Assembly: GCA_965644265.1 (NCBI GenBank)
Contig: OZ286469.1
Coordinates: forward strand, 74,462,001 to 74,526,000
DNA: 64,000 nucleotides
Direction of reading: 5' to 3'
Origin: Glycera tridactyla
Taxonomy: Eukaryota
Shown: piece after piece, positions 1 to 64,000 of the stretch
Position numbering within the stretch: position 1 is the stretch's first letter
Layout: the number at the start of each line of letters is the position of its first letter
Position numbers and translations under genes: made by a program
Notes under the pieces: model-generated
Database searches by the model: none
The model's input: only the letters and a program-made list of their open reading frames with translations
Told to the model about the DNA's origin: nothing

Positions 1-2924
1 ATTTGGTTTTTCTGGCAGAGATATCCAAAATGGCTGTAGAGAGTACAATTTATTTGTATCCTGCTGATATTTTGGATTTTATCTCAGCCGAGCAAAAAAT
101 GCACTGGGAAAACTTTCTCCTGAACCTGTGTCGTTCTTATGATTTGGATAGTGAAAGTGGAGTGGGCTTATAGTGCTGAAAATTATATAAAAATGCTTTA
201 GATTTCTAGGTGTGTTGTGTGTCTAGGATGCTTTCTATTCACACAAAAGTAGCAAGTGCATTTTTCATGACTTTGAGGTAATTTTACAAAACAAGCATTA
301 GGGTCATGTGAACTCCATTTTATATTGTTTGAGTCCTTATATTCATACTATATGGATCAGTTCACAAACGACATTAAGCAGATTGTTTTCACAGATGCTA
401 ATGCAGATTCTGATGCATATTGATTGTTACAACATCTGTGCAAGGACCCCCCCCCCCCCCAAAAAAAAAAAAAAAAACGAACACCACTCCATTAAAACCA
501 GAAGAGGAAAAATTAACAAATTATATGTACTAACAGAATGATCTTGCAAGAAGTCATCACTGCCGTTCATTTATATATTCAAAGGGAGTGTTATGGATTT
601 TCATGGCTGTCCATATCATTTGAGTGCATGCTCATTTCAAAGTGGGTTTCATATCTGTCCTTCACTGTGAAATGTCATATGAAGTGAACTTATTGCACAA
701 AATTCTTGGTTTCAAGATTCTTTCTAGTGTGGCAAGGCATAGCAAAAGTTATATTCAGATTGTGAAGTAATTGTTGTTTTTAAAACCAAATTGAGTCTGT
801 TGCAGCTTGTATTGAAATCCTGTTTTTCATAGCAGCTTGACATATCTGTAGTCCTGTTCAAGTTTGATATTGTTATAACATGTAGCAAAATGCACTTGTT
901 TCTTTTCATGATTCCATCTTCCCGCTACAGAAACTTCAAGTAGGTGGTTCAGTCTGTTTATGTAATAATATATCACTTAAGACCATGGGAACTTGGCGAC
1001 GTCACATATCTCAATGAGCTTCATTTAGCGCCATAATCTTACTCTTCTAACTTCACCTTCTTCCTCCCACCCCATCTCCTCTGTTGCCTGTCCTATATCT
1101 GTATCTGTTGTGTTGTTCTGTAATGAAGTTTTCATGGAATCAGATCCTCTATTATGTTTCTGTATCAGAATGATTTTCCTTGATGACATCTTATGAACAT
1201 TTTTGGCCTTGGGAGATGAATACAGTGAAATGATTTTTGCCCCAAAATTTAAGGATTCTGATAATTCGTTAGATACCCAAATTGGAAATTGCACCTCTCC
1301 ATATAGAAATTTCTGAACAGAATGAGTGGAGGTGTTCTCAGAAAAATTATACATACATCCAAAATGTTGCATTTTTGCATTGGAAGCAATGTGTCTGTCT
1401 AATTGCAAAATGTTCTGAAAAATATTTGACATTTATGCGATAACATTGCCTTAGTGGCTGACAGTAAAATGTTCCCTGGAAATGTGTTTTGATAGGACTG
1501 ACTTTTGAGTTTACATATGCTCCTATAGCTGAGGTCCAGCGGTGCCTCGAAGTGAAAGGTTACCATTGATCAGTATGCCCTCATTCCCTGTAATCAGTGA
1601 CTCAGACCACTGCACCAAAAAATCAGTTGCAGCTTTGATAGGTCTGAATCAGTATCTTGTTTTAGCAGTTTGGCTTCATTTTCCTCCATGAAGACTTCAT
1701 ATGAACTTTGTGATCCAGGATTGAGTGACTATGAAACATGTGGTACCAGTGGCTAATTAATGTAACAAATTCTAAAAGGTCAAGAATCAATTTCGTGGTA
1801 GTCGATGATGATTGACTTCATTATTGATGACTGTTTGTCTTCACATCATCCTGAATATCTCCAACACTAAGATTTCATTGACTGAAACATTTTTATGGTG
1901 ACTGAATGAGATAAAGTCAAGCTAAATATTGGATAATTTGTATCACGAATAGCAAACTTAATTTCTCCTTACTATTTGGTTAGCATTATTAATGCCATCA
2001 CATCGAAGATTGAGACAGAAAACATGAAAGTAGTAGTCACTCTTTCCTAAGAATTGTAGTGTTTGTGCGTTGGGTATGTTGTCTTTTCACTGTCTCTGAC
2101 TAAGATGACCCAATCTATTCTATCCTCTGTGGAGTCTGTTTCATAGGATAGTTCACAACTAGGTGAATCATACATATAAATGATGTGTGGCAAATATCAC
2201 ATCTATTGCACACATTCTGCAGTGATTGAAAAGTTGAGTCAATCAGGGGGGAATGTTCAGAACAGATATTTTTATGAATCCCACGGCTATTGTTCAGGAA
2301 ATCTAATATATTTCCAAAAACTTTGCTTTGTTTCATTGGTATCACTGACTGTGTGTGAATTACAGTGGGGCAACAGTGTATTTTCAGGGAAATTAAGTTT
2401 CCTGGGATCCCCAGTGACTTTTCAGATTCCTGTGATGCATTATATATCCTAATATGGCCAAGACAGCGCCAGAAATGCCTTCCATACCGAATAGCCATTC
2501 CATCCTCAAATACATGTTATGATCATGAACTTATTCATCAGTTTCATTGTATCAGATTACATATGTGCTTAGGTGCTGGCCTTAATGAAACTGAAATAAG
2601 CAGGATGTGCCCCAATAATATTGACATATGTGAGATGGATGATTATCATATCGGTCTACATATATTTCCAATTTGTATACCATAAAAACTGATACCTAGA
2701 TGTATTTAATGATGCATCGGATAAGCACCCGAGTGTTTTTTCCTCTCCAAATTATCAAAATGAAGATCAAATTAATTATATTTATTGTGATTAAAGACTG
2801 GCTTAGAATGGAAGTTCTCTCTTTGATCAGGTGGGAGAAGGTTTGTTTTGTTTCATTTTGTTATGAGTTCTGTACAGTATAATTAACTGAGGTGTTCTGA
2901 AATGTATGCAAGTATATATGTGTT

Positions 2925-3010
2925 TGTGTGTGTGTGTGGGGGGGGGGGGGGGGGTGCATGTATGTGTGTGTATCTGTGTGCGTGGGTGCGTATGCGTGTG
3001 TGTTTGTGTG
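2925..3010. repeat. Compound (TG)n / poly-G simple repeat
   Basis: tgtgtttgtgtgtgtgtgt-g run-gtgcatgtatgtgtgtg visible directly. Confidence 0.8.
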
Positions 3011-3357
3011 CATCTTCTATCGTCATCCTATCTCTCCCTTATGTGCTACTCAATGAAGTCTCTTGTATGATACCTCCTCTATTGAATTCTGTGGTTCATT
3101 AAGTGCTCATTCTTCAGATCTATGATGTGTGCAAACTTCCATTAGGCACTGATCTATCAAATTTCTTGGTATGTACTTTCTTTCCAGTCAATCACACTCA
3201 CTGGAGTTTTACCTACGAGCATGGTCACATAAGATGGCTTCATTATGTTGCACAGATTCTGTTAGCATCAAGTAGTTATGCAGTAGTTATAGTCATACTG
3301 TCCTGATGTGTGGATTACTGTCACTGTAAGGACATGGGTGTATGTGATTATGTTCCT

Positions 3358-3552
3358 NNNNNNNNNNNNNNNNNNNNNNNNNNNNNNNNNNNNNNNNNNN
3401 NNNNNNNNNNNNNNNNNNNNNNNNNNNNNNNNNNNNNNNNNNNNNNNNNNNNNNNNNNNNNNNNNNNNNNNNNNNNNNNNNNNNNNNNNNNNNNNNNNNN
3501 NNNNNNNNNNNNNNNNNNNNNNNNNNNNNNNNNNNNNNNNNNNNNNNNNNNN
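3358..3552. other. Assembly gap (N run)
   Basis: 195 consecutive N. Confidence 1.
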
Positions 3553-4421
3553 ATTGTGTACCTCTCTCCTGTGGTGTCTAACCTTGTCTTTGCTACTCTA
3601 CTCCGTAACATTTCGATGATCCATAACCAAATGCTTCTGTTGCCAAATTATAAGAAAGGCAGCAAGTAATTATCAGTTATACAAAGAAAATATTGTGACA
3701 TTGTGATCAAACACACTCCTCAATGGTTCATTAGTTTGTCTTATTTCTGGTATATATCTGATTACATATCTGGTAGCACCTGCCTTAATTGGTGTATTCT
3801 CTATTGAATAGCATTCATCTCAATCGCTCATGACAGCTCATGCATGTCCATCTCATTTCATCCAATGCATATCCTTAGCATACATCATATCATCTCATGC
3901 ATGTTCATAACATTTCATTGAGTACATATCAATGAAATCATTCAATAAGTGGACACAGAATGTGGAGGATGTCCAACTCTGCAATCAGGAGTTAATCACC
4001 TGCATTTGTCCTTTTCTGATTTGCTGCCGAATGTGTCTGATGTATATGTATGAAAAGAACTCTTGTGGATTCGTAATGCAGCCAAATTGTGCTTGGTTGT
4101 CCTCCTGTATAACTAAGATGTTACTCAACCTCACAGGTCCTTGTTCACTAGTCTGATTCATAATGTATTGTGTTTGTGTCCCATGTGATGTTTTGTGAAA
4201 AAATTATTTTCAAGCAGGTGGTGTGACTTTCCACTGTTACTAATGTACAGTTATAGAGTCATTGAATTAATTGATTCTCACATGTTTCAGTTATTTGCTC
4301 CATATCAGTATGAATTGTGTTTTATTAATCATTATGGACTGTCATGTCCACTTACCATATTTGTGTGCTTGAGTTATATGTAATTGAACCACCCCTTATA
4401 ATGGCTGCTTGTTTATTGTAG

Positions 4422-4463
4422 GTACAGAGGAACTTAGACGGCAATTTTTTGAGCAACGCTCCG
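4422..4463 (+). CDS. Array exon A1, 42 nt: (G)TEELRRQFFEQRS
   Basis: tttattgtag|GTACAG...CTCCG|gtatta; phase 1-1, no stop. Confidence 0.7.
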
Positions 4464-5402
4464 GTATTATCTTCATCTATTTGTTTGTACAATATATCAT
4501 ATTTATGTATTGCTTCGGTATTGAGGTTGATATCATTTCAGTCAGTATCCCCTCCTTGTTGCCTGCATTAACAAAACCTAGTGATAAAAATATACATTTT
4601 TGGCTGTGATCTTCATTTATACAGCGAGAAGTGACACAAAACTGAGTATATGAAATTGCTTTATTATATTTTCTTCAATGTCCAAATTATCTCTCTTGAG
4701 TCAATTGTGCAATTATTGACCTCAAGCAGACAGTCCTTAACGTATCTCCACTGTCAGTCATGGCATAGCAGACCCATCACAGTGCCTTGGATATTCAATT
4801 AAGAAATCAATTTCCTTCCAAATCAATCATATTATCCCACCTTTTGGCATCATTGCAGTCTATGCATTTACCATTCTACTTGCTGATATTTCTAATGGTA
4901 TTTGATCATTATTCAGTTCCAATAATTTATGTTTTTTCTGGTATCAGGGTTTTAAAGATAATGAGTGATTTCTGATTTTGTGTTAGTCTGTTCTATTTGG
5001 ATTTGCAGGATAACAGGAGTCCACTTGTGATTTGTGATTCAAATTTGGCTGTACATTTTTGGATTTATTGGAATTTCTGTGGGCCTTTGACATTCTAAAA
5101 CATGATATGATGATGAAACAATGACAAATCATAGATCCAGTGGACTTGTGCTTATCTATGCAGTGCAAAAGATCTTTCAAATTTTGCCTTAACTTAACTG
5201 ATCTCAGCAAGGTCAAGATCATATACTCATTTTAAAGCTGGCATTTCTCATTTTACGACTCCAATAGATATTTCCAATTACAGTTATCAGGAAAACATAT
5301 CAAAAATCAATATCTTATTTTGACCTGTCTTATATCAGCATGTACCTTCACAAATATGGGTCTAGAATAGGTAGTTCCATCAACATGCATTCATTATTCC
5401 AG

Positions 5403-5444
5403 GGACGGATCAAGAATGGAAGACCTTCACTGTACAGTCCAATG
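5403..5444 (+). CDS. Array exon A2, 42 nt: (G)TDQEWKTFTVQSN
   Basis: ttattccag|GGACGG...CCAATG|gtattt; paralog of A4, A6, A9. Confidence 0.85.
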
Positions 5445-5603
5445 GTATTTTATTTACACTTTTTCATTCCTAGAAAGTTTGAAAATATTTACAGTAGTTT
5501 GATACAATCATCTTGTATTCAATTTATGCTTCTCTATGTCTTAATATATATGTATGTACCATGGCGCTAGCGTTATTCATCAAAATATTATGAAAACTAT
5601 TCT

Positions 5604-5742
5604 NNNNNNNNNNNNNNNNNNNNNNNNNNNNNNNNNNNNNNNNNNNNNNNNNNNNNNNNNNNNNNNNNNNNNNNNNNNNNNNNNNNNNNNNNNNNNNNNN
5701 NNNNNNNNNNNNNNNNNNNNNNNNNNNNNNNNNNNNNNNNNN
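5604..5742. other. Assembly gap (N run)
   Basis: 139 consecutive N; could hide an array exon. Confidence 1.
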
Positions 5743-6049
5743 TGTGCACACTGTTGTCCATGTTTCACATACATTTATTAGATTTCCCTGTTTAGTTGGA
5801 ATCGCAACACAAATCCTGAAATTATATTGTATAAAATCATAATCCAACATGACCAAATCAAAAGCTTCAGACACACACATGTACTGGAGATTCCCAGAGT
5901 TTTTGCATTAGCTGAAGACTTCCTGGGTCATGGGTAGGTCTGAACGAATAGGAACCAGACTTTTTACAATAGTGAGGAATTTATGGACGCAAGTGAAAGC
6001 TGAAACTGAACCGACCGGATGGAACTTCTTAGTTCACTTACATTTCCAG

Positions 6050-6088
6050 AGACACAGAAGAAGGAGGCCTCATCTGGACAAGAAAAGG
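6050..6088 (+). CDS. Array exon A3, 39 nt: (E)TQKKEASSGQEK
   Basis: catttccag|AGACAC...GAAAAGG|gtattt. Confidence 0.75.
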
Positions 6089-6932
6089 GTATTTCAATTT
6101 CTTTTTTCTGTTCTGCCTCATATATACATACATGTATACTCATATATCCAGTCCCTCAACCCCACTCACTAATTCTTTGCAAACACCAATTTCAGAATAC
6201 CTCATTTTGATTCATAAGATAGAATTTCTGTGAATAGCATTCATCTGATTCACAAGGCAAAGTGGCCAATGCCTTCATTTTTGAGGTTATATACTCATTT
6301 CACAACTGACATTCCTCATTTCACATATCCGATGAATATAGCTACATTTGAATGAAGTAGTGAAAGATACTGATTTAGTTGATTCACATATACTCACAAT
6401 GACATCGAAAGTATAAGAAGCTTTCAGGGTAGACCCTCTAGACCATTTCCTCTGCTATTGGCAAATGCGCTTGAGTAGCGTTGTTATGTCATGTGATCTT
6501 GTGGTTGGGATTGTATCACGTGACAGGTGGATCACCTCCCAATATATTGGTGGGAGGTTGTGCCAGCCCTGGTCCCTGCTGAGTGCTGGTTCTTCAGTGA
6601 TATGGATGGTCTTGGCCACCGCTCGGTGGAACCAGTCATTCTCTGTACGTGAAATAGTTGCACCAGCTCATTGTGCAGGTGAAAATGTACATGATTGGAT
6701 GCAAGGCCAAGGGAATCCCATGAATCAATCAAGAATCCTATATGCTCTTGTCCTGAACATTATCTCAATGATCACTGGCACTTTTTCTGATCGAAAATTG
6801 TCAGAAAAACCAAGAAATGATGTAGATCTCCACAAAGTATTTGATGTGAGAAACAAGGTGACAGAGGTAGCGTGATCACTGATGATCTGAAGGCAGTCAT
6901 TTGATTGTCTATAATCTGCATGCACCCAATTG

Positions 6933-7185
6933 CAGGGATGTGATTCTTCTGCAGATCCGCTTTTTTCCATGCATATGACAGCAAAGAGCATTCTCTGCCG
7001 ATTGTTTTTGCTTTTAGATCATGGAAATTGGACCAGTATTAGTGGAGATAGAGCACAATGTCTGTATGGAGTTCTTTTAGCCTTCAGTCACCAGTTGCTT
7101 GGGTTTGTTGATCACCAAAATCTTGGTATAAGTGCTCCCTGTCAGGTTTGCAGTGTTTTTTGGTCGTGAGCGGATCACATCTCTG
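6933..7185. mobile_element. MITE family 1 (TIR CAGGGATGTGAT), copy with 6-bp TSD
   Basis: cagggatgtgat...atcacatctctg flanked by caattg on both sides (6927-6932, 7186-7191); internal tattagtggagatagagcacaatg shared with other copies. Confidence 0.85.
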
Positions 7186-7250
7186 CAATTGGAAGAATGG
7201 ATTATTCAGTAGAGATGAGTATCAATATAGCAGGTCAATTACATTTTCAG

Positions 7251-7292
7251 GGACTGTTTATGAATGGCGGACGACAACCGTCCAGTCTTATG
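7251..7292 (+). CDS. Array exon A4, 42 nt: (G)TVYEWRTTTVQSY
   Basis: cattttcag|GGACTG...TCTTATG|gtatac. Confidence 0.88.
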
Positions 7293-7530
7293 GTATACTC
7301 TTTATTTATTTTGACATAGACGTGACTTTTGACTGGGACCAGACTTGTGAACATGCATATTTACATATGTATATACAATTCATCTCGATTTCACTTGTTT
7401 TTTGGAAGCTGTGAAATTCTCTAGCTTCCTTATTCCACAGATTTCTCAAGTGAGTCCGGCACCTTTATTACCTTCAATCAGTAGCGAGACTCGACAGGCC
7501 AAATTTGACATTGTATTGACTTCATATTCA

Positions 7531-7537
7531 TTATGTC

Positions 7538-7572
<35 letters not shown>

Positions 7573-7790
7573 ATGGGGGAGACATATAGAATTCGTATTG
7601 TCCGTCTGTCCGTCTGTCTGTCACAAAACCTCGTGAGCACGATTGTAGCAAAACTACTCATCCGAATTTGATGAAATTTGGCAGGCATACCCCCTGGGAG
7701 GGTCTAATGAACTGATTAGATTTTGGTCTATGTGACATGATTTTCAAGATCACCGGGGGCAAAAATTTCACTGAAATTTCACCAAAAAGG
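7531..7790 (+). mobile_element. Helentron-associated (HINE/DINE-1-like) non-autonomous repeat fragment
   Basis: Short inverted repeat tgtctcccc...ggggagaca followed by gtcc/gtct microsatellite and gaatttgatgaaatttgg core; this architecture is typical of DINE-1/HINE elements (recalled, not searched). Confidence 0.5.
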
Positions 7791-8046
7791 TACCCTAATT
7801 AAACTCAGTCTGTATTGTGACCTCTCCGAAATGAACGCATTTCTCATGCCTCTCCATTCATGTTATGTAATATTCTTCAGTCTCTGACAATGCTCTTTTG
7901 TCCTGCTCTAATGACTAGACGTTGATTTCATTTTCCCTCTCTCCTCAAACAAAAGCCCAAACTTAATTAACTTCCCTGTTTGTGTCTGCTCCTTGTTGCT
8001 ACCTGTGGATATCCAATGGCTATTATACTTGGCATATTGGTATATA

Positions 8047-8207
8047 CAGTCAAACCTCCTCTAAAGACCACCTCCCTATAAAGAACACCCTGAGCTGCGA
8101 CTGTGGTAGTATTCTCAACAGTGAATGACCTCTCTATAAAGACCACCTCCCTATAAAGGCCACTTTTTGATGTGACCGAAGGCGATCCTTATAGAGAGGT
8201 TCGACTG
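8047..8207. mobile_element. Tc1/mariner-type MITE, family 2
   Basis: ta|cagtcaaacct...aggttcgactg|ta; TA TSD; homologous in inverted orientation to 49442-49658. Confidence 0.8.
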
Positions 8208-8469
8208 TAAGTGCTGTTAGCAATTTGACTGTCATACCCCCTGTGTTGGTCCACTGGCGTGTTTTTGTCTCAAAGTTTGTATACCTCCTTCCCTAGACTA
8301 TGGATTTACATCTTGCATTTCAAGGTCACTGAGTGCAAAATGATTTCCGGGGTTTGTTCATAATTTGAGAGTGAAAATGTATTAGTTTTGTTCATATATT
8401 TCACTTTTCTCATTTACTCATCCTGTGACATCATGCACTCAGCGGGGCATTCACTCCCATTGAGTGTAT

Positions 8470-8700
8470 CTACAGGCTAGTGGTGATACACTGGCATTTT
8501 GAAGATGGTGCCAAAAGGTCAAAGGTCAAGGTCACAGGAGCTATTTTCAGAATTTGAGAATATGGACAAATCTCATTTGCTGAATTGTTCTTGTTTCCTG
8601 GGTCACTGATCAAGACCTGATCAAGAGCTTCCCCTGTCAGCAAAATTCCACTCAAACCGCTGAACCAAATTCAACTGAACTTCTCTGATGCCTAGGCATA
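8470..8700. repeat. Interspersed repeat fragment with ggtcaaaggtcaaggtcac motif (HINE core-like)
   Basis: Motif at about 8517-8536, common in molluscan Helentron-derived repeats (recalled); boundaries approximate. Confidence 0.35.
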
Positions 8701-9103
8701 TTCTCAAGGACAAATCCTACACAAAGAGACCCCTGTACCCCAGCACACCTCATACCCCAGGACACATTTTCGTACTTATGACTAGGTATACTACATCATT
8801 GGTCACTCAAAGGATAGTTGTCAACCATTAATGTCTATCTTTTCATGCTTACTTGAAGATGAATAAGCAAGCAGGTGGGATGCCAGGCATGTATACGGGT
8901 AGTGAATAATTACAAAGTCTGGGGGGAGACATATTGAGTGAGGAGGTGCCTCACTAAAATTCTAGTTAGATCAGATTTTATCCAATTCAAGAAAATATTT
9001 TGGTACTGTTGCATTTTTGTGAAGTTTCAAAGGTTTTCATCATGACCACAGAGAACATAGAGTACTCAAAACAATGTTCAAACATACCAGCTTACTATTG
9101 TAG

Positions 9104-9145
9104 GAAAACAGCCTGACAAGAAGGAAAGTCCAGGACAGCTACATG
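9104..9145 (+). CDS. Array exon A5, 42 nt: (G)KQPDKKESPGQLH
   Basis: tattgtag|GAAAAC...CTACATG|gtaata. Confidence 0.78.
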
Positions 9146-9929
9146 GTAATATATTTATAATTATGAGCAATGTCCCTAGTGATGGAAAATATGTTGGATG
9201 ATTTGTCAAACTTTGGATAGGGACTGATTCTCCCAGATCAGATTTTCACAATATCAGACTCTTTCACATTCCACCATATCTGTAATATGGATCTAAATGT
9301 GAGATATCATCATGTGTATTAAAAGAACTGCAATTCTTGTTTCTGTCATGAAAAGTTGGTGTACATGAGCAAACATTTTCTTCAATTGGACACAGGTTTT
9401 GCTAGAGTGATTTGTAATACTGTGGAGAGCAGCTCTGTCCGAAGTTAAGAAAATGAAGTGATGAAACTGTTGTGAAAGTAGTTGCAGGTTTTATAGATGA
9501 ATAGCACGTATAGATATGAAGAGCTTACAAAAACAACCAAAATTATTCGAATGTCAGATTCAGAGAGTAGTTGTGAAATAGTTCACTCAGAGAGGAAGTT
9601 AAATAGATGCAATTACTTGTGTACCCAATCTTATTGCAATAAGTATAAAGCTAGGCAGAACTCATCGAATCAATCATTCATCAGTCATCATTTTCTTGAA
9701 TATAAATATTTATCTCTCACTCTTCAGCATTTCTTTGCAAAACAACTTGCCTTCCCATGGTGATCACAACCCCCTCACACCAAATCTGTCTTCTTGTTGA
9801 CTAAACATTGGTCATGACGCAATAATCGATCAAAGAACTCGGGATTGATTGTACTTCAAAATAGACACTAATTATCATCGCCATCAGAAAGCCAGGATGG
9901 TAAAACTAATATCAGGCTCACTTTTGCAG

Positions 9930-9971
9930 GGGCACAACATGAGTGGCGGACTACAACTGTTCAGTCATATG
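9930..9971 (+). CDS. Array exon A6, 42 nt: (G)AQHEWRTTTVQSY
   Basis: cttttgcag|GGGCAC...TCATATG|gtatta; EWRTTTVQSY identical to A4 but with synonymous codon differences. Confidence 0.9.
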
Positions 9972-10334
9972 GTATTATCATTTTTCTATGGCATTCCATA
10001 TAACTTTTGTATGTATAGCATTGAGTAATTGAGTTTGATAGATCTGCATGCTGATTTGTAAATTTATTGATACTTCCAAAATAATCAGCGTAGAGTTGAT
10101 GTCTACTACATATCGTTCACTACAGCTCTTTGAATATCACCAATGAATACCACTATTGTGAAAACTAATGTATATATTACCGCACACATAAAGAAAAAAG
10201 ATCAGAAAGGTAGGAACACAGAAAGAAGCACCTGCTTTTTGAAATAAGTGGTGAGATATTTATTGAATATTGTACATTCAATGTGTATGATACAGAAATG
10301 ACTAGGATGCAAACATGTTCAATGACCATTGCAG

Positions 10335-10376
10335 GTACACAACCTATCAAGAAGCAGCACAATACATCAACTTATG
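10335..10376 (+). CDS. Array exon A7, 42 nt: (G)TQPIKKQHNTSTY
   Basis: ccattgcag|GTACAC...ACTTATG|gtacta. Confidence 0.82.
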
Positions 10377-10942
10377 GTACTATTTCACTTTATCTCTTCC
10401 CCCATATATATGTATCCATATCAGATAGTTTTATCCATCTCTTTTCATGAGAAATGTGTCCCTGTAGATGTAATTTACTTATGGTCTCTTGATGTATGCT
10501 CGTTTTGAGATGTATAACCCTATTCCTGAACATTATAAGTCACTAGTAAACCCCAAAGTTTTTGTCTGATGAAAGTATTGAACATAGTAAGTGAAGCATG
10601 GCTCAATGTATCATGTATATATTATCAATATTTAGCATATCATGGATGGTAGAGTGACACCATGCACCTTGATGGTATTTGTGTTCATTTGATCCTAATA
10701 CATTTGATATCTGCCCCATGCTACTTATCCCATCAAGCAAAATATGTGTGGTCTATCATCAGCTCAAAAGTCTATAGCGGTACACACTCTGAGAAGGACT
10801 AGGTGACAATCATTCGTACTCCATGGATTTCACTTAGCATTCACAGACCATTTGCCTGATCTCAAACATCACAAGATGCGCTGACCACCAAAGATCTTAT
10901 ATAATCCTGCTGGCTGCTACAGTGCTGGTTGTGTTATTGCAG

Positions 10943-10981
10943 GTTCCCAGGCTAAGACTCCAACAAGTGGACTCACTTATG
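10943..10981 (+). CDS. Array exon A8, 39 nt: (G)SQAKTPTSGLTY
   Basis: ttattgcag|GTTCCC...ACTTATG|gtataa. Confidence 0.82.
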
Positions 10982-11457
10982 GTATAAACTTGAATTTCCC
11001 AACCTGCTCGTCCAAGAAATACATGATAGGGATTTGGGGAAAGCTTGCTTTTTTGTATGTGAATGGGTATAATGCTACTATCAGAAGTCTCCAATGTGCT
11101 CATGACATGCGCAGGTAGGGGAGATCCCATGATTAAATGGAAAAGAGTGAATATTTTGATATTTTGGAGTGATATAAATTGAATTCAGAAACCATATATC
11201 TTTTGCTAATTCTCAAATTTCCCATGTTGTATTACTTATCATAAGAAAGGAGGAAGCTACTTCAATGACATCATATTTTCATAAGTATGTAATTGAAAAT
11301 AAATACTAGCTATTCTCAGGTTCACATTTCTTTCGAAAATCGAGAAATGAAGTGTGGAAGATGTTAACTAGCGATAAGAGCAAATAACATTGGCCTCATT
11401 CATGGGAGAGACCTTTTTGTGATGACCAAAATATACATTTGATATTGTCCGTTGCAG

Positions 11458-11499
11458 GATCAGAAAAGACATGGAAGACAGCTACGGTCCAATCTTATG
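11458..11499 (+). CDS. Array exon A9, 42 nt: (G)SEKTWKTATVQSY
   Basis: ccgttgcag|GATCAG...TCTTATG|gtaatc. Confidence 0.88.
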
Positions 11500-11813
11500 G
11501 TAATCACATCTTTGGTCATCTCTGGATGAAATTGATCAGATATGATACTGCTCTGTGAGACTATATTCTAAGTTTCTTTGTATGTTGACACCGTCAGGCA
11601 TTTTCTCAATGGAAGAGAATTGATATGTTAGGTATCAAATAAGGTTGTGTACAATACACCAGAACATGCATGCCAAATGTAACATAAAAAGCTCCAATTA
11701 TGATCTGTACTGTTACAAGAGATAACTTTCCCATTCACCGAATGCCATTTTTGAATTATCAAAGAGCAAGTCACTCTTATGAAACACTTTAGTTGGTGTT
11801 CTTGGTATTGCAG

Positions 11814-11852
11814 GAACTCAACAATCAAAGACTTCACCTCAACTGACCTATG
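11814..11852 (+). CDS. Array exon A10, 39 nt: (G)TQQSKTSPQLTY
   Basis: gtattgcag|GAACTC...ACCTATG|gtatgg; resembles A8. Confidence 0.82.
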
Positions 11853-12664
11853 GTATGGCAAATTATTCCATTTGTGGGTACTTGAACCCTGTACCTCCTT
11901 ATGATTTGTACACCACAGCGTACAAATATAACATTGTTACTGGTTTTCTTTGGATAATTCATGACAGTCAATTTAAATAAAAAGCAGATTTGATTTGGTA
12001 TGATGAATTGACTTCCAATATTCCCGGTAAGTCACATTCAGCAGTGTTTCTTTATTGATGGAATTGTATCTACATTATATATTCCTTGCTAATAATACAC
12101 ACTGAAATGGTCAATTCCAGCTCTTGATCAGGTATTGTTGCCAGATCATCATTCGATTTGTAGTTCTATGCACAGAAAGGTATGAAGTTTCCTGAGAAGG
12201 GACATTCAGTCAAAGATTTTAAGAGTTAGAAAGGTGAAATATAGGAATATATGCTTTTGATGAGGTGCTATTTCTTTGTTTTCATCTGATCCTGGTAATT
12301 TCTGGGATATATTGTTAAATTTTCAAATGATAAACCAAAATGTATGGATTTAAAATTTGAGGATGGAGTCAGGTTTCAGCCTTTCTTCCAAATATACTGG
12401 CCATGGAGGCAAGGGAATCTGTGTTTTCCCCCACTGGTGATAATCTATGCAAAGGAAAGAAACCGAAAGAACTTTCAAAATCACCCTCAAATTATTATCT
12501 GTTGCTGGAAACGAGAACATTTCAGTGGAAGTTCACTGTCATAACTTTCCAACAAACGTCTCATGCATTCGTTATGACACAAATGCAGCATATCACAGCC
12601 CTATAGTAGCATCATTGATCATACATTATGCTCAATCTCCATAATGAGATGTATATTTTCACAG

Positions 12665-12718
12665 GAACTCATCCTGGAAGGACCACACCAACCGGAACAG
12701 GACTTTTTTCATGTTATG
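12665..12718 (+). CDS. Array exon A11, 54 nt: (G)THPGRTTPTGTGLFSCY
   Basis: ttttcacag|GAACTC...TGTTATG|gtatat; GLFSCY family. Confidence 0.88.
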
Positions 12719-12768
12719 GTATATATCTTTACTAATCTATATTCATATATCAATATGTGTCATCCTAA

Positions 12769-12860
12769 TGATAATAATAATAATAATAATAATGATAACA
12801 ATAATAATAATAATGATAATTATAATAATAATGATGATGGTGACAATGATAATGATGATG
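12769..12860. repeat. (AAT)n/(GAT)n trinucleotide microsatellite
   Basis: taatgataataataataataat...gatgatgatg; explains the poly-N/poly-I ORFs in the track. Confidence 0.9.
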
Positions 12861-13124
12861 ACATGCAGTGGATATACAATATCGAAAAAGATTTCAATTT
12901 TGAAATTCATTCGATTTGAGCTCAGTAAGACATATATTTTCCCAATTATTTTGTTATCTCAAAAATCAACACTGTTCCCAGATGTTTGATTCTGAAATGA
13001 AATATTCATTATGTCAACAATAAATATTTCAGTCATTGTGGAAGTATAACCCCTGAATCTGTGTCTGATCGTAATCTGTTACTCATCAGTGCGTCTCAAA
13101 ATATTACATATCACATCCTTGCAG

Positions 13125-13172
13125 GTTCGACAGGGACAAAAAAGGAGACACAAACTTCAACAGGATATTATG
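13125..13172 (+). CDS. Array exon A12, 48 nt: (G)STGTKKETQTSTGYY
   Basis: tccttgcag|GTTCGA...TATTATG|gtatct. Confidence 0.82.
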
Positions 13173-13917
13173 GTATCTTAATTTTTTGGTTGTTCATATA
13201 CTTTCTTCATTATATCGCAATGTCTTGCTAATTCACTTATGTTGAAGAGCACCAAATAAAAGTATGCCTTTATTGCACCAAGTAGAAATTGATGTTATTA
13301 TAAGTATTTACTTTGTTCATGCTGTTATAAGAGTCAGATATGCCTGATATGAAGTTACTTCCTGAATGCACATGGACTTAATATCTCCCAATTTTTTTGC
13401 ATCCTAGAAAATAGTATGCATCTTAGTTAACACTCTTCAATTGTCCTCAGTGATTTCTTCCAATCCATTCAACTGAGATATTGGCTATCTATATTTCTGA
13501 ACAACCCCATCTCATTTATTCTATGAAATTTACGCCGTACGTAAGGTGAAAATTTCATAAATTTTTACCTCCGTTCAGGACCCAGAAGGATGAGTCTTGG
13601 AAGATCCCACCCATGCCCATTGCATGGGCGTCACAATATAGCCCAAATGGTGCTGACGATGTTAACCAGAACCAACCAACCCCCAAAACAGTGGATTGTC
13701 AACTGTTAATATTCAAGCTCACTACCTTAACTGGTGAGATATCAATGTTTGGACAGTGACCTGCTAAATATGATCACTTTTGAAATATCTGGCTGACACT
13801 CACCTTACACCACCTGATTTGAATTCATGGTCTATGAATGCATCTAAAAGTCAATTGAATAGATTGGTTCGATGATTGTCAGGGATTTCAGGCACAACTT
13901 CTCAATTTTCCTTACAG

Positions 13918-13965
13918 GTAAAAAGGGAATACAAGAAACTAGGATGAAGACTGGCCTTTTCTCTG
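13918..13965 (+). CDS. Array exon A13, 48 nt: (G)KKGIQETRMKTGLFS
   Basis: ttccttacag|GTAAAA...TTCTCTG|gtattt; shares TGLFS with the GLFSCY family. Confidence 0.8.
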
Positions 13966-14420
13966 GTATTTCTTTTGTTTTCTGATCACCTTAGGTAGAA
14001 AAAAGTATCATCAAGACAAACAATGGAAAAATTAAGTTGCTTTCAACTTATGATCTCTTCATTCTATAAGAGGAGATAGAGATAATTCTGTCACATCACT
14101 TATATGGGATCTGCCAGTCTGCTATTAACTCAACAAAAGTGGGAAGAGATAGATAGGTCAGCTATGATTTGTAAATTAATATCGAATGAATAAGTTACAT
14201 GTGGAAATAGTTTGAAGTGGCTTAGGTGCTGGCATATTATTTGATAACTTGATACTCCCATATAGACAACCAACAATAGCATGGGTAGGATATTTCAAAG
14301 CATTGCAGTTCACAGTAATATCTTTGATTGATTTATACCTAAATTGACAACAATAATTATGTGTAGTCATGTATGATGGAATCACCAGTTGACCCTTGAT
14401 TTGAACACCTACCATTGCAG

Positions 14421-14471
14421 GATCTCAGACAGATTTGAGGAATAGGACATCTTCCACTGGATCAAGCTATG
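14421..14471 (+). CDS. Array exon A14, 51 nt: (G)SQTDLRNRTSSTGSSY
   Basis: ccattgcag|GATCTC...AGCTATG|gtactt. Confidence 0.83.
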
Positions 14472-16729
14472 GTACTTGTCTTTGTTCTCTAAAATGATTC
14501 ATAGAGTTGCAAGTAGCTGAAAACTTTGCTTCGTGGCACATGCATCCACAATTTTGTGAGACTAGGATGTATAAGATGTAGGTAGCATATTATACTGAAA
14601 TTTGTTTCTCTGCAAACTCGATTACTGAAAAACACCGGTCCTCGAAAAGATAATCCTTTTTCATCTCCCCTACCTCCCCCCCCCCCCTTCCCAATCAAAA
14701 TCTTCGATTTGAACAATAGGATAGAAGCAATGTCCAAGAACAAAGGCCTTTCTCAATATTGAATATTGGTGCTATCATTCAGTGACATATTCACCCTGTT
14801 CAATAAATTCATCCTAGTATGTGAGGCATGATTAGCTGAAAATCATCAAATTGGAATGATCTTCCTAATCCTTATCAGGCTGTCAACATACAGAAACAAA
14901 TTCCACTCGCCTGACCAATGGTAATATCTTCAAATTTATCATATAATCTACATTACCACTTAGATAGGCGCTTGGATTAATTTTGAAAAGTGCTGTGTGG
15001 CAGCATCTTATTAATTTGACAATTCATATTTTTTCATGTAGAAAAGTTCACACCATAAGTAAGATTTCCAGAAAATATCTGACTGATCTGCTAGTGTTGA
15101 TTCAGATGGCGGCATGATAGAATGGTACATAATTGCCACCTATCAGAACACTTATCACTATTGCCAGGTTGAATACTTGCAACCAACGATAATTCAAACG
15201 ACTCGGAGCCAAGAGCTTGAATATATTTGAAAAATCACTAAAACAATGAAAAATATGCGACATCCTCCACCCATCTTCGCAACCAGCGATAAATAGGTTA
15301 CTGGAAGGGACTTACAACGAGGTACCGTGGAGCTCTCACGCAGTGTCAAAATACATGGCAAAGCCTGCCACGGCCAGACATTGAGTATGGATAGAAATCC
15401 TATGCAGTCAGTATGCAAACTCGTAATACATATGCAGAACTTTTGAATACAGGGTTTATGACAAATTTCTCTCACAACACGAACTCCCTTTCGGAGGTTA
15501 GCGAGAGCCAGTTCCATGCTGACTGATGCTTATCCTTGCATACTTGGGCAGGTAATGACACAAGTAACTTGCCAATATCTTCTATGCAATTCATCCTGCT
15601 TTTAAAGTCAGCATCCTTTATGCGTCATGCACACCACTTCTCTTGTCTGAGCAGCTGAGCAATTTTGAATTCAGGAAAATGCAGCAAGCTGCAGCACTGA
15701 AAGACGCCATGTTTGCGCTCCAGCCTAGATTTCAGACCAATCTGAATGCAGCATGTTTAATAGGATGTGGTCATTTCATACATCCCAGATAGTGGGCATG
15801 TTCGATAGCATGTTTTACATGTATGTGACAAGTTTGGAACGTGAATACCGAATACTCAACTCACAACAACTTTTTCCAGCTATAGTGTCCTGATTATCAC
15901 AGGCTTTACTCGAGATATTCCCCAGGAGGCTGCTCTCCCATGTGTTCCCAGTGACAGGGTGACACCTTCAAATGAATTGAATCGAAATAAACTTTATCCA
16001 CAGAAGCATGGTCATTGACATGTTAATGCTTTGGTGGACAAGTGAAAAAGAAGAAATCTCAATATACAAATGAACATCAAAATTCTGAAATGAGAGATAA
16101 CACAGATGAAAATGACAAGCCAGATATATTACAGGACCCATGAGGCAAGACAGGTTAATACAGATTCATAATAATGGTACTAGTTGGGAAGGAATTATCG
16201 ACGTACTCAAGACATTTTGAAGAAAAATGATGGATCATAATAATGGATGACCGATCCACTCGAATCCAATCAATACTACATGGATTACTTCTTGCTGGAA
16301 ATACTTCATGTATCATTTATTCTAAGTATGTTTTCATGCAATTCTTAAATCTGCTTAGGCTGATATCTGTTCGAAGCTGGGGATCAGTGGAATTCCGCAG
16401 CATCGTTTTGTTTCAGAACTAGAATATTATTACATGACATTTTGTGCACACCATATTTCATCATAATTATTGGAAAATATAGACCATGATTTAGGTGGCA
16501 CGACCTTTCTAATTTTAGATCCGGGTTGAGGTCAATAGGGGATCAAACTTTAGGATCTTCCACCACTGAACATCAAAATATGATTTGAAGAGGGATAGAG
16601 ATTCATATTTCAAGTGTCATCTGACTATCTGTTTGACCTGTGTGACCCATGAAAATAGGTATACAACTCCATAAAATAGTCATTTACCAGACAGAACTAA
16701 TGACACCACTGATTTGCCACTGATTGTAG

Positions 16730-16780
16730 GCTGGAAACGGGAGACACGGACAGAAACAGACTCTTTTCGACGTTCTCAGG
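16730..16780 (+). CDS. Array exon A15, 51 nt: (G)WKRETRTETDSFRRSQ
   Basis: gattgtag|GCTGGA...CTCAGG|gtattg. Confidence 0.72.
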
Positions 16781-17402
16781 GTATTGATGCTTATCTTTTG
16801 CTTAGTTATCTCTGGTAGGATTTGACGATGACAAATCGTGATATGTGATAGGTTAGGAGTTGATCACCATAATGTCAGTTTGTTAGTCCCACCAGTCCAT
16901 CATCTTTGGAATCATCAAGGTATTCTCGAATGCTTGAATGAAATATACACTGAGATTGATGTTTGTTGAAGACGGTCTTGCATCCCATCTGGATCAATTA
17001 CATTGAGTTCAGTCACATTTCCCATTAGTGTATGTACTTGAAATTATTTATAGCCAGGAAAGTTTTAAAGTGGCCTTCAGTCCATATATAATTTTGGTTA
17101 TTTCATCAGGAACTTGTCAAGTTTTCTGTCTGGTATGATCATTTTTCTTGGCTATTGTGTTGGCATCTTATTTCTGTCTATGTGCTGCTGAGTACAATGG
17201 AATTGAGACGATAAGAATCATAACTTGATATAATGGCTTCTCTTGAAAAAATGGTGTAGTGGATGATGCCCCATCTTTCCCAGTGAGAGATGTTTGACGA
17301 GAGCCATGCATGTCAGAATGGTGACAGAATTTCAATAAATAGGTGGCGATAATTTCCATGAGGAATAGTCAATAAACTCAATTTAACTATGTATGCTTGC
17401 AG

Positions 17403-17468
17403 AATCATTGTATGGGAGCAAAGGGTCACTTTATGGCAGCAGGTCATCCCTCGGAGAAACATATGGTG
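17403..17468 (+). CDS. Array exon A16, 63/66 nt: (E)SLYGSKGSLYGSRSSLGETY[G]
   Basis: gcttgcag|AATCAT...CATATG|gtg|gtattg; tandem donors at 17465 and 17468. Confidence 0.8.
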
Positions 17469-17856
17469 GTATTGTCAGTTTTGCCTCAATTTTGACTCAA
17501 CTTTTGCAGCTGTCCATCTGGAATAAATAATTACTCATTCATACGAGGAAATTCTCAATTTACACAGAAACATTTTTTATCGTTTTTATCACCTACTGGT
17601 TTCTGAATAGCCCCCCCCCCCAATACATCTTGTGCCCTTCACTGATCATTTGTAAACTTAGGGATGCAGTTGTTCGGAGTTCCTGAATGGCACCTGTCAG
17701 GAAGACAATGGGTGTTATATATTGCTCTTATATATCAAGAGGTTACAGATTTAATCTGTGATGGAGCATCCTATCCATTTATTGGAAATTTTGAGCTCCT
17801 ATTTCTCTGAATTTCAAAGAGGATGATACTGAGAGCTAGTGGTTTGTCATTTGCAG

Positions 17857-17907
17857 GTAGTGAGAAAGAGTGGAGTTCATTCAAGGCAGAAATTATACGA
17901 AAACACG
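17857..17907 (+). CDS. Array exon A17, 51 nt: (G)SEKEWSSFKAEIIRKH
   Basis: catttgcag|GTAGTG...AACACG|gtatta; GSEK.W start like A9. Confidence 0.8.
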
Positions 17908-18165
17908 GTATTACATTTGACTTTTTGACTTCGACATTGAACACCTACAGACTCACTACAAGAAGACTATTCACATGTGCAACACACTCTTCAGAGACTT
18001 TCCACGAAAAACATTTGAAATTTTCATGGGAATGGTAAAATGTGTCATACTTTTTACAGGGCACAGAATGAAGACAATCTGACTTAAATATATGAAAATG
18101 GCTTTCACATCAATTGGCACTGTTATTGATTATATAAGGGGTTGAAATGAGTCCTTTCATTGCAG

Positions 18166-18210
18166 GCCCTCCTAAACAAGATACGAAGACATATTCTGGA
18201 CATATATATG
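18166..18210 (+). CDS. Array exon A18, 45 nt: (G)PPKQDTKTYSGHIY
   Basis: tttcattgcag|GCCCTC...ATATATG|gtactc. Confidence 0.82.
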
Positions 18211-18908
18211 GTACTCATTTCTTTCTATCACGAGTTGCACAGAAGGATTTAGATTTTTCAAGATGTCACTCTGAGAGCCATGGTGTTTTAAGTTGTAATG
18301 TAGCTTACCCCAACATTAGATCATTACATTGTCAGGCTTCGAATGCAGCCGCTCTCCCGAATCCTGAGGAGAGTGAATTGGGTAGAGTGGAAAGACCAGA
18401 CTGACTCTCTCGAAGGGAGAGTGTTTTATCTCCTATGATCAGAAAGTGATAGATTTATTGTGAAGACAGAAGACCACCATTTCGATCCCACCAACTGAAA
18501 GACCCCATTCCATATGAGATAACTTTGTACATACTCATCAGCAAAATATGGATTGTTGGTACTCAGGTAATCACTCACAAGAGAGATGAGTCGAAATTCA
18601 CGTCTCGATAAGACGTTTACTCGCACAAATGTCTTGCTCTCATAATAACAAAGTTCACACTTGTTTTCCTTTCTGAACATGTTCAAGAGAGGTTCAGGAG
18701 TGTGAAATCATTTTCGGGAGAGTGATTCTTATAGTCAGCTCTCATGATTGGGGAGTGTCTGAAAAGGTGCATTGTTGAACATCAGGATAAAACTATGGAG
18801 GATGCAGTCAATACTCATACATGGAATGAATTATCTTCCTGCAATAAATCCTTCGCATAATTTCCAGCTTCCAATTCATTTCATGAATAGATGTAATTTT
18901 GTTTACAG

Positions 18909-18962
18909 GGACTCAAAGGGGCAGGACTTCACCAACTGGAACTGGACTTTTTTCATGTTATG
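18909..18962 (+). CDS. Array exon A19, 54 nt: (G)TQRGRTSPTGTGLFSCY
   Basis: gtttacag|GGACTC...TGTTATG|gtatag; close paralog of A11. Confidence 0.88.
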
Positions 18963-19459
18963 GTATAGGGATTTTCATTAATTGAAAATATGCTTTACAT
19001 GACTCTAATCATTTGTTTGGCCATGATATTCAAAGCACAATAAAGAGGTGAACTAGGTTTTGAGCCTTTCAGTGATATTGACTGATGAATGATGGGTGAT
19101 GAATGATGGGTCAATGACTTCTAAACGTGATCAAAAATATGGATTTTCTCCATTTAACCTCTTATAGCTACTGTTTATAACCCACATTTCTGCTATTGTG
19201 AGGTATGCAATCAGTTGATGGTGGATTGCGTCCCTTCCATCAATAAGTGATCATGGGCCGGATGTAGAGATAGCTATCCGCTTCAATCATCTCAAAATCA
19301 ACCATGAGTTGAATATGTACGAAAAATGACCAAGCCATAAATGTCGAACTTTTCAAGTTCACACCATATCCAGCTATATTAAGTAGGTGATATTGAGGAT
19401 TTTGATATTTCAATGAAGTGAGTCATCTAACACCTGGAATTTGCTCATGATTATTGCAG

Positions 19460-19498
19460 GGACTCAGAAGCAGATGACCTCAACAACAAAATCATATG
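19460..19498 (+). CDS. Array exon A20, 39 nt: (G)TQKQMTSTTKSY
   Basis: ttattgcag|GGACTC...TCATATG|gtatga. Confidence 0.83.
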
Positions 19499-20021
19499 GT
19501 ATGAGAGATTTAGATAATCTATATTGTGTTTTGGATTGTTTGAATTCAATTCACACTTCTTTCACAGTGGATACAAATCTTTTGAGGATAAGGTCACAGC
19601 CCAAAGTAATTATCAGGGCTTCATAGGATATAAAAACATAACACTCAGTCGCATGAAACCAAAATTAGTTTCATTTACATCGAATTTGAGAGAAAAAGCT
19701 GCAGGCTGTTCAGTTGCAGCTAACAATCGCTAACATTAGGTAACGGAAATCGGGTCTCCATCCTTTTTTTGACCCACTGATGATAGAGAATATTTGGTAG
19801 GGGATTTGGCGAACGTTTTCTTTGTTAGCTCAACTGAACAGCCTGCTGGTATGCAATTCATGAAAATAGATACCTAAGGCTCAACCTGTGAAGGATGGTC
19901 AATATAGCATGCAATGACGTTCACAATTTAGGCCTGATATAAAGTTAGCACTCTACTGATATTGAATCATTTATTTACATAAAATCACAGTGAACAATTT
20001 TAGTTGAACTATACTTTGTAG

Positions 20022-20141
20022 GTTCCACACAAAGGAGAGAAGAGAAAATATCTCACAATGGGCAATCTCAACTTGAACAACTGTCTCGGGTGAATCAACA
20101 GTCCTACATTGTACAGCCATCTAATACCTGGCAGACTCATG
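20022..20141 (+). CDS. Array exon A21, 120 nt: (G)STQRREEKISHNGQSQLEQLSRVNQQSYIVQPSNTWQTH
   Basis: actttgtag|GTTCCA...ACTCATG|gtacta; open through 40 codons. Confidence 0.78.
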
Positions 20142-20298
20142 GTACTAACTGGTATTTTGTTGACTATATATGTGTTGAAGACTCATATAATTAAGATGCA
20201 CTTGAATGGCTTGAAGGATAGAAAACATGTTGCATTTCAATGCAATTTTTCATTTGTGCATGCATGATTTGACATTAACATCATCACACACACGTGCG

Positions 20299-20304
<6 letters not shown>

Positions 20305-20351
<47 letters not shown>
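20305..20351. repeat. (CA)n microsatellite
   Basis: Direct. Confidence 0.95.
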
Positions 20352-20354
<3 letters not shown>

Positions 20355-20748
20355 TACACATCTCAATATCTAGCACTTCTCGGATAAATTGTTTATTTTG
20401 TTGAAAGTCTAAAGTGAATCTTTGGGACTTGATGTTCCTAATGAGATACCCAATATTGAAGTTCAGTGTTGGGAGAAATCTTCCATTTTTTCTGCACATT
20501 AATCGTTCATTTATTCTGTTCTGACCTCCATAGGTTTTGCCCGCTATTAGATGTATTTGCCAGATGATTGGGGTCCAAAAAATGTTCGTGTCAGTGCAAT
20601 GCAGAAAGCCATTTTGGGTCTGTAAATAGTTCTTCCTATAGGAGCTCTACATGGCAAAGACTGGGGAACTCAATTGATAGAGTGAACAACCGTTGGGGTG
20701 GTGTTGGCATATATTTATGGATACCAACACATGATTGCATCATTGTAG

Positions 20749-20871
20749 GTTTAATGGGAAGAAAAGAAGTGAATGTCACACACGGTGAACAATCGCAGAT
20801 GACTCAACAGTCTCGATCTAATCCAACCTCTCACACCATTGGACACTCTCATGGAACTGAACATATTTATG
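20749..20871 (+). CDS. Array exon A22, 123 nt: (G)LMGRKEVNVTHGEQSQMTQQSRSNPTSHTIGHSHGTEHIY
   Basis: cattgtag|GTTTAA...ATTTATG|gtacat; KEV...SQxTQQS shared with A23. Confidence 0.82.
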
Positions 20872-22009
20872 GTACATACTTTGAATATACAAGCAATATT
20901 GCTTTCATGTATTTTTGTATGCAGGCACATGCACACATACATGCACATCCATTCTATGATACCTCCTATGAGTGATGCTCCATTGTGCGACCACCTCTCT
21001 CTCAAATGACTGGTGTTTCGCTTCCAAAACGTTTTTCATATATATTTCACCTCTATATCTCTCAAGCAACCTCCCTTCAACAGTCGAAAAACATTCATGG
21101 TGATTTTGTTGTTATCTATTTCACCCTACTTTTTCGCATTTTGCCAATGATCGCAGATTATCTCACCGTAAATTGCCGAATGTACAGGCAAGTGCTGCGC
21201 GCATCTATTTGGAACTGAATCTAACGGAAAACTGGACGCAAATTCTCCATGAATGTGATGGAAACACTCACCAAATTGATAAATGATGATGTTCAGTGGC
21301 CATCGCTGGTATCCTTGATGAGTGTAAGGGAGGTGTCTGTTTGGGTATGGGCATATATACAACAATATACGTTATATGAATGAGGCAACAGTGCTGTTTT
21401 GTAGGTGTTATGTTTCGGGTCATTTTATCACTATTATGCGAGGGAGGTGGATATTTCTCAGAAATGGGTGTCTGGTATGCTAGTATGGTATAAACATCGA
21501 TTTGGTGATTTTACTTTACAGTCAGGGCGGGCTCAAAAGAGGATTTACTGTATTACTCTTCTGTCATCAGATTAATGCTTGAATATTGCTCTCTATATCA
21601 AACTGGGCAGCAATACAGCCATTTTCTTTGGATGTACTGACAAGGTTTTCGATTTGAACCCCTGAAATTCATTTTTTGGCTATTGTTCAACAAGATGAGC
21701 CACCGATGCTGTCCATATTGTGATATCGTGAAAATACCCGAGAAAAACCCTATGAAAATGAGTATTTTTGTAGTGATCAGCAGATGATCATACCGATAGT
21801 TCATTAGTGTATTTTCTGTAGGTAGAGGTGCGTCTGAACGGTCAGCTTCTTACATCTGAAAACATGACATGCCATGGTCTTGTGTTCAGCATGTGTGAAA
21901 GTGATGATAGCAGGGGAGACTTTACCCAGCTTTCATAGTTCCAGGTGATAATTGCTATGGAACTCCAACCAACTGACCATCTATCACTCACATGGAATAT
22001 CCCTTGTAG

Positions 22010-22114
22010 GTTCGATAGATAAGAAAGAAGTGAGAACGGCACCGAGTCGAATGTCACAGCTGACTCAACAATCTCAGATGGACCGACAGTCATATGGTAC
22101 TGGGAAGAGATATG
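22010..22114 (+). CDS. Array exon A23, 87/105 nt: (G)SIDKKEVRTAPSRMSQLTQQSQMDRQSY[GTGKRY]
   Basis: cccttgtag|GTTCGA...; two in-frame donors, TATG|gtactg (22096) and TATG|gtactt (22114). Confidence 0.82.
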
Positions 22115-22907
22115 GTACTTACTGGTATTTTTGTTGATCAATTCTGCATCGGAATATCCAGGTCCACAATATTCTTGTGAGAGAATGATTAGTAGTGAAT
22201 CATTCCTTCTTAGCATCAGCATAACTTGAAGGTTGAAAACCGGGCAGTCCTTGACAATCTGAGGTTCAGTTGGTGACCTTTTATCAAATTGTCAACAATA
22301 TGCGGACATAGCCCAAAGCTCATTTTTACCTATTGATGATATCATCCCTATCACTCTTATTAGCTGACAATTACTTGACAATTTTACATATATGTGATTG
22401 GCTAATGCCCCTTCAATGCATACACGGTATTAAGGGATTGCTGTCAGATTCGGAAGAGCAGAACTTGGTCTAGGACATGCAGCTCAATAGCAGACTTGTT
22501 GGATGAAGCTTCTGTATCGCTGTCATGAGACATGACTCATGACCACTCAGGCAGTCCATGAAATATTCCCTAAATGCCTATTCTGATTAAGAAAACGGTA
22601 TGATAATATTCACACTCCAGGCAGTCAGCTTTTCCCCTCCAACATGTTTCTCATTCACAGAAGCTCCCCACCATCTTGAAATCAATCAGCCCCACATAGT
22701 CGATATTTGGCAGGCTGAGGATAGTGTCTTGCACTTTCCACCCCTTTAGGAGTGATGGAAATGATGTTGCATTGTTTGACGAAGATACAGTAGATCTGGA
22801 GCTATTCAGGCAGCAGTATTGCTTGTGTATGGATCTGAACTTCATATCAAACTCAATCATCAAATAAAGTGATAACATTTTGCAGATTAATCATAAATAT
22901 CTTGCAG

Positions 22908-23102
22908 GATTGACTCATAGGCAGGAAGAGGAGAAGACATCCCAGCAATCATATGCTGCTAGACAGACTTCTACAAGCTCGTCCAGTCGTACTGAACAGG
23001 TTCATTCTGCACAATCTCAGGCATCTGAAAAAAGTAGAGCTGCTGAACATTCTAATTCTACAAGACGTTCAGAAGCATCTGGTGCACTGCGTTCTTCACA
23101 TG
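22908..23102 (+). CDS. Array exon A24, 195 nt: (G)LTHRQEEEKTSQQSYAARQTSTSSSSRTEQVHSAQSQASEKSRAAEHSNSTRRSEASGALRSSH
   Basis: tcttgcag|GATTGA...TCACATG|gtactg; Ser/Ala/Arg-rich open frame also seen in ORF track 22880..23146. Confidence 0.82.
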
Positions 23103-23404
23103 GTACTGTTTCCCTATTGTATTGCATGCTAAACAGAAATATATGACTGCTGAATTGACCATCGATGTGACTATCATTGTGTTCATAATTAATCTCCACT
23201 TTGATGGCTTGGCTGTTTTCTTACTCGATTGAAGAACGTAAGTCATCAAGGTGAATTATATTGGTACATTACCCTGCTGGAGTAAGAGAAAAACGATTTG
23301 TTCTGACAACACAGTGGGAAAACCATTTCCAGCTGTACGATGAAATCTTGTCACAGTCAGGGGACTTCTGGAACATGTTCAATATGAACACATATTGCAT
23401 CCGG

Positions 23405-23405
<1 letters not shown>

Positions 23406-23456
<51 letters not shown>
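23406..23456. repeat. (TG)n microsatellite
   Basis: Direct. Confidence 0.95.
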
Positions 23457-23458
<2 letters not shown>

Positions 23459-23517
23459 GTGTGTGATTTTTGTACATCAGTAAAAATATTGCACACAGTG
23501 AATTCTCACTATTGCAG

Positions 23518-23571
23518 GAAGATTATGGACTCCCGAAAGAAGGCGAGCATTTCTTCGAAGATCATTTTATG
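23518..23571 (+). CDS. Array exon A25, 54 nt: (G)RLWTPERRRAFLRRSFY
   Basis: actattgcag|GAAGAT...TTTTATG|gtattg. Confidence 0.78.
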
Positions 23572-23916
23572 GTATTGTTTCACCATATCATTCCTAACAT
23601 TTACTCATTTGCTCTACAGTGATAAACAATCCTGCTTTATAGGGACATTTTGGTTCAACACAGTCATTCGTATTATCAGGGAATACAAGCTGTTACACCT
23701 CAAACAAACAAGCAAATATCATCAGGGACTCAATACAACTGCAATATATATTCACAGTTCAGGATAATATTCACAGTCAGTGGAGATGATTGACATCATA
23801 CTCCCATATATATTGACAATATTACAACCACATAATTTGTTTAGGCTTTTTCATTAAGTATCCCTGATAATCTTTGTGTCTGGACTGATAATATGTAAGA
23901 GATACTCATTTTTCAG

Positions 23917-23964
23917 GTGTTGTGGATCTTGAGCGATCAAAGTCTATGGGATATTTTCCATCTG
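23917..23964 (+). CDS. Array exon A26, 48 nt: (G)VVDLERSKSMGYFPS
   Basis: atttttcag|GTGTTG...CCATCTG|gtacta; SKS family. Confidence 0.83.
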
Positions 23965-24737
23965 GTACTATTTTTCTTTTCATGGTTGTAAACATGAACA
24001 AATTGTATTTGACCCTCACTACTGTACATGCTTCAATCAAATACATACATGTAATTGAGGTACACCTTTGCATAATCATGATTATAGTGTCTTTTCAACT
24101 CCTGAATAGACATTCAGGCATATGTACTTTCCCACACGAGCATGCATAAAATGGAATTGAAATTCAGAACATCACTCTGGTCTTTATACACTTCAACACC
24201 AGGGGATGCGACACATCCTCCTAAAATTCCAAGTTTAACTTCATATAAAATATATGCTGCCTTTTTCCGATATTTATATCTATAGACATCTCACAAGTAC
24301 TGAACTGTCTAATCCAAATGTGTTGGGTACGTTTCAGATGCTAACTTCGCCATTTTTGTTCAATTTTACTTTTAATAGCCTGAATGAAATGTGTAGATCT
24401 TCCGCGATCATTATGATCATTGAACGTGATTTCATTGCATTTTTACGACAAATCCGCCGGCATTAATATCTGGTCTATCCAATATGGAACGATGGAGATA
24501 CGGCCGCCACAGCTGCTGCAAAACCAATGTGAAATTGACATATTAAGCACTCTATGGTGAAGTATGCATGGTAACTTCCGTGAAAATGTCTGTCAGCGTG
24601 TTTCGTTCAAATCTGATGAAAATTCATGATTCTAGAAGGGAAAATGGTACCCGCCACTATTTGACTTGCCAGACTTTAATCAGTGAAAGTTTACTTCCAA
24701 TAGCATGGTTTTGAATACTAATCGATTTCTTTTCCAG

Positions 24738-24785
24738 ATGTTTCTCAAATGGAGAGATCGAAATCAATCGGCCATTTATCGTCTG
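24738..24785 (+). CDS. Array exon A27, 48 nt: (D)VSQMERSKSIGHLSS
   Basis: ttcttttccag|ATGTTT...CGTCTG|gtattg; paralog of A26. Confidence 0.85.
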
Positions 24786-27353
24786 GTATTGTATTGGTAC
24801 TTCATTCAACATAGCAAATGTATGAAAATTTGAGAGGCAGCTAAAAATACCAGTACTGACTGAATATTGAAGTTTAGATTTATGCTCACTGACAAAGTCT
24901 GCTGTTATTTGTTGTCTGATAATATCAAGTCCAATATTTATAGAAGAGGAATCGCCACTTACCAGTCTACTTGGCTAGCGGAGTACTCTAAATAAGAAAT
25001 CAGAACAATTATAAGATCCAGCCATCTCCTTGATATGCCTTTGTAAAGAGCAATAAATAGGTCACTGTAAGTAACACACGACCTGGTTATCCTAGAGCTG
25101 ATGAAAATACATGGGCAGTGCATATGGACAGACATGGTATATGAAAATATTTCTACACTTTCAATGTGACAAATGAATCCATCAAGCCCCAACCTAATCA
25201 TGAAAATATATATCACAAATACAGTGCTCATCAAAAATGTTTTATAGGACCCGTATCTCACAACACAAGGGTGAACAGCAAAATTCTGCTTCACATAAAC
25301 CTTTTTGGTACATTTGTCCAGCGAAATACATATCTTACATACCAAGATCCACTGTACATATAACAGTGACGATATTGGCATCTTTATAGCATCTTGTCTG
25401 AGTAAATGAACAATGTTCGATGTTTTCTTGCCGCCATTCATGTCAATCCTTTCTTTTTGAGATTCTAGTACTCTGCCCTCTGGCAAAGTATTACTGTTTT
25501 TCGATAGCATCCTTCCTTCCTGTAAATGATTTCTTTTGGCTCATATCATCTCGCAACTTCTTTTTCTTTGGTAATCCATGATAGTTGACATGTTTGATGG
25601 TGTTTTTTGATAAGCTCTCGAAGTGGAAACCAGATTCATGGTGCAGCAATATTTTTTTCATTTATGATGTGCTGATCACAGGCTTTACTCATGATCTCCC
25701 TCAGTATGGGTACAAGGCAGGTGTTCCTAGTGGCATGTTCAATTGAAAGCAAACTGTTGAGTTGAATTCCACATGTTGAGCATATTCCAAATGAATATTT
25801 CACAGATCGTATCATTTTATTTGACAAAAACAGACTTCCATTTAGGTGGCAGTTCCTATTTGAATTTGACTAGTGATCAGCAACTGTACACTTGCAAAAA
25901 AATCTTTGATTTGAAGTATAATTTCTATAGAGTAAACGAAGCAAGAATATGTAATTGCATTGTTACGACGTGAACAATTAATCTTTCAATACATTATAAA
26001 GCGGCTTTGATTGGCCATTCTGATTGAAGTATTTGTTGGTATTCATTTTTGCAGCCCATGACCAAGAGAAGACTGTAGCTGGTTAGTCCTTTGTATTCTT
26101 ATGGCTTCCTCATATCTGACTGAAATCAAATGATTGATCTCTGAAAATATTAAAATCAATTGTTCTCTTTTATAAAAGTGCATAACATGTTGAACTAATA
26201 AGTTTCCAACGTACAAGAATGCAATCAACAAATCATACACTGGCTCATTTGATTGGAGTATCAGGAATTCAACGATGACCATGCTATTTTACATAGATCT
26301 ATCCAAAAATATCGTGAAATGATGTGATTATTTTGTAAAGGTCACAGAGCCTTCAAACAAGTAAGTGACAAAATATTAGGATCTTATAGCTGAGATTAAA
26401 GTGGGGCTGAGATGTGGGGGAATAATGCAAATTTTCGAATGAGGATCATGGATCCTTTTGAACAATTTTCACATACAATCGCTGTTTCACATCTTGAATT
26501 TGGAATTGCTGTGATAAGCCAGACACTAGGGGAATCAAAGAATGCTAGCTGGAATACTGGAATCAAATTTTGGAGTGACCATCCATGCAATCTCTAATTT
26601 GATGACCTAGATAGGGATATTTCCTTATACGTGCATAGGGGTTTGAATCATCCAAATTCACTGAGACTGGTGGCTTTGATTTATTGTTGATCAAAGATGC
26701 CTCCCTACGAATATCACCTATTCTACTCATGACATCACAGGCCAATGTATATTGCCTGGAAAATTGACAAAATTGTAGTTCAAATGAATGTTGAAACCAT
26801 ACTTCTCGCATTTCATGTAATATTGGCTAGACGAAAATTCTATTTGAATCATGTTATCGAATCTTCATATTGGTTAGAATCCATTGCAGAAGCTCAGATC
26901 ATAAGTTACATACTAGGCTTGAAAAACAAATTGCATCTCACACTCTTGCCTGCTATACATCCCTAGGTTGAAGTAAACATCTTCTCAAATCATCACATAC
27001 ATATGCTGATTCCCAATCAGGGAAAAATCAGCATCTATTATTAGTATCCTAAGTGGCAGCCACTATTGTGACTCACAAACATGTGCAAGCATATCTGTCA
27101 TTAAATTTTTCACTTGTGAGTTTCTTCATTCAATACCAGCATTTCAATCCAGTCAGTTGGTATGGCAGTTGTAATATAAGGGGAACCAAAGAGATTGATA
27201 AGTATTCAATGGATATGAATCATTCTGGGGTTGAAAGAAACAATATTGTGTGATCCTTGTTTGATATCAGATAAAGTACATGCCAGGGTATGAGGTCATA
27301 TATAAAAAACAAAACTAATCTTCACGTCACAGTACATTTCATTGATTTTTCAG

Positions 27354-27407
27354 GGGCTCAATGGGAGAGGACCACTTCAACAGAAACGGGAATTTACACT
27401 GCTTCTG
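27354..27407 (+). CDS. Array exon A28, 54 nt: (G)AQWERTTSTETGIYTAS
   Basis: atttttcag|GGGCTC...CTTCTG|gtatca. Confidence 0.8.
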
Positions 27408-27936
27408 GTATCAAAACTTATTTGTTTTATATCATGGGAGGACTTTGTCCCAGTATCTATCCACACAGTGCATGATTTATACTTGTGCTAAGGAAATTAA
27501 TCATGACAAACACAATGACACACTATTCTCTTGCATTATCAATTATTTCTTCAAATCATGGATTTCGAAATTGACTTTTTCGAAATTGATCATTGCCATT
27601 CATATTATGACTCTAGAGCTGAAGAATGGATGAAATCGATTAATATCATGCATGATGAAGATTGAAGTTCAACTACATCACAGGGCTCTATGTTGGCCGA
27701 AGTATTTGATAGTTGATATTTTGGTAGGCCGTGCCAACTGTTGGTAGCTGATATATACATTTTCGATTACAATCTCAAATTTTGAAGGGCAGCTGCATCC
27801 TAACTTTTGAAATATGGTAGTCAGAGGGTACATTTGGTAGCCCTCTGACATCTCGCCCATGAATGGCTTTATGACACTACTTACCCTTCACAGCCATCCT
27901 GATATAACCTTTCACTGTTTACCACTCTTTTCACAG

Positions 27937-27990
27937 AAACTAAACGAAAGAGGACGTCATCTATGGGGGCAGGACTATTTTCATGTTATG
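27937..27990 (+). CDS. Array exon A29, 54 nt: (E)TKRKRTSSMGAGLFSCY
   Basis: cttttcacag|AAACTA...TGTTATG|gtactt. Confidence 0.88.
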
Positions 27991-28488
27991 GTACTTCTAT
28001 TTTCTCATACCATTTGGGAATGTGGTCATAATGTAGCACCTATTTTCTGGTATATATGACAGTTGTCAACAAATTTTGACCTCTCATGTTTCCGATTGCT
28101 GACAGTGTCAACATTCTCAACTAAGTACTGAATTCTGCATAATACTGAGAGAATGACACCTTGTGTATCATAAATTTTCACCTTCAGTTCGCGACCTGGA
28201 ATGATCATACCCAATTCGCCTTGTATAGGCATTGCAACACAGCTCATAAGGTGCTATTGGTACATAAAACAACCACCCAACCAACCAACTTGAAAGAATT
28301 GCGATAGGGGTTGAGTTTAACCAGCTGGACTCTGTATGTATATGAGTCGTCATGTCATTGTAGTGAATGTCCCTGGCAGCGGTGCCTTCAAGTCCTGAAT
28401 GCATGATCCTTTGGGCTGATATTCCAACAAACCATCAGGTGTTTAGCATCAGCACTAGTCTCACATTGATGATACTTTGTTTGCACAG

Positions 28489-28542
28489 GTGGCCAAACAG
28501 GGAGGACTTCACCATATGACTCTGGACAGTTCTTATGCTATG
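28489..28542 (+). CDS. Array exon A30, 54 nt: (G)GQTGRTSPYDSGQFLCY
   Basis: tttgcacag|GTGGCC...TGCTATG|gtatta. Confidence 0.86.
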
Positions 28543-28895
28543 GTATTATGTCTTCATATAATATTGATAAGTTTCGCATTCAGGTCTCATTGCATTTTGT
28601 GGCAGATATGATGAATTCAAGTACAATTTCAACTTTGCAACCGGTTATATTCGACTTGCAGTCAAAAACTGAACATTCCATCCTATCAGTCACATTCCCT
28701 GTCAACAACAAATTTATCAAAAACATCGTTCATATCAATGAGGACTGTGAGTATCATTCATGTTTCATGAAATAATTCTTGTTTTCTATCTTTGCTAGAC
28801 ATACATGCTTTCCATACACCAATACATCACAACATCCTCTAGCAAATTACATGGACATACATGAATATGCATTCTCTCCTCCTTTTTTTTGACAG

Positions 28896-28949
28896 GATCT
28901 CCAAGGGACAGAAATTCTCCATCAGGAAGTGGATTATTTTCATGTTATG
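28896..28949 (+). CDS. Array exon A31, 54 nt: (G)SPRDRNSPSGSGLFSCY
   Basis: tttttttgacag|GATCTC...TGTTATG|gtacat. Confidence 0.88.
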
Positions 28950-29381
28950 GTACATGATACAGATTTTTATAATAATGAACCCATTCATTGAACCAAGAGC
29001 AATTATGATGGAGTATGCCTCAAATATCATGACTCTATATAGAATAAACTACTGGTTGATAACCATCAGACTTTCAGTGGGTTGAAGACATTCTGTGATC
29101 AGCAGGGAAAGATGATGACGATTCAATCATAAGGGAAACCTTTCTTCTGCCAAAGTATTATCCAACTCTAGGAAGTATTAACGTTGGTACTACTGCAATT
29201 GAATATCATGCCAAGACTCATTGGTAAATCTGCTACATTTTTGTCTAGTATCAGTGAATTTGTGTGCTAGAATGGGTGGAAGTGGTTACATAATGTATGC
29301 ATATTGTGAGTTTGTGTGTATGTTTGTGTGTGAGAGAGATGTATCATCTCTTACCTTGGTATCTCACTGTTGCTATTGCAG

Positions 29382-29423
29382 ACCGACGTGAACAGTTCAG
29401 AACATCTGTCAGCAAACCTATTG
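29382..29423 (+). CDS. Array exon A32, 42 nt: (D)RREQFRTSVSKPI
   Basis: ctattgcag|ACCGAC...CCTATTG|gtacta. Confidence 0.75.
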
Positions 29424-29954
29424 GTACTATTTTTATTTCTCCCTGCGACATGTGATACTTGTTTTGCTCATTAGAATGGCCAATTGGTCCTTTTTATTGT
29501 TGACCTCAAAATTCAATCGGACTAGTATCGTAAATATGGGCATCGTGTCGTGCAATGACTGTCAATGTCCATTATTGATGCTTGAAATTTTGAGATGATT
29601 CGTCCATCTCAACGTATGAAAAAAAGTTTATTGGTCATCAACTATTCCCACATCAATTTCGCAGAAAGGCCTGATGCGTGATTTTTGTGACAATCCACTA
29701 GTGCACTTCTGGTGCATTGGTGTAAAAACAGCAATATTCATGTCAAATCAAAATCAGTTATGCAAAGTTTGCATTCATTCTCGGATGCCATACTTGTTAT
29801 GAGCAGTAGTCACATCTGAGATTAGTGTGCTATTCAAACATTGGCTCTCATTTTGTGAGCTATCAACATGTCATTCATAAGAGCTAGATTTGAGGTATTT
29901 GGAGTTCTGTTCAAAATCTCTTGTGGTATAGTCCTTATCTTGCCTTCTTTTCAG

Positions 29955-30056
29955 ACACAAATTCAACGGAATATGAACCAAAATCTGTTGGACAGACATA
30001 TGAAACAAAGAAATATGAGCAGATGCATGGAGCAAAATCTGTTGGACAATCTTATG
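29955..30056 (+). CDS. Array exon A33, 102 nt: (D)TNSTEYEPKSVGQTYETKKYEQMHGAKSVGQSY
   Basis: cttcttttcag|ACACAA...TCTTATG|gtatct; internal duplication KSVGQ[T/S]Y. Confidence 0.85.
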
Positions 30057-30693
30057 GTATCTCTTTTGTTTTTCTCATTAAGACAACATGGAACTGACAA
30101 TATTTTGACGGAAGCAATGGTCAGTAAGATTTGCTCAGATTGGCAGAAAAGATTTTCATAATCTTGTATCATGCTCAGCTTTGCAGAAAAGATTTTCATA
30201 ATCTTGTATTATGTACCAATGGCCAGTGTCTTCCACTTTGGTATCTGGATCTGAATTATTATGTCGTTCCATTCTGAGCCTATCACTTGTCCTGAATAAT
30301 CCCATCCTTTATTCTTTGAATGGGGCATCTTGGTATGGCCCAGATGTTGCCGATTAGATGAATAAGGTCAAACAACCAACCAACCAAGTGTCAAGAATCT
30401 CGTGGAGTGGATGTCTAATGATGCTCCTGACATGACATTACAGCAAAAGTATCCACAGTGAGGATTCAGTGGAGATCTATCTCTTTCAGATAGTCTTTTT
30501 AGATTCAGCTTCACAGACTGTATTGGATTTACTGAGATTGAATGTATACTAGAACTTTATTGAGAGAGAGAGAGAGGGAGGGGGAGAGAGAGAATGAGAA
30601 TGAGAATGTACCTAAAGCTAACCCAGACGTGTCATTGATAATTTTGGCATTTCAATCATGAATGATAGAGCACTGTTTTTTTCCCATTTTCAG

Positions 30694-30738
30694 GGTCCCA
30701 GAAACAGACACAGACAAACAACATTGGACAGACATATG
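30694..30738 (+). CDS. Array exon A34, 45 nt: (G)SQKQTQTNNIGQTY
   Basis: cccattttcag|GGTCCC...ACATATG|gtatat. Confidence 0.86.
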
Positions 30739-31179
30739 GTATATGATTTTCAGAATACATTACCTTTGTTTGTTTATGACTTGAGGGACATATGATGTTG
30801 GATAATTAGTTCTAGCAACTCCCCCACCAATGCAGTCATCTCCTGTCTTAAGATTGTATGCATACATGAGATGGTTAACTGTGGTATCGCACAATATGAT
30901 ACTTTGTATCAAAGAAATCAGCTGACAGATTAAACTGGGAAGTTCCATGATTCTGTGTGTATGTGGGTGTGGGTGTGTGTGTGTGTGTGTGTATGAGGGT
31001 GTGTTCATTCCCTAGAACTTGTCTTTAGATGGATATTGGTGTAGCATTAGATTTTGTTCAGTAAATTCCCCTTATGGATGAAAAGAAACTGCCTACAATA
31101 TGTGGTGGTACCTTCACATCAATGCAAATTCACTGGGAACACTGACTTACTCAAGAATAATGTATGATGTGTGTTGCAG

Positions 31180-31224
31180 GAACTTCATCTAAGCAGTATG
31201 AGTCTTCAGCTAGACATTCATATG
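31180..31224 (+). CDS. Array exon A35, 45 nt: (G)TSSKQYESSARHSY
   Basis: tgttgcag|GAACTT...TCATATG|gtattt. Confidence 0.84.
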
Positions 31225-31650
31225 GTATTTTGTTATCATTTTTCATATCAAATAGTAGGCCAGGAAAGGAAAGCTCCATGGATATGTTTCAAAGCTGCTT
31301 CACTGCTTTGGTACATGGGAATATGTTGGGAATGGGGGCAATAGTACAGGAATTGTGACTGAACAAATCACACTCTCACCAACCTTCATTTTTTTCAATG
31401 ATAGATCGTAAGACCTATAAACACACCTCCTCTGCATTAGATGATGTACTTACACCGACTGACTGACGGATCTGCTTGATCGAAACTTCTGACTGTATGT
31501 TTGCATTTGACATACTGACTGTATAGCCTACTCAGTATCATCAATGAATTACTTCCTTGAAGAGGGCATAAAATCAGCATCATATGCATGCATATTTTAT
31601 CATGGATCAGCACTGATTGACTTGAGAATTATGTATGGTATGTCTTGCAG

Positions 31651-31698
31651 AATCTTCATTGAAGCGGCAACAGTCATCTTCAGTCGGCCATTCATATG
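31651..31698 (+). CDS. Array exon A36, 48 nt: (E)SSLKRQQSSSVGHSY
   Basis: tcttgcag|AATCTT...TCATATG|gtattc. Confidence 0.84.
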
Positions 31699-32722
31699 GT
31701 ATTCCATTATCATTATTCATATCAGATTGTAGGCAATGAGTGTGTGGAATCAACATCACATGTGTCCATATACAGATTTATCATGAATCATTCACTTTTG
31801 TGAAGAGCCTTGAAAAGAAAAAGACATCCACAGACTCATGGTACATGATCAGATATTTACATAGAGGTATAGGCATATTTCGATTAATCCCATCACAACG
31901 TCATATTGCGTTCAGGTTTTGCAAGAGTTATGCTTGCAGGAGACTGAGCATCCAGCTTTCATTGATACATGACATACATAACCCTCTGTTTTGTTGAACT
32001 ATCCCATCAAGCCGAATTTTCCTTGTTCCAAGTTCTGTGCTTCGCAAAAAAGAAAAGACAAAAGAATCATAGCTATCGGAGTAGAAGGAAGTGTTGGCTT
32101 CCAGCCAGTTACATAGTTAGATATGCCATTGTCAGGTTCACTCTGTTCGTATTGTCTAGATAGAGGTATGTCCGAACTGTCAGCTACTTCCACATGACAA
32201 CCTTTCAGGTTCCCTATCATCTTGTGTTCAAGGTCTGTGAGGGTGATGGCAGGGGAGAGAACATCTAGCTTTCATTGACCAGGAACACACAGCATACATA
32301 ATCCTGTGGGTCAATACATGCTGTTAAACCTCTGACAAACATACAGATATAAACAAACAGTTTCCCCCCCCCCCCCAATAAAAACCGTGATATTATGCAG
32401 TTGGTGAACGTTTTAAGACATGTTATTCCCATGAATAGGGGTATAAAGCAATGAAGTGTTCGATTTTGGACAAAATATCAAAAGAGTACCTTTTGAAACT
32501 GAAATGTTCATATTCAGCTATTTACACTCTCTACAGTAGATCTTTGGCATTTCATGCAATTATCTCATGAGTAAATTGATGATACAAGTTCATGGATCTC
32601 AGTGCCTGCCTTTAGATGGGGAGAGGAAACTAAATAGCAGCCTGTAGCAATAGTCGAACTTCATTATGATCCCGGTGTATTCTAGTCAAAAGCATTCATA
32701 CAGCTCATCCTTTTCTTTGTAG

Positions 32723-32767
32723 GTACCAAAGTTGAGAAGACATACACTGAGCGCGCATATGGTGGTG
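32723..32767 (+). CDS. Array exon A37, 39/42/45 nt: (G)TKVEKTYTERAY[G][G]
   Basis: ttttctttgtag|GTACCA...CATATG|gtg|gtg|gtattt. Confidence 0.82.
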
Positions 32768-33409
32768 GTATTTTCTGTTTTTAAATGGCTCACCTTAACT
32801 TGATTGTTGTAGACTCACAAGAATTTATCAGATGAGTGACAGCAGTGTACTTTGGGTGGACATTCATTGATTGCGCTGCATTTCTGCGCTGTTGTTATGT
32901 ACAATTCTATGATGAGCTGTAGCGCTTTTGCGTGACATCATATTGGCGCTATGAATATTTCATTCCATTACTTGCAGTGAACATTTTATCTCTTGCTTTT
33001 GCAATTACATTCACAGAGAATGAATTCTCTCCACCCCCACTTCCATTGGAGGTACACGCAGACTCTCCAGAACCAATTCACCGCTGAAATGAGCTTCTTG
33101 CTTTGTATGGCTACAAATGTATTTGATGGGACAGATAACAATAAGATTCCCATATTTTTGGAGATTAGAAAAAGTGCTTTTGGTAATATCAGTGTGACCC
33201 AGAATTGATGCAGTGCCCTCTTGACAGCCCATGGGTTGGGAGAACCCATGTGAGCCATTTGATTGGAAGTATTTTTCGGATACATATGAGTGAATGATTG
33301 AATGAATGGATCAATCAATCAATCAATTGAAAAAAAAGCACATGTCTGAAAAATGCATCATTCAGTCTCAGTATAAATCTTATGTGAGTGAGATGTCTTG
33401 ACATTGTAG

Positions 33410-33454
33410 GTGCTCTACCTGGGAAGTCGAAATCAATTGGATATTTATCTTCTG
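33410..33454 (+). CDS. Array exon A38, 45 nt: (G)ALPGKSKSIGYLSS
   Basis: acattgtag|GTGCTC...CTTCTG|gtactt; SKS family. Confidence 0.83.
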
Positions 33455-33892
33455 GTACTTGTCTTTCCATTATCTTTATATCTATAGATCATTGTAGCAT
33501 AGCTGAAACTGAGATGACACAAGTCAGTAAGTTGAGAATCCTGTAATGTCATTTCCGTGGTGTTTCAGTTATACATGTTCTTGATATTTGGTAATCAGGT
33601 TTCTGGTAGACACATTTGTTTTGTTTTGTTTGCTAACTCTGATTCCAGCCTCATTGTGTTCATTCAATTATCTTAATGTAATTAAATTGTTGCTGTATTA
33701 AGATTGATCGATTGGCAGATTGACATTTAGGAAATGTACTATGCCTTGGTATTCTATTGCTTGGTATTGAACTAAAGTATCCAGAGAATCATTCTTCAAC
33801 CCAACTTGGATGTTGTACAGGTGGTTTGAGTGTGACAGACATCACGAAGACTAAATGAACTTTGTTGAAATTTTGTTTGAATTTCATTTCAG

Positions 33893-33934
33893 GGACAAAG
33901 ACTGACGGGAATACGTATCTTAACGGTTCATATG
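33893..33934 (+). CDS. Array exon A39, 42 nt: (G)TKTDGNTYLNGSY
   Basis: tttcatttcag|GGACAA...TCATATG|gtacta. Confidence 0.84.
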
Positions 33935-34678
33935 GTACTAGCCATTTTTGCTATTATTTCACACCGATCATCTGACTATATAATGACAGCATTTTTAATG
34001 AAAACAAGCGACGGTTAGATATACTACTTCAAATAGTATTTTGGGTCATCAATTTCCTGACTATTGATATGATTTAAAAAAAAAAATTGGGGGGGGGGGG
34101 GGGAATCACTACCGTAGAGGTATCAACATTTCAGGACTCTGCAATATAGACTTCATGATGATCATTTCCTACAGATTTGGTCGACTTGATTCCCTTCATG
34201 GGCTTATTTCGACCAATGAAAAGTAAGCAAATGATAGACTGGAATTCTGTAACAGGAAAGAGGGTACTTATAGTGCTTATGCTAAATTGCTTCATCTTGC
34301 TCATTGGTCTATAGGTCTGTGCTACAGGTTAGATTTTCCTCCATCATATCCTTGATCATGTTCATCTGGAATTTCATTCATAATTTCTTTTCCATATCAT
34401 AATACATACCATACATTTATTTCTGCACTCTATATATTGCTTTGTTTGCCAGAAACCTTCCACACCTTTACTGTCCCCCTGTGAACATATCCTGTACTCT
34501 ATTGTTAAATCTTGAAGATGGCCCACATTCAAGATTTATGAGATCAGAATATAGGATTGAATCCAGGTGGGTAGCGAGTCACATCATGTGAGATGATGTT
34601 CCTAGTGGGATTGGATGGTTTATTGCAAACAAATTGAACCCTTAACAAGTTGCCGGAACTAGGTATTTCTTATTTCAG

Positions 34679-34720
34679 GTGGCCATTGGGTGAGACGGAC
34701 CTATGTTGGACAATCATATG
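34679..34720 (+). CDS. Array exon A40, 42 nt: (G)GHWVRRTYVGQSY
   Basis: tcttatttcag|GTGGCC...TCATATG|gtatta. Confidence 0.85.
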
Positions 34721-35042
34721 GTATTAATTCAATTTTATTGTACTTTCTTTATCCAGATGTATCATATCCTGCTTTTAGAAATCCGATGACACACCACCCG
34801 CATGTACCAGAGATATCAACCAATCACATTGGTTACGGCTTTTTGTGTTGCACACAGTGCTTCACATATGATATCTTAGTGCATGACAGGAATGGGAATT
34901 GTCATTCCATAGTTTTAACTGTGATATCAGTGGAATGTGTAACAGCACATAAGTTGTATGGCATAAAAGCAATCAATCATGCTGCATATACTAGGTTACA
35001 GTGATTTTTCACAGGTCATTGATGAAGTCTTTACTGTTTCAG

Positions 35043-35114
35043 GCAAACCACAGCAGCAACAGCCAGCACCACCACCACCACAGTCATGGAAGAAGTCCCC
35101 GAAACACACTTATG
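35043..35114 (+). CDS. Array exon A41, 72 nt: (G)KPQQQQPAPPPPQSWKKSPKHTY
   Basis: ctgtttcag|GCAAAC...ACTTATG|gtatta. Confidence 0.84.
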
Positions 35115-38010
35115 GTATTATCATTACTATTTTTCACTCTGCGCCAGATATGCCCCGCTTGGAATCAGACGAGACTGATTTACCCATACCTTCCATTACC
35201 TGTATTAACGCCAGTAATTCGGGATCCACTCTTGATTAATAAGTATTTGTCTTTCACATTGGATGCACAACTCGCCTTACTTTCCGACAAGGATCGATTC
35301 TAACATGAGATTGGAATCTCAGGATATCACATGTAGAAACCATCCCCATAGACATTACATGTCTGTGATGTGCATTTTACTTTGAAATAAAAGGCAAAAC
35401 ACCATGCTCCATGTTGGAAAAGTTGGATGTCATGGGCATGGTTTCTAGGTTTTCAAATCACAGATATTCTTGGTCTAGCATGAGAATGATTGATCTATCA
35501 TCATATATTCAGATGGAAATGATATATCTGTGGTATGAAATTTTGAATTGTTTTGGAATACCTATCTTCATCCAGCATGAGCATATTATGTGTCATAAGT
35601 TGCTCCGCATCCAACTTAATGAGACTTACTGAAAACAAATTTTGGGATTGGAAATGAGGTCAAGATGAGATTGAGTCTCTGTGCCCACATGTACACTTGT
35701 CAGTTTTCTTTCAGATTTCAGAAATCAAGTAGGAATTCAAATCTTTCTCTTTGGAGTTATCATTTTGAATCCAGAATTTGGCCTCATCTGTGGATATCAT
35801 GCGCCATACTTAAACAAATGGTGAATGCTCATCATGATGAGAACTGGTGGCAGTGCTAATAAGGTTCCACTGTGTGCTGATTTGTTCTTGGAGAGATCAT
35901 GGTTTTGTCTGATTGTGGCATGTGTTCAGAGCATTCCTTTCTTGTGACTTCATCTGAATTGCCCCTTTAAAGACCAAGCTATCAGATTTCTGTTATTTGT
36001 GGGGTCCCTTATATCTCGCATTTCGTTGGTAAATCAGGGTTTTACTTTAAACAGTCAATACTTTTCATATTTTCCTCTCGGAAGAATTTGGCATCGGAAT
36101 CCTGCTACGCCTCAGATTCTGGGATACCTGTGCACCGACATAAACTCAGCTCTGCGTTAGCTCGTAAATGATTTTGCCACTGTGACTAAACCATGATGGC
36201 TTGCCAAGTCATTTACCACACATGTACTACTCAAGGATCTTCAATACTCTTCAATGCAGTGTGATCTCCAGCTTTGTCGATGGCAAAATACAACAAAGTT
36301 CCAACTGAAAATCTTATTGGAATAAATTCTTCAAGATGATGGTGAATTGCTCACCTTTGACCATAAGTATTTATCTCATTACCTTTCTAAAGAAATCAGT
36401 CACATTCAGAAATATCTCAAGATATGATATCAGATAGCTTGTCTTTAGAAGTATGATAATGCCATTCAGTGAAGTTTAAATCTTTCCAGGTATAGTTGTC
36501 CACCTGGATGAGCTCATAAACTGCATGATCTGCAAATCCAAATTAGATACCATTTTAATGGCCAAGGACAGATTCTGAGTTGCTTTTCAGAAAACAATGG
36601 ATGGTATACAAATTTTTTGAATGGTATGTGTCAGATGTGGATATCACATGAAACATCTCAGGTTTTTCTGGACATGTATGGAAAATTATGCAATTCAAAT
36701 ATTTGATGTCAACTCATGAAACCTCAACATCTCTGACTTTTATCTTCCATATGCATTTGTGGATGGAGATTTGCACTCCGCTTATGGTACAAACTTCATG
36801 TTCATTTCCGCACACTCAACATCCCTTCATACTAGTGCATATATGAAAACACTTCTTCAGACAGAATTTTGTCAAACATTGCAAAATAGATCTCAGCACC
36901 ATAAAAACATATCTGGGTCCTTTGACTTAATAACATTTGAATATCTTTGTTTGAATGGGATGAACATACTTTTGTTCTGCTTCATTCTGTCGATGATCCA
37001 GAAGAGAAAGGTGGGTCACATCATTTTATTCCTAATCCCATCACAGGACAAAGGCAATGAGAACTAAATCTGGTCAAGGGTATTAGCATTTAACCATTCC
37101 ATATCACGGGAGCCATTTAGTAATATGGTAGGGATTATTCAGTTGGTATTACCTGGGAGCAAGGTACACTATAATATTATACTGATAATGATTGTATTTT
37201 GAAATTGGACAAGAGTTTGAGATCACTCTGATGGCTAGTCACTTTAGTGGTAATGTCTGATATTACTCCTGGTTGAGAGATGTAAGTTGGGATGACTGCA
37301 TGCGCCCCTCTTTCCCCCAAGCACTTATCTGCAATCGTAAGATGGATCTTCCAGCATTTCTCTTTTGCAACTTTGTAGCACTTGGCTCCACGCGAGCAGC
37401 TCTTACGCATCAGCAGCCTGCAAGCCGCCATTATATCATCCATTGCAGAATTTGATGAAAATCCATGTTTGTTGAATGAAAATTCATACCACAAATGGCA
37501 CTGTCTTAGGGGTTCAGTCAGCAGAAGGTTAAGTGAGATCCCATGAGAGTGCCATAGATATTTTCCACCATGAATGATGCATTTGTCACAAGTCTCCTGA
37601 CATATCAAAGACAGGGCTTTTTAGAAGCAATGGTCAATCTCTGAATATGTTAAGGATTCAGCATCATCCATGGTTCGGAAATGAGACAGAGTGTTGATGT
37701 GTTGTGTGATTTCATTGCTTTGCCAGTTGTATGCATGGTCTCTGATTGTACTGGTCCAATCAATATGTCCCCAAACAAGGATTTGTTCTAATTCTCCATC
37801 AATGTGATTCCCAGTGTAAGGCTGGAAATATTCAAGGCAATTGTTAGCAGTTGGCTTGTCATAAATAGTGTTCGTTGTTGATTGATTACAATAATTTCTT
37901 ATAATTTGAAATTTGTTATATTTAATTATATATGGGGAATTCATTGAGGGTTGCTTTCATATAACTGGTTGGAGGTAGTGAATGATTGCTATTCATCTCC
38001 ATTTCAACAG

Positions 38011-38025
38011 AGAAGGGTGGATATG
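38011..38025 (+). CDS. Candidate 15-nt microexon: (E)KGGY
   Basis: catctccatttcaacag|AGAAGGGTGGATATG|gtacat; same TATG|GTAC donor as the array. Confidence 0.6.
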
Positions 38026-39717
38026 GTACATGTTCAGTGATCCAAATCATAGTCACTGGACACCCTTCTTCTATGATATAAATTACCTCAAATGTCTGCA
38101 GCAGCAACCATAGATGACCATGAAAATAGCCCACAGAATTTCAGAGCCTCCAACAAACATGTCTGATCAGAACATCACAGGTTTCAAGACCATGTCAGTG
38201 TAGTAATTTTTCTTCCAAAATTCACACTTCTTAGAAAAATGTTTGGGACAATATCTGCTTCTCTGATCATCTTGAATATTTTCTCGAAATTTCACTTAAG
38301 AGTGGCCTGTGAGTGTCATGAAATGGCTGTATGTCTTGTCCACAGCAACTCAAGTGCCACTGCTAGATTTGATTGGATGGTCTCTTCGAAGGGGAGCATC
38401 CCAGATTGGTTGTAAGAGATGGCCCAATCAACAGTCTGGATAAATTGATTTTCTCTTTGATGGGCCATCTCTAATCAGTTGTGAAAAAGTGATTTGATCG
38501 ATCGTCTTCTGGAAGGCCATTTCTGATTGGTTGGAATAAATGATTTCTTCTGAGGTTGTATTTGAAATCCTAAGACTGCATGGTTTTGCTGAATGTGTGC
38601 AGTGGACCCCTCACCAGAATTAACGAATAATGCCTCGTGATAGATTTTCTTTGTAGGTTTGTCACGGTATTGGGAATACTATGTGACAGCAAGGTCATCT
38701 TTCTCATATTTCTGGTCGTCTGGAATGATTAACTATATAACCACTTGGCCTGAGCATACATTCTCTGTCATGGTATTCACAGTTTTGCAGTGGAGCCTGC
38801 AACCAGAGACCCCTGCTGGTAAATCACTAGTTTGAAGAGACCATGTTTTTGTGGAAAACTTCTAATTTTCAGATGTCCAATATAGTTTCGATAAGTGACC
38901 ACTTTTTCTGTAACTTCCCCCAAATTTATCATTAAGGGTGGTCTCCCATCAGAGGTTATACTGCATTTATGCATCACATTTGCTGTGCTTTCAGTGGCTG
39001 GCCTGGACACTTGTCAAGCTGGGCAAAAACTGTTGGCAAATTTTAGTCTGGTCCGAGCATGTATGCCATGGCTGTTCTATTTTACTCTTCTCAAATTGCA
39101 AGCACATCAGTACCAGCTTATATTTATGCCTTGCAAAAGAGGGCATATCCTCTTGTGTCTTCATCAACAATTTGCCATAATTGTCTTAATTTGTCTGCCA
39201 GCGCTTTGCTAAGAATTTTACACTTGCTTCAGATCTTGCAATATTTTCATTCCCATTTGTGTGAATTTGTCTTGTCGGTAAAAACAACTTTGCAACTTGC
39301 TCTCTCATTTTAGATATTGGAGAATATTATTGTTGTGTTTTTTAACCTTTGCTGAGAATTGTGTTTATATTTCAGTGATGTAAAAGATGCCTGAAATTCG
39401 TTTCAAAATGTGTGACGATTCTCCCCGAAATTCGCTTCCCAACAGCGGAGCTTTCGCCTGCACAGCTTTCCCCCCTAGAATTTGATGTGTTAATTGATGT
39501 GCATGATGTTCATTGTTTACAAACAAAGCCTTTGAACTGCAAGATTATCCACTTTCATAGATGTGACATAATGTTTCTCAAGGTTTTGTGGGACAGTGGG
39601 GTAGCTGAATTACTGAGTTACCACAGTGAAAAATATGATAATTGTCTTGAGAAATCGGAGTTAATCAACAAAATATCGAGAGATATGTTTTGAAATGGCA
39701 AGCATTATCTATGTTGA

Positions 39718-39729
39718 CATGTGTGTGTG

Positions 39730-39785
<56 letters not shown>
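39718..39785. repeat. (TG)n(TGCG)n compound microsatellite
   Basis: Direct. Confidence 0.95.
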
Positions 39786-42700
39786 AATGTGTGCGTGCGC
39801 GTGGGTGTATGTATGCAAGCATGTGGGTGAAGCACTAGGAGTACATCATACAGCTTGATATAATCTGCAGAAGTTCTATACATTCCTTTACACATGAATT
39901 CAAGATATTACTTTAGGTCACCCACTCTCCCTCCCAATTCCAAGATATATATAAATTCTCTCCACTCTTGTGTCCAACATCTGTTCAATTACTCATGTCT
40001 TTTTACTGGATGTTTGAAACCCATATTCATGCTGATGTTTGTTGAATAACTGTGAGTCATACATTCAAATTGCTTCTTGAGATTTAAATGGCTGAAATTT
40101 TATTTGCTTTCATGGGCTTTTTGCGTTATAAATTATAAATGCATATAATACAATACCTGATATACTGTATAATCATGTGTCGCTTTTTCACCAAGTACAT
40201 TTGCTATCAGTAACTGATTGAGAGAGGCTTCAGTTTTGAAGCTTGGAGAGTTGCGAGCAAGAAATGTAGATGGAATGCAGTTACTTCACTTGGGGTAGAG
40301 AATAAAATAAACTTGATGAGATCCAAGGGCAACCATGGTCACTATGGCAAAAAAGGCGTTATATGCTGGATGTTTTGGTTTTGCGATCATGAAAATCAGA
40401 CTATAATTAGGGGAAATAGAAAATGTATATGCCAAGCTACCATTCTGATATTCTTGTGTTATTCTCTCTCCTAATTGACAGTTGTTAGGGTTTGCCTATC
40501 TGTAGGCAAGGGCTCTGGTTCATTAGCCAGTTACAGAGATGCCAACTAGTGAAATTTTGGAGAAATGATCACTCGTTTTTATAGCAATTTGGAATTTTAC
40601 GTATGCTCAATTCTCAAGGAGATTTGTGATCTTCTTGTTTGATCATCGCACATGCTACTTTCTGAAATTTGTGTAATGGCTAATCATGGTCATCAAAGGT
40701 TGGCATCTCTGCAGGTCTATCATTGGGATTGATACTTGCCCTTTCAGGGCTCTACCCTGAGCAAAATATTCATGGGCCATACTGACTCCTGTCAGACATC
40801 CAAGGAGCCAGATCTGGATTCTAGTAGCCGGTCAATAATCAGGAGATTGCATGTTTTTAAGCCACCATGCTCTTAACTTCAGTATCGTGAATGCCTAACT
40901 CTGCTTCCTGAGATCATTGAAAAAAACTGCATTGGCCACAGAATTGTTGGTATCCCTTTGGACTAATACCTAGCCATTCCCCTACAAGGAACCACATATC
41001 TCATCCCCCACATAAGTCTACCTTTTATTCGACAATGAATAATTTTGTCTGAATTAGAAGATTTTGTTTTGCGGATGAACAAATCATATGTCTAACCTGA
41101 GATTTTACCTAATGATGAACCATGTATTGAATCCACCCAAATCTTTACCACCATTTTGTTGTCATTGTGCATGGATGGGGGGGGGGGGGTTGCAGGAATA
41201 TCCAGGGCTTGAGATAATCCATATTATAATTGTGCAGAACAACAGACATTACTGTTTTATTATGACAATAAACAGACAAATGGCAGAGACTCGTAGAAGA
41301 ATGTCTTTGCAGAAAATGCCAGAACCTATGATAATCGTGCAGACAGTGCAAAATATGCTATGAGAGATTAAAATGAACTTCAAAATAACATCCCAGAAAT
41401 GTTGCAGAATTTGCTGAAGTTTTCAAATTTATCTTCGATCAGATGGTCCTGCCTCAGCTTTTGCTGAATTTGGTGGAGATCTTCTCATGAAGCCCTATCA
41501 AAATAGATGATAAAAATTTGCATGGAATGGAAACTTCAACTGACACTATTAGCTGCACAAGCTTCCAAGCCCTGGATATATATGGCAAGATGGATGAATG
41601 GATTCATTTTGTTTGATATGATGGTGTGTTTTTGGTTGGGATGAATACCTGGTAGCATTTATTTTCAGCCCACGTTGATGTTGATGTTGAGATTTAATTT
41701 GAAGCGATATTTTTGTGTGCAAGTGTGCTGCATTCACAAGCACGTCTCTGTGCGTACATGTCTATTTGATGTATTATCCTTCAGTTGAATACAAACTTTG
41801 ATATGCACCTCATGTGACTGTTGAATTCACCCCCAGTGATAGTTTCCCACATGTTCCCTGATATACACATTGAAATAGGTTCTCAAAAGTCCAGATGTTT
41901 GAAGAGCAAAAAGACTCTTTCCAAGAAATTTACCCCCTCACCCGTACTTCCTTTTCGATGATAAATGCTGTCCAAATTCCTGGCAAGTCACAAAATGAAA
42001 TAAGATACAGCATTTTGGCGCGGGTCAAAATCGTCTGTTTTGAACTAAATTTCTATATTTTGTTTTTCATTTCTCATACAAGCAAAATCCTGTCCAGTTC
42101 TCATTTCAATCACCACTGTGGGTGATGGGTGCTTTGTTGTGTGTTGCCACCCTTCTTCAGAAGTTATCAGCCCATAGCTGTGGGCTCAGTTTAAAGCTTT
42201 GAACCAATCAGGAATTTCTCGAAAGGCAAACAGCATCCATTAAATGTCCCTGGTAGGTAAGGTTCCCTTGAATAATGTGCTTTGAAATTTGTTGAGTTAA
42301 TTTCCGTTGTACAAGTGGTGTTGAGCTGAAATGCAGTGAAGTAACCACTTGGATCAGCAGGCCCAGATTTTTCATCCATGAATAGGAGATGTCCCGTCAT
42401 TTTCAGATATGGCCATTGATAGTTCTATTTTAATGGCCACTTGCTTATACTTCGAGATGTCATAAGTTGTTCATGATGCCTGATGAACTTGATCACCAAA
42501 CAGCATGGAAAGTGAGCTCCCTGTCCAGATTAATGATCAATTCAATGATTATCATGTACATATGCTCTTGCTTCGATGCTCACAACCTAAATTATACCGA
42601 TGTATATTCTCCAGTTGTGAATTTCTCGATTCACATTTGTAAAATTCCAGAAATCCAGTCCACATGTTGGTGTATTCTCAAAGTTTGTGAATTATTTTTG

Positions 42701-42786
42701 TGAATTTTCTTGGCATTTATGACTAATTTTTATGTTTGCTCCTCTTTCTGTCTCTGTTTTTTTTGCCTGCCTTGGTACTTCTCCAG

Positions 42787-42804
42787 GCATGATGTCAGCG
42801 TTAG
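42787..42804 (+). CDS. Candidate 18-nt microexon: (G)MMSAL
   Basis: Long pyrimidine tract ...cttctccag|GCATGATGTCAGCGTTAG|gtatgt; phase 1-1, stronger donor than the array. Confidence 0.6.
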
Positions 42805-42820
42805 GTATGTAGCACTTGTT

Positions 42821-42870
42821 GTCGTCATGGTAACACGGACAGTGTTATCACTGACATCACACTAGGTGGC
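42821..42870. promoter_or_regulatory. Motif cluster: RFX X-box-like (42821-42834), TGACATCA (42852-42859), CTCF-like (42857-42870)
   Basis: GTCGTCATGGTAAC fits RYYNYYATGRNAAC; TCACTAGGTGGCAC is one mismatch from CCACYAGRKGGCRC; motif match only. Confidence 0.3.
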
Positions 42871-43064
42871 ACTTATCCCATATATATATAACTGTTCCCT
42901 ATACCTTACTCCATTTTTTCCGTTGTTTAACCTCCTCGCAATAATCCTTGTCTTCTTGAAGCTGGGAAAACCGAGCACTGATTTCCCTCTTCACAAAGAG
43001 AATGGAATTTTGGATTGGTGATTGTGTTACCAAGTAACCGCATGCTTTTTTTTTCTCTTCACAG

Positions 43065-43133
43065 ATGAAAAAGAATCAACTACGGTCTCTTCTGCTTTAA
43101 TTGTAACTCCTCAGTTTAGCGAGTTCCCGATCA
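43065..43133 (+). CDS. Possible 69-nt phase-1 exon: (D)EKESTTVSSALIVTPQFSEFPI
   Basis: Very strong acceptor ttttttttctcttcacag|ATGAAA; weak donor ATCA|gtaata; no similarity to other exons. Confidence 0.35.
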
Positions 43134-45129
43134 GTAATAATTACCAGATAAACCTGCCTAGTTCCAAATGTCCGTCGCAAATAATGAAATAGATACCAGT
43201 AGTCAAACTATCTTGGACATGGATACATGTCAATGTATGATGTGTATACACCCCCCCCCCCCAAAAAAAACCAAAAAAAAAACATGATGCTGATTTATGT
43301 GAGTCTTCACTAACCAAGAGGATAAATGATGCCAGCAACACTTTTCGAAGAACCATTGTCACATCACAATTTACCAACTTGCACCAGATATCAACAGATG
43401 CAATTTCACATAGAATCAGCTTCCAGTTCAGCTGGTAAAGATCAGCATTAGGGTTCCTCAAGTTCATTAAAAGGCAGGAATTTCCAGTTAGGAAGTTAGC
43501 AAGTTTCATTTCTGGTGAGTAATCCGGCAAATAGTGGTTGATGAACAAGGAATTTTGTCAAAAGTCAGTCAGCATCATCAGACCAGTTGCCCTCTATACC
43601 GAATTATTTATGGGCCCGGACAAAGTTTTTGGACTCCAGTAGTGTCAAAAGCATTAGAAAGTGAGTTGCAAGAGATGCCCGGCTTATGTGAAATCCCCTG
43701 AATTTTGTCACAAATGTTGACTTCCAAAGACTCAGATCTGAAGAATCAGATATGAAGGTTTCAAATCAGGTACAGTGGGGGAAGTACAGTGAAAAAGCAA
43801 GCAAAGCTGGAATCACCTGAAATGAGCAAGCATTTTTTCAAGAAACACTTTTCTGTCATTCCTTTGTAGATATACCTGTGACCAAATTCACAGGAATTTC
43901 AGGGGCATGTTTTCCTCAGGATCCAGTGTAGTTGGGGTATCTTGAGAGAATTTGACCACATTTGGGGAAATTTTGCTTCTGTTGGTAGCTTCATTGATAG
44001 TTCACGATTTTAAAGAGAGTTGGAGTTATTCGATCGTTAGTTCACGTATTGTTTTTCTAAAATTTGTTGGAAACATGGCAAGCTACATTCACAGAAACAG
44101 TGGTATTCACAAATTTGACCAATTTCTCGGGAGTCATTTTGTCACCAATTCTAAAATTCCAAGGGACCGATTAGATCAAGTACTAGCTTTTGATGGAATG
44201 GCCCAGAATTCGGGGGCAATGGGTCATGTTGTCCTTGTGAATTCACATCACTGCATGAAATCAGGATTTGTTGGTGTGATAGTACAATCCTTTTGGTTTT
44301 TCACCTGATCACATCGGCGTTACTTCTTGTCCTCTCTTGCTGTGCCTACACTGACCAACTGAGAATTAACCACTCAACCACTATGATACTACCCAAGGGG
44401 ATGCCCTTAGTCCATAGCTGTGTACCAAGCAGTGATTTTGTGAATGTATTCCCAATGCTAAAAAAACTACGCAAAGTTGAAATAATGATACACATTAATC
44501 TGTTTCTCTCACAGCAGTGAGTGCAGTGATTTTATGGATCAGAAGCATTCAAAGTTTGCATCAGTTTGCATTAAAACTCACAGTGTATCCCATCTGGCAA
44601 CTTGCACCGACTCTTGGTGAATTTAACTTGCACATTCTACCCCAGCATGTTCAATATGTCAATAAATAAATTGACATATTTCCATAGCCAGGACATTGGT
44701 GATATCTCTGATGTTTCCTATAGAGATCAGTCAAGTCGTCAGCTTTGGTGTGTAAATGCAGAAAAAATGACAGTGAACCTTTCCCCAAAGCAAGCAGGTT
44801 ATGTGAAATCAGGACAAAGGACGAGATCCCGTACATTCCATTCATGCCAGTAGGACTATGATCAAAAGTGACATGGCAACTTGAGTGCATGAACCCTAGC
44901 TGAGCCAACACCACCTAAATGGGTGTCTGGGTGTCTGTGTGGGGAGTGAAGCAAGCTCCTGGCTGGGGTGCATGGCCATTTTATTTAGGAGTTGTCCACA
45001 TAGCTCAACATACAAGACAGCTTGCTCCTTCACAGGCAAGGTGGTTGATGCCATACTCCCAGGTTCAGATCCACAAGAAAGCAGATGAATTCTGAGAATA
45101 TAATTTGTACACTTCAATGGTGCATCATG

Positions 45130-45336
45130 CAGGGATGTGATTCTTGCGCGGATCTGCGGATTTTCGTGTTTCACGAAAATCGGACCAGTATTAGTGGAGA
45201 TAGAGCACAATGTTTGTATGGGGTTCCAGTAGCCTCCAGTCACCAGTTGCTTGGCTATGTTGGTTGACAAAATCTTGGAATAAGAACTGCCGGTAAGGTT
45301 TTCAGTGTTTTTGGTTGTGAGCCAATCACATCCCTG
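45130..45336. mobile_element. MITE family 1, internally deleted copy with 6-bp TSD
   Basis: cagggatgtgatt...aatcacatccctg flanked by atcatg on both sides (45124-45129, 45337-45342). Confidence 0.88.
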
Positions 45337-46951
45337 ATCATGGAACATAGTTCAATTGTAGTTGCCACTTTGATTTGACAGACTCTAGTTGCCCACACCA
45401 GTTGACTAAACAACTCCTGCAACGATACAGGCCATTCATGGTCACCTTGTATGTCAATATTGCCCAATAAAAACCCTGCTGTCTATATAACCTGCCAAGA
45501 TCCTTATGGGAAAACAGTGAAACCTGCTATTTAAGACCCCGGTTGAGCAACCACCTGTATTGTAGGACCAATTACTTGAGTATCTCATATGTTACAGATT
45601 CATTAGTGACTGGTTATAAATTAATGCCATATTTTGTTACCATCAAAGCTGTCAATCAGAGGGGCTCTTTGTTAAATCAGCCTGGATTTGCATCAGCACC
45701 CACTAATGTGTTACTAACAGAATTGTTCCACACTTTGCCTGATGTTTGCAGTGTTATTACCTTTGATCAGAGTTCATATTACCACAATGTAGTGTAAAAT
45801 CTGCAACTTTTCTGAAAAAGAACTACTATATCAGACCGTTTTGTGATTGCTTTAAAGGCGCGCTTTTTCCGCTGGCCAGCTATAGAAATTTCTCCCAACC
45901 ATGAGCTGTCTGCTATTTTGCTACTTTTGCTACCTGACAGAAAATTCCCATATCTGAAATATCAAATGTGAATATCAAACATTTCAAAACGATCTGGCTA
46001 GTCAGGTCAAGAGAAAAAAATCAAACAAACCTCCCTTCAGGTTGCTGAAGAATCATCTATCCAGGAATGATATTGGAAGTAGTTTCACAGATCCAAAATT
46101 CATATATGCTTAGTATTGAAACATTTTTGCTTATATCTTGCTGCTAAGCTGTGCTAAAATCAGCTCTGCCAATTTTTTTAGAAAGCAGAAAACTCGTCCT
46201 TGCAGCAATAGTACTATGCTAGGTGCTTCCTCTATTTTGATCATTTACTGATGGTTTCGGTTGGCAATCTGTTTTGACTTGTGTTCTCAAGCATGATGCT
46301 TTGTCATAGAAGCAAGCATGCGTCTGATATTAACCGTGGTGGCGGTGATAGTTTGCCAGTCATTTGTACACTCCTGACCCTATCTATCCTTCTGTCCAAT
46401 ATGTACTAATATTAATCAAGATTTAGCGGAAATCCTACTGTGTTGAATCAAATAGAAGTTTGATTACAGTCATAAGGGTACAGAGACCAATATTGGTGAG
46501 GTGCCTCGCCAAAGTGTGCATTATCTGTGAAGACAATTATTCCAGATTTCACTGTACAGGGATTTTCTTGCTTGGGAATATGTATGGGCCTCTCGGGCAC
46601 ATTGATGCAGATTTCATATGCCATTTCGGATTTGAGTGTGCCTAGAACCATGTAATCATATCAAAGTTTGGAAAATTCCTTGTGCCTGCTGGGCACAAGA
46701 TATATGGTTTAATGTGCCTTTCCCAACTATATGTACCATTTGCCATAGGGCACAGCATAAAATTATCCCTGCTGTATATGTTTCTTGTCAAGATGTAAGT
46801 TGTAATGCCCCTTGTTTGTGATGTACATAATCTCCGGATTTGATGAGTGTTCTACCTGTTTGTGTTCCAATGGCAAATTTTACCATAAAGCCCATTCCTG
46901 TGTGATCAGTAGCACATTTATGTACTGAGAGCAAAATAATTTTGCTATATC

Positions 46952-47150
46952 CAGGGATGTGATTTTGATCTCAATGCAGATGTCCATGCATATGGCAAAG
47001 AAGAGCTGATTATTTTGGATTTTAGATCATGGAAGATTGGACCAGAATTAGTGGGGATAGAGCACAAAGTTGGGGTTTCTGGTTCCACCCTTGGTGAAAA
47101 TTGCTTCTGGCCAGGTTTTCAGGGTTTTTGGTGGTAAGCCAATCTATATA
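46952..47150. mobile_element. MITE family 1, degenerate copy
   Basis: Left TIR cagggatgtgatt and internal ttttagatcatgga...ttagtggggatagagcaca; right TIR decayed. Confidence 0.7.
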
Positions 47151-48215
47151 TCTAATCTGTCTGAATTTTTGTGAGAAGTTTGGGTCCATTGTACTAATGG
47201 CAACTATTGAAGAGTTTCTCCAAAGATTGTCATCTAGTTGTGAGATTTTAAACCACACAAATTGTCATCTGTCATTGTGTCCAGATTAATTTCCAGGTCT
47301 TTCAAGATCATGGAAACGACCTTTGCAATGATGTGTGATCTGAAATTATTTTTTCATTGCCAAGTATATATCATTCATGTAAATCAGTTATTGTTGATTG
47401 GGAAGTTATTTTCACCATGAAGTGCCTGAGAAAGCTTGGCCAAAGCGAAATGAATGAAACAGCCCGACTCAATAGTATTACTCTGAATTACAAATACAGC
47501 TTCTGAAGCATGCGGTTTGGCTTTTGGTGTTCGATCATCCCAGCCCCATGAAAGTCCAATCAGAAACCAATACCCATTCAAGTCTAATACTGATACGAGA
47601 ATCAGGAGTGTACATCGGGACTAGATGATTTTTACCCGGCTTTCCCTAACTTACATGACTAGGTTTTATATAACGTCACCAGAATCGAAGTTGGAAATGG
47701 CAGTAATTGGTGGCATGTGTGAAACAGAGCAAATCAGATACCATGCTGTGTAATACCCAACACAATATACATGAAGCGACTTCTCCTGCTCTAAATTGAT
47801 AATATCACATATCGAATAATGGCAGATCAAAGTACAGCAGAAATGCTAACAGTATCACTGGTTTGACAAGTCACATCAAGGCAAGTAGGATTTGATTTGA
47901 AGTGTCAATTCTGGTTTCATAAAGAACCCACTCTGATAGGGATTTATTTATATAGATATTGATACAGCATAGCGTTCACAGTTGTATTGAATATCATGTA
48001 CTACCTACCGTATATGAATGTAACCCGTGAAAGAAAATAAAAGTATCTCAAACTCAAACTCAACTCACCAGCAACTCATCTGTTTTGTGCCATTCGCCGT
48101 GATCACCATGTTACTGCCATGTTTGTTCTATCTGCCATGCTGAGGGTGCACCTGCCATTTCTGGGTTTTGTGTAATGATTGCTGGCAGCATCCCTGGTTG
48201 TGCTCCTCCATTGCA

Positions 48216-48786
48216 CAGTGATGCAAGTTTTCAGGAAATTTCCTGAATTCAGTAAAATATGTCGAGGAATTCAAAAATCAAATATGTCAAGAATTCAAAA
48301 TTCAAAAGATTCTGAAGGTTGGAAGTTGCAAATCTGATGCTTTTGAGAGTTTAGGAGGGTACAGTTGGTTCGCCGTTTTTTGTGGCACCTGCCGATAATT
48401 CTCTTCAATGTGCATCAAAGTGAGAAATATGAATCCAACAACTCGTGATGGATGTTGTCGCTTGTATATTTTCTCTAATTTCATCGATTCAGCCAATCTT
48501 TGTGAGTGAAATCGTATGTAACGATGCCAATCCGTGTTTAATTATTGCCGTGACGCAGCAGTGGAACGTACGACACTGCCAGATGACCTGTGAGCTTGAT
48601 TATGATGTCATAATGCAAATCCTCGAGTAAGAACCGTCACTCACGGGTCATATAAACATACAACAATGCACTGATCAATTATCCGCACTAAATTTGTGAG
48701 ATTCTCCGGCGAAAAACAGGCGACACGAAAAACGGCAAACCGTCTGTAGTTTCAGGAAATTCTGTCTCAGTGCACTTGCATCACTG
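48216..48786. mobile_element. CpG-rich TIR element, family 3 (TIR CAGTGATGCAAGT), 6-bp TSD
   Basis: Perfect 13-bp TIR; attgca on both sides (48210-48215, 48787-48792). Confidence 0.85.
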
Positions 48787-49441
48787 ATTGCATGTATGTG
48801 TTTTATCAGTTATGTTCATGGGCAGCAATGCAGAAAAATTGGTTTGACGTGATTATATATACCGTACCCTGTTTCATCCATCACACATAGATATCTCGTT
48901 AGTTTACCAAAGTATTAGATTTAGGAATAGAATCATGTACTGCATCATTTGTTGGTTTCTTCATGTGCAAAAATCACTTTTCGCAAGTGAAGGCTGTTCA
49001 AATAACTTCGATACAGAAACAATTCTTTGTTCTCTGCTAAAAAGCTGCATTTTTTGGCTAACTATTGTGTCTTTTTTCCTAAGAAGTTTCAAGTAATTCC
49101 CATCATTCTGCTTGAATATATTGATGGCATTCATTCAAGAATTCACCTGCATTTTTTTTTGTGAACTTCACAGAGTAAGAAACGTTAGCCACTCATTCAC
49201 CCAGGGCAGGTATCTTTCCTCGGTAGGTGGGTCCAGCATAGAGGATGTATGTGACCAATTTTAGGATGAAGTTGAATATGGATTAGGAATTCAGTCTCAG
49301 AATAGTCTTCTGTTCATAGTTTCACATTCATTGTCATCAAAGTCAGTTCATGATGATAGAAGCAATAATGATAGTCATAAAGTGGAGCCTGCAATGAGAG
49401 GAGTTCTGTGACAACTAACAGAGCCATCACGATTTCAAGTA

Positions 49442-49658
49442 CAGTCGAACCTGTCTATAAAGACCGCCTTCGGTCGCATCAAAAAGTGGTCTTTATGGGC
49501 TGGTGGTCTTTATAGAGAGGTCATTTACTGTTGAAAATACTACCACGGTTGCAGCTCAGGTGGTCTTTATAGAGAGGTCATTTACTGTTGAAAATACTAC
49601 CACGGTCGCAGCTCAGGTGGTCTTTATAGAGAGGTGGTCTTTAGAGCAGGTTCAACTG
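49442..49658. mobile_element. Tc1/mariner-type MITE family 2, with internal 57-bp tandem duplication
   Basis: ta|cagtcgaacct...aggttcaactg|ta; 57-bp unit starts at 49503 and 49560, partial at 49617. Confidence 0.82.
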
Positions 49659-50381
49659 TACACTTTTTCATCACATCTTCATCACATCATGAATATGTTT
49701 GTGATGAGTGAGAACTTCGAAAAATTTGAAGGGATGAAAACTGCTTGCTGGTTGCAGGTTCGACTGTAATGGCGATGAGGATAATTCACAAAAATGATCC
49801 GAATGATGATATTGTTCAGATATCTTACTTTAATAGGTGCAGTCTGTACTTTTGGGTTGTAATGTCAGTTTGTTGGTTGGAATTATACATGTTTCATCGA
49901 TGCACGCTCTCATGTAACAATATTTCTTGAATGATTGTCCTATGGTATGCTCTCACTATATGGAAGTGATTTTTTCTCAAGATCCTATTATTGAAAAACC
50001 CAAAGAAAGACACTCGATTGTTGGAATGTGTTTCTTTTTCCGCATGTTTCTGTCTTCGATATCATATTTGTAGATGAATAATCCAGTTATTACCAATTAA
50101 AACTAATCATTACTATCAGTTTATCAGATAGTTACCATCACAATATTGTTGTTACTCAACTTTTATTTGTTATGAATAAATAAAAATATTTTTTTCCTCT
50201 TATAGGTAAGCTGTTTTCATCATCAGAGATCTCTATGCCATACACAGAACTATGATAAATGTTTAAATTTCTTATATTTTTATTGTGAAAATGAAAGTAA
50301 TGTTGTAATATAAATGCATTGATAATTATTTTGTGATGCTTGATGCATTATGTTTCTATGAACTGTTGACAATGTTTTCAG

Positions 50382-50564
50382 GTGATAACCAAACACTGAT
50401 GGCAAAGCGGAAAATGGAATCAATTGTACCAATGGATAATCGAGAAGCGATCAAACTTTCGCGCTTTCCTGATGCACATCGTCCCGAGATACCTAGACCA
50501 CTGCCGATCGAAAGGGACGACTGGCCCGCACCCCCAGCTCCTGCCGCTGCATACCCAGAAATGC
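50382..50564 (+). CDS. ABLIM: ABLIM/UNC-115-like exon: (G)DNQTLMAKRKMESIVPMDNREAIKLSRFPDAHRPEIPRPLPIERDDWPAPPAPAAAYPEM
   Basis: ttttcag|GTGATA...ATGC|gtaagt; 183 nt, phase 1-1. REAIKLSRFP...IERDDWPAPP aligns by eye with the ABLIM/dematin linker motif IKFSKFPAA...KIETDHWPGPP as I recall it. Confidence 0.88.
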
Positions 50565-51345
50565 GTAAGTTGCTCTGATCCGAGTCCAATCATTGCTGAT
50601 AGTCTTTCTGGTTCCCCATCATCTTGTAATCAGGGATTGTGAGAGTGCATCCAGCTCTCATTGATCAGACACATGCAGCATCTATGATGCATCATCTTTT
50701 GGGTTGATACATGCAATTAAACTTCAACCACTCAATCAATCTGAGCCCAGTTGAATACCAGGGTTTAGTCAATCCAAATCTGGAAGTGAACTATGGTTGT
50801 AATTCTATATTGATGAGTTTTTCAACGAAACCTAGCTAATGATGTCGAAACTAGTTTGCAAAGCTACCACTGCCCTGTTGTACACATGATATTGGAAGTC
50901 ACTGCAATACATGATGCGAGCTGGCTGTGCAAATGAAACTGAGCATGAGACTACCAATTCTCCCTCTCCAAGCTGATATATTCTGACACACAGGGGAACC
51001 TACAATATATTATCATCCGATGTCGAGTCTTGCCTGTTGGTATGCATCGTTTTCCCGTACACCTCGGCGCCTGGGAGTAATCGTGAGAGCGTACCAGCTC
51101 TGAGCTGCTATTTTCATTTTTTGCGCTTAGATCACGTGATGTTTGTGTGTCAACGCTGATTGGTCATAAAACCAATCAAGTTCAAAGGTCAACTGGCAGT
51201 GACGCACATTCTATTGTCGCGTCACGGCAATAAACAAACCCTAATCTTAGTTGCCGTGAGTAACGCCGTGTGTAAAGTTACTCATTTATCTTGATCAACT
51301 GCATTAGAAAGGGATTCATTGGATGATAAATTCAGAATTCCACTC

Positions 51346-51470
51346 GTGCCTGGCACGTTGAGAGCGTACCCGCCTCGTATCAGTCCCAGGAAACGCAATT
51401 GTGGCCTCCGGACACTCGTGCATCCCCGGGGACCGCTACTCAGCCGGTACGCTCTCAACGCACCAGGCAC
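51346..51470. mobile_element. Short GC-rich fold-back element with 25-bp terminal inverted repeats
   Basis: gtgcctggcacgttgagagcgtacc ... ggtacgctctcaacgcaccaggcac (2 mismatches); partial related copy near 51068-51095; TSD unclear. Confidence 0.6.
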
Positions 51471-51494
51471 TCATGGCATTCTTTATAAATACTG

Positions 51495-51690
51495 TACACC
51501 TATGCTAAGCAGCCACCTGTCCTAAGCAGCCACTCTGATTTTCCTGTGATGTATTTACTCTGAAACTCGTCTGATATAAGCAGACACCTGTCCTAAGCAG
51601 CCACTCTGATTTTCCTCCGATGTATTTACTCTGAAACTCTTAAGCAGCATGGGGTCACATCTCATTTCCCGGATGGCTATCAACTCTCCT
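51495..51690. repeat. MITE-like repeat with 71-bp tandem unit (acctgtcctaagcagccactctgattttcc)
   Basis: Unit recurs at 51515 and 51586. Confidence 0.65.
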
Positions 51691-52035
51691 TAGCAGCCAC
51701 CCAGACATTTGCCAGTTTTTGAATTCAGACCCATTGTTGTGAATGGTAATATCTCTATCTATTCTAGTGAAAGAATAGAGCAGAAAAGGGCAAATTTCAA
51801 TGCAGATCTTTCCAATCCTTGTATCAGAAACTAGGGGGGGCAAACTAAACCATGAACACTAGTGTTTCTGCATCATTATTGTGCGTATTTTTCAGTTACA
51901 ACTTCATTATAGTGCCTCTGGAAGGTACTCTAGGGCTTTTGAGATACATTCCACCTGAAACCAGCTGTGACTTTCTGATGGGAGCATAATGAATTTTACT
52001 GCTATAATTACCAAAAATGATTTTCATTGTTGCAG

Positions 52036-52182
52036 TGTATGAAGGTCACTATCTAACTCGTGGTAAATCTGTAGAAGAACTTGAACAGGAGAAGGAGGAG
52101 AAAATAGACCCCAAAGTTCAGAAGGAGATTGAAGAATTAAGTAAAATCACAGACTCTGGCGTTGGAAAAGTTATCCTTAAAG
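52036..52182 (+). CDS. ABLIM: ABLIM-like exon: (L)YEGHYLTRGKSVEELEQEKEEKIDPKVQKEIEELSKITDSGVGKVILK
   Basis: cattgttgcag|TGTATG...AAAG|gtgagt; 147 nt; EELSKITDSGVGKVILK resembles ABLIM/dematin EEQLMKLNSGLGQLILKEEM (recalled). Confidence 0.9.
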
Positions 52183-52590
52183 GTGAGTGTGGCCCAAGAT
52201 GATACTTTTTTATTCACAAGATTTGTGATTTCCAGGTTGTAATATTTTTCAAACAAATGAAATCCAGTGACTTGTATATGATACTGTTTGTATCATCAGA
52301 ACAGATTCATGTTGGATTACTTAGTTATTCTGCATCAAAAATACTTCTCCTAGTGCTCAAAGTGGGAACAACATGGTCTTATGACCTTCCCTTAGCAAGC
52401 TCAATAAAGTTTTTAAAACTCAACTCAAACTTCTTTCCCTTATTATAAAACATACCTGAGCTTAAACCATTTTGGCATTTCAACATGGCTAGATCAAATC
52501 TGTTAATCATTTTGAAATTTTGTGAAATGCAGATATATACATGTAAAATTAAAAACAAAAGATGAAAACTTTCTTTCCACTTGTTTGCAG

Positions 52591-52707
52591 ATCTAGAAAG
52601 GAAAAAACATGGCTCACCTACACTGGATCCCCGTTCTGCATCTCGTGTACCATCTGCGAATAGAGAGCCTCATTTCAAAACCAGATACGAGTCCGCAGCA
52701 TTTGCTT
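52591..52707 (+). CDS. ABLIM: ABLIM-like exon: (D)LERKKHGSPTLDPRSASRVPSANREPHFKTRYESAAFA
   Basis: ttgtttgcag|ATCTAG...GCTT|gtaagt; 117 nt; LDPRSASR.PSA...RY motif recalled from invertebrate UNC-115. Confidence 0.88.
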
Positions 52708-54432
52708 GTAAGTATTGTGACTGGTGTAGCTAATGTAGCTATATAAGTGCGCCTTGTAGCGGGTGTGTATATGTGTGCGTGCATGCGTGGCGGTGGTGGA
52801 TGTAGATATGTGCGGCATATGTGTGCGTGAGAATGGGTGTTGTAGATGAAACCTCTCATCTTCCTATCATTGCTCAAACGTTTGATCGGCTGTATCACAG
52901 CACACTTCTATCAGCTGTGAGTTGATTTACATGTTGTTTTGGATCTCCTATGTACATAAATCCCAATACTATTATTGTTTGGATTCTGTTATTGGTAAGA
53001 AATACTTTTGAATGTATTGATTAAAAAAACAGGATACCAAACTCTTTTGGTACTCTTAGGAACCTTAGAATGCAAACATTGAATTCATATCCCACACCAT
53101 GAGGGTTCCTGTTAAAATGATATATAAAATACATAATCTGATAATTAGAATTTCCAGTTGATAGAAGTGACATTCTGAGAATGATATGAAGATGAGTTAT
53201 TTGGGAAGAAATTAATGGTCATAACTTTTGCAGGGATTGATAAGAAAATATATCCTGATTAACAACTACGTATACAGTATGAATATAGCACAAACTTTGA
53301 TTTAGTCTTGTGAGGTGTGTTGGAAGTGCACTTTACACAGTTATTTGCTAAGAAATTGTATAGCATAAGGAAAGATGGGAATATATCAAGTGTGTAAGTA
53401 TTCTGAATTTGAGGGTGAATATTAAATTATAATATTTGCCATTTTATTTCTGTGTGGATATAGCTTTCTTCATTATACTAAATAAGTATTTAGTTTAGAA
53501 CCATCATTGTAAGCCTCTCTATTGTACATACTTTCTTTGTTCTGTAATACAAATTACATGTATCTATTGATATTCTCAGTATTGTGTGGAATTAATGTGT
53601 AGCTTGTAGACCTCCTCATCTCAAAAACTATTTTGATCAAATTAATATCTCTCTTTTTATCCGTTCCCAATACTTGGTGTGAAATTACAAGCTTGCTTTT
53701 TTGGCCACATGTTTGATATCCTTGGAATGATGATTGGCTGGGGGTGTTTTTTTTTATTGATATTGAATTTGCACCTGCACCCCACACTGAGTACCTGCAC
53801 ATAGGCTACATTTTGGATCTAGGATTATGCATATTGGGTATAGATCTGTAAAGTCTGTCACTGTTTCCATAACAAAAGAAACAATAAGTGCAAGGTAACA
53901 TCATTTCTTTGACTGTGAGTCATCTGTTTCCATTGTTAGCTCCCTTTTGAAATTGTTCTCATCGCATATCTAATATTCCATCTCCGAGTATGACATATCC
54001 AGATCATCTGAGTTCATTTTTTATCGAGGCTAGTTTATGGCTTAATTTTTTTATGGGCAGTGATAGGTTTGATCTTTGCACCATTTTGTGCAGGGCCTTC
54101 TCACAGAAGTTTTCAAGATCAGCAATATGTAGACAATGATTATACACTGAACCTAGAATCATTGTTAGTTACACTTATTGGTGAACCTAGATAATACTTG
54201 AGCCCATATTGGTGAATTCACATAATTATTAAAATGTTTGCTCCACACCTATGTAACAAAGTTCAGCCTTGCCACAATTTAACTATTGGGACACCACAAT
54301 AATGATAGAACCTATACTAGTACACTCACGTAAGACTTTGCCTGTTATCAGCATACTGACAGACAGTCAAACCATTGTTAGTATACTTTCATAGCAATTA
54401 AAATATTATTAGTTCACTGTTATCATTTAGAA

Positions 54433-54702
54433 CAGGGATGTGATTCTTCCGCGGAATTCCGTGTTTTCGGTGACAATCAGCAGGCCATGTACATGACAGC
54501 AAAGAGCCTTCTCTGCTGAGTATTTTGGCTTTTGGATCATGAAAATCAGACCAGTATTAGTGGAGATAGAGCACAATGTTTGTATGGAGTTCTGGTAGCC
54601 TTCATTCACCAGTTGTTTGGGTTTCTTGATCCACAAAATCTTAGTGTAAGTGCTCCCGGTCCAGTTTTCAGTGTTTTCGTTTGTGAGCTAATCACATCCC
54701 TG
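54433..54702. mobile_element. MITE family 1, full-length copy
   Basis: cagggatgtgatt...atcacatccctg flanked by a 7-bp direct repeat tttagaa (54426-54432, 54703-54709). Confidence 0.88.
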
Positions 54703-55989
54703 TTTAGAATGATACCAGCACCCCTACATGACAATATACCCCAGTATCATAATTGAACTTATACCTTTCTCCCTTCATAAAACTTGACCTGTTATCAAAT
54801 TTTAGTATATTCACAATGATGGTTGTATTACTAATATCCTTGTTCTCGTCATGGAGAAATAGTCATTACAACCCCCAGACGAATGAATAAATCAAAAAAA
54901 AAAATTACTTTCAGTACTTACTGTTGAAGATTCCTTAGTACACTTAGCTAAGATTTTAGAATTGGAAAGACAAATGAAATGTCCTCAGTGCATCTATTCA
55001 CGAATTGATACGCTCACATAAACTGCAATCAGTCTTATGCAGCAAGATATTTCATCAAGATCTATTATGGTCAATTGGTTTGGATGAAATATAGTACATC
55101 TGATGAACTCCAGCATTGCTTCAGAAGCTCTTAGCAAGATGGCACTGTGTATTTTGCCATGCTTTCTCAAATAGTCAAATATAGTCCAGCCAATTTTTCT
55201 AGGGGGGAGGGGAGAGTTGGGCCGTTCTGAACTATGTTGATTTTGAAACCAATTGGTAAAATTGATAATTATGGTGAAACAATGCCAATTGGAGCTTTTC
55301 CCTCTTGACTTTTGCTGATTTCATTCAAATATTAGTTCAATCTATTCAACAGTTTTTCAACTCAGTTTGTTTTTTGTCTGTACATTTCTGAAAATCTATA
55401 TGAAGCTCATAAGCTTTATGTAGTTTTGGCCACAGAAAATCTTCAAGTCACTTGTGATGAGCAAAATAATATCATGATAGATTTCAAGAATCAGGTCATG
55501 TCCAAGTTAATGAAATGTTTCAGTCTTACTATCAGCATCTGCTTATGGTGTCATTCGATATTATGTAATTTGTCTGTGGCCAAATTGATTCATTTAGTCT
55601 CATCTGCTTGAAATTGCATTGTGAAATTTGCAGGTAAAAGGTCCCTTGAACTTCTTTGAATTTGCTTGATTTGCATAATTCTCAATATGAATAGATGCTC
55701 TTTTCATTCTAGCTAAGAAAAAGTTACCTCCTGTTCTCAGACGTGGGATGTTCCCTGGTATGTTCATTACAAAGATAGGATTCACATAGTTAATGTTCTT
55801 TCAGACTTCTTCAAATTCTGACATGAATGTCAGATTGTTCAAGTTTACTGAATTACTTGTTAATGGAGCCATGATATTGTTACAACTAACATACAAAAGT
55901 CAGATTACGTTAAGTCAGTTGTGTCTCATATCAGCAATCTGATTGTCCAGTAGATCTGCAAATTTCCATTTTCGTACCATATGTGCAGC

Positions 55990-56190
55990 AGTCATTCAGA
56001 GAAGAGCATTTTATGCTGAATAATTTTGCTTTTAGATCATGAAAAACAGAATTAGTGAAGATAGAGCACTGAGATCTGAGTTATACTAGCCAATAGTAAG
56101 CAGTTCTTTGGGTTTTTATCCCAAAAATCTTGGGTGACAAGAGCCTCTGGCAAGTTTTCAGAGGTTTTTGTTCAGACAATTATATCCATG
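55990..56190. mobile_element. MITE family 1, highly decayed internal fragment
   Basis: ttttgcttttagatcatgaaaa...attagtgaagatagagcac...ccaaaaatcttgg matches the family interior; no TIRs seen. Confidence 0.55.
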
Positions 56191-56374
56191 CAAGTGATTT
56201 GGGCAGGGAAAAACTTAGTAATGGTTGCCATTGAATATGGAATTTGATACTGTTTAGTCACCATTGACACTAGCCTGTACATCACTATCACTCTATTTGA
56301 TAAAATGGTTCATATTTCCTAAAGTCTCACTGATAATATATTTCAAAAGCATAATTTCATCGAATTGTGCTACT

Positions 56375-56520
56375 TCATAGTTTGGGATTCTTTCTGCTCA
56401 TCTTCCAATGACAAAGATTTGTAGTCAACCATTATGCATTCTGAAAATAATGAGAACTGATGCTCGAGGCCTTTTAACCAGGAAATATTCCATTGCTGCA
56501 TGTGGGTCGTAAAACAGTGC
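56375..56520 (-). pseudogene. Possible decayed non-LTR retrotransposon ORF2 C-terminal fragment
   Basis: Minus frame reads ...RASVLIIFRMHNG*LQIFVIGR*AERIPNYE, loosely like the FRxxNHxLxIExGRWxxIP motif of invertebrate LINE ORF2 tails; contains stops. Confidence 0.35.
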
Positions 56521-56955
56521 AGCATTGGAGTACTTGGGAGTACTTTATTTCCTTCATTTTGATGAAATTACATCGAGGGTAATAAGTGAGAGATTACTTG
56601 TATATGGAACATTATTTTACAATGAGGAATAAGTGACTAATCCTAGATGGGCTTCAAATGTTTCGTGCTGCATGACTGAAGACTAGCCACAGCTTGTACT
56701 AAAACATTTCTCTTCTCCTCCAAAATCTTCTGTTTTTTTTTCCAACAGGTATAGCAGGGAAATCACCTGCTTAAAGGTTTATTTTTCAGATAAAATGTCA
56801 TCTCAAGAAAAAAAAATCACCAGGTTTATTATATGGGAAGAGTGTCAGCAGTGTGGATAATAATGTATTGTGTACAAATTATGTATTTGGGTCATTGTGG
56901 GTGATGATAAGGGTGGCCTAGATTTTATACGTTGGATGCCCATTCTGCCACACAG

Positions 56956-57063
56956 CGCCCTCTAGAGATCTGGATTATCGACCACGTCTACACTCGATGG
57001 ATGACGAGATTATCAGCAATATCAAATACCGCAACACTACTCTTCCTATTTCAAATTTTCCGG
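56956..57063 (+). CDS. ABLIM: ABLIM-like exon: (S)PSRDLDYRPRLHSMDDEIISNIKYRNTTLPISNFP
   Basis: ccacacag|CGCCCT...CCGG|gtaagt; 108 nt; splicing gives ...RYESAAFA-SPSR, a family-typical junction. Confidence 0.85.
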
Positions 57064-58133
57064 GTAAGTCTTGGTGCCCTGTCCCTTTCTACTGCTTAGC
57101 TGTGGCTCTGTGTTCTGGCACTGCAGACCGCAGTCGATGTCTAGGTGTAGTCCAGTGCCGCCCTCTACAGCTGCTCCCAGTCACCAAAAATGTAAACGAT
57201 TCATTCACCCACCTTCATGAGATAACATTCATATAATCCCATGTCTCATTATCTATGATGCATTATTCATATCACTCATGCACACAACTCAGGCTTACCA
57301 GAACGGTTCCTTTAAGAAATTTGCAATACATAGCATAATCAAGATTCCTCTCATTTCATGATATTATGGCCATGATGCCTACATGCTGTGATGCCTGGTG
57401 GCAGAACATTCTGGACCTATGGTTGTTGCACATGTATGGCAAGATGATTATAGTGGTGAGATTATATCATGATCTTTAACATGCCCCACCCTTGTATCTG
57501 ATAATATCAGAACAATACAAAGTTTATTACACCTCCTGAAACCTGAAAATAAACTTATAATGATTCGATGTACTAATGAGGGATATTGGACAGTTGCCAA
57601 CATAAAACACTATGGTGAATGAGAAGACAAAACAGATCCTGGAAGGACTTCTCACTGATGGTGGTGCTTTTCACAGATCCAGGTCGTGTTTCCAGATAAA
57701 TTATGATGATTAGATTAGTATGACTTCTAAAGAGAGTCTTTTGGGGTGGTCACAATGGCCTTTTTTGTGAAACCCCTATGATCGGAAGGTTGGTTGTTCG
57801 ATCCAGCATTGTTATCATAGTGAAAATATGCGAGCTTCGCCTCAAAAGCCAGGGACTTTCACAGTGCATGTGCACCTTGTACTCAGTGAGTGCAGATATT
57901 TCGAGGACAAAATGACAAGGGATGGTCAAACCTGAAAGAAGCAATGAAACCACATCATTTCTCTGATTCTGTATCATATATAACTGCAAGACCAGTCTCC
58001 AGGCTATGGAATAGGTGTGCTTAGTTCCCATGATTTTCTGCTACTGAAAGCATCCATGATAGTTGTCTAGTATGCTGAGAAAAGCCATGGAGACCTGATT
58101 TATCGCCTTTAGGACTCTGTTGATGGGCTTTAC

Positions 58134-58672
58134 CAGAGCTGCATCCAGGCCGCGCCTTGGCGGGATTTACGCGAAAAAACGAACATTGGCGCGATTCGAA
58201 TATGACTGTGCGCCAACTGCTACGCATTTGTCGAAATATCCACGCGATCTGACTTGTAAACTGCGCCACGAACCTGTATCATATCACGTTTAATCGGATA
58301 AAATCCGTCGAGATGACTCGCAGCAGCGGTGCGAAGACGACGGCGATTTGTTTTCTCGATTCTGATTGGCTCGTAGAAAGGTCACCGATCGATCTCGGCC
58401 AATCAGCGAGCACGTTTCAAATGGCTTCAAACTGCGCAGTTCGCTGAATATCCGTCAGATGGCGAACATTCACCGAATGAAACGACTTTTTGCAGCGCCA
58501 CCCCATATTCCGCGGCGATAGTCGGAACTAATGGTGGGTTGGAGAAGGATCACGTTTTTGGCGGGAAAAAATTCGTTGGCCCCATTTTTCAAAATTGGCG
58601 CAATTATTTCATGGATAGGGGCCAATTGGCCCGATATTGGCCCCACTTGATGAACTCCTGGATGCTGCTCTG
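58134..58672. mobile_element. CpG-rich TIR element, family 4 (TIR CAGAGC[T/A]GCATCCAGG), imperfect 6-bp TSD
   Basis: 16-bp TIR with 1 mismatch; flanks ctttac (58128-58133) and cttcac (58673-58678). Confidence 0.8.
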
Positions 58673-61600
58673 CTTCACATGTACTTGTTGCTGGTGATGG
58701 TTGCGTTCACTCTGCACAAACACTATTTGCATATGTATACATTACACTGGCCATAAAGCTTCAGCAAACAATTTCTTTGTGTACAGTGTAATAATGGGCA
58801 CTGATGCATATTGCTTCAGTTGTGTGATGGTATAGCAATAACACCTCATAGAGTGGTGAGGATCAAAGGGTCATGTAATTTGGAGCAGTTGGCCGGTTTT
58901 GTGATCAGATCGCTATCTGGTTTCTAATTGTTGAGAGATACATAGTGCAAAACTCAGCAAGTGATTTGCCAACCCTTCCAGGTCATGCGGTCCTCCCACC
59001 TCCAACACACAAGGATGCGTTCTTGCTTTTATCCCACAGTCAAATTGACTATATGCAGTAAGCTGATATAGGACAATATGCTATGTTCACTATCCACACA
59101 TCACAAGAATTCATGGGCCTGTTCCTCATGGGTTCTAGCATATTCTTGGTATTATAGCTGCCAGATTAGTATGAATCTTCACATTGCTTTTGATTCATCA
59201 CAAAACTCATAGTTGGTTTTTCTAATCATGTGTCATTCAGAGAAACATTCACACCATTTCCTTTTCACCATGCTGGAGATGTATCCTAGTGTATGCAAAT
59301 GAAGCATGTCAGCAATATCCAGAGTCTGTCTGTCTGTCTGTCCATCTGTCCAGTTTTCTCTCATTAGACACATCAAAGCAGTTCCGAGACAGCATTTCCT
59401 GGCTCACAAGAAAATAGATTCTGCGACTCTGTGATAGTCACCACACTTTGACTCCCTGGAATGATTGCAAGTCTTGAGTCTTGCAAATTCTGCAGTTAGC
59501 TTTTCATTTTTGAAGCAAGTTCACTTAAGGACAAATCAGAGTTGTTATAATTTGATGTAGGGTATTTGATGATGTGGGATACTTCTAATAAATGATTCAT
59601 GGGACCTAGGTTGGAATAATGTCTCTATCCAATCCATGCAGCCAATCATGCATAAGGACTGGTTGATTGACTCTGTTCAATGCAATATGCATTTCAGTTT
59701 TCACGTCAATTTCTTACTTTAAATTCCTTGGAAAGATATTCTAAAGATGAATTTTCTGTTTTGAATATATGTATACAAAAGCATATAATATTCATGATGG
59801 ATGTTTGAGGATGCAGTTTACTTTGAGGATGCTAAAGTTTTGATTTCATATCCTCTCCCTTGAGATCTTGTAATATTTAGCCATATTTGTTGAAAGTATG
59901 ACTATTTTCGCATGATCTAATATCAAGCATTCATCATTGAAACTATGAATAGACTGCAGTTTTCTTTGAAAATATGAGTATTCTACAGTATTTGTTGAAA
60001 GTGTGAATATTATGCAGTATTGAATAAAATCATGAAAATCCTGACAAGTTTGTAAGAACACAACAGTGAATTTTCTGCAGCCATATTTGTTGGAAGTATG
60101 ATAGCAGTTCTGTCTTCATGTGGCCAGGAAGTGTTTGTCTCTGACGAATGTTAATAAAAAATCTCACGCTACTTCACTGATTTTATCTATATGATTCTCA
60201 TTTATAAATTATAGAAATATAATCCGAACATAACCTTTCCAGCAATGTACTCCTGAGGACTATTTCACTTGAGATTGGGTGCAATCAGAATCTGAGTGAG
60301 TGCTTTCAGTTGCTGTGGGTTTCAGAAAGAACCAAGGCATTTGAGAGCTGTGGCCCTCAATTTTGAAGGCATCCAATCAATCTAGTGAAATGAAACCCCA
60401 ATATTTAAGATCTCCTGATCCTGAATAGTCCCAACATTACCACCATAATACTGAATGTCACCAATTCAAACGTTACCCCACCCCATTGTTTATGAACAAA
60501 AAATGAATAGTGGCTGTAGAGTTTATGCTAGTCATTGAAGCAGTCCTAGAGTATTATAGGGTCACCTCTTCTCTGCCCATTTCACTGAAGTTGTGGGTAC
60601 TCCCAGTTGGAAGTAGGTGCTTGCTGTTGGGATGGTTTCACAGTTGCTCAAAGCACCTACACCTCTTCTGAGTCTGCTTCCACATCAGTGAAATGATCCC
60701 TATTTTCTTTTTTCTTTTTTTTCAGCGTAGTTGATTCGATCTTTAGGTTATTTTGTTCCAAGACACTGCTTTCGATGATCTGATTTTGAAGCACATTGAA
60801 TGACTAGTATTGTCTAAATGTTCTTCTTTGAGGCTAGCATTATCTTTCTTATATCACAGTAGGTTCTACACATTCTTTACATCTTTGCTTGATGCTGGTG
60901 ATATTCAGATAGGATTGATGCAGAACTTTCTCCAGATTCTGAGACTTTATAAGCTTAGGATTGCATTTCTATAGAATGTATTGCCGAGTGAATACCTCTT
61001 TTTCTGTGGGAAGGTTTCCCTTACTTTCTACAATAAGGAATATTGGGGATCTTTGATTGTGTGCAGTGGCTGCTGATCCATCAGCACATTTTTGGGAGAA
61101 ATGCAATATTTTCGAAGATATGTATAGACTTATTATTGTGGCATGTATTTCGAATCCATCCACCCTATCTCTGATTGTACATTCAATAAGATTTCCTCCA
61201 TCAATATTCCTTCACCACTATGAGCATTTACATTCAGTACTGGATATGATTACATATTATCAGGTTTGAAACTCTGGAAAATGTAAACTTTCCCTCGCGA
61301 GGATTGCGAGTAGATGGATTCTGAAGTCAGGCCATTATTGCAACTTATACATACTTGAGCGAAAGAAAGTGTAAATAACTGTACAATCATCATTCTGCCT
61401 AAGTTAGTACCTACTTTCCTGTTCGAGATTAAGCCTCCACAAACTTTATACTGTACGAATCCGACTTTCTGCATCTGAAAATGAGTATAGTGGCATGGTC
61501 AATTGATTTTGCTCAGCCACCATCGGAGACGGGCGCCCTTTGTGAGTAGCCAAGCATTTGTATCAGGTGTTCCTGAAACTGGGCTCATTAAAAGTTATTT

Positions 61601-63634
61601 ATCTAATTTGTAAAAGACGGCCCCGATCAGCCATCATTTGCCAAGCACTTCATTGACTTGGTTTCAAGTACCATGATTCATTCATTCATGGGACCGGCAT
61701 ATTTTTTGATGACATGTTTTATAATCTTGACTGACTGGTTCTAGCCACTGCACAATCAAAGGACCCAATTCAATATATAGGATACACCCGGATCAGGATG
61801 AGGTACTATTGAATCTATCCTGCTTTCTCAGACACTCATCACATGTAAGAGCATCTCTCCTTCTCTTGAGAGCAACTGCATGTTATTGGGATGGTGTCCA
61901 AATAATTTATACCATGATGTTGCTGAATGCCTTGTCATTGACTACCAATTACACAAGGCCCAAGGATTGTTTTAAATCATTCAAATCTGAACACATTAAG
62001 TGGTTTTATGTGTGGTTATCTCAATAATGCTGAGGATGTGTGCAGAAAAGTTGCCTGTTGTAGCTGTGCTGTTGGATGACAAGTGATGTTAGTTTCTGTT
62101 TTCAATCAATATCTAGATAAATCTATCATTCTCTTTCTCTGCATTTCAAAAAAAATTTCTGTGATTGCACTTTTGAGACAATAAGCCTGATTCTAAAATC
62201 GTATCTGATTCTGTAAGCATATTCTATCCTGCATGAGATATAAGTGTCTACTATATGGTATAATATTCTAATTGAAAGATATCTTGATCGTGGTTTGAGA
62301 ACCATCATAGGCAGGAATGTTCATCATATGCAATAAGATCGATAAAACTTGATGAACAATATATCTCATATTCCCAAAAATAAGTTTGGTTTTTTAACGT
62401 CTTTAGGTGCTATTTGAATAATTTCAATCTAGAATACTAGAACTGATTGCCTTTATTAGGTTTTAAATGATGTCGTTAGAGGTTCAGACTTTATATGGTA
62501 TAATTGAATCATTGCATGAGGATGATTTTTGTTGAATCTGTCTCTTTCGAAATGGGTTCAAGGTATATTTCAATGAGTAATATGATGACCATAATCTGTG
62601 TAAACCAGAAAAATGAATTGTCCTTTGTCATTGATCAATGTTTGACTTGCCCGGGCAAGGGAGCAATCCAGAAGCATCCTCAAACCAGCAAAAGTTAATT
62701 TTAGCAATATCTAAAATTTCACATGAAACTCAGCATTGCCTGTTTTCGAGCATATATTTTTCAGTCAATTCCAATGAATTTTCAAAGTTTTGTAACAATA
62801 TATTGACTTACAATTCACCATAACGAGAAGACAAAACAGGTTATTCACAAATTGGCATTTGTACCCAAGAAATATCTAGAATGACTTCCTCCACAGGCCT
62901 ATGTATCTTTTTAGGCATCGCCAACTTTTCATTTATAAAATTACCCCTGTGTGACTGAAATGACATCATGTATTTCAGGAAAGTAGATGGGCCTGAAATC
63001 ATGTCTCTGAAATGGAAACTGTTGTCAACATTCACTCTTGATATTTTCAAGTTGGCCACGTCTTTCTCTCTCTCCCTCTTTGTTAACTGCCCAAGAGTCT
63101 TCAACCATGTGCCGAAAGGTGCAGAATTTGCCTATCTCTGGAAAGACAATGCATCCTCATTTATCTTGTGAAATCCTTTAGAAATCATGGTATTTCAACT
63201 AGCCATGAGCAGCTTCGTAGCATCCTCATTCATATTCAGCAAAAGAATCCAGTCGAGAAAATATTCATACTTTCAGTACCATGTTTCGACGTGAATTGGA
63301 TACCCATGTCAGGCATATGGTTGATTTGTTTTGGTCTCTACTTTACAAAAGCCTGATTGTACCAATAAATTGGAGTGAATATTTGAGTCACTATGATTTT
63401 ATGATAAATTCATAGTCTCAAGTACGAGCTACTTCGTTTAGGCACTTTCTGGCTTGTGTGAGTAGTTCCAGGGGCAGCGATCTTCTGTACTTTGATGTAG
63501 TAGGCGTAAATGCACGCTTCCAGTCTGCTCCGCTTGCCCGTTGGCGATTGTCAACAATTCGCCGCTCGCTCGCTCGCTCACTGTCTCCACTTGCTTTCGC
63601 TCATCTGTTTTACTTTTATTTTGGCCACCATCAG

Positions 63635-63697
63635 TCGATAGATCCCACCACCAATATGAGGTGGCCAAGCCCCACGTGGTGAAGTCCTCTACTCCAG
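63635..63697 (+). CDS. Probable further ABLIM-locus exon, 63 nt: (V)DRSHHQYEVAKPHVVKSSTP
   Basis: Long pyrimidine-rich upstream region, catcag|TCGATA...CTCCAG|gtaatc; phase 1-1, in frame with the 56956 exon. Confidence 0.6.
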
Positions 63698-63780
63698 GTA
63701 ATCAAGCAGAGACTTGCGCCTTCACACTTACCGCTGAGTGCAACATTATCGAGCAGGAATCCACATTTTCGTCGATAATA

Positions 63781-63943
63781 CAGTGAAACCTGTGACAAAG
63801 ACCACCTCAAATGTTACCAAAATGCCTCCAACCAAACTTGTCTTATTGCATGTAATTGACGAGGTTAAATAAATCTGTCCTGAAAAAGCAATCTCCTGTC
63901 AGAGGTGGTCTCATTAGGTGATATCTAATCACAGGTTTCACTG
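63781..63943. mobile_element. Tc1/mariner-type MITE related to family 2
   Basis: Perfect 15-bp TIR cagtgaaacctgtga / tcacaggtttcactg; TA on left, TG on right. Confidence 0.72.
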
Positions 63944-64000
63944 TGTCGAATCTGGTTGAATCCCTTGTGAGGATCGCTAAAAGGGAAATTTCAAACCAAT

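What the first reader, a model, noticed from the sequence alone, without database searches (positions are those of the whole stretch)
4422..35114. Array of 41 frame-symmetric short exons upstream of the ABLIM/UNC-115 linker: a possible combinatorial splicing cassette
Seen: 41 AG-bounded, stop-free exons in about 31 kb, mostly a few hundred bases apart. All are phase 1-1 with lengths divisible by 3, and all end in G|GTA. 34 of 41 open with a Gly codon when joined; 27 of 41 end in Tyr. Several are clear paralogs with synonymous differences (e.g. A4/A6), which points to coding selection. The first conventional ABLIM exon (50382) also has a phase-1 acceptor, so any subset can be joined to it in frame. 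All 41 together would add about 780 aa. Inference: this is a tandem-duplicated cassette that could diversify the linker between the LIM domains and the dematin-like region, by multi-exon skipping or Dscam-like mutually exclusive choice. I do not know of such an array in this gene family. Caveat: I found exons by pattern, so the divisible-by-3 result is partly circular, and linkage to ABLIM is inferred from strand and phase only.
Basis: partly seen in the sequence, partly recalled or inferred. Interest (0 to 1): 0.93.

Follow-up and report, generated by a model that had tools for sequence, protein, structure and literature searches.

The report
Exon array in ABLIM-like gene linker
A real tandem array of 42 very short, frame-preserving exons sits in the flexible linker region of an actin-binding (ABLIM/dematin-type) gene of an invertebrate; it would add up to about 790 disordered, tyrosine-dotted residues, but whether the exons are used in combinations remains untested.

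Summary
I recover the exon array on the + strand (4422-35114) and find one more exon (22908-23102), giving 42 exons, 2379 nt and 793 aa. All are phase 1-1 and end in G|GTA. Phase 1 has no stops; the other two frames have 15 and 39. Controls give 0-3 such exons against 41 here.

Paralogous exons are 62-81% identical while their flanks are at random level. Differences fall mostly on third codon positions, so these are old coding exons under selection.

The downstream exons match AbLIM_anchor + villin-headpiece proteins, best those of annelids. It ties the array's side of the 15-kb gap to the ABLIM-like gene. No LIM exon lies in the window.

Array donors are uniformly weak (ATG|GTAYT, +5G in 2 of 42). 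This fits regulated cassette use, but I had no RNA data. I found no sign of Dscam-like exclusive choice.

Same-phase exon arrays (tropoelastin, titin PEVK) and many-cassette ABLIM linkers (amphioxus, isoform numbers up to X45) are already known. The size and tandem origin of this array are new for the family.

The scan's first readers noted other symmetric exon arrays elsewhere in this genome, not this one.

The parts
4422..11852 (+). Array exons 1-10: 4422-4463, 5403-5444, 6050-6088, 7251-7292, 9104-9145, 9930-9971, 10335-10376, 10943-10981, 11458-11499, 11814-11852 (39 or 42 nt each)
   Evidence: Exons 2, 4, 6 and 9 form one family (motif E-W-R/K-T-x-T-V-Q-S-Y) and alternate with 13-14 aa S/T/Q/K modules. 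Exons 4 and 6 are 74% identical, against 32-37% in their 60-nt flanks. The N gap 5604-5742 is intronic, between exons 2 and 3.
12665..19498 (+). Array exons 11-21: 12665-12718, 13125-13172, 13918-13965, 14421-14471, 14879-14920, 16730-16780, 17403-17468, 17857-17907, 18166-18210, 18909-18962, 19460-19498
   Evidence: Exons 11 and 20 (54 nt, ending G-L-F-S-C-Y) are 81% identical with 5 synonymous codon changes; their flanks are 35% identical. The repeat finder recovered them without any exon input (families D3/D4).
20022..23102 (+). Array exons 22-25, the long Q/S-rich ones: 20022-20141, 20749-20871, 22010-22096 (second in-frame donor at 22114), 22908-23102 (not in my first 41)
   Evidence: Repeat D11 aligns the end of exon 22 with the second donor of exon 24, so 22114 may be the ancestral donor. 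These open stretches have no Pfam match.
23518..29423 (+). Array exons 26-33: 23518-23571, 23917-23964, 24738-24785, 27354-27407, 27937-27990, 28489-28542, 28896-28949, 29382-29423
   Evidence: Exons 29-32 belong to the G-L-F-S-C-Y family. Exons 27 and 28 share an E-R-S-K-S-x-G motif with exon 39 (repeat D9).
29955..35114 (+). Array exons 34-42: 29955-30056, 30694-30738, 31180-31224, 31651-31698, 32723-32767, 33410-33454, 33893-33934, 34679-34720, 35043-35114
   Evidence: Exon 34 is two fused modules (internal repeat D18). Exons 36 and 37 share about 40 nt of downstream intron as well (D8, 81%), which marks a more recent duplication.
42787..42804 (+).
   Evidence: Joined to exon 50382 it gives M-M-S-A-L-G-D, identical to P0076. 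Bivalve and annelid homologues carry G-M-M-x-L at the same place.
50382..50564 (+). Dematin-homology (AbLIM_anchor) exon holding the I-E-R-D-D-W-P-A-P-P motif; 183 nt, phase 1-1
   Evidence: It gave 72 hits at E<=0.001. The full-length hits carry VHP, AbLIM_anchor and in some cases LIM domains.
52036..52182 (+). Coiled-coil-like ABLIM exon, 147 nt, phase 1-1, donor GTGAGT
   Evidence: 61% identity to P0008 residues 267-307.
52591..52707 (+). ABLIM exon with the L-D-P-R-S-A-S-R motif, 117 nt, phase 1-1, donor GTAAGT
   Evidence: 68% identity to P0008 residues 309-346.
56956..57063 (+). ABLIM exon (S-P-S-R-D-L-D-Y-R-P-R-L-H-S-M-D-D ...), 108 nt, phase 1-1, donor GTAAGT
   Evidence: 72% identity to P0076. 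The headpiece exons lie beyond the end of the window.

Best explanation
The array is a set of 42 genuine, anciently duplicated coding exons inside an ABLIM/dematin-family gene. It lies upstream of the conserved micro-exon and the dematin-homology exons. Each exon encodes one short module (mostly 13-18 aa) of a polar, disordered segment. S+T+G+Q make up 47%, net charge is positive, and a Tyr usually sits at the exon end, so junctions read Y-G. Every border is phase 1, so any subset of exons keeps the frame. The donors are uniformly weak, which makes regulated cassette inclusion the most likely use. Inclusion would lengthen the linker before the actin-binding C-terminal part by up to 793 aa and add up to 71 aromatic residues. 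By analogy with human abLIM1, whose disordered region needs its Phe/Tyr residues to phase-separate, this could tune self-association and actin cross-linking, or simply reach. Shown: the exons, their selection, their frame logic and the gene family of the downstream exons. Inferred: membership in one transcript, alternative use and function.
For: Enrichment over controls is 41 against 0-3. Phase 1 has 0 stops, against 15 and 39 in the other frames. Exon-limited paralogy: 62-81% identity in exons against about 33% in flanks, recovered blind by the repeat finder. Differences at codon positions 1/2/3 are 67/45/99. Exon GC is 44% against 37% in introns, with strong codon-position composition. The joined reading frame stays open through the micro-exon and anchor exons: 949 aa, 0 stops. 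The downstream exons match LIM/AbLIM_anchor/VHP proteins. The junction M-M-S-A-L-G-D is identical to P0076. No Pfam domain occurs in any long incidental ORF on either strand. Donors have +5G in 2 of 42, against 5 of 5 in the conserved downstream exons; the one-sided exact probability computed by hand is about 1e-5. Many-cassette ABLIM linkers are annotated in amphioxus, with isoform numbers up to X45. Human abLIM1 has more than 20 isoforms, and its phase separation depends on aromatic residues (PMC9304016).
Against: No transcript evidence was reachable. A search with exon 23 found nothing. A long incidental ORF of the window is not on record in the contig collection, and no hit to the anchor exon exceeded 75% identity, so data from this species seem to be absent. 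No homologue retrieved carries such an array; the longest ABLIM-like hits are 921 aa. The conserved G-K-F-Y...H-F-H-R-P-E-N-F-S-Y segment, which precedes the micro-exon in homologues, was not found in the array or anywhere in the window, so the array's position relative to it is unknown. No LIM exon is in the window. A 7.7-kb stretch without recognised exons separates exon 42 from the micro-exon.
Confidence: 0.6

Rival explanations
1. All 42 exons are constitutive. The gene simply encodes a long fixed disordered linker built by exon duplication, with little or no combinatorial use.
For: The acceptors are good and uniform (T at -6 in 40 of 41, T at -5 in 36 of 41, CAG or TAG in all). Purifying selection acts on the exon families compared. 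The frame is open throughout.
Against: All donors depart from the strong GTAAGT/GTGAGT form used by four of the five conserved exons of the same gene, and +5G occurs in 2 of 42. Short exons with weak donors are typical of regulated exons. Homologues from other phyla join the conserved segments without any such insert.
Confidence: 0.2
2. The array belongs to a separate upstream gene on the same strand, for example a repeat-built structural protein, that ends before the micro-exon at 42787.
For: Homology links only the micro-exon and later exons to ABLIM. The array itself has no detectable similarity to any homologue. A 7.7-kb gap follows exon 42.
Against: No phase-compatible terminal exon or further array-like exon was found in 35115-42786, and no start exon in 1-4421. 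Exon 42 ends in the same phase and base that the micro-exon needs. The micro-exon and all four later ABLIM exons in the window are also phase 1-1.
Confidence: 0.1
3. This is a Dscam-like mutually exclusive array, with exactly one exon (or one per cluster) chosen per transcript.
For: There are many tandem, partly paralogous exons between constant parts.
Against: Lengths range from 39 to 195 nt. Several unrelated families are interleaved. Including two or more exons never shifts the frame. All introns are at least 258 nt. No intronic 8-10-mer is shared by more introns than in shuffles, so there is no candidate selector or docking element.
Confidence: 0.03
4. The exons are decaying relics of a former coding array, or pattern-matching artefacts, and are no longer expressed.
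For: There is no expression evidence. The candidates were found by pattern.
Against: Phase 1 has no stops in 2379 nt, against 15 and 39 in the other frames. All 42 splice-site pairs are intact. There is an excess of third-position and synonymous change. Controls give 0-3.
Confidence: 0.05

Closest known systems
Tropoelastin gene: all exon borders phase 1:1, allowing cassette-like splicing (bioRxiv 10.1101/2024.12.03.626628)
   Same: Every border has the same phase 1, usually with a Gly codon split at the junction. Short exons each encode one module of a disordered protein. Parts arose by exon replication. Removing any exon keeps the frame.
   Different: [quoted passage not shown] Here the modules are polar, Tyr-terminated and sit in an intracellular actin-binding protein. 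No sequence similarity was seen.
Titin PEVK region: about 100 short, highly repetitive, alternatively spliced exons (PMC6469411)
   Same: It is a tandem-duplicated array of short exons encoding a disordered spring or linker. Exon number sets linker length. Standard gene finders annotate it poorly.
   Different: The composition differs (P/E/V/K against S/T/G/Q with Tyr). The host protein differs. Splicing is documented for titin and unknown here.
Cassette-rich linkers of ABLIM genes: amphioxus ABLIM1-like with isoform numbers up to X45; human abLIM1 with more than 20 isoforms (PMC9304016)
   Same: Same gene family and same region, the disordered stretch before and within the dematin-homology part. 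Isoforms differ by several in-frame insertions or deletions in different combinations.
   Different: In the nine amphioxus isoforms aligned there are about eight unrelated variable segments, and the longest isoform retrieved is 921 aa. Here there are 42 exons, mostly paralogous, adding up to 793 aa. No retrieved homologue has this.
Dscam-type mutually exclusive exon clusters
   Same: Many tandem paralogous exons lie between constant exons.
   Different: Exon lengths are unequal, no selector or docking sequence was found, and nothing enforces exclusivity.

Membership tests
ABLIM / dematin family (actin-binding LIM proteins) | Dematin-homology (AbLIM_anchor, PF16182) region | tested here: met
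   Exons 50382-50564, 52036-52182, 52591-52707 and 56956-57063 align collinearly at 44-72% identity with proteins that carry PF16182 and/or VHP. Single exons alone gave no Pfam hit.
ABLIM / dematin family (actin-binding LIM proteins) | C-terminal villin headpiece (VHP) domain | not testable with these tools
   No match lies beyond 57155 in the window. The headpiece exons must lie past position 64000.
ABLIM / dematin family (actin-binding LIM proteins) | N-terminal LIM domains (these separate ABLIM from dematin-like forms) | not testable with these tools
   No LIM-like exon lies in 1-4421 or elsewhere in the window. Any LIM exons would lie upstream of the window. In Paralvinella a LIM gene model lies about 9 kb upstream of the anchor exon.
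ABLIM / dematin family (actin-binding LIM proteins) | Conserved G-K-F-Y ... H-F-H-R-P-E-N-F-S-Y segment before the micro-exon | tested here: not met
   A profile built from 13 homologues finds nothing in the array protein or in any + strand frame of the window. A by-eye resemblance of exons 40 and 42 was not supported (blastp E>0.2).
Same-phase cassette exon arrays (tropoelastin / titin PEVK kind) | All exon borders in one phase, lengths multiples of 3 | tested here: met
   42 of 42 array exons and the 5 following exons are phase 1-1.
Same-phase cassette exon arrays (tropoelastin / titin PEVK kind) | One peptide module per exon, generated by tandem exon duplication | tested here: met
   Exon-limited repeat families were found. 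One pair still shares intron sequence (D8).
Same-phase cassette exon arrays (tropoelastin / titin PEVK kind) | Documented alternative inclusion of the exons | not testable with these tools
   No RNA data for this genome could be reached. The weak donors are only suggestive.
Dscam-type mutually exclusive exon clusters | Alternative exons of near-equal length and common ancestry | tested here: not met
   Lengths run from 39 to 195 nt, with at least four unrelated families interleaved.
Dscam-type mutually exclusive exon clusters | Docking and selector complementary intronic elements | tested here: not met
   No 8-10-mer is shared among introns beyond shuffle level. This is a coarse test, and degenerate selectors could escape it.
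Schistosome-type micro-exon genes (MEGs) | Runs of symmetric exons of 36 nt or less between signal-peptide and terminal exons of a secreted protein | tested here: not met
   Exons are 39-195 nt. No signal-peptide exon was found in the window. The downstream exons are cytoskeletal ABLIM exons. The MEG definition is taken from my own knowledge.

The most novel reading that the evidence does not exclude
The 42 exons are used combinatorially, by tissue or stage, to set both the length of the ABLIM linker and the number of aromatic 'sticker' residues. This would tune condensate formation and actin cross-linking. It would be the largest cassette array known in an actin-binding LIM protein and an independent, intracellular parallel to titin PEVK and tropoelastin.
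Probability: 0.3. Interest if true: 0.65.

Novelty: new variant of a known kind. Interest (0 to 1): 0.45.

Why it matters
If the exons are expressed, one gene could produce actin cross-linkers whose disordered linker varies from 0 to about 790 extra residues, with 0 to about 70 extra aromatic residues. That gives a natural series for testing how linker length and sticker number control the phase separation and actin bundling reported for abLIM1. It is also a clean case of how a phase-1 intron region can be filled by exon duplication. It is a practical warning too: arrays of 39-54 nt exons are easily missed by gene prediction, as is known for titin PEVK.

Tried and rejected
1. Direct evidence from proteins or transcripts of this species. 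A search with exon 23 inside its 135-aa open stretch found no candidate. A look-up of a 183-aa incidental ORF of the window found no record. The best hit to the anchor exon is only 75% identical and comes from a fragmented assembly with 2.6-kb contigs.

2. Homology of the last array exons to the conserved G-K-F-Y/H-F-H-R-P-E-N-F-S-Y segment. It looked plausible by eye but failed blastp and a profile search, so I rejected it.

3. An apparent extension of exon 50382 upstream (L-L-T-M-F-S resembles homologues). There is no AG in the open stretch, so this is only the acceptor tract.

4. Arrays in relatives. The Paralvinella and Ridgeia loci show no such exons within reach. The many hits in Ridgeia come from an 83-bp satellite.

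5. Enriched intronic splicing motifs. The top words (AATAAT, TGTGTG) include the units of the ATT- and GT-type microsatellites seen in some introns. I did not check whether those tracts account for the counts. TGCATG is not enriched.

6. Pfam on single exons and on long incidental ORFs gave nothing. Rfam and tRNA scans gave nothing.

7. I could not identify the organism. The sequences closest to the conserved exons are annelid or annelid-derived.


Full report
Observation.

A scan for AG-bounded, stop-free, phase 1-1 segments ending in G|GTA recovers 41 exons on the + strand between 4422 and 35114. A rescan with longer allowed lengths adds a 42nd, 22908-23102, of 195 nt. Together they make 2379 nt, or 793 aa.
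- Lengths are mostly 39-54 nt.
- Introns are 258-2568 nt, median 531.

Is it more than chance?

- With a mild filter on the acceptor tract and on hydrophobic content, the array region yields 41 candidates. The opposite strand of the same region yields 0, the + strand downstream 3, the rest of the minus strand 2, and ten shuffles 0-3.
- With no frame condition at all, segments that are multiples of 3 and open in phase 1 are the dominant class.
- Within the 42 exons, phase 1 has no stop in 751 codons. The other two frames have 15 and 39.

The assembly gap.

The Ns at 5604-5742 lie in the intron between exon 2 (ends 5444) and exon 3 (starts 6050). No exon or reading frame crosses them, and the frame logic does not depend on the gap's length. 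Continuity across the gap, or an extra exon hidden in it, cannot be judged. I did not try to fill it.

Coding evidence.
- Same-length paralogous exons are 62-81% identical, while the 60 nt on either side are about 33% identical, which is random level. Pairs show 2-5 synonymous codon changes.
- Over 14 such pairs, differences at codon positions 1/2/3 are 67/45/99.
- The repeat finder, given no exon coordinates, returns the same families, with similarity ending at the splice sites (D3, D4, D9).
- It also shows one younger duplication that still includes about 40 nt of intron (exons 36 and 37, D8), an exon made of two fused modules (exon 34, D18), and a second in-frame donor for exon 24 at 22114 (D11).
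- Exons are richer in G+C than introns (44% against 37%) and have strong codon-position composition.

These are old duplicates kept under protein-level selection.

Which gene?

The 60-aa product of exon 50382-50564 finds 72 proteins at E<=0.001. The full-length ones carry villin headpiece, AbLIM_anchor and, in several, LIM domains.
- Four further stretches of the window align collinearly with them: 52036-52182, 52591-52707, 56956-57063, and a newly recognised 18-nt micro-exon at 42787-42804.
- The micro-exon joined to exon 50382 reads M-M-S-A-L-G-D, identical to P0076. Bivalve and annelid proteins carry G-M-M-x-L at that point.
- So the conserved gene reaches at least to 42787, only 7.7 kb from exon 42.
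- The micro-exon and all later exons in the window are also phase 1-1.
- Joining the 42 exons, the micro-exon and the next three exons gives 949 aa without a stop.
- No further array-like or terminal exon was found between 35115 and 42786, and no start exon in 1-4421.
- No long incidental ORF on either strand has a Pfam domain.

The closest sequences are annelid or annelid-derived. P0008 comes from a gregarine transcriptome, GHVU01. That its origin is the worm host is my inference.

Limits of the linkage.
- The array itself has no detectable similarity to any homologue.
- The conserved G-K-F-Y...H-F-H-R-P-E-N-F-S-Y segment, which precedes the micro-exon in homologues, is not in the array or anywhere in the window. 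It therefore lies upstream of the window or is lost.
- No LIM exon is in the window.
- In Paralvinella the E-N-F-S-Y exon and the anchor exon are 3.3 kb apart with no array between them. A 2-kb single open exon lies further upstream.
- No retrieved ABLIM-like protein up to 1447 aa carries such an insert.

The array therefore looks lineage-specific.

Splice signals.
- Acceptors are uniform: T at -6 in 40 of 41, T at -5 in 36 of 41, and CAG or TAG in all 41.
- Donors are uniform but weak, with consensus ATG|GTA(T/C)T. Position +4 is a pyrimidine in 39 of 42, +5 is T in 30 of 42, and +5 is G in only 2 of 42.
- The five conserved downstream exons have GTATGT, GTAAGT, GTGAGT, GTAAGT and GTAAGT, so +5G occurs in 5 of 5.
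- The rest of each intron has drifted to random similarity. Retention of this non-consensus donor therefore suggests selection for a weak site, as expected for regulated cassette exons. This is an inference, not evidence of splicing.
- No intronic word is shared among introns beyond shuffle level. TGCATG is not enriched.

Product and likely role.
- The full product would be 47% S+T+G+Q, with 109 K+R against 64 D+E.
- In the first 41 exons only 14% of residues are hydrophobic (ILVMFWC).
- It would hold 45 Tyr, 15 Phe and 11 Trp. Twenty exon junctions read S/T/C-Y-G.

This is a disordered, sticker-and-spacer type sequence. Human abLIM1 phase-separates through the disordered part of its dematin-homology region, and changing 25 Phe/Tyr residues to Ser abolishes this (PMC9304016). 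The most likely role is therefore a variable-length disordered linker whose exon content sets reach and aromatic valency. This is inference by analogy.

Comparison with what is known.
- The architecture, with all borders in phase 1, Gly at junctions and one module per exon, is that of tropoelastin.
- The idea of a tandem array of short spring exons is that of titin PEVK.
- Within the family, nine amphioxus ABLIM1-like isoforms from records numbered up to X45 differ by about eight in-frame segments in several combinations.
- New here are the scale (42 exons, up to 793 aa), the mostly paralogous tandem origin, and the Tyr-terminated module.
- Dscam-like exclusive choice is not supported.

Verdict.

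The finding is a new variant of a known kind, of moderate interest until RNA evidence is available.

First-stage notes of this scan mention other symmetric exon arrays in other genes of the same genome. I did not test them, and they did not affect the score.

Noticed in passing
window 42787-42804: An 18-nt phase 1-1 micro-exon (G-M-M-S-A-L) with a long pyrimidine tract. It is conserved in position and sequence across annelid, nemertean and bivalve ABLIM/dematin-like proteins.
   Followed up: yes
window 8089-8209 and 49440-49560: A 121-nt inverted repeat, 90% complementary, with arms 41 kb apart. The arms bracket array exons 5-42 and the micro-exon. They are probably two copies of a dispersed element in opposite orientation. 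In pre-mRNA they could pair and loop out the array. This was not tested.
   Followed up: no
window 6967-7159, 45119-45311, 54485-54677: A dispersed repeat of about 190 nt in three direct copies (68-87% identical) in introns of the gene. One copy ends 90 nt upstream of array exon 4.
   Followed up: partly
window 22096 / 22114: Array exon 24 has two in-frame G|GTACT donors 18 nt apart. Comparison with exon 22 suggests that the distal one is the ancestral donor.
   Followed up: partly
L003 3958-5961 (Paralvinella palmiformis contig): Between a LIM gene model and the anchor/headpiece model lies a 2-kb single ORF (667 aa) with 12-aa tandem repeats. It is annotated as joined to the conserved E-N-F-S-Y exon. 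The ABLIM gene there seems split into three models and may have a giant linker exon instead of an exon array.
   Followed up: partly
L004 2170-7530 (Ridgeia piscesae contig): An 83-bp tandem satellite upstream of the dematin-like gene produces dozens of false 'symmetric exon' hits with the same pattern scan. This is a caution for pattern-based exon finding.
   Followed up: no
window 7540-7572, 12742-12864, 20285-20362, 23405-23462: Homopolymer and microsatellite tracts (poly-C, ATT-type, CA and GT repeats) lie inside array introns.
   Followed up: no
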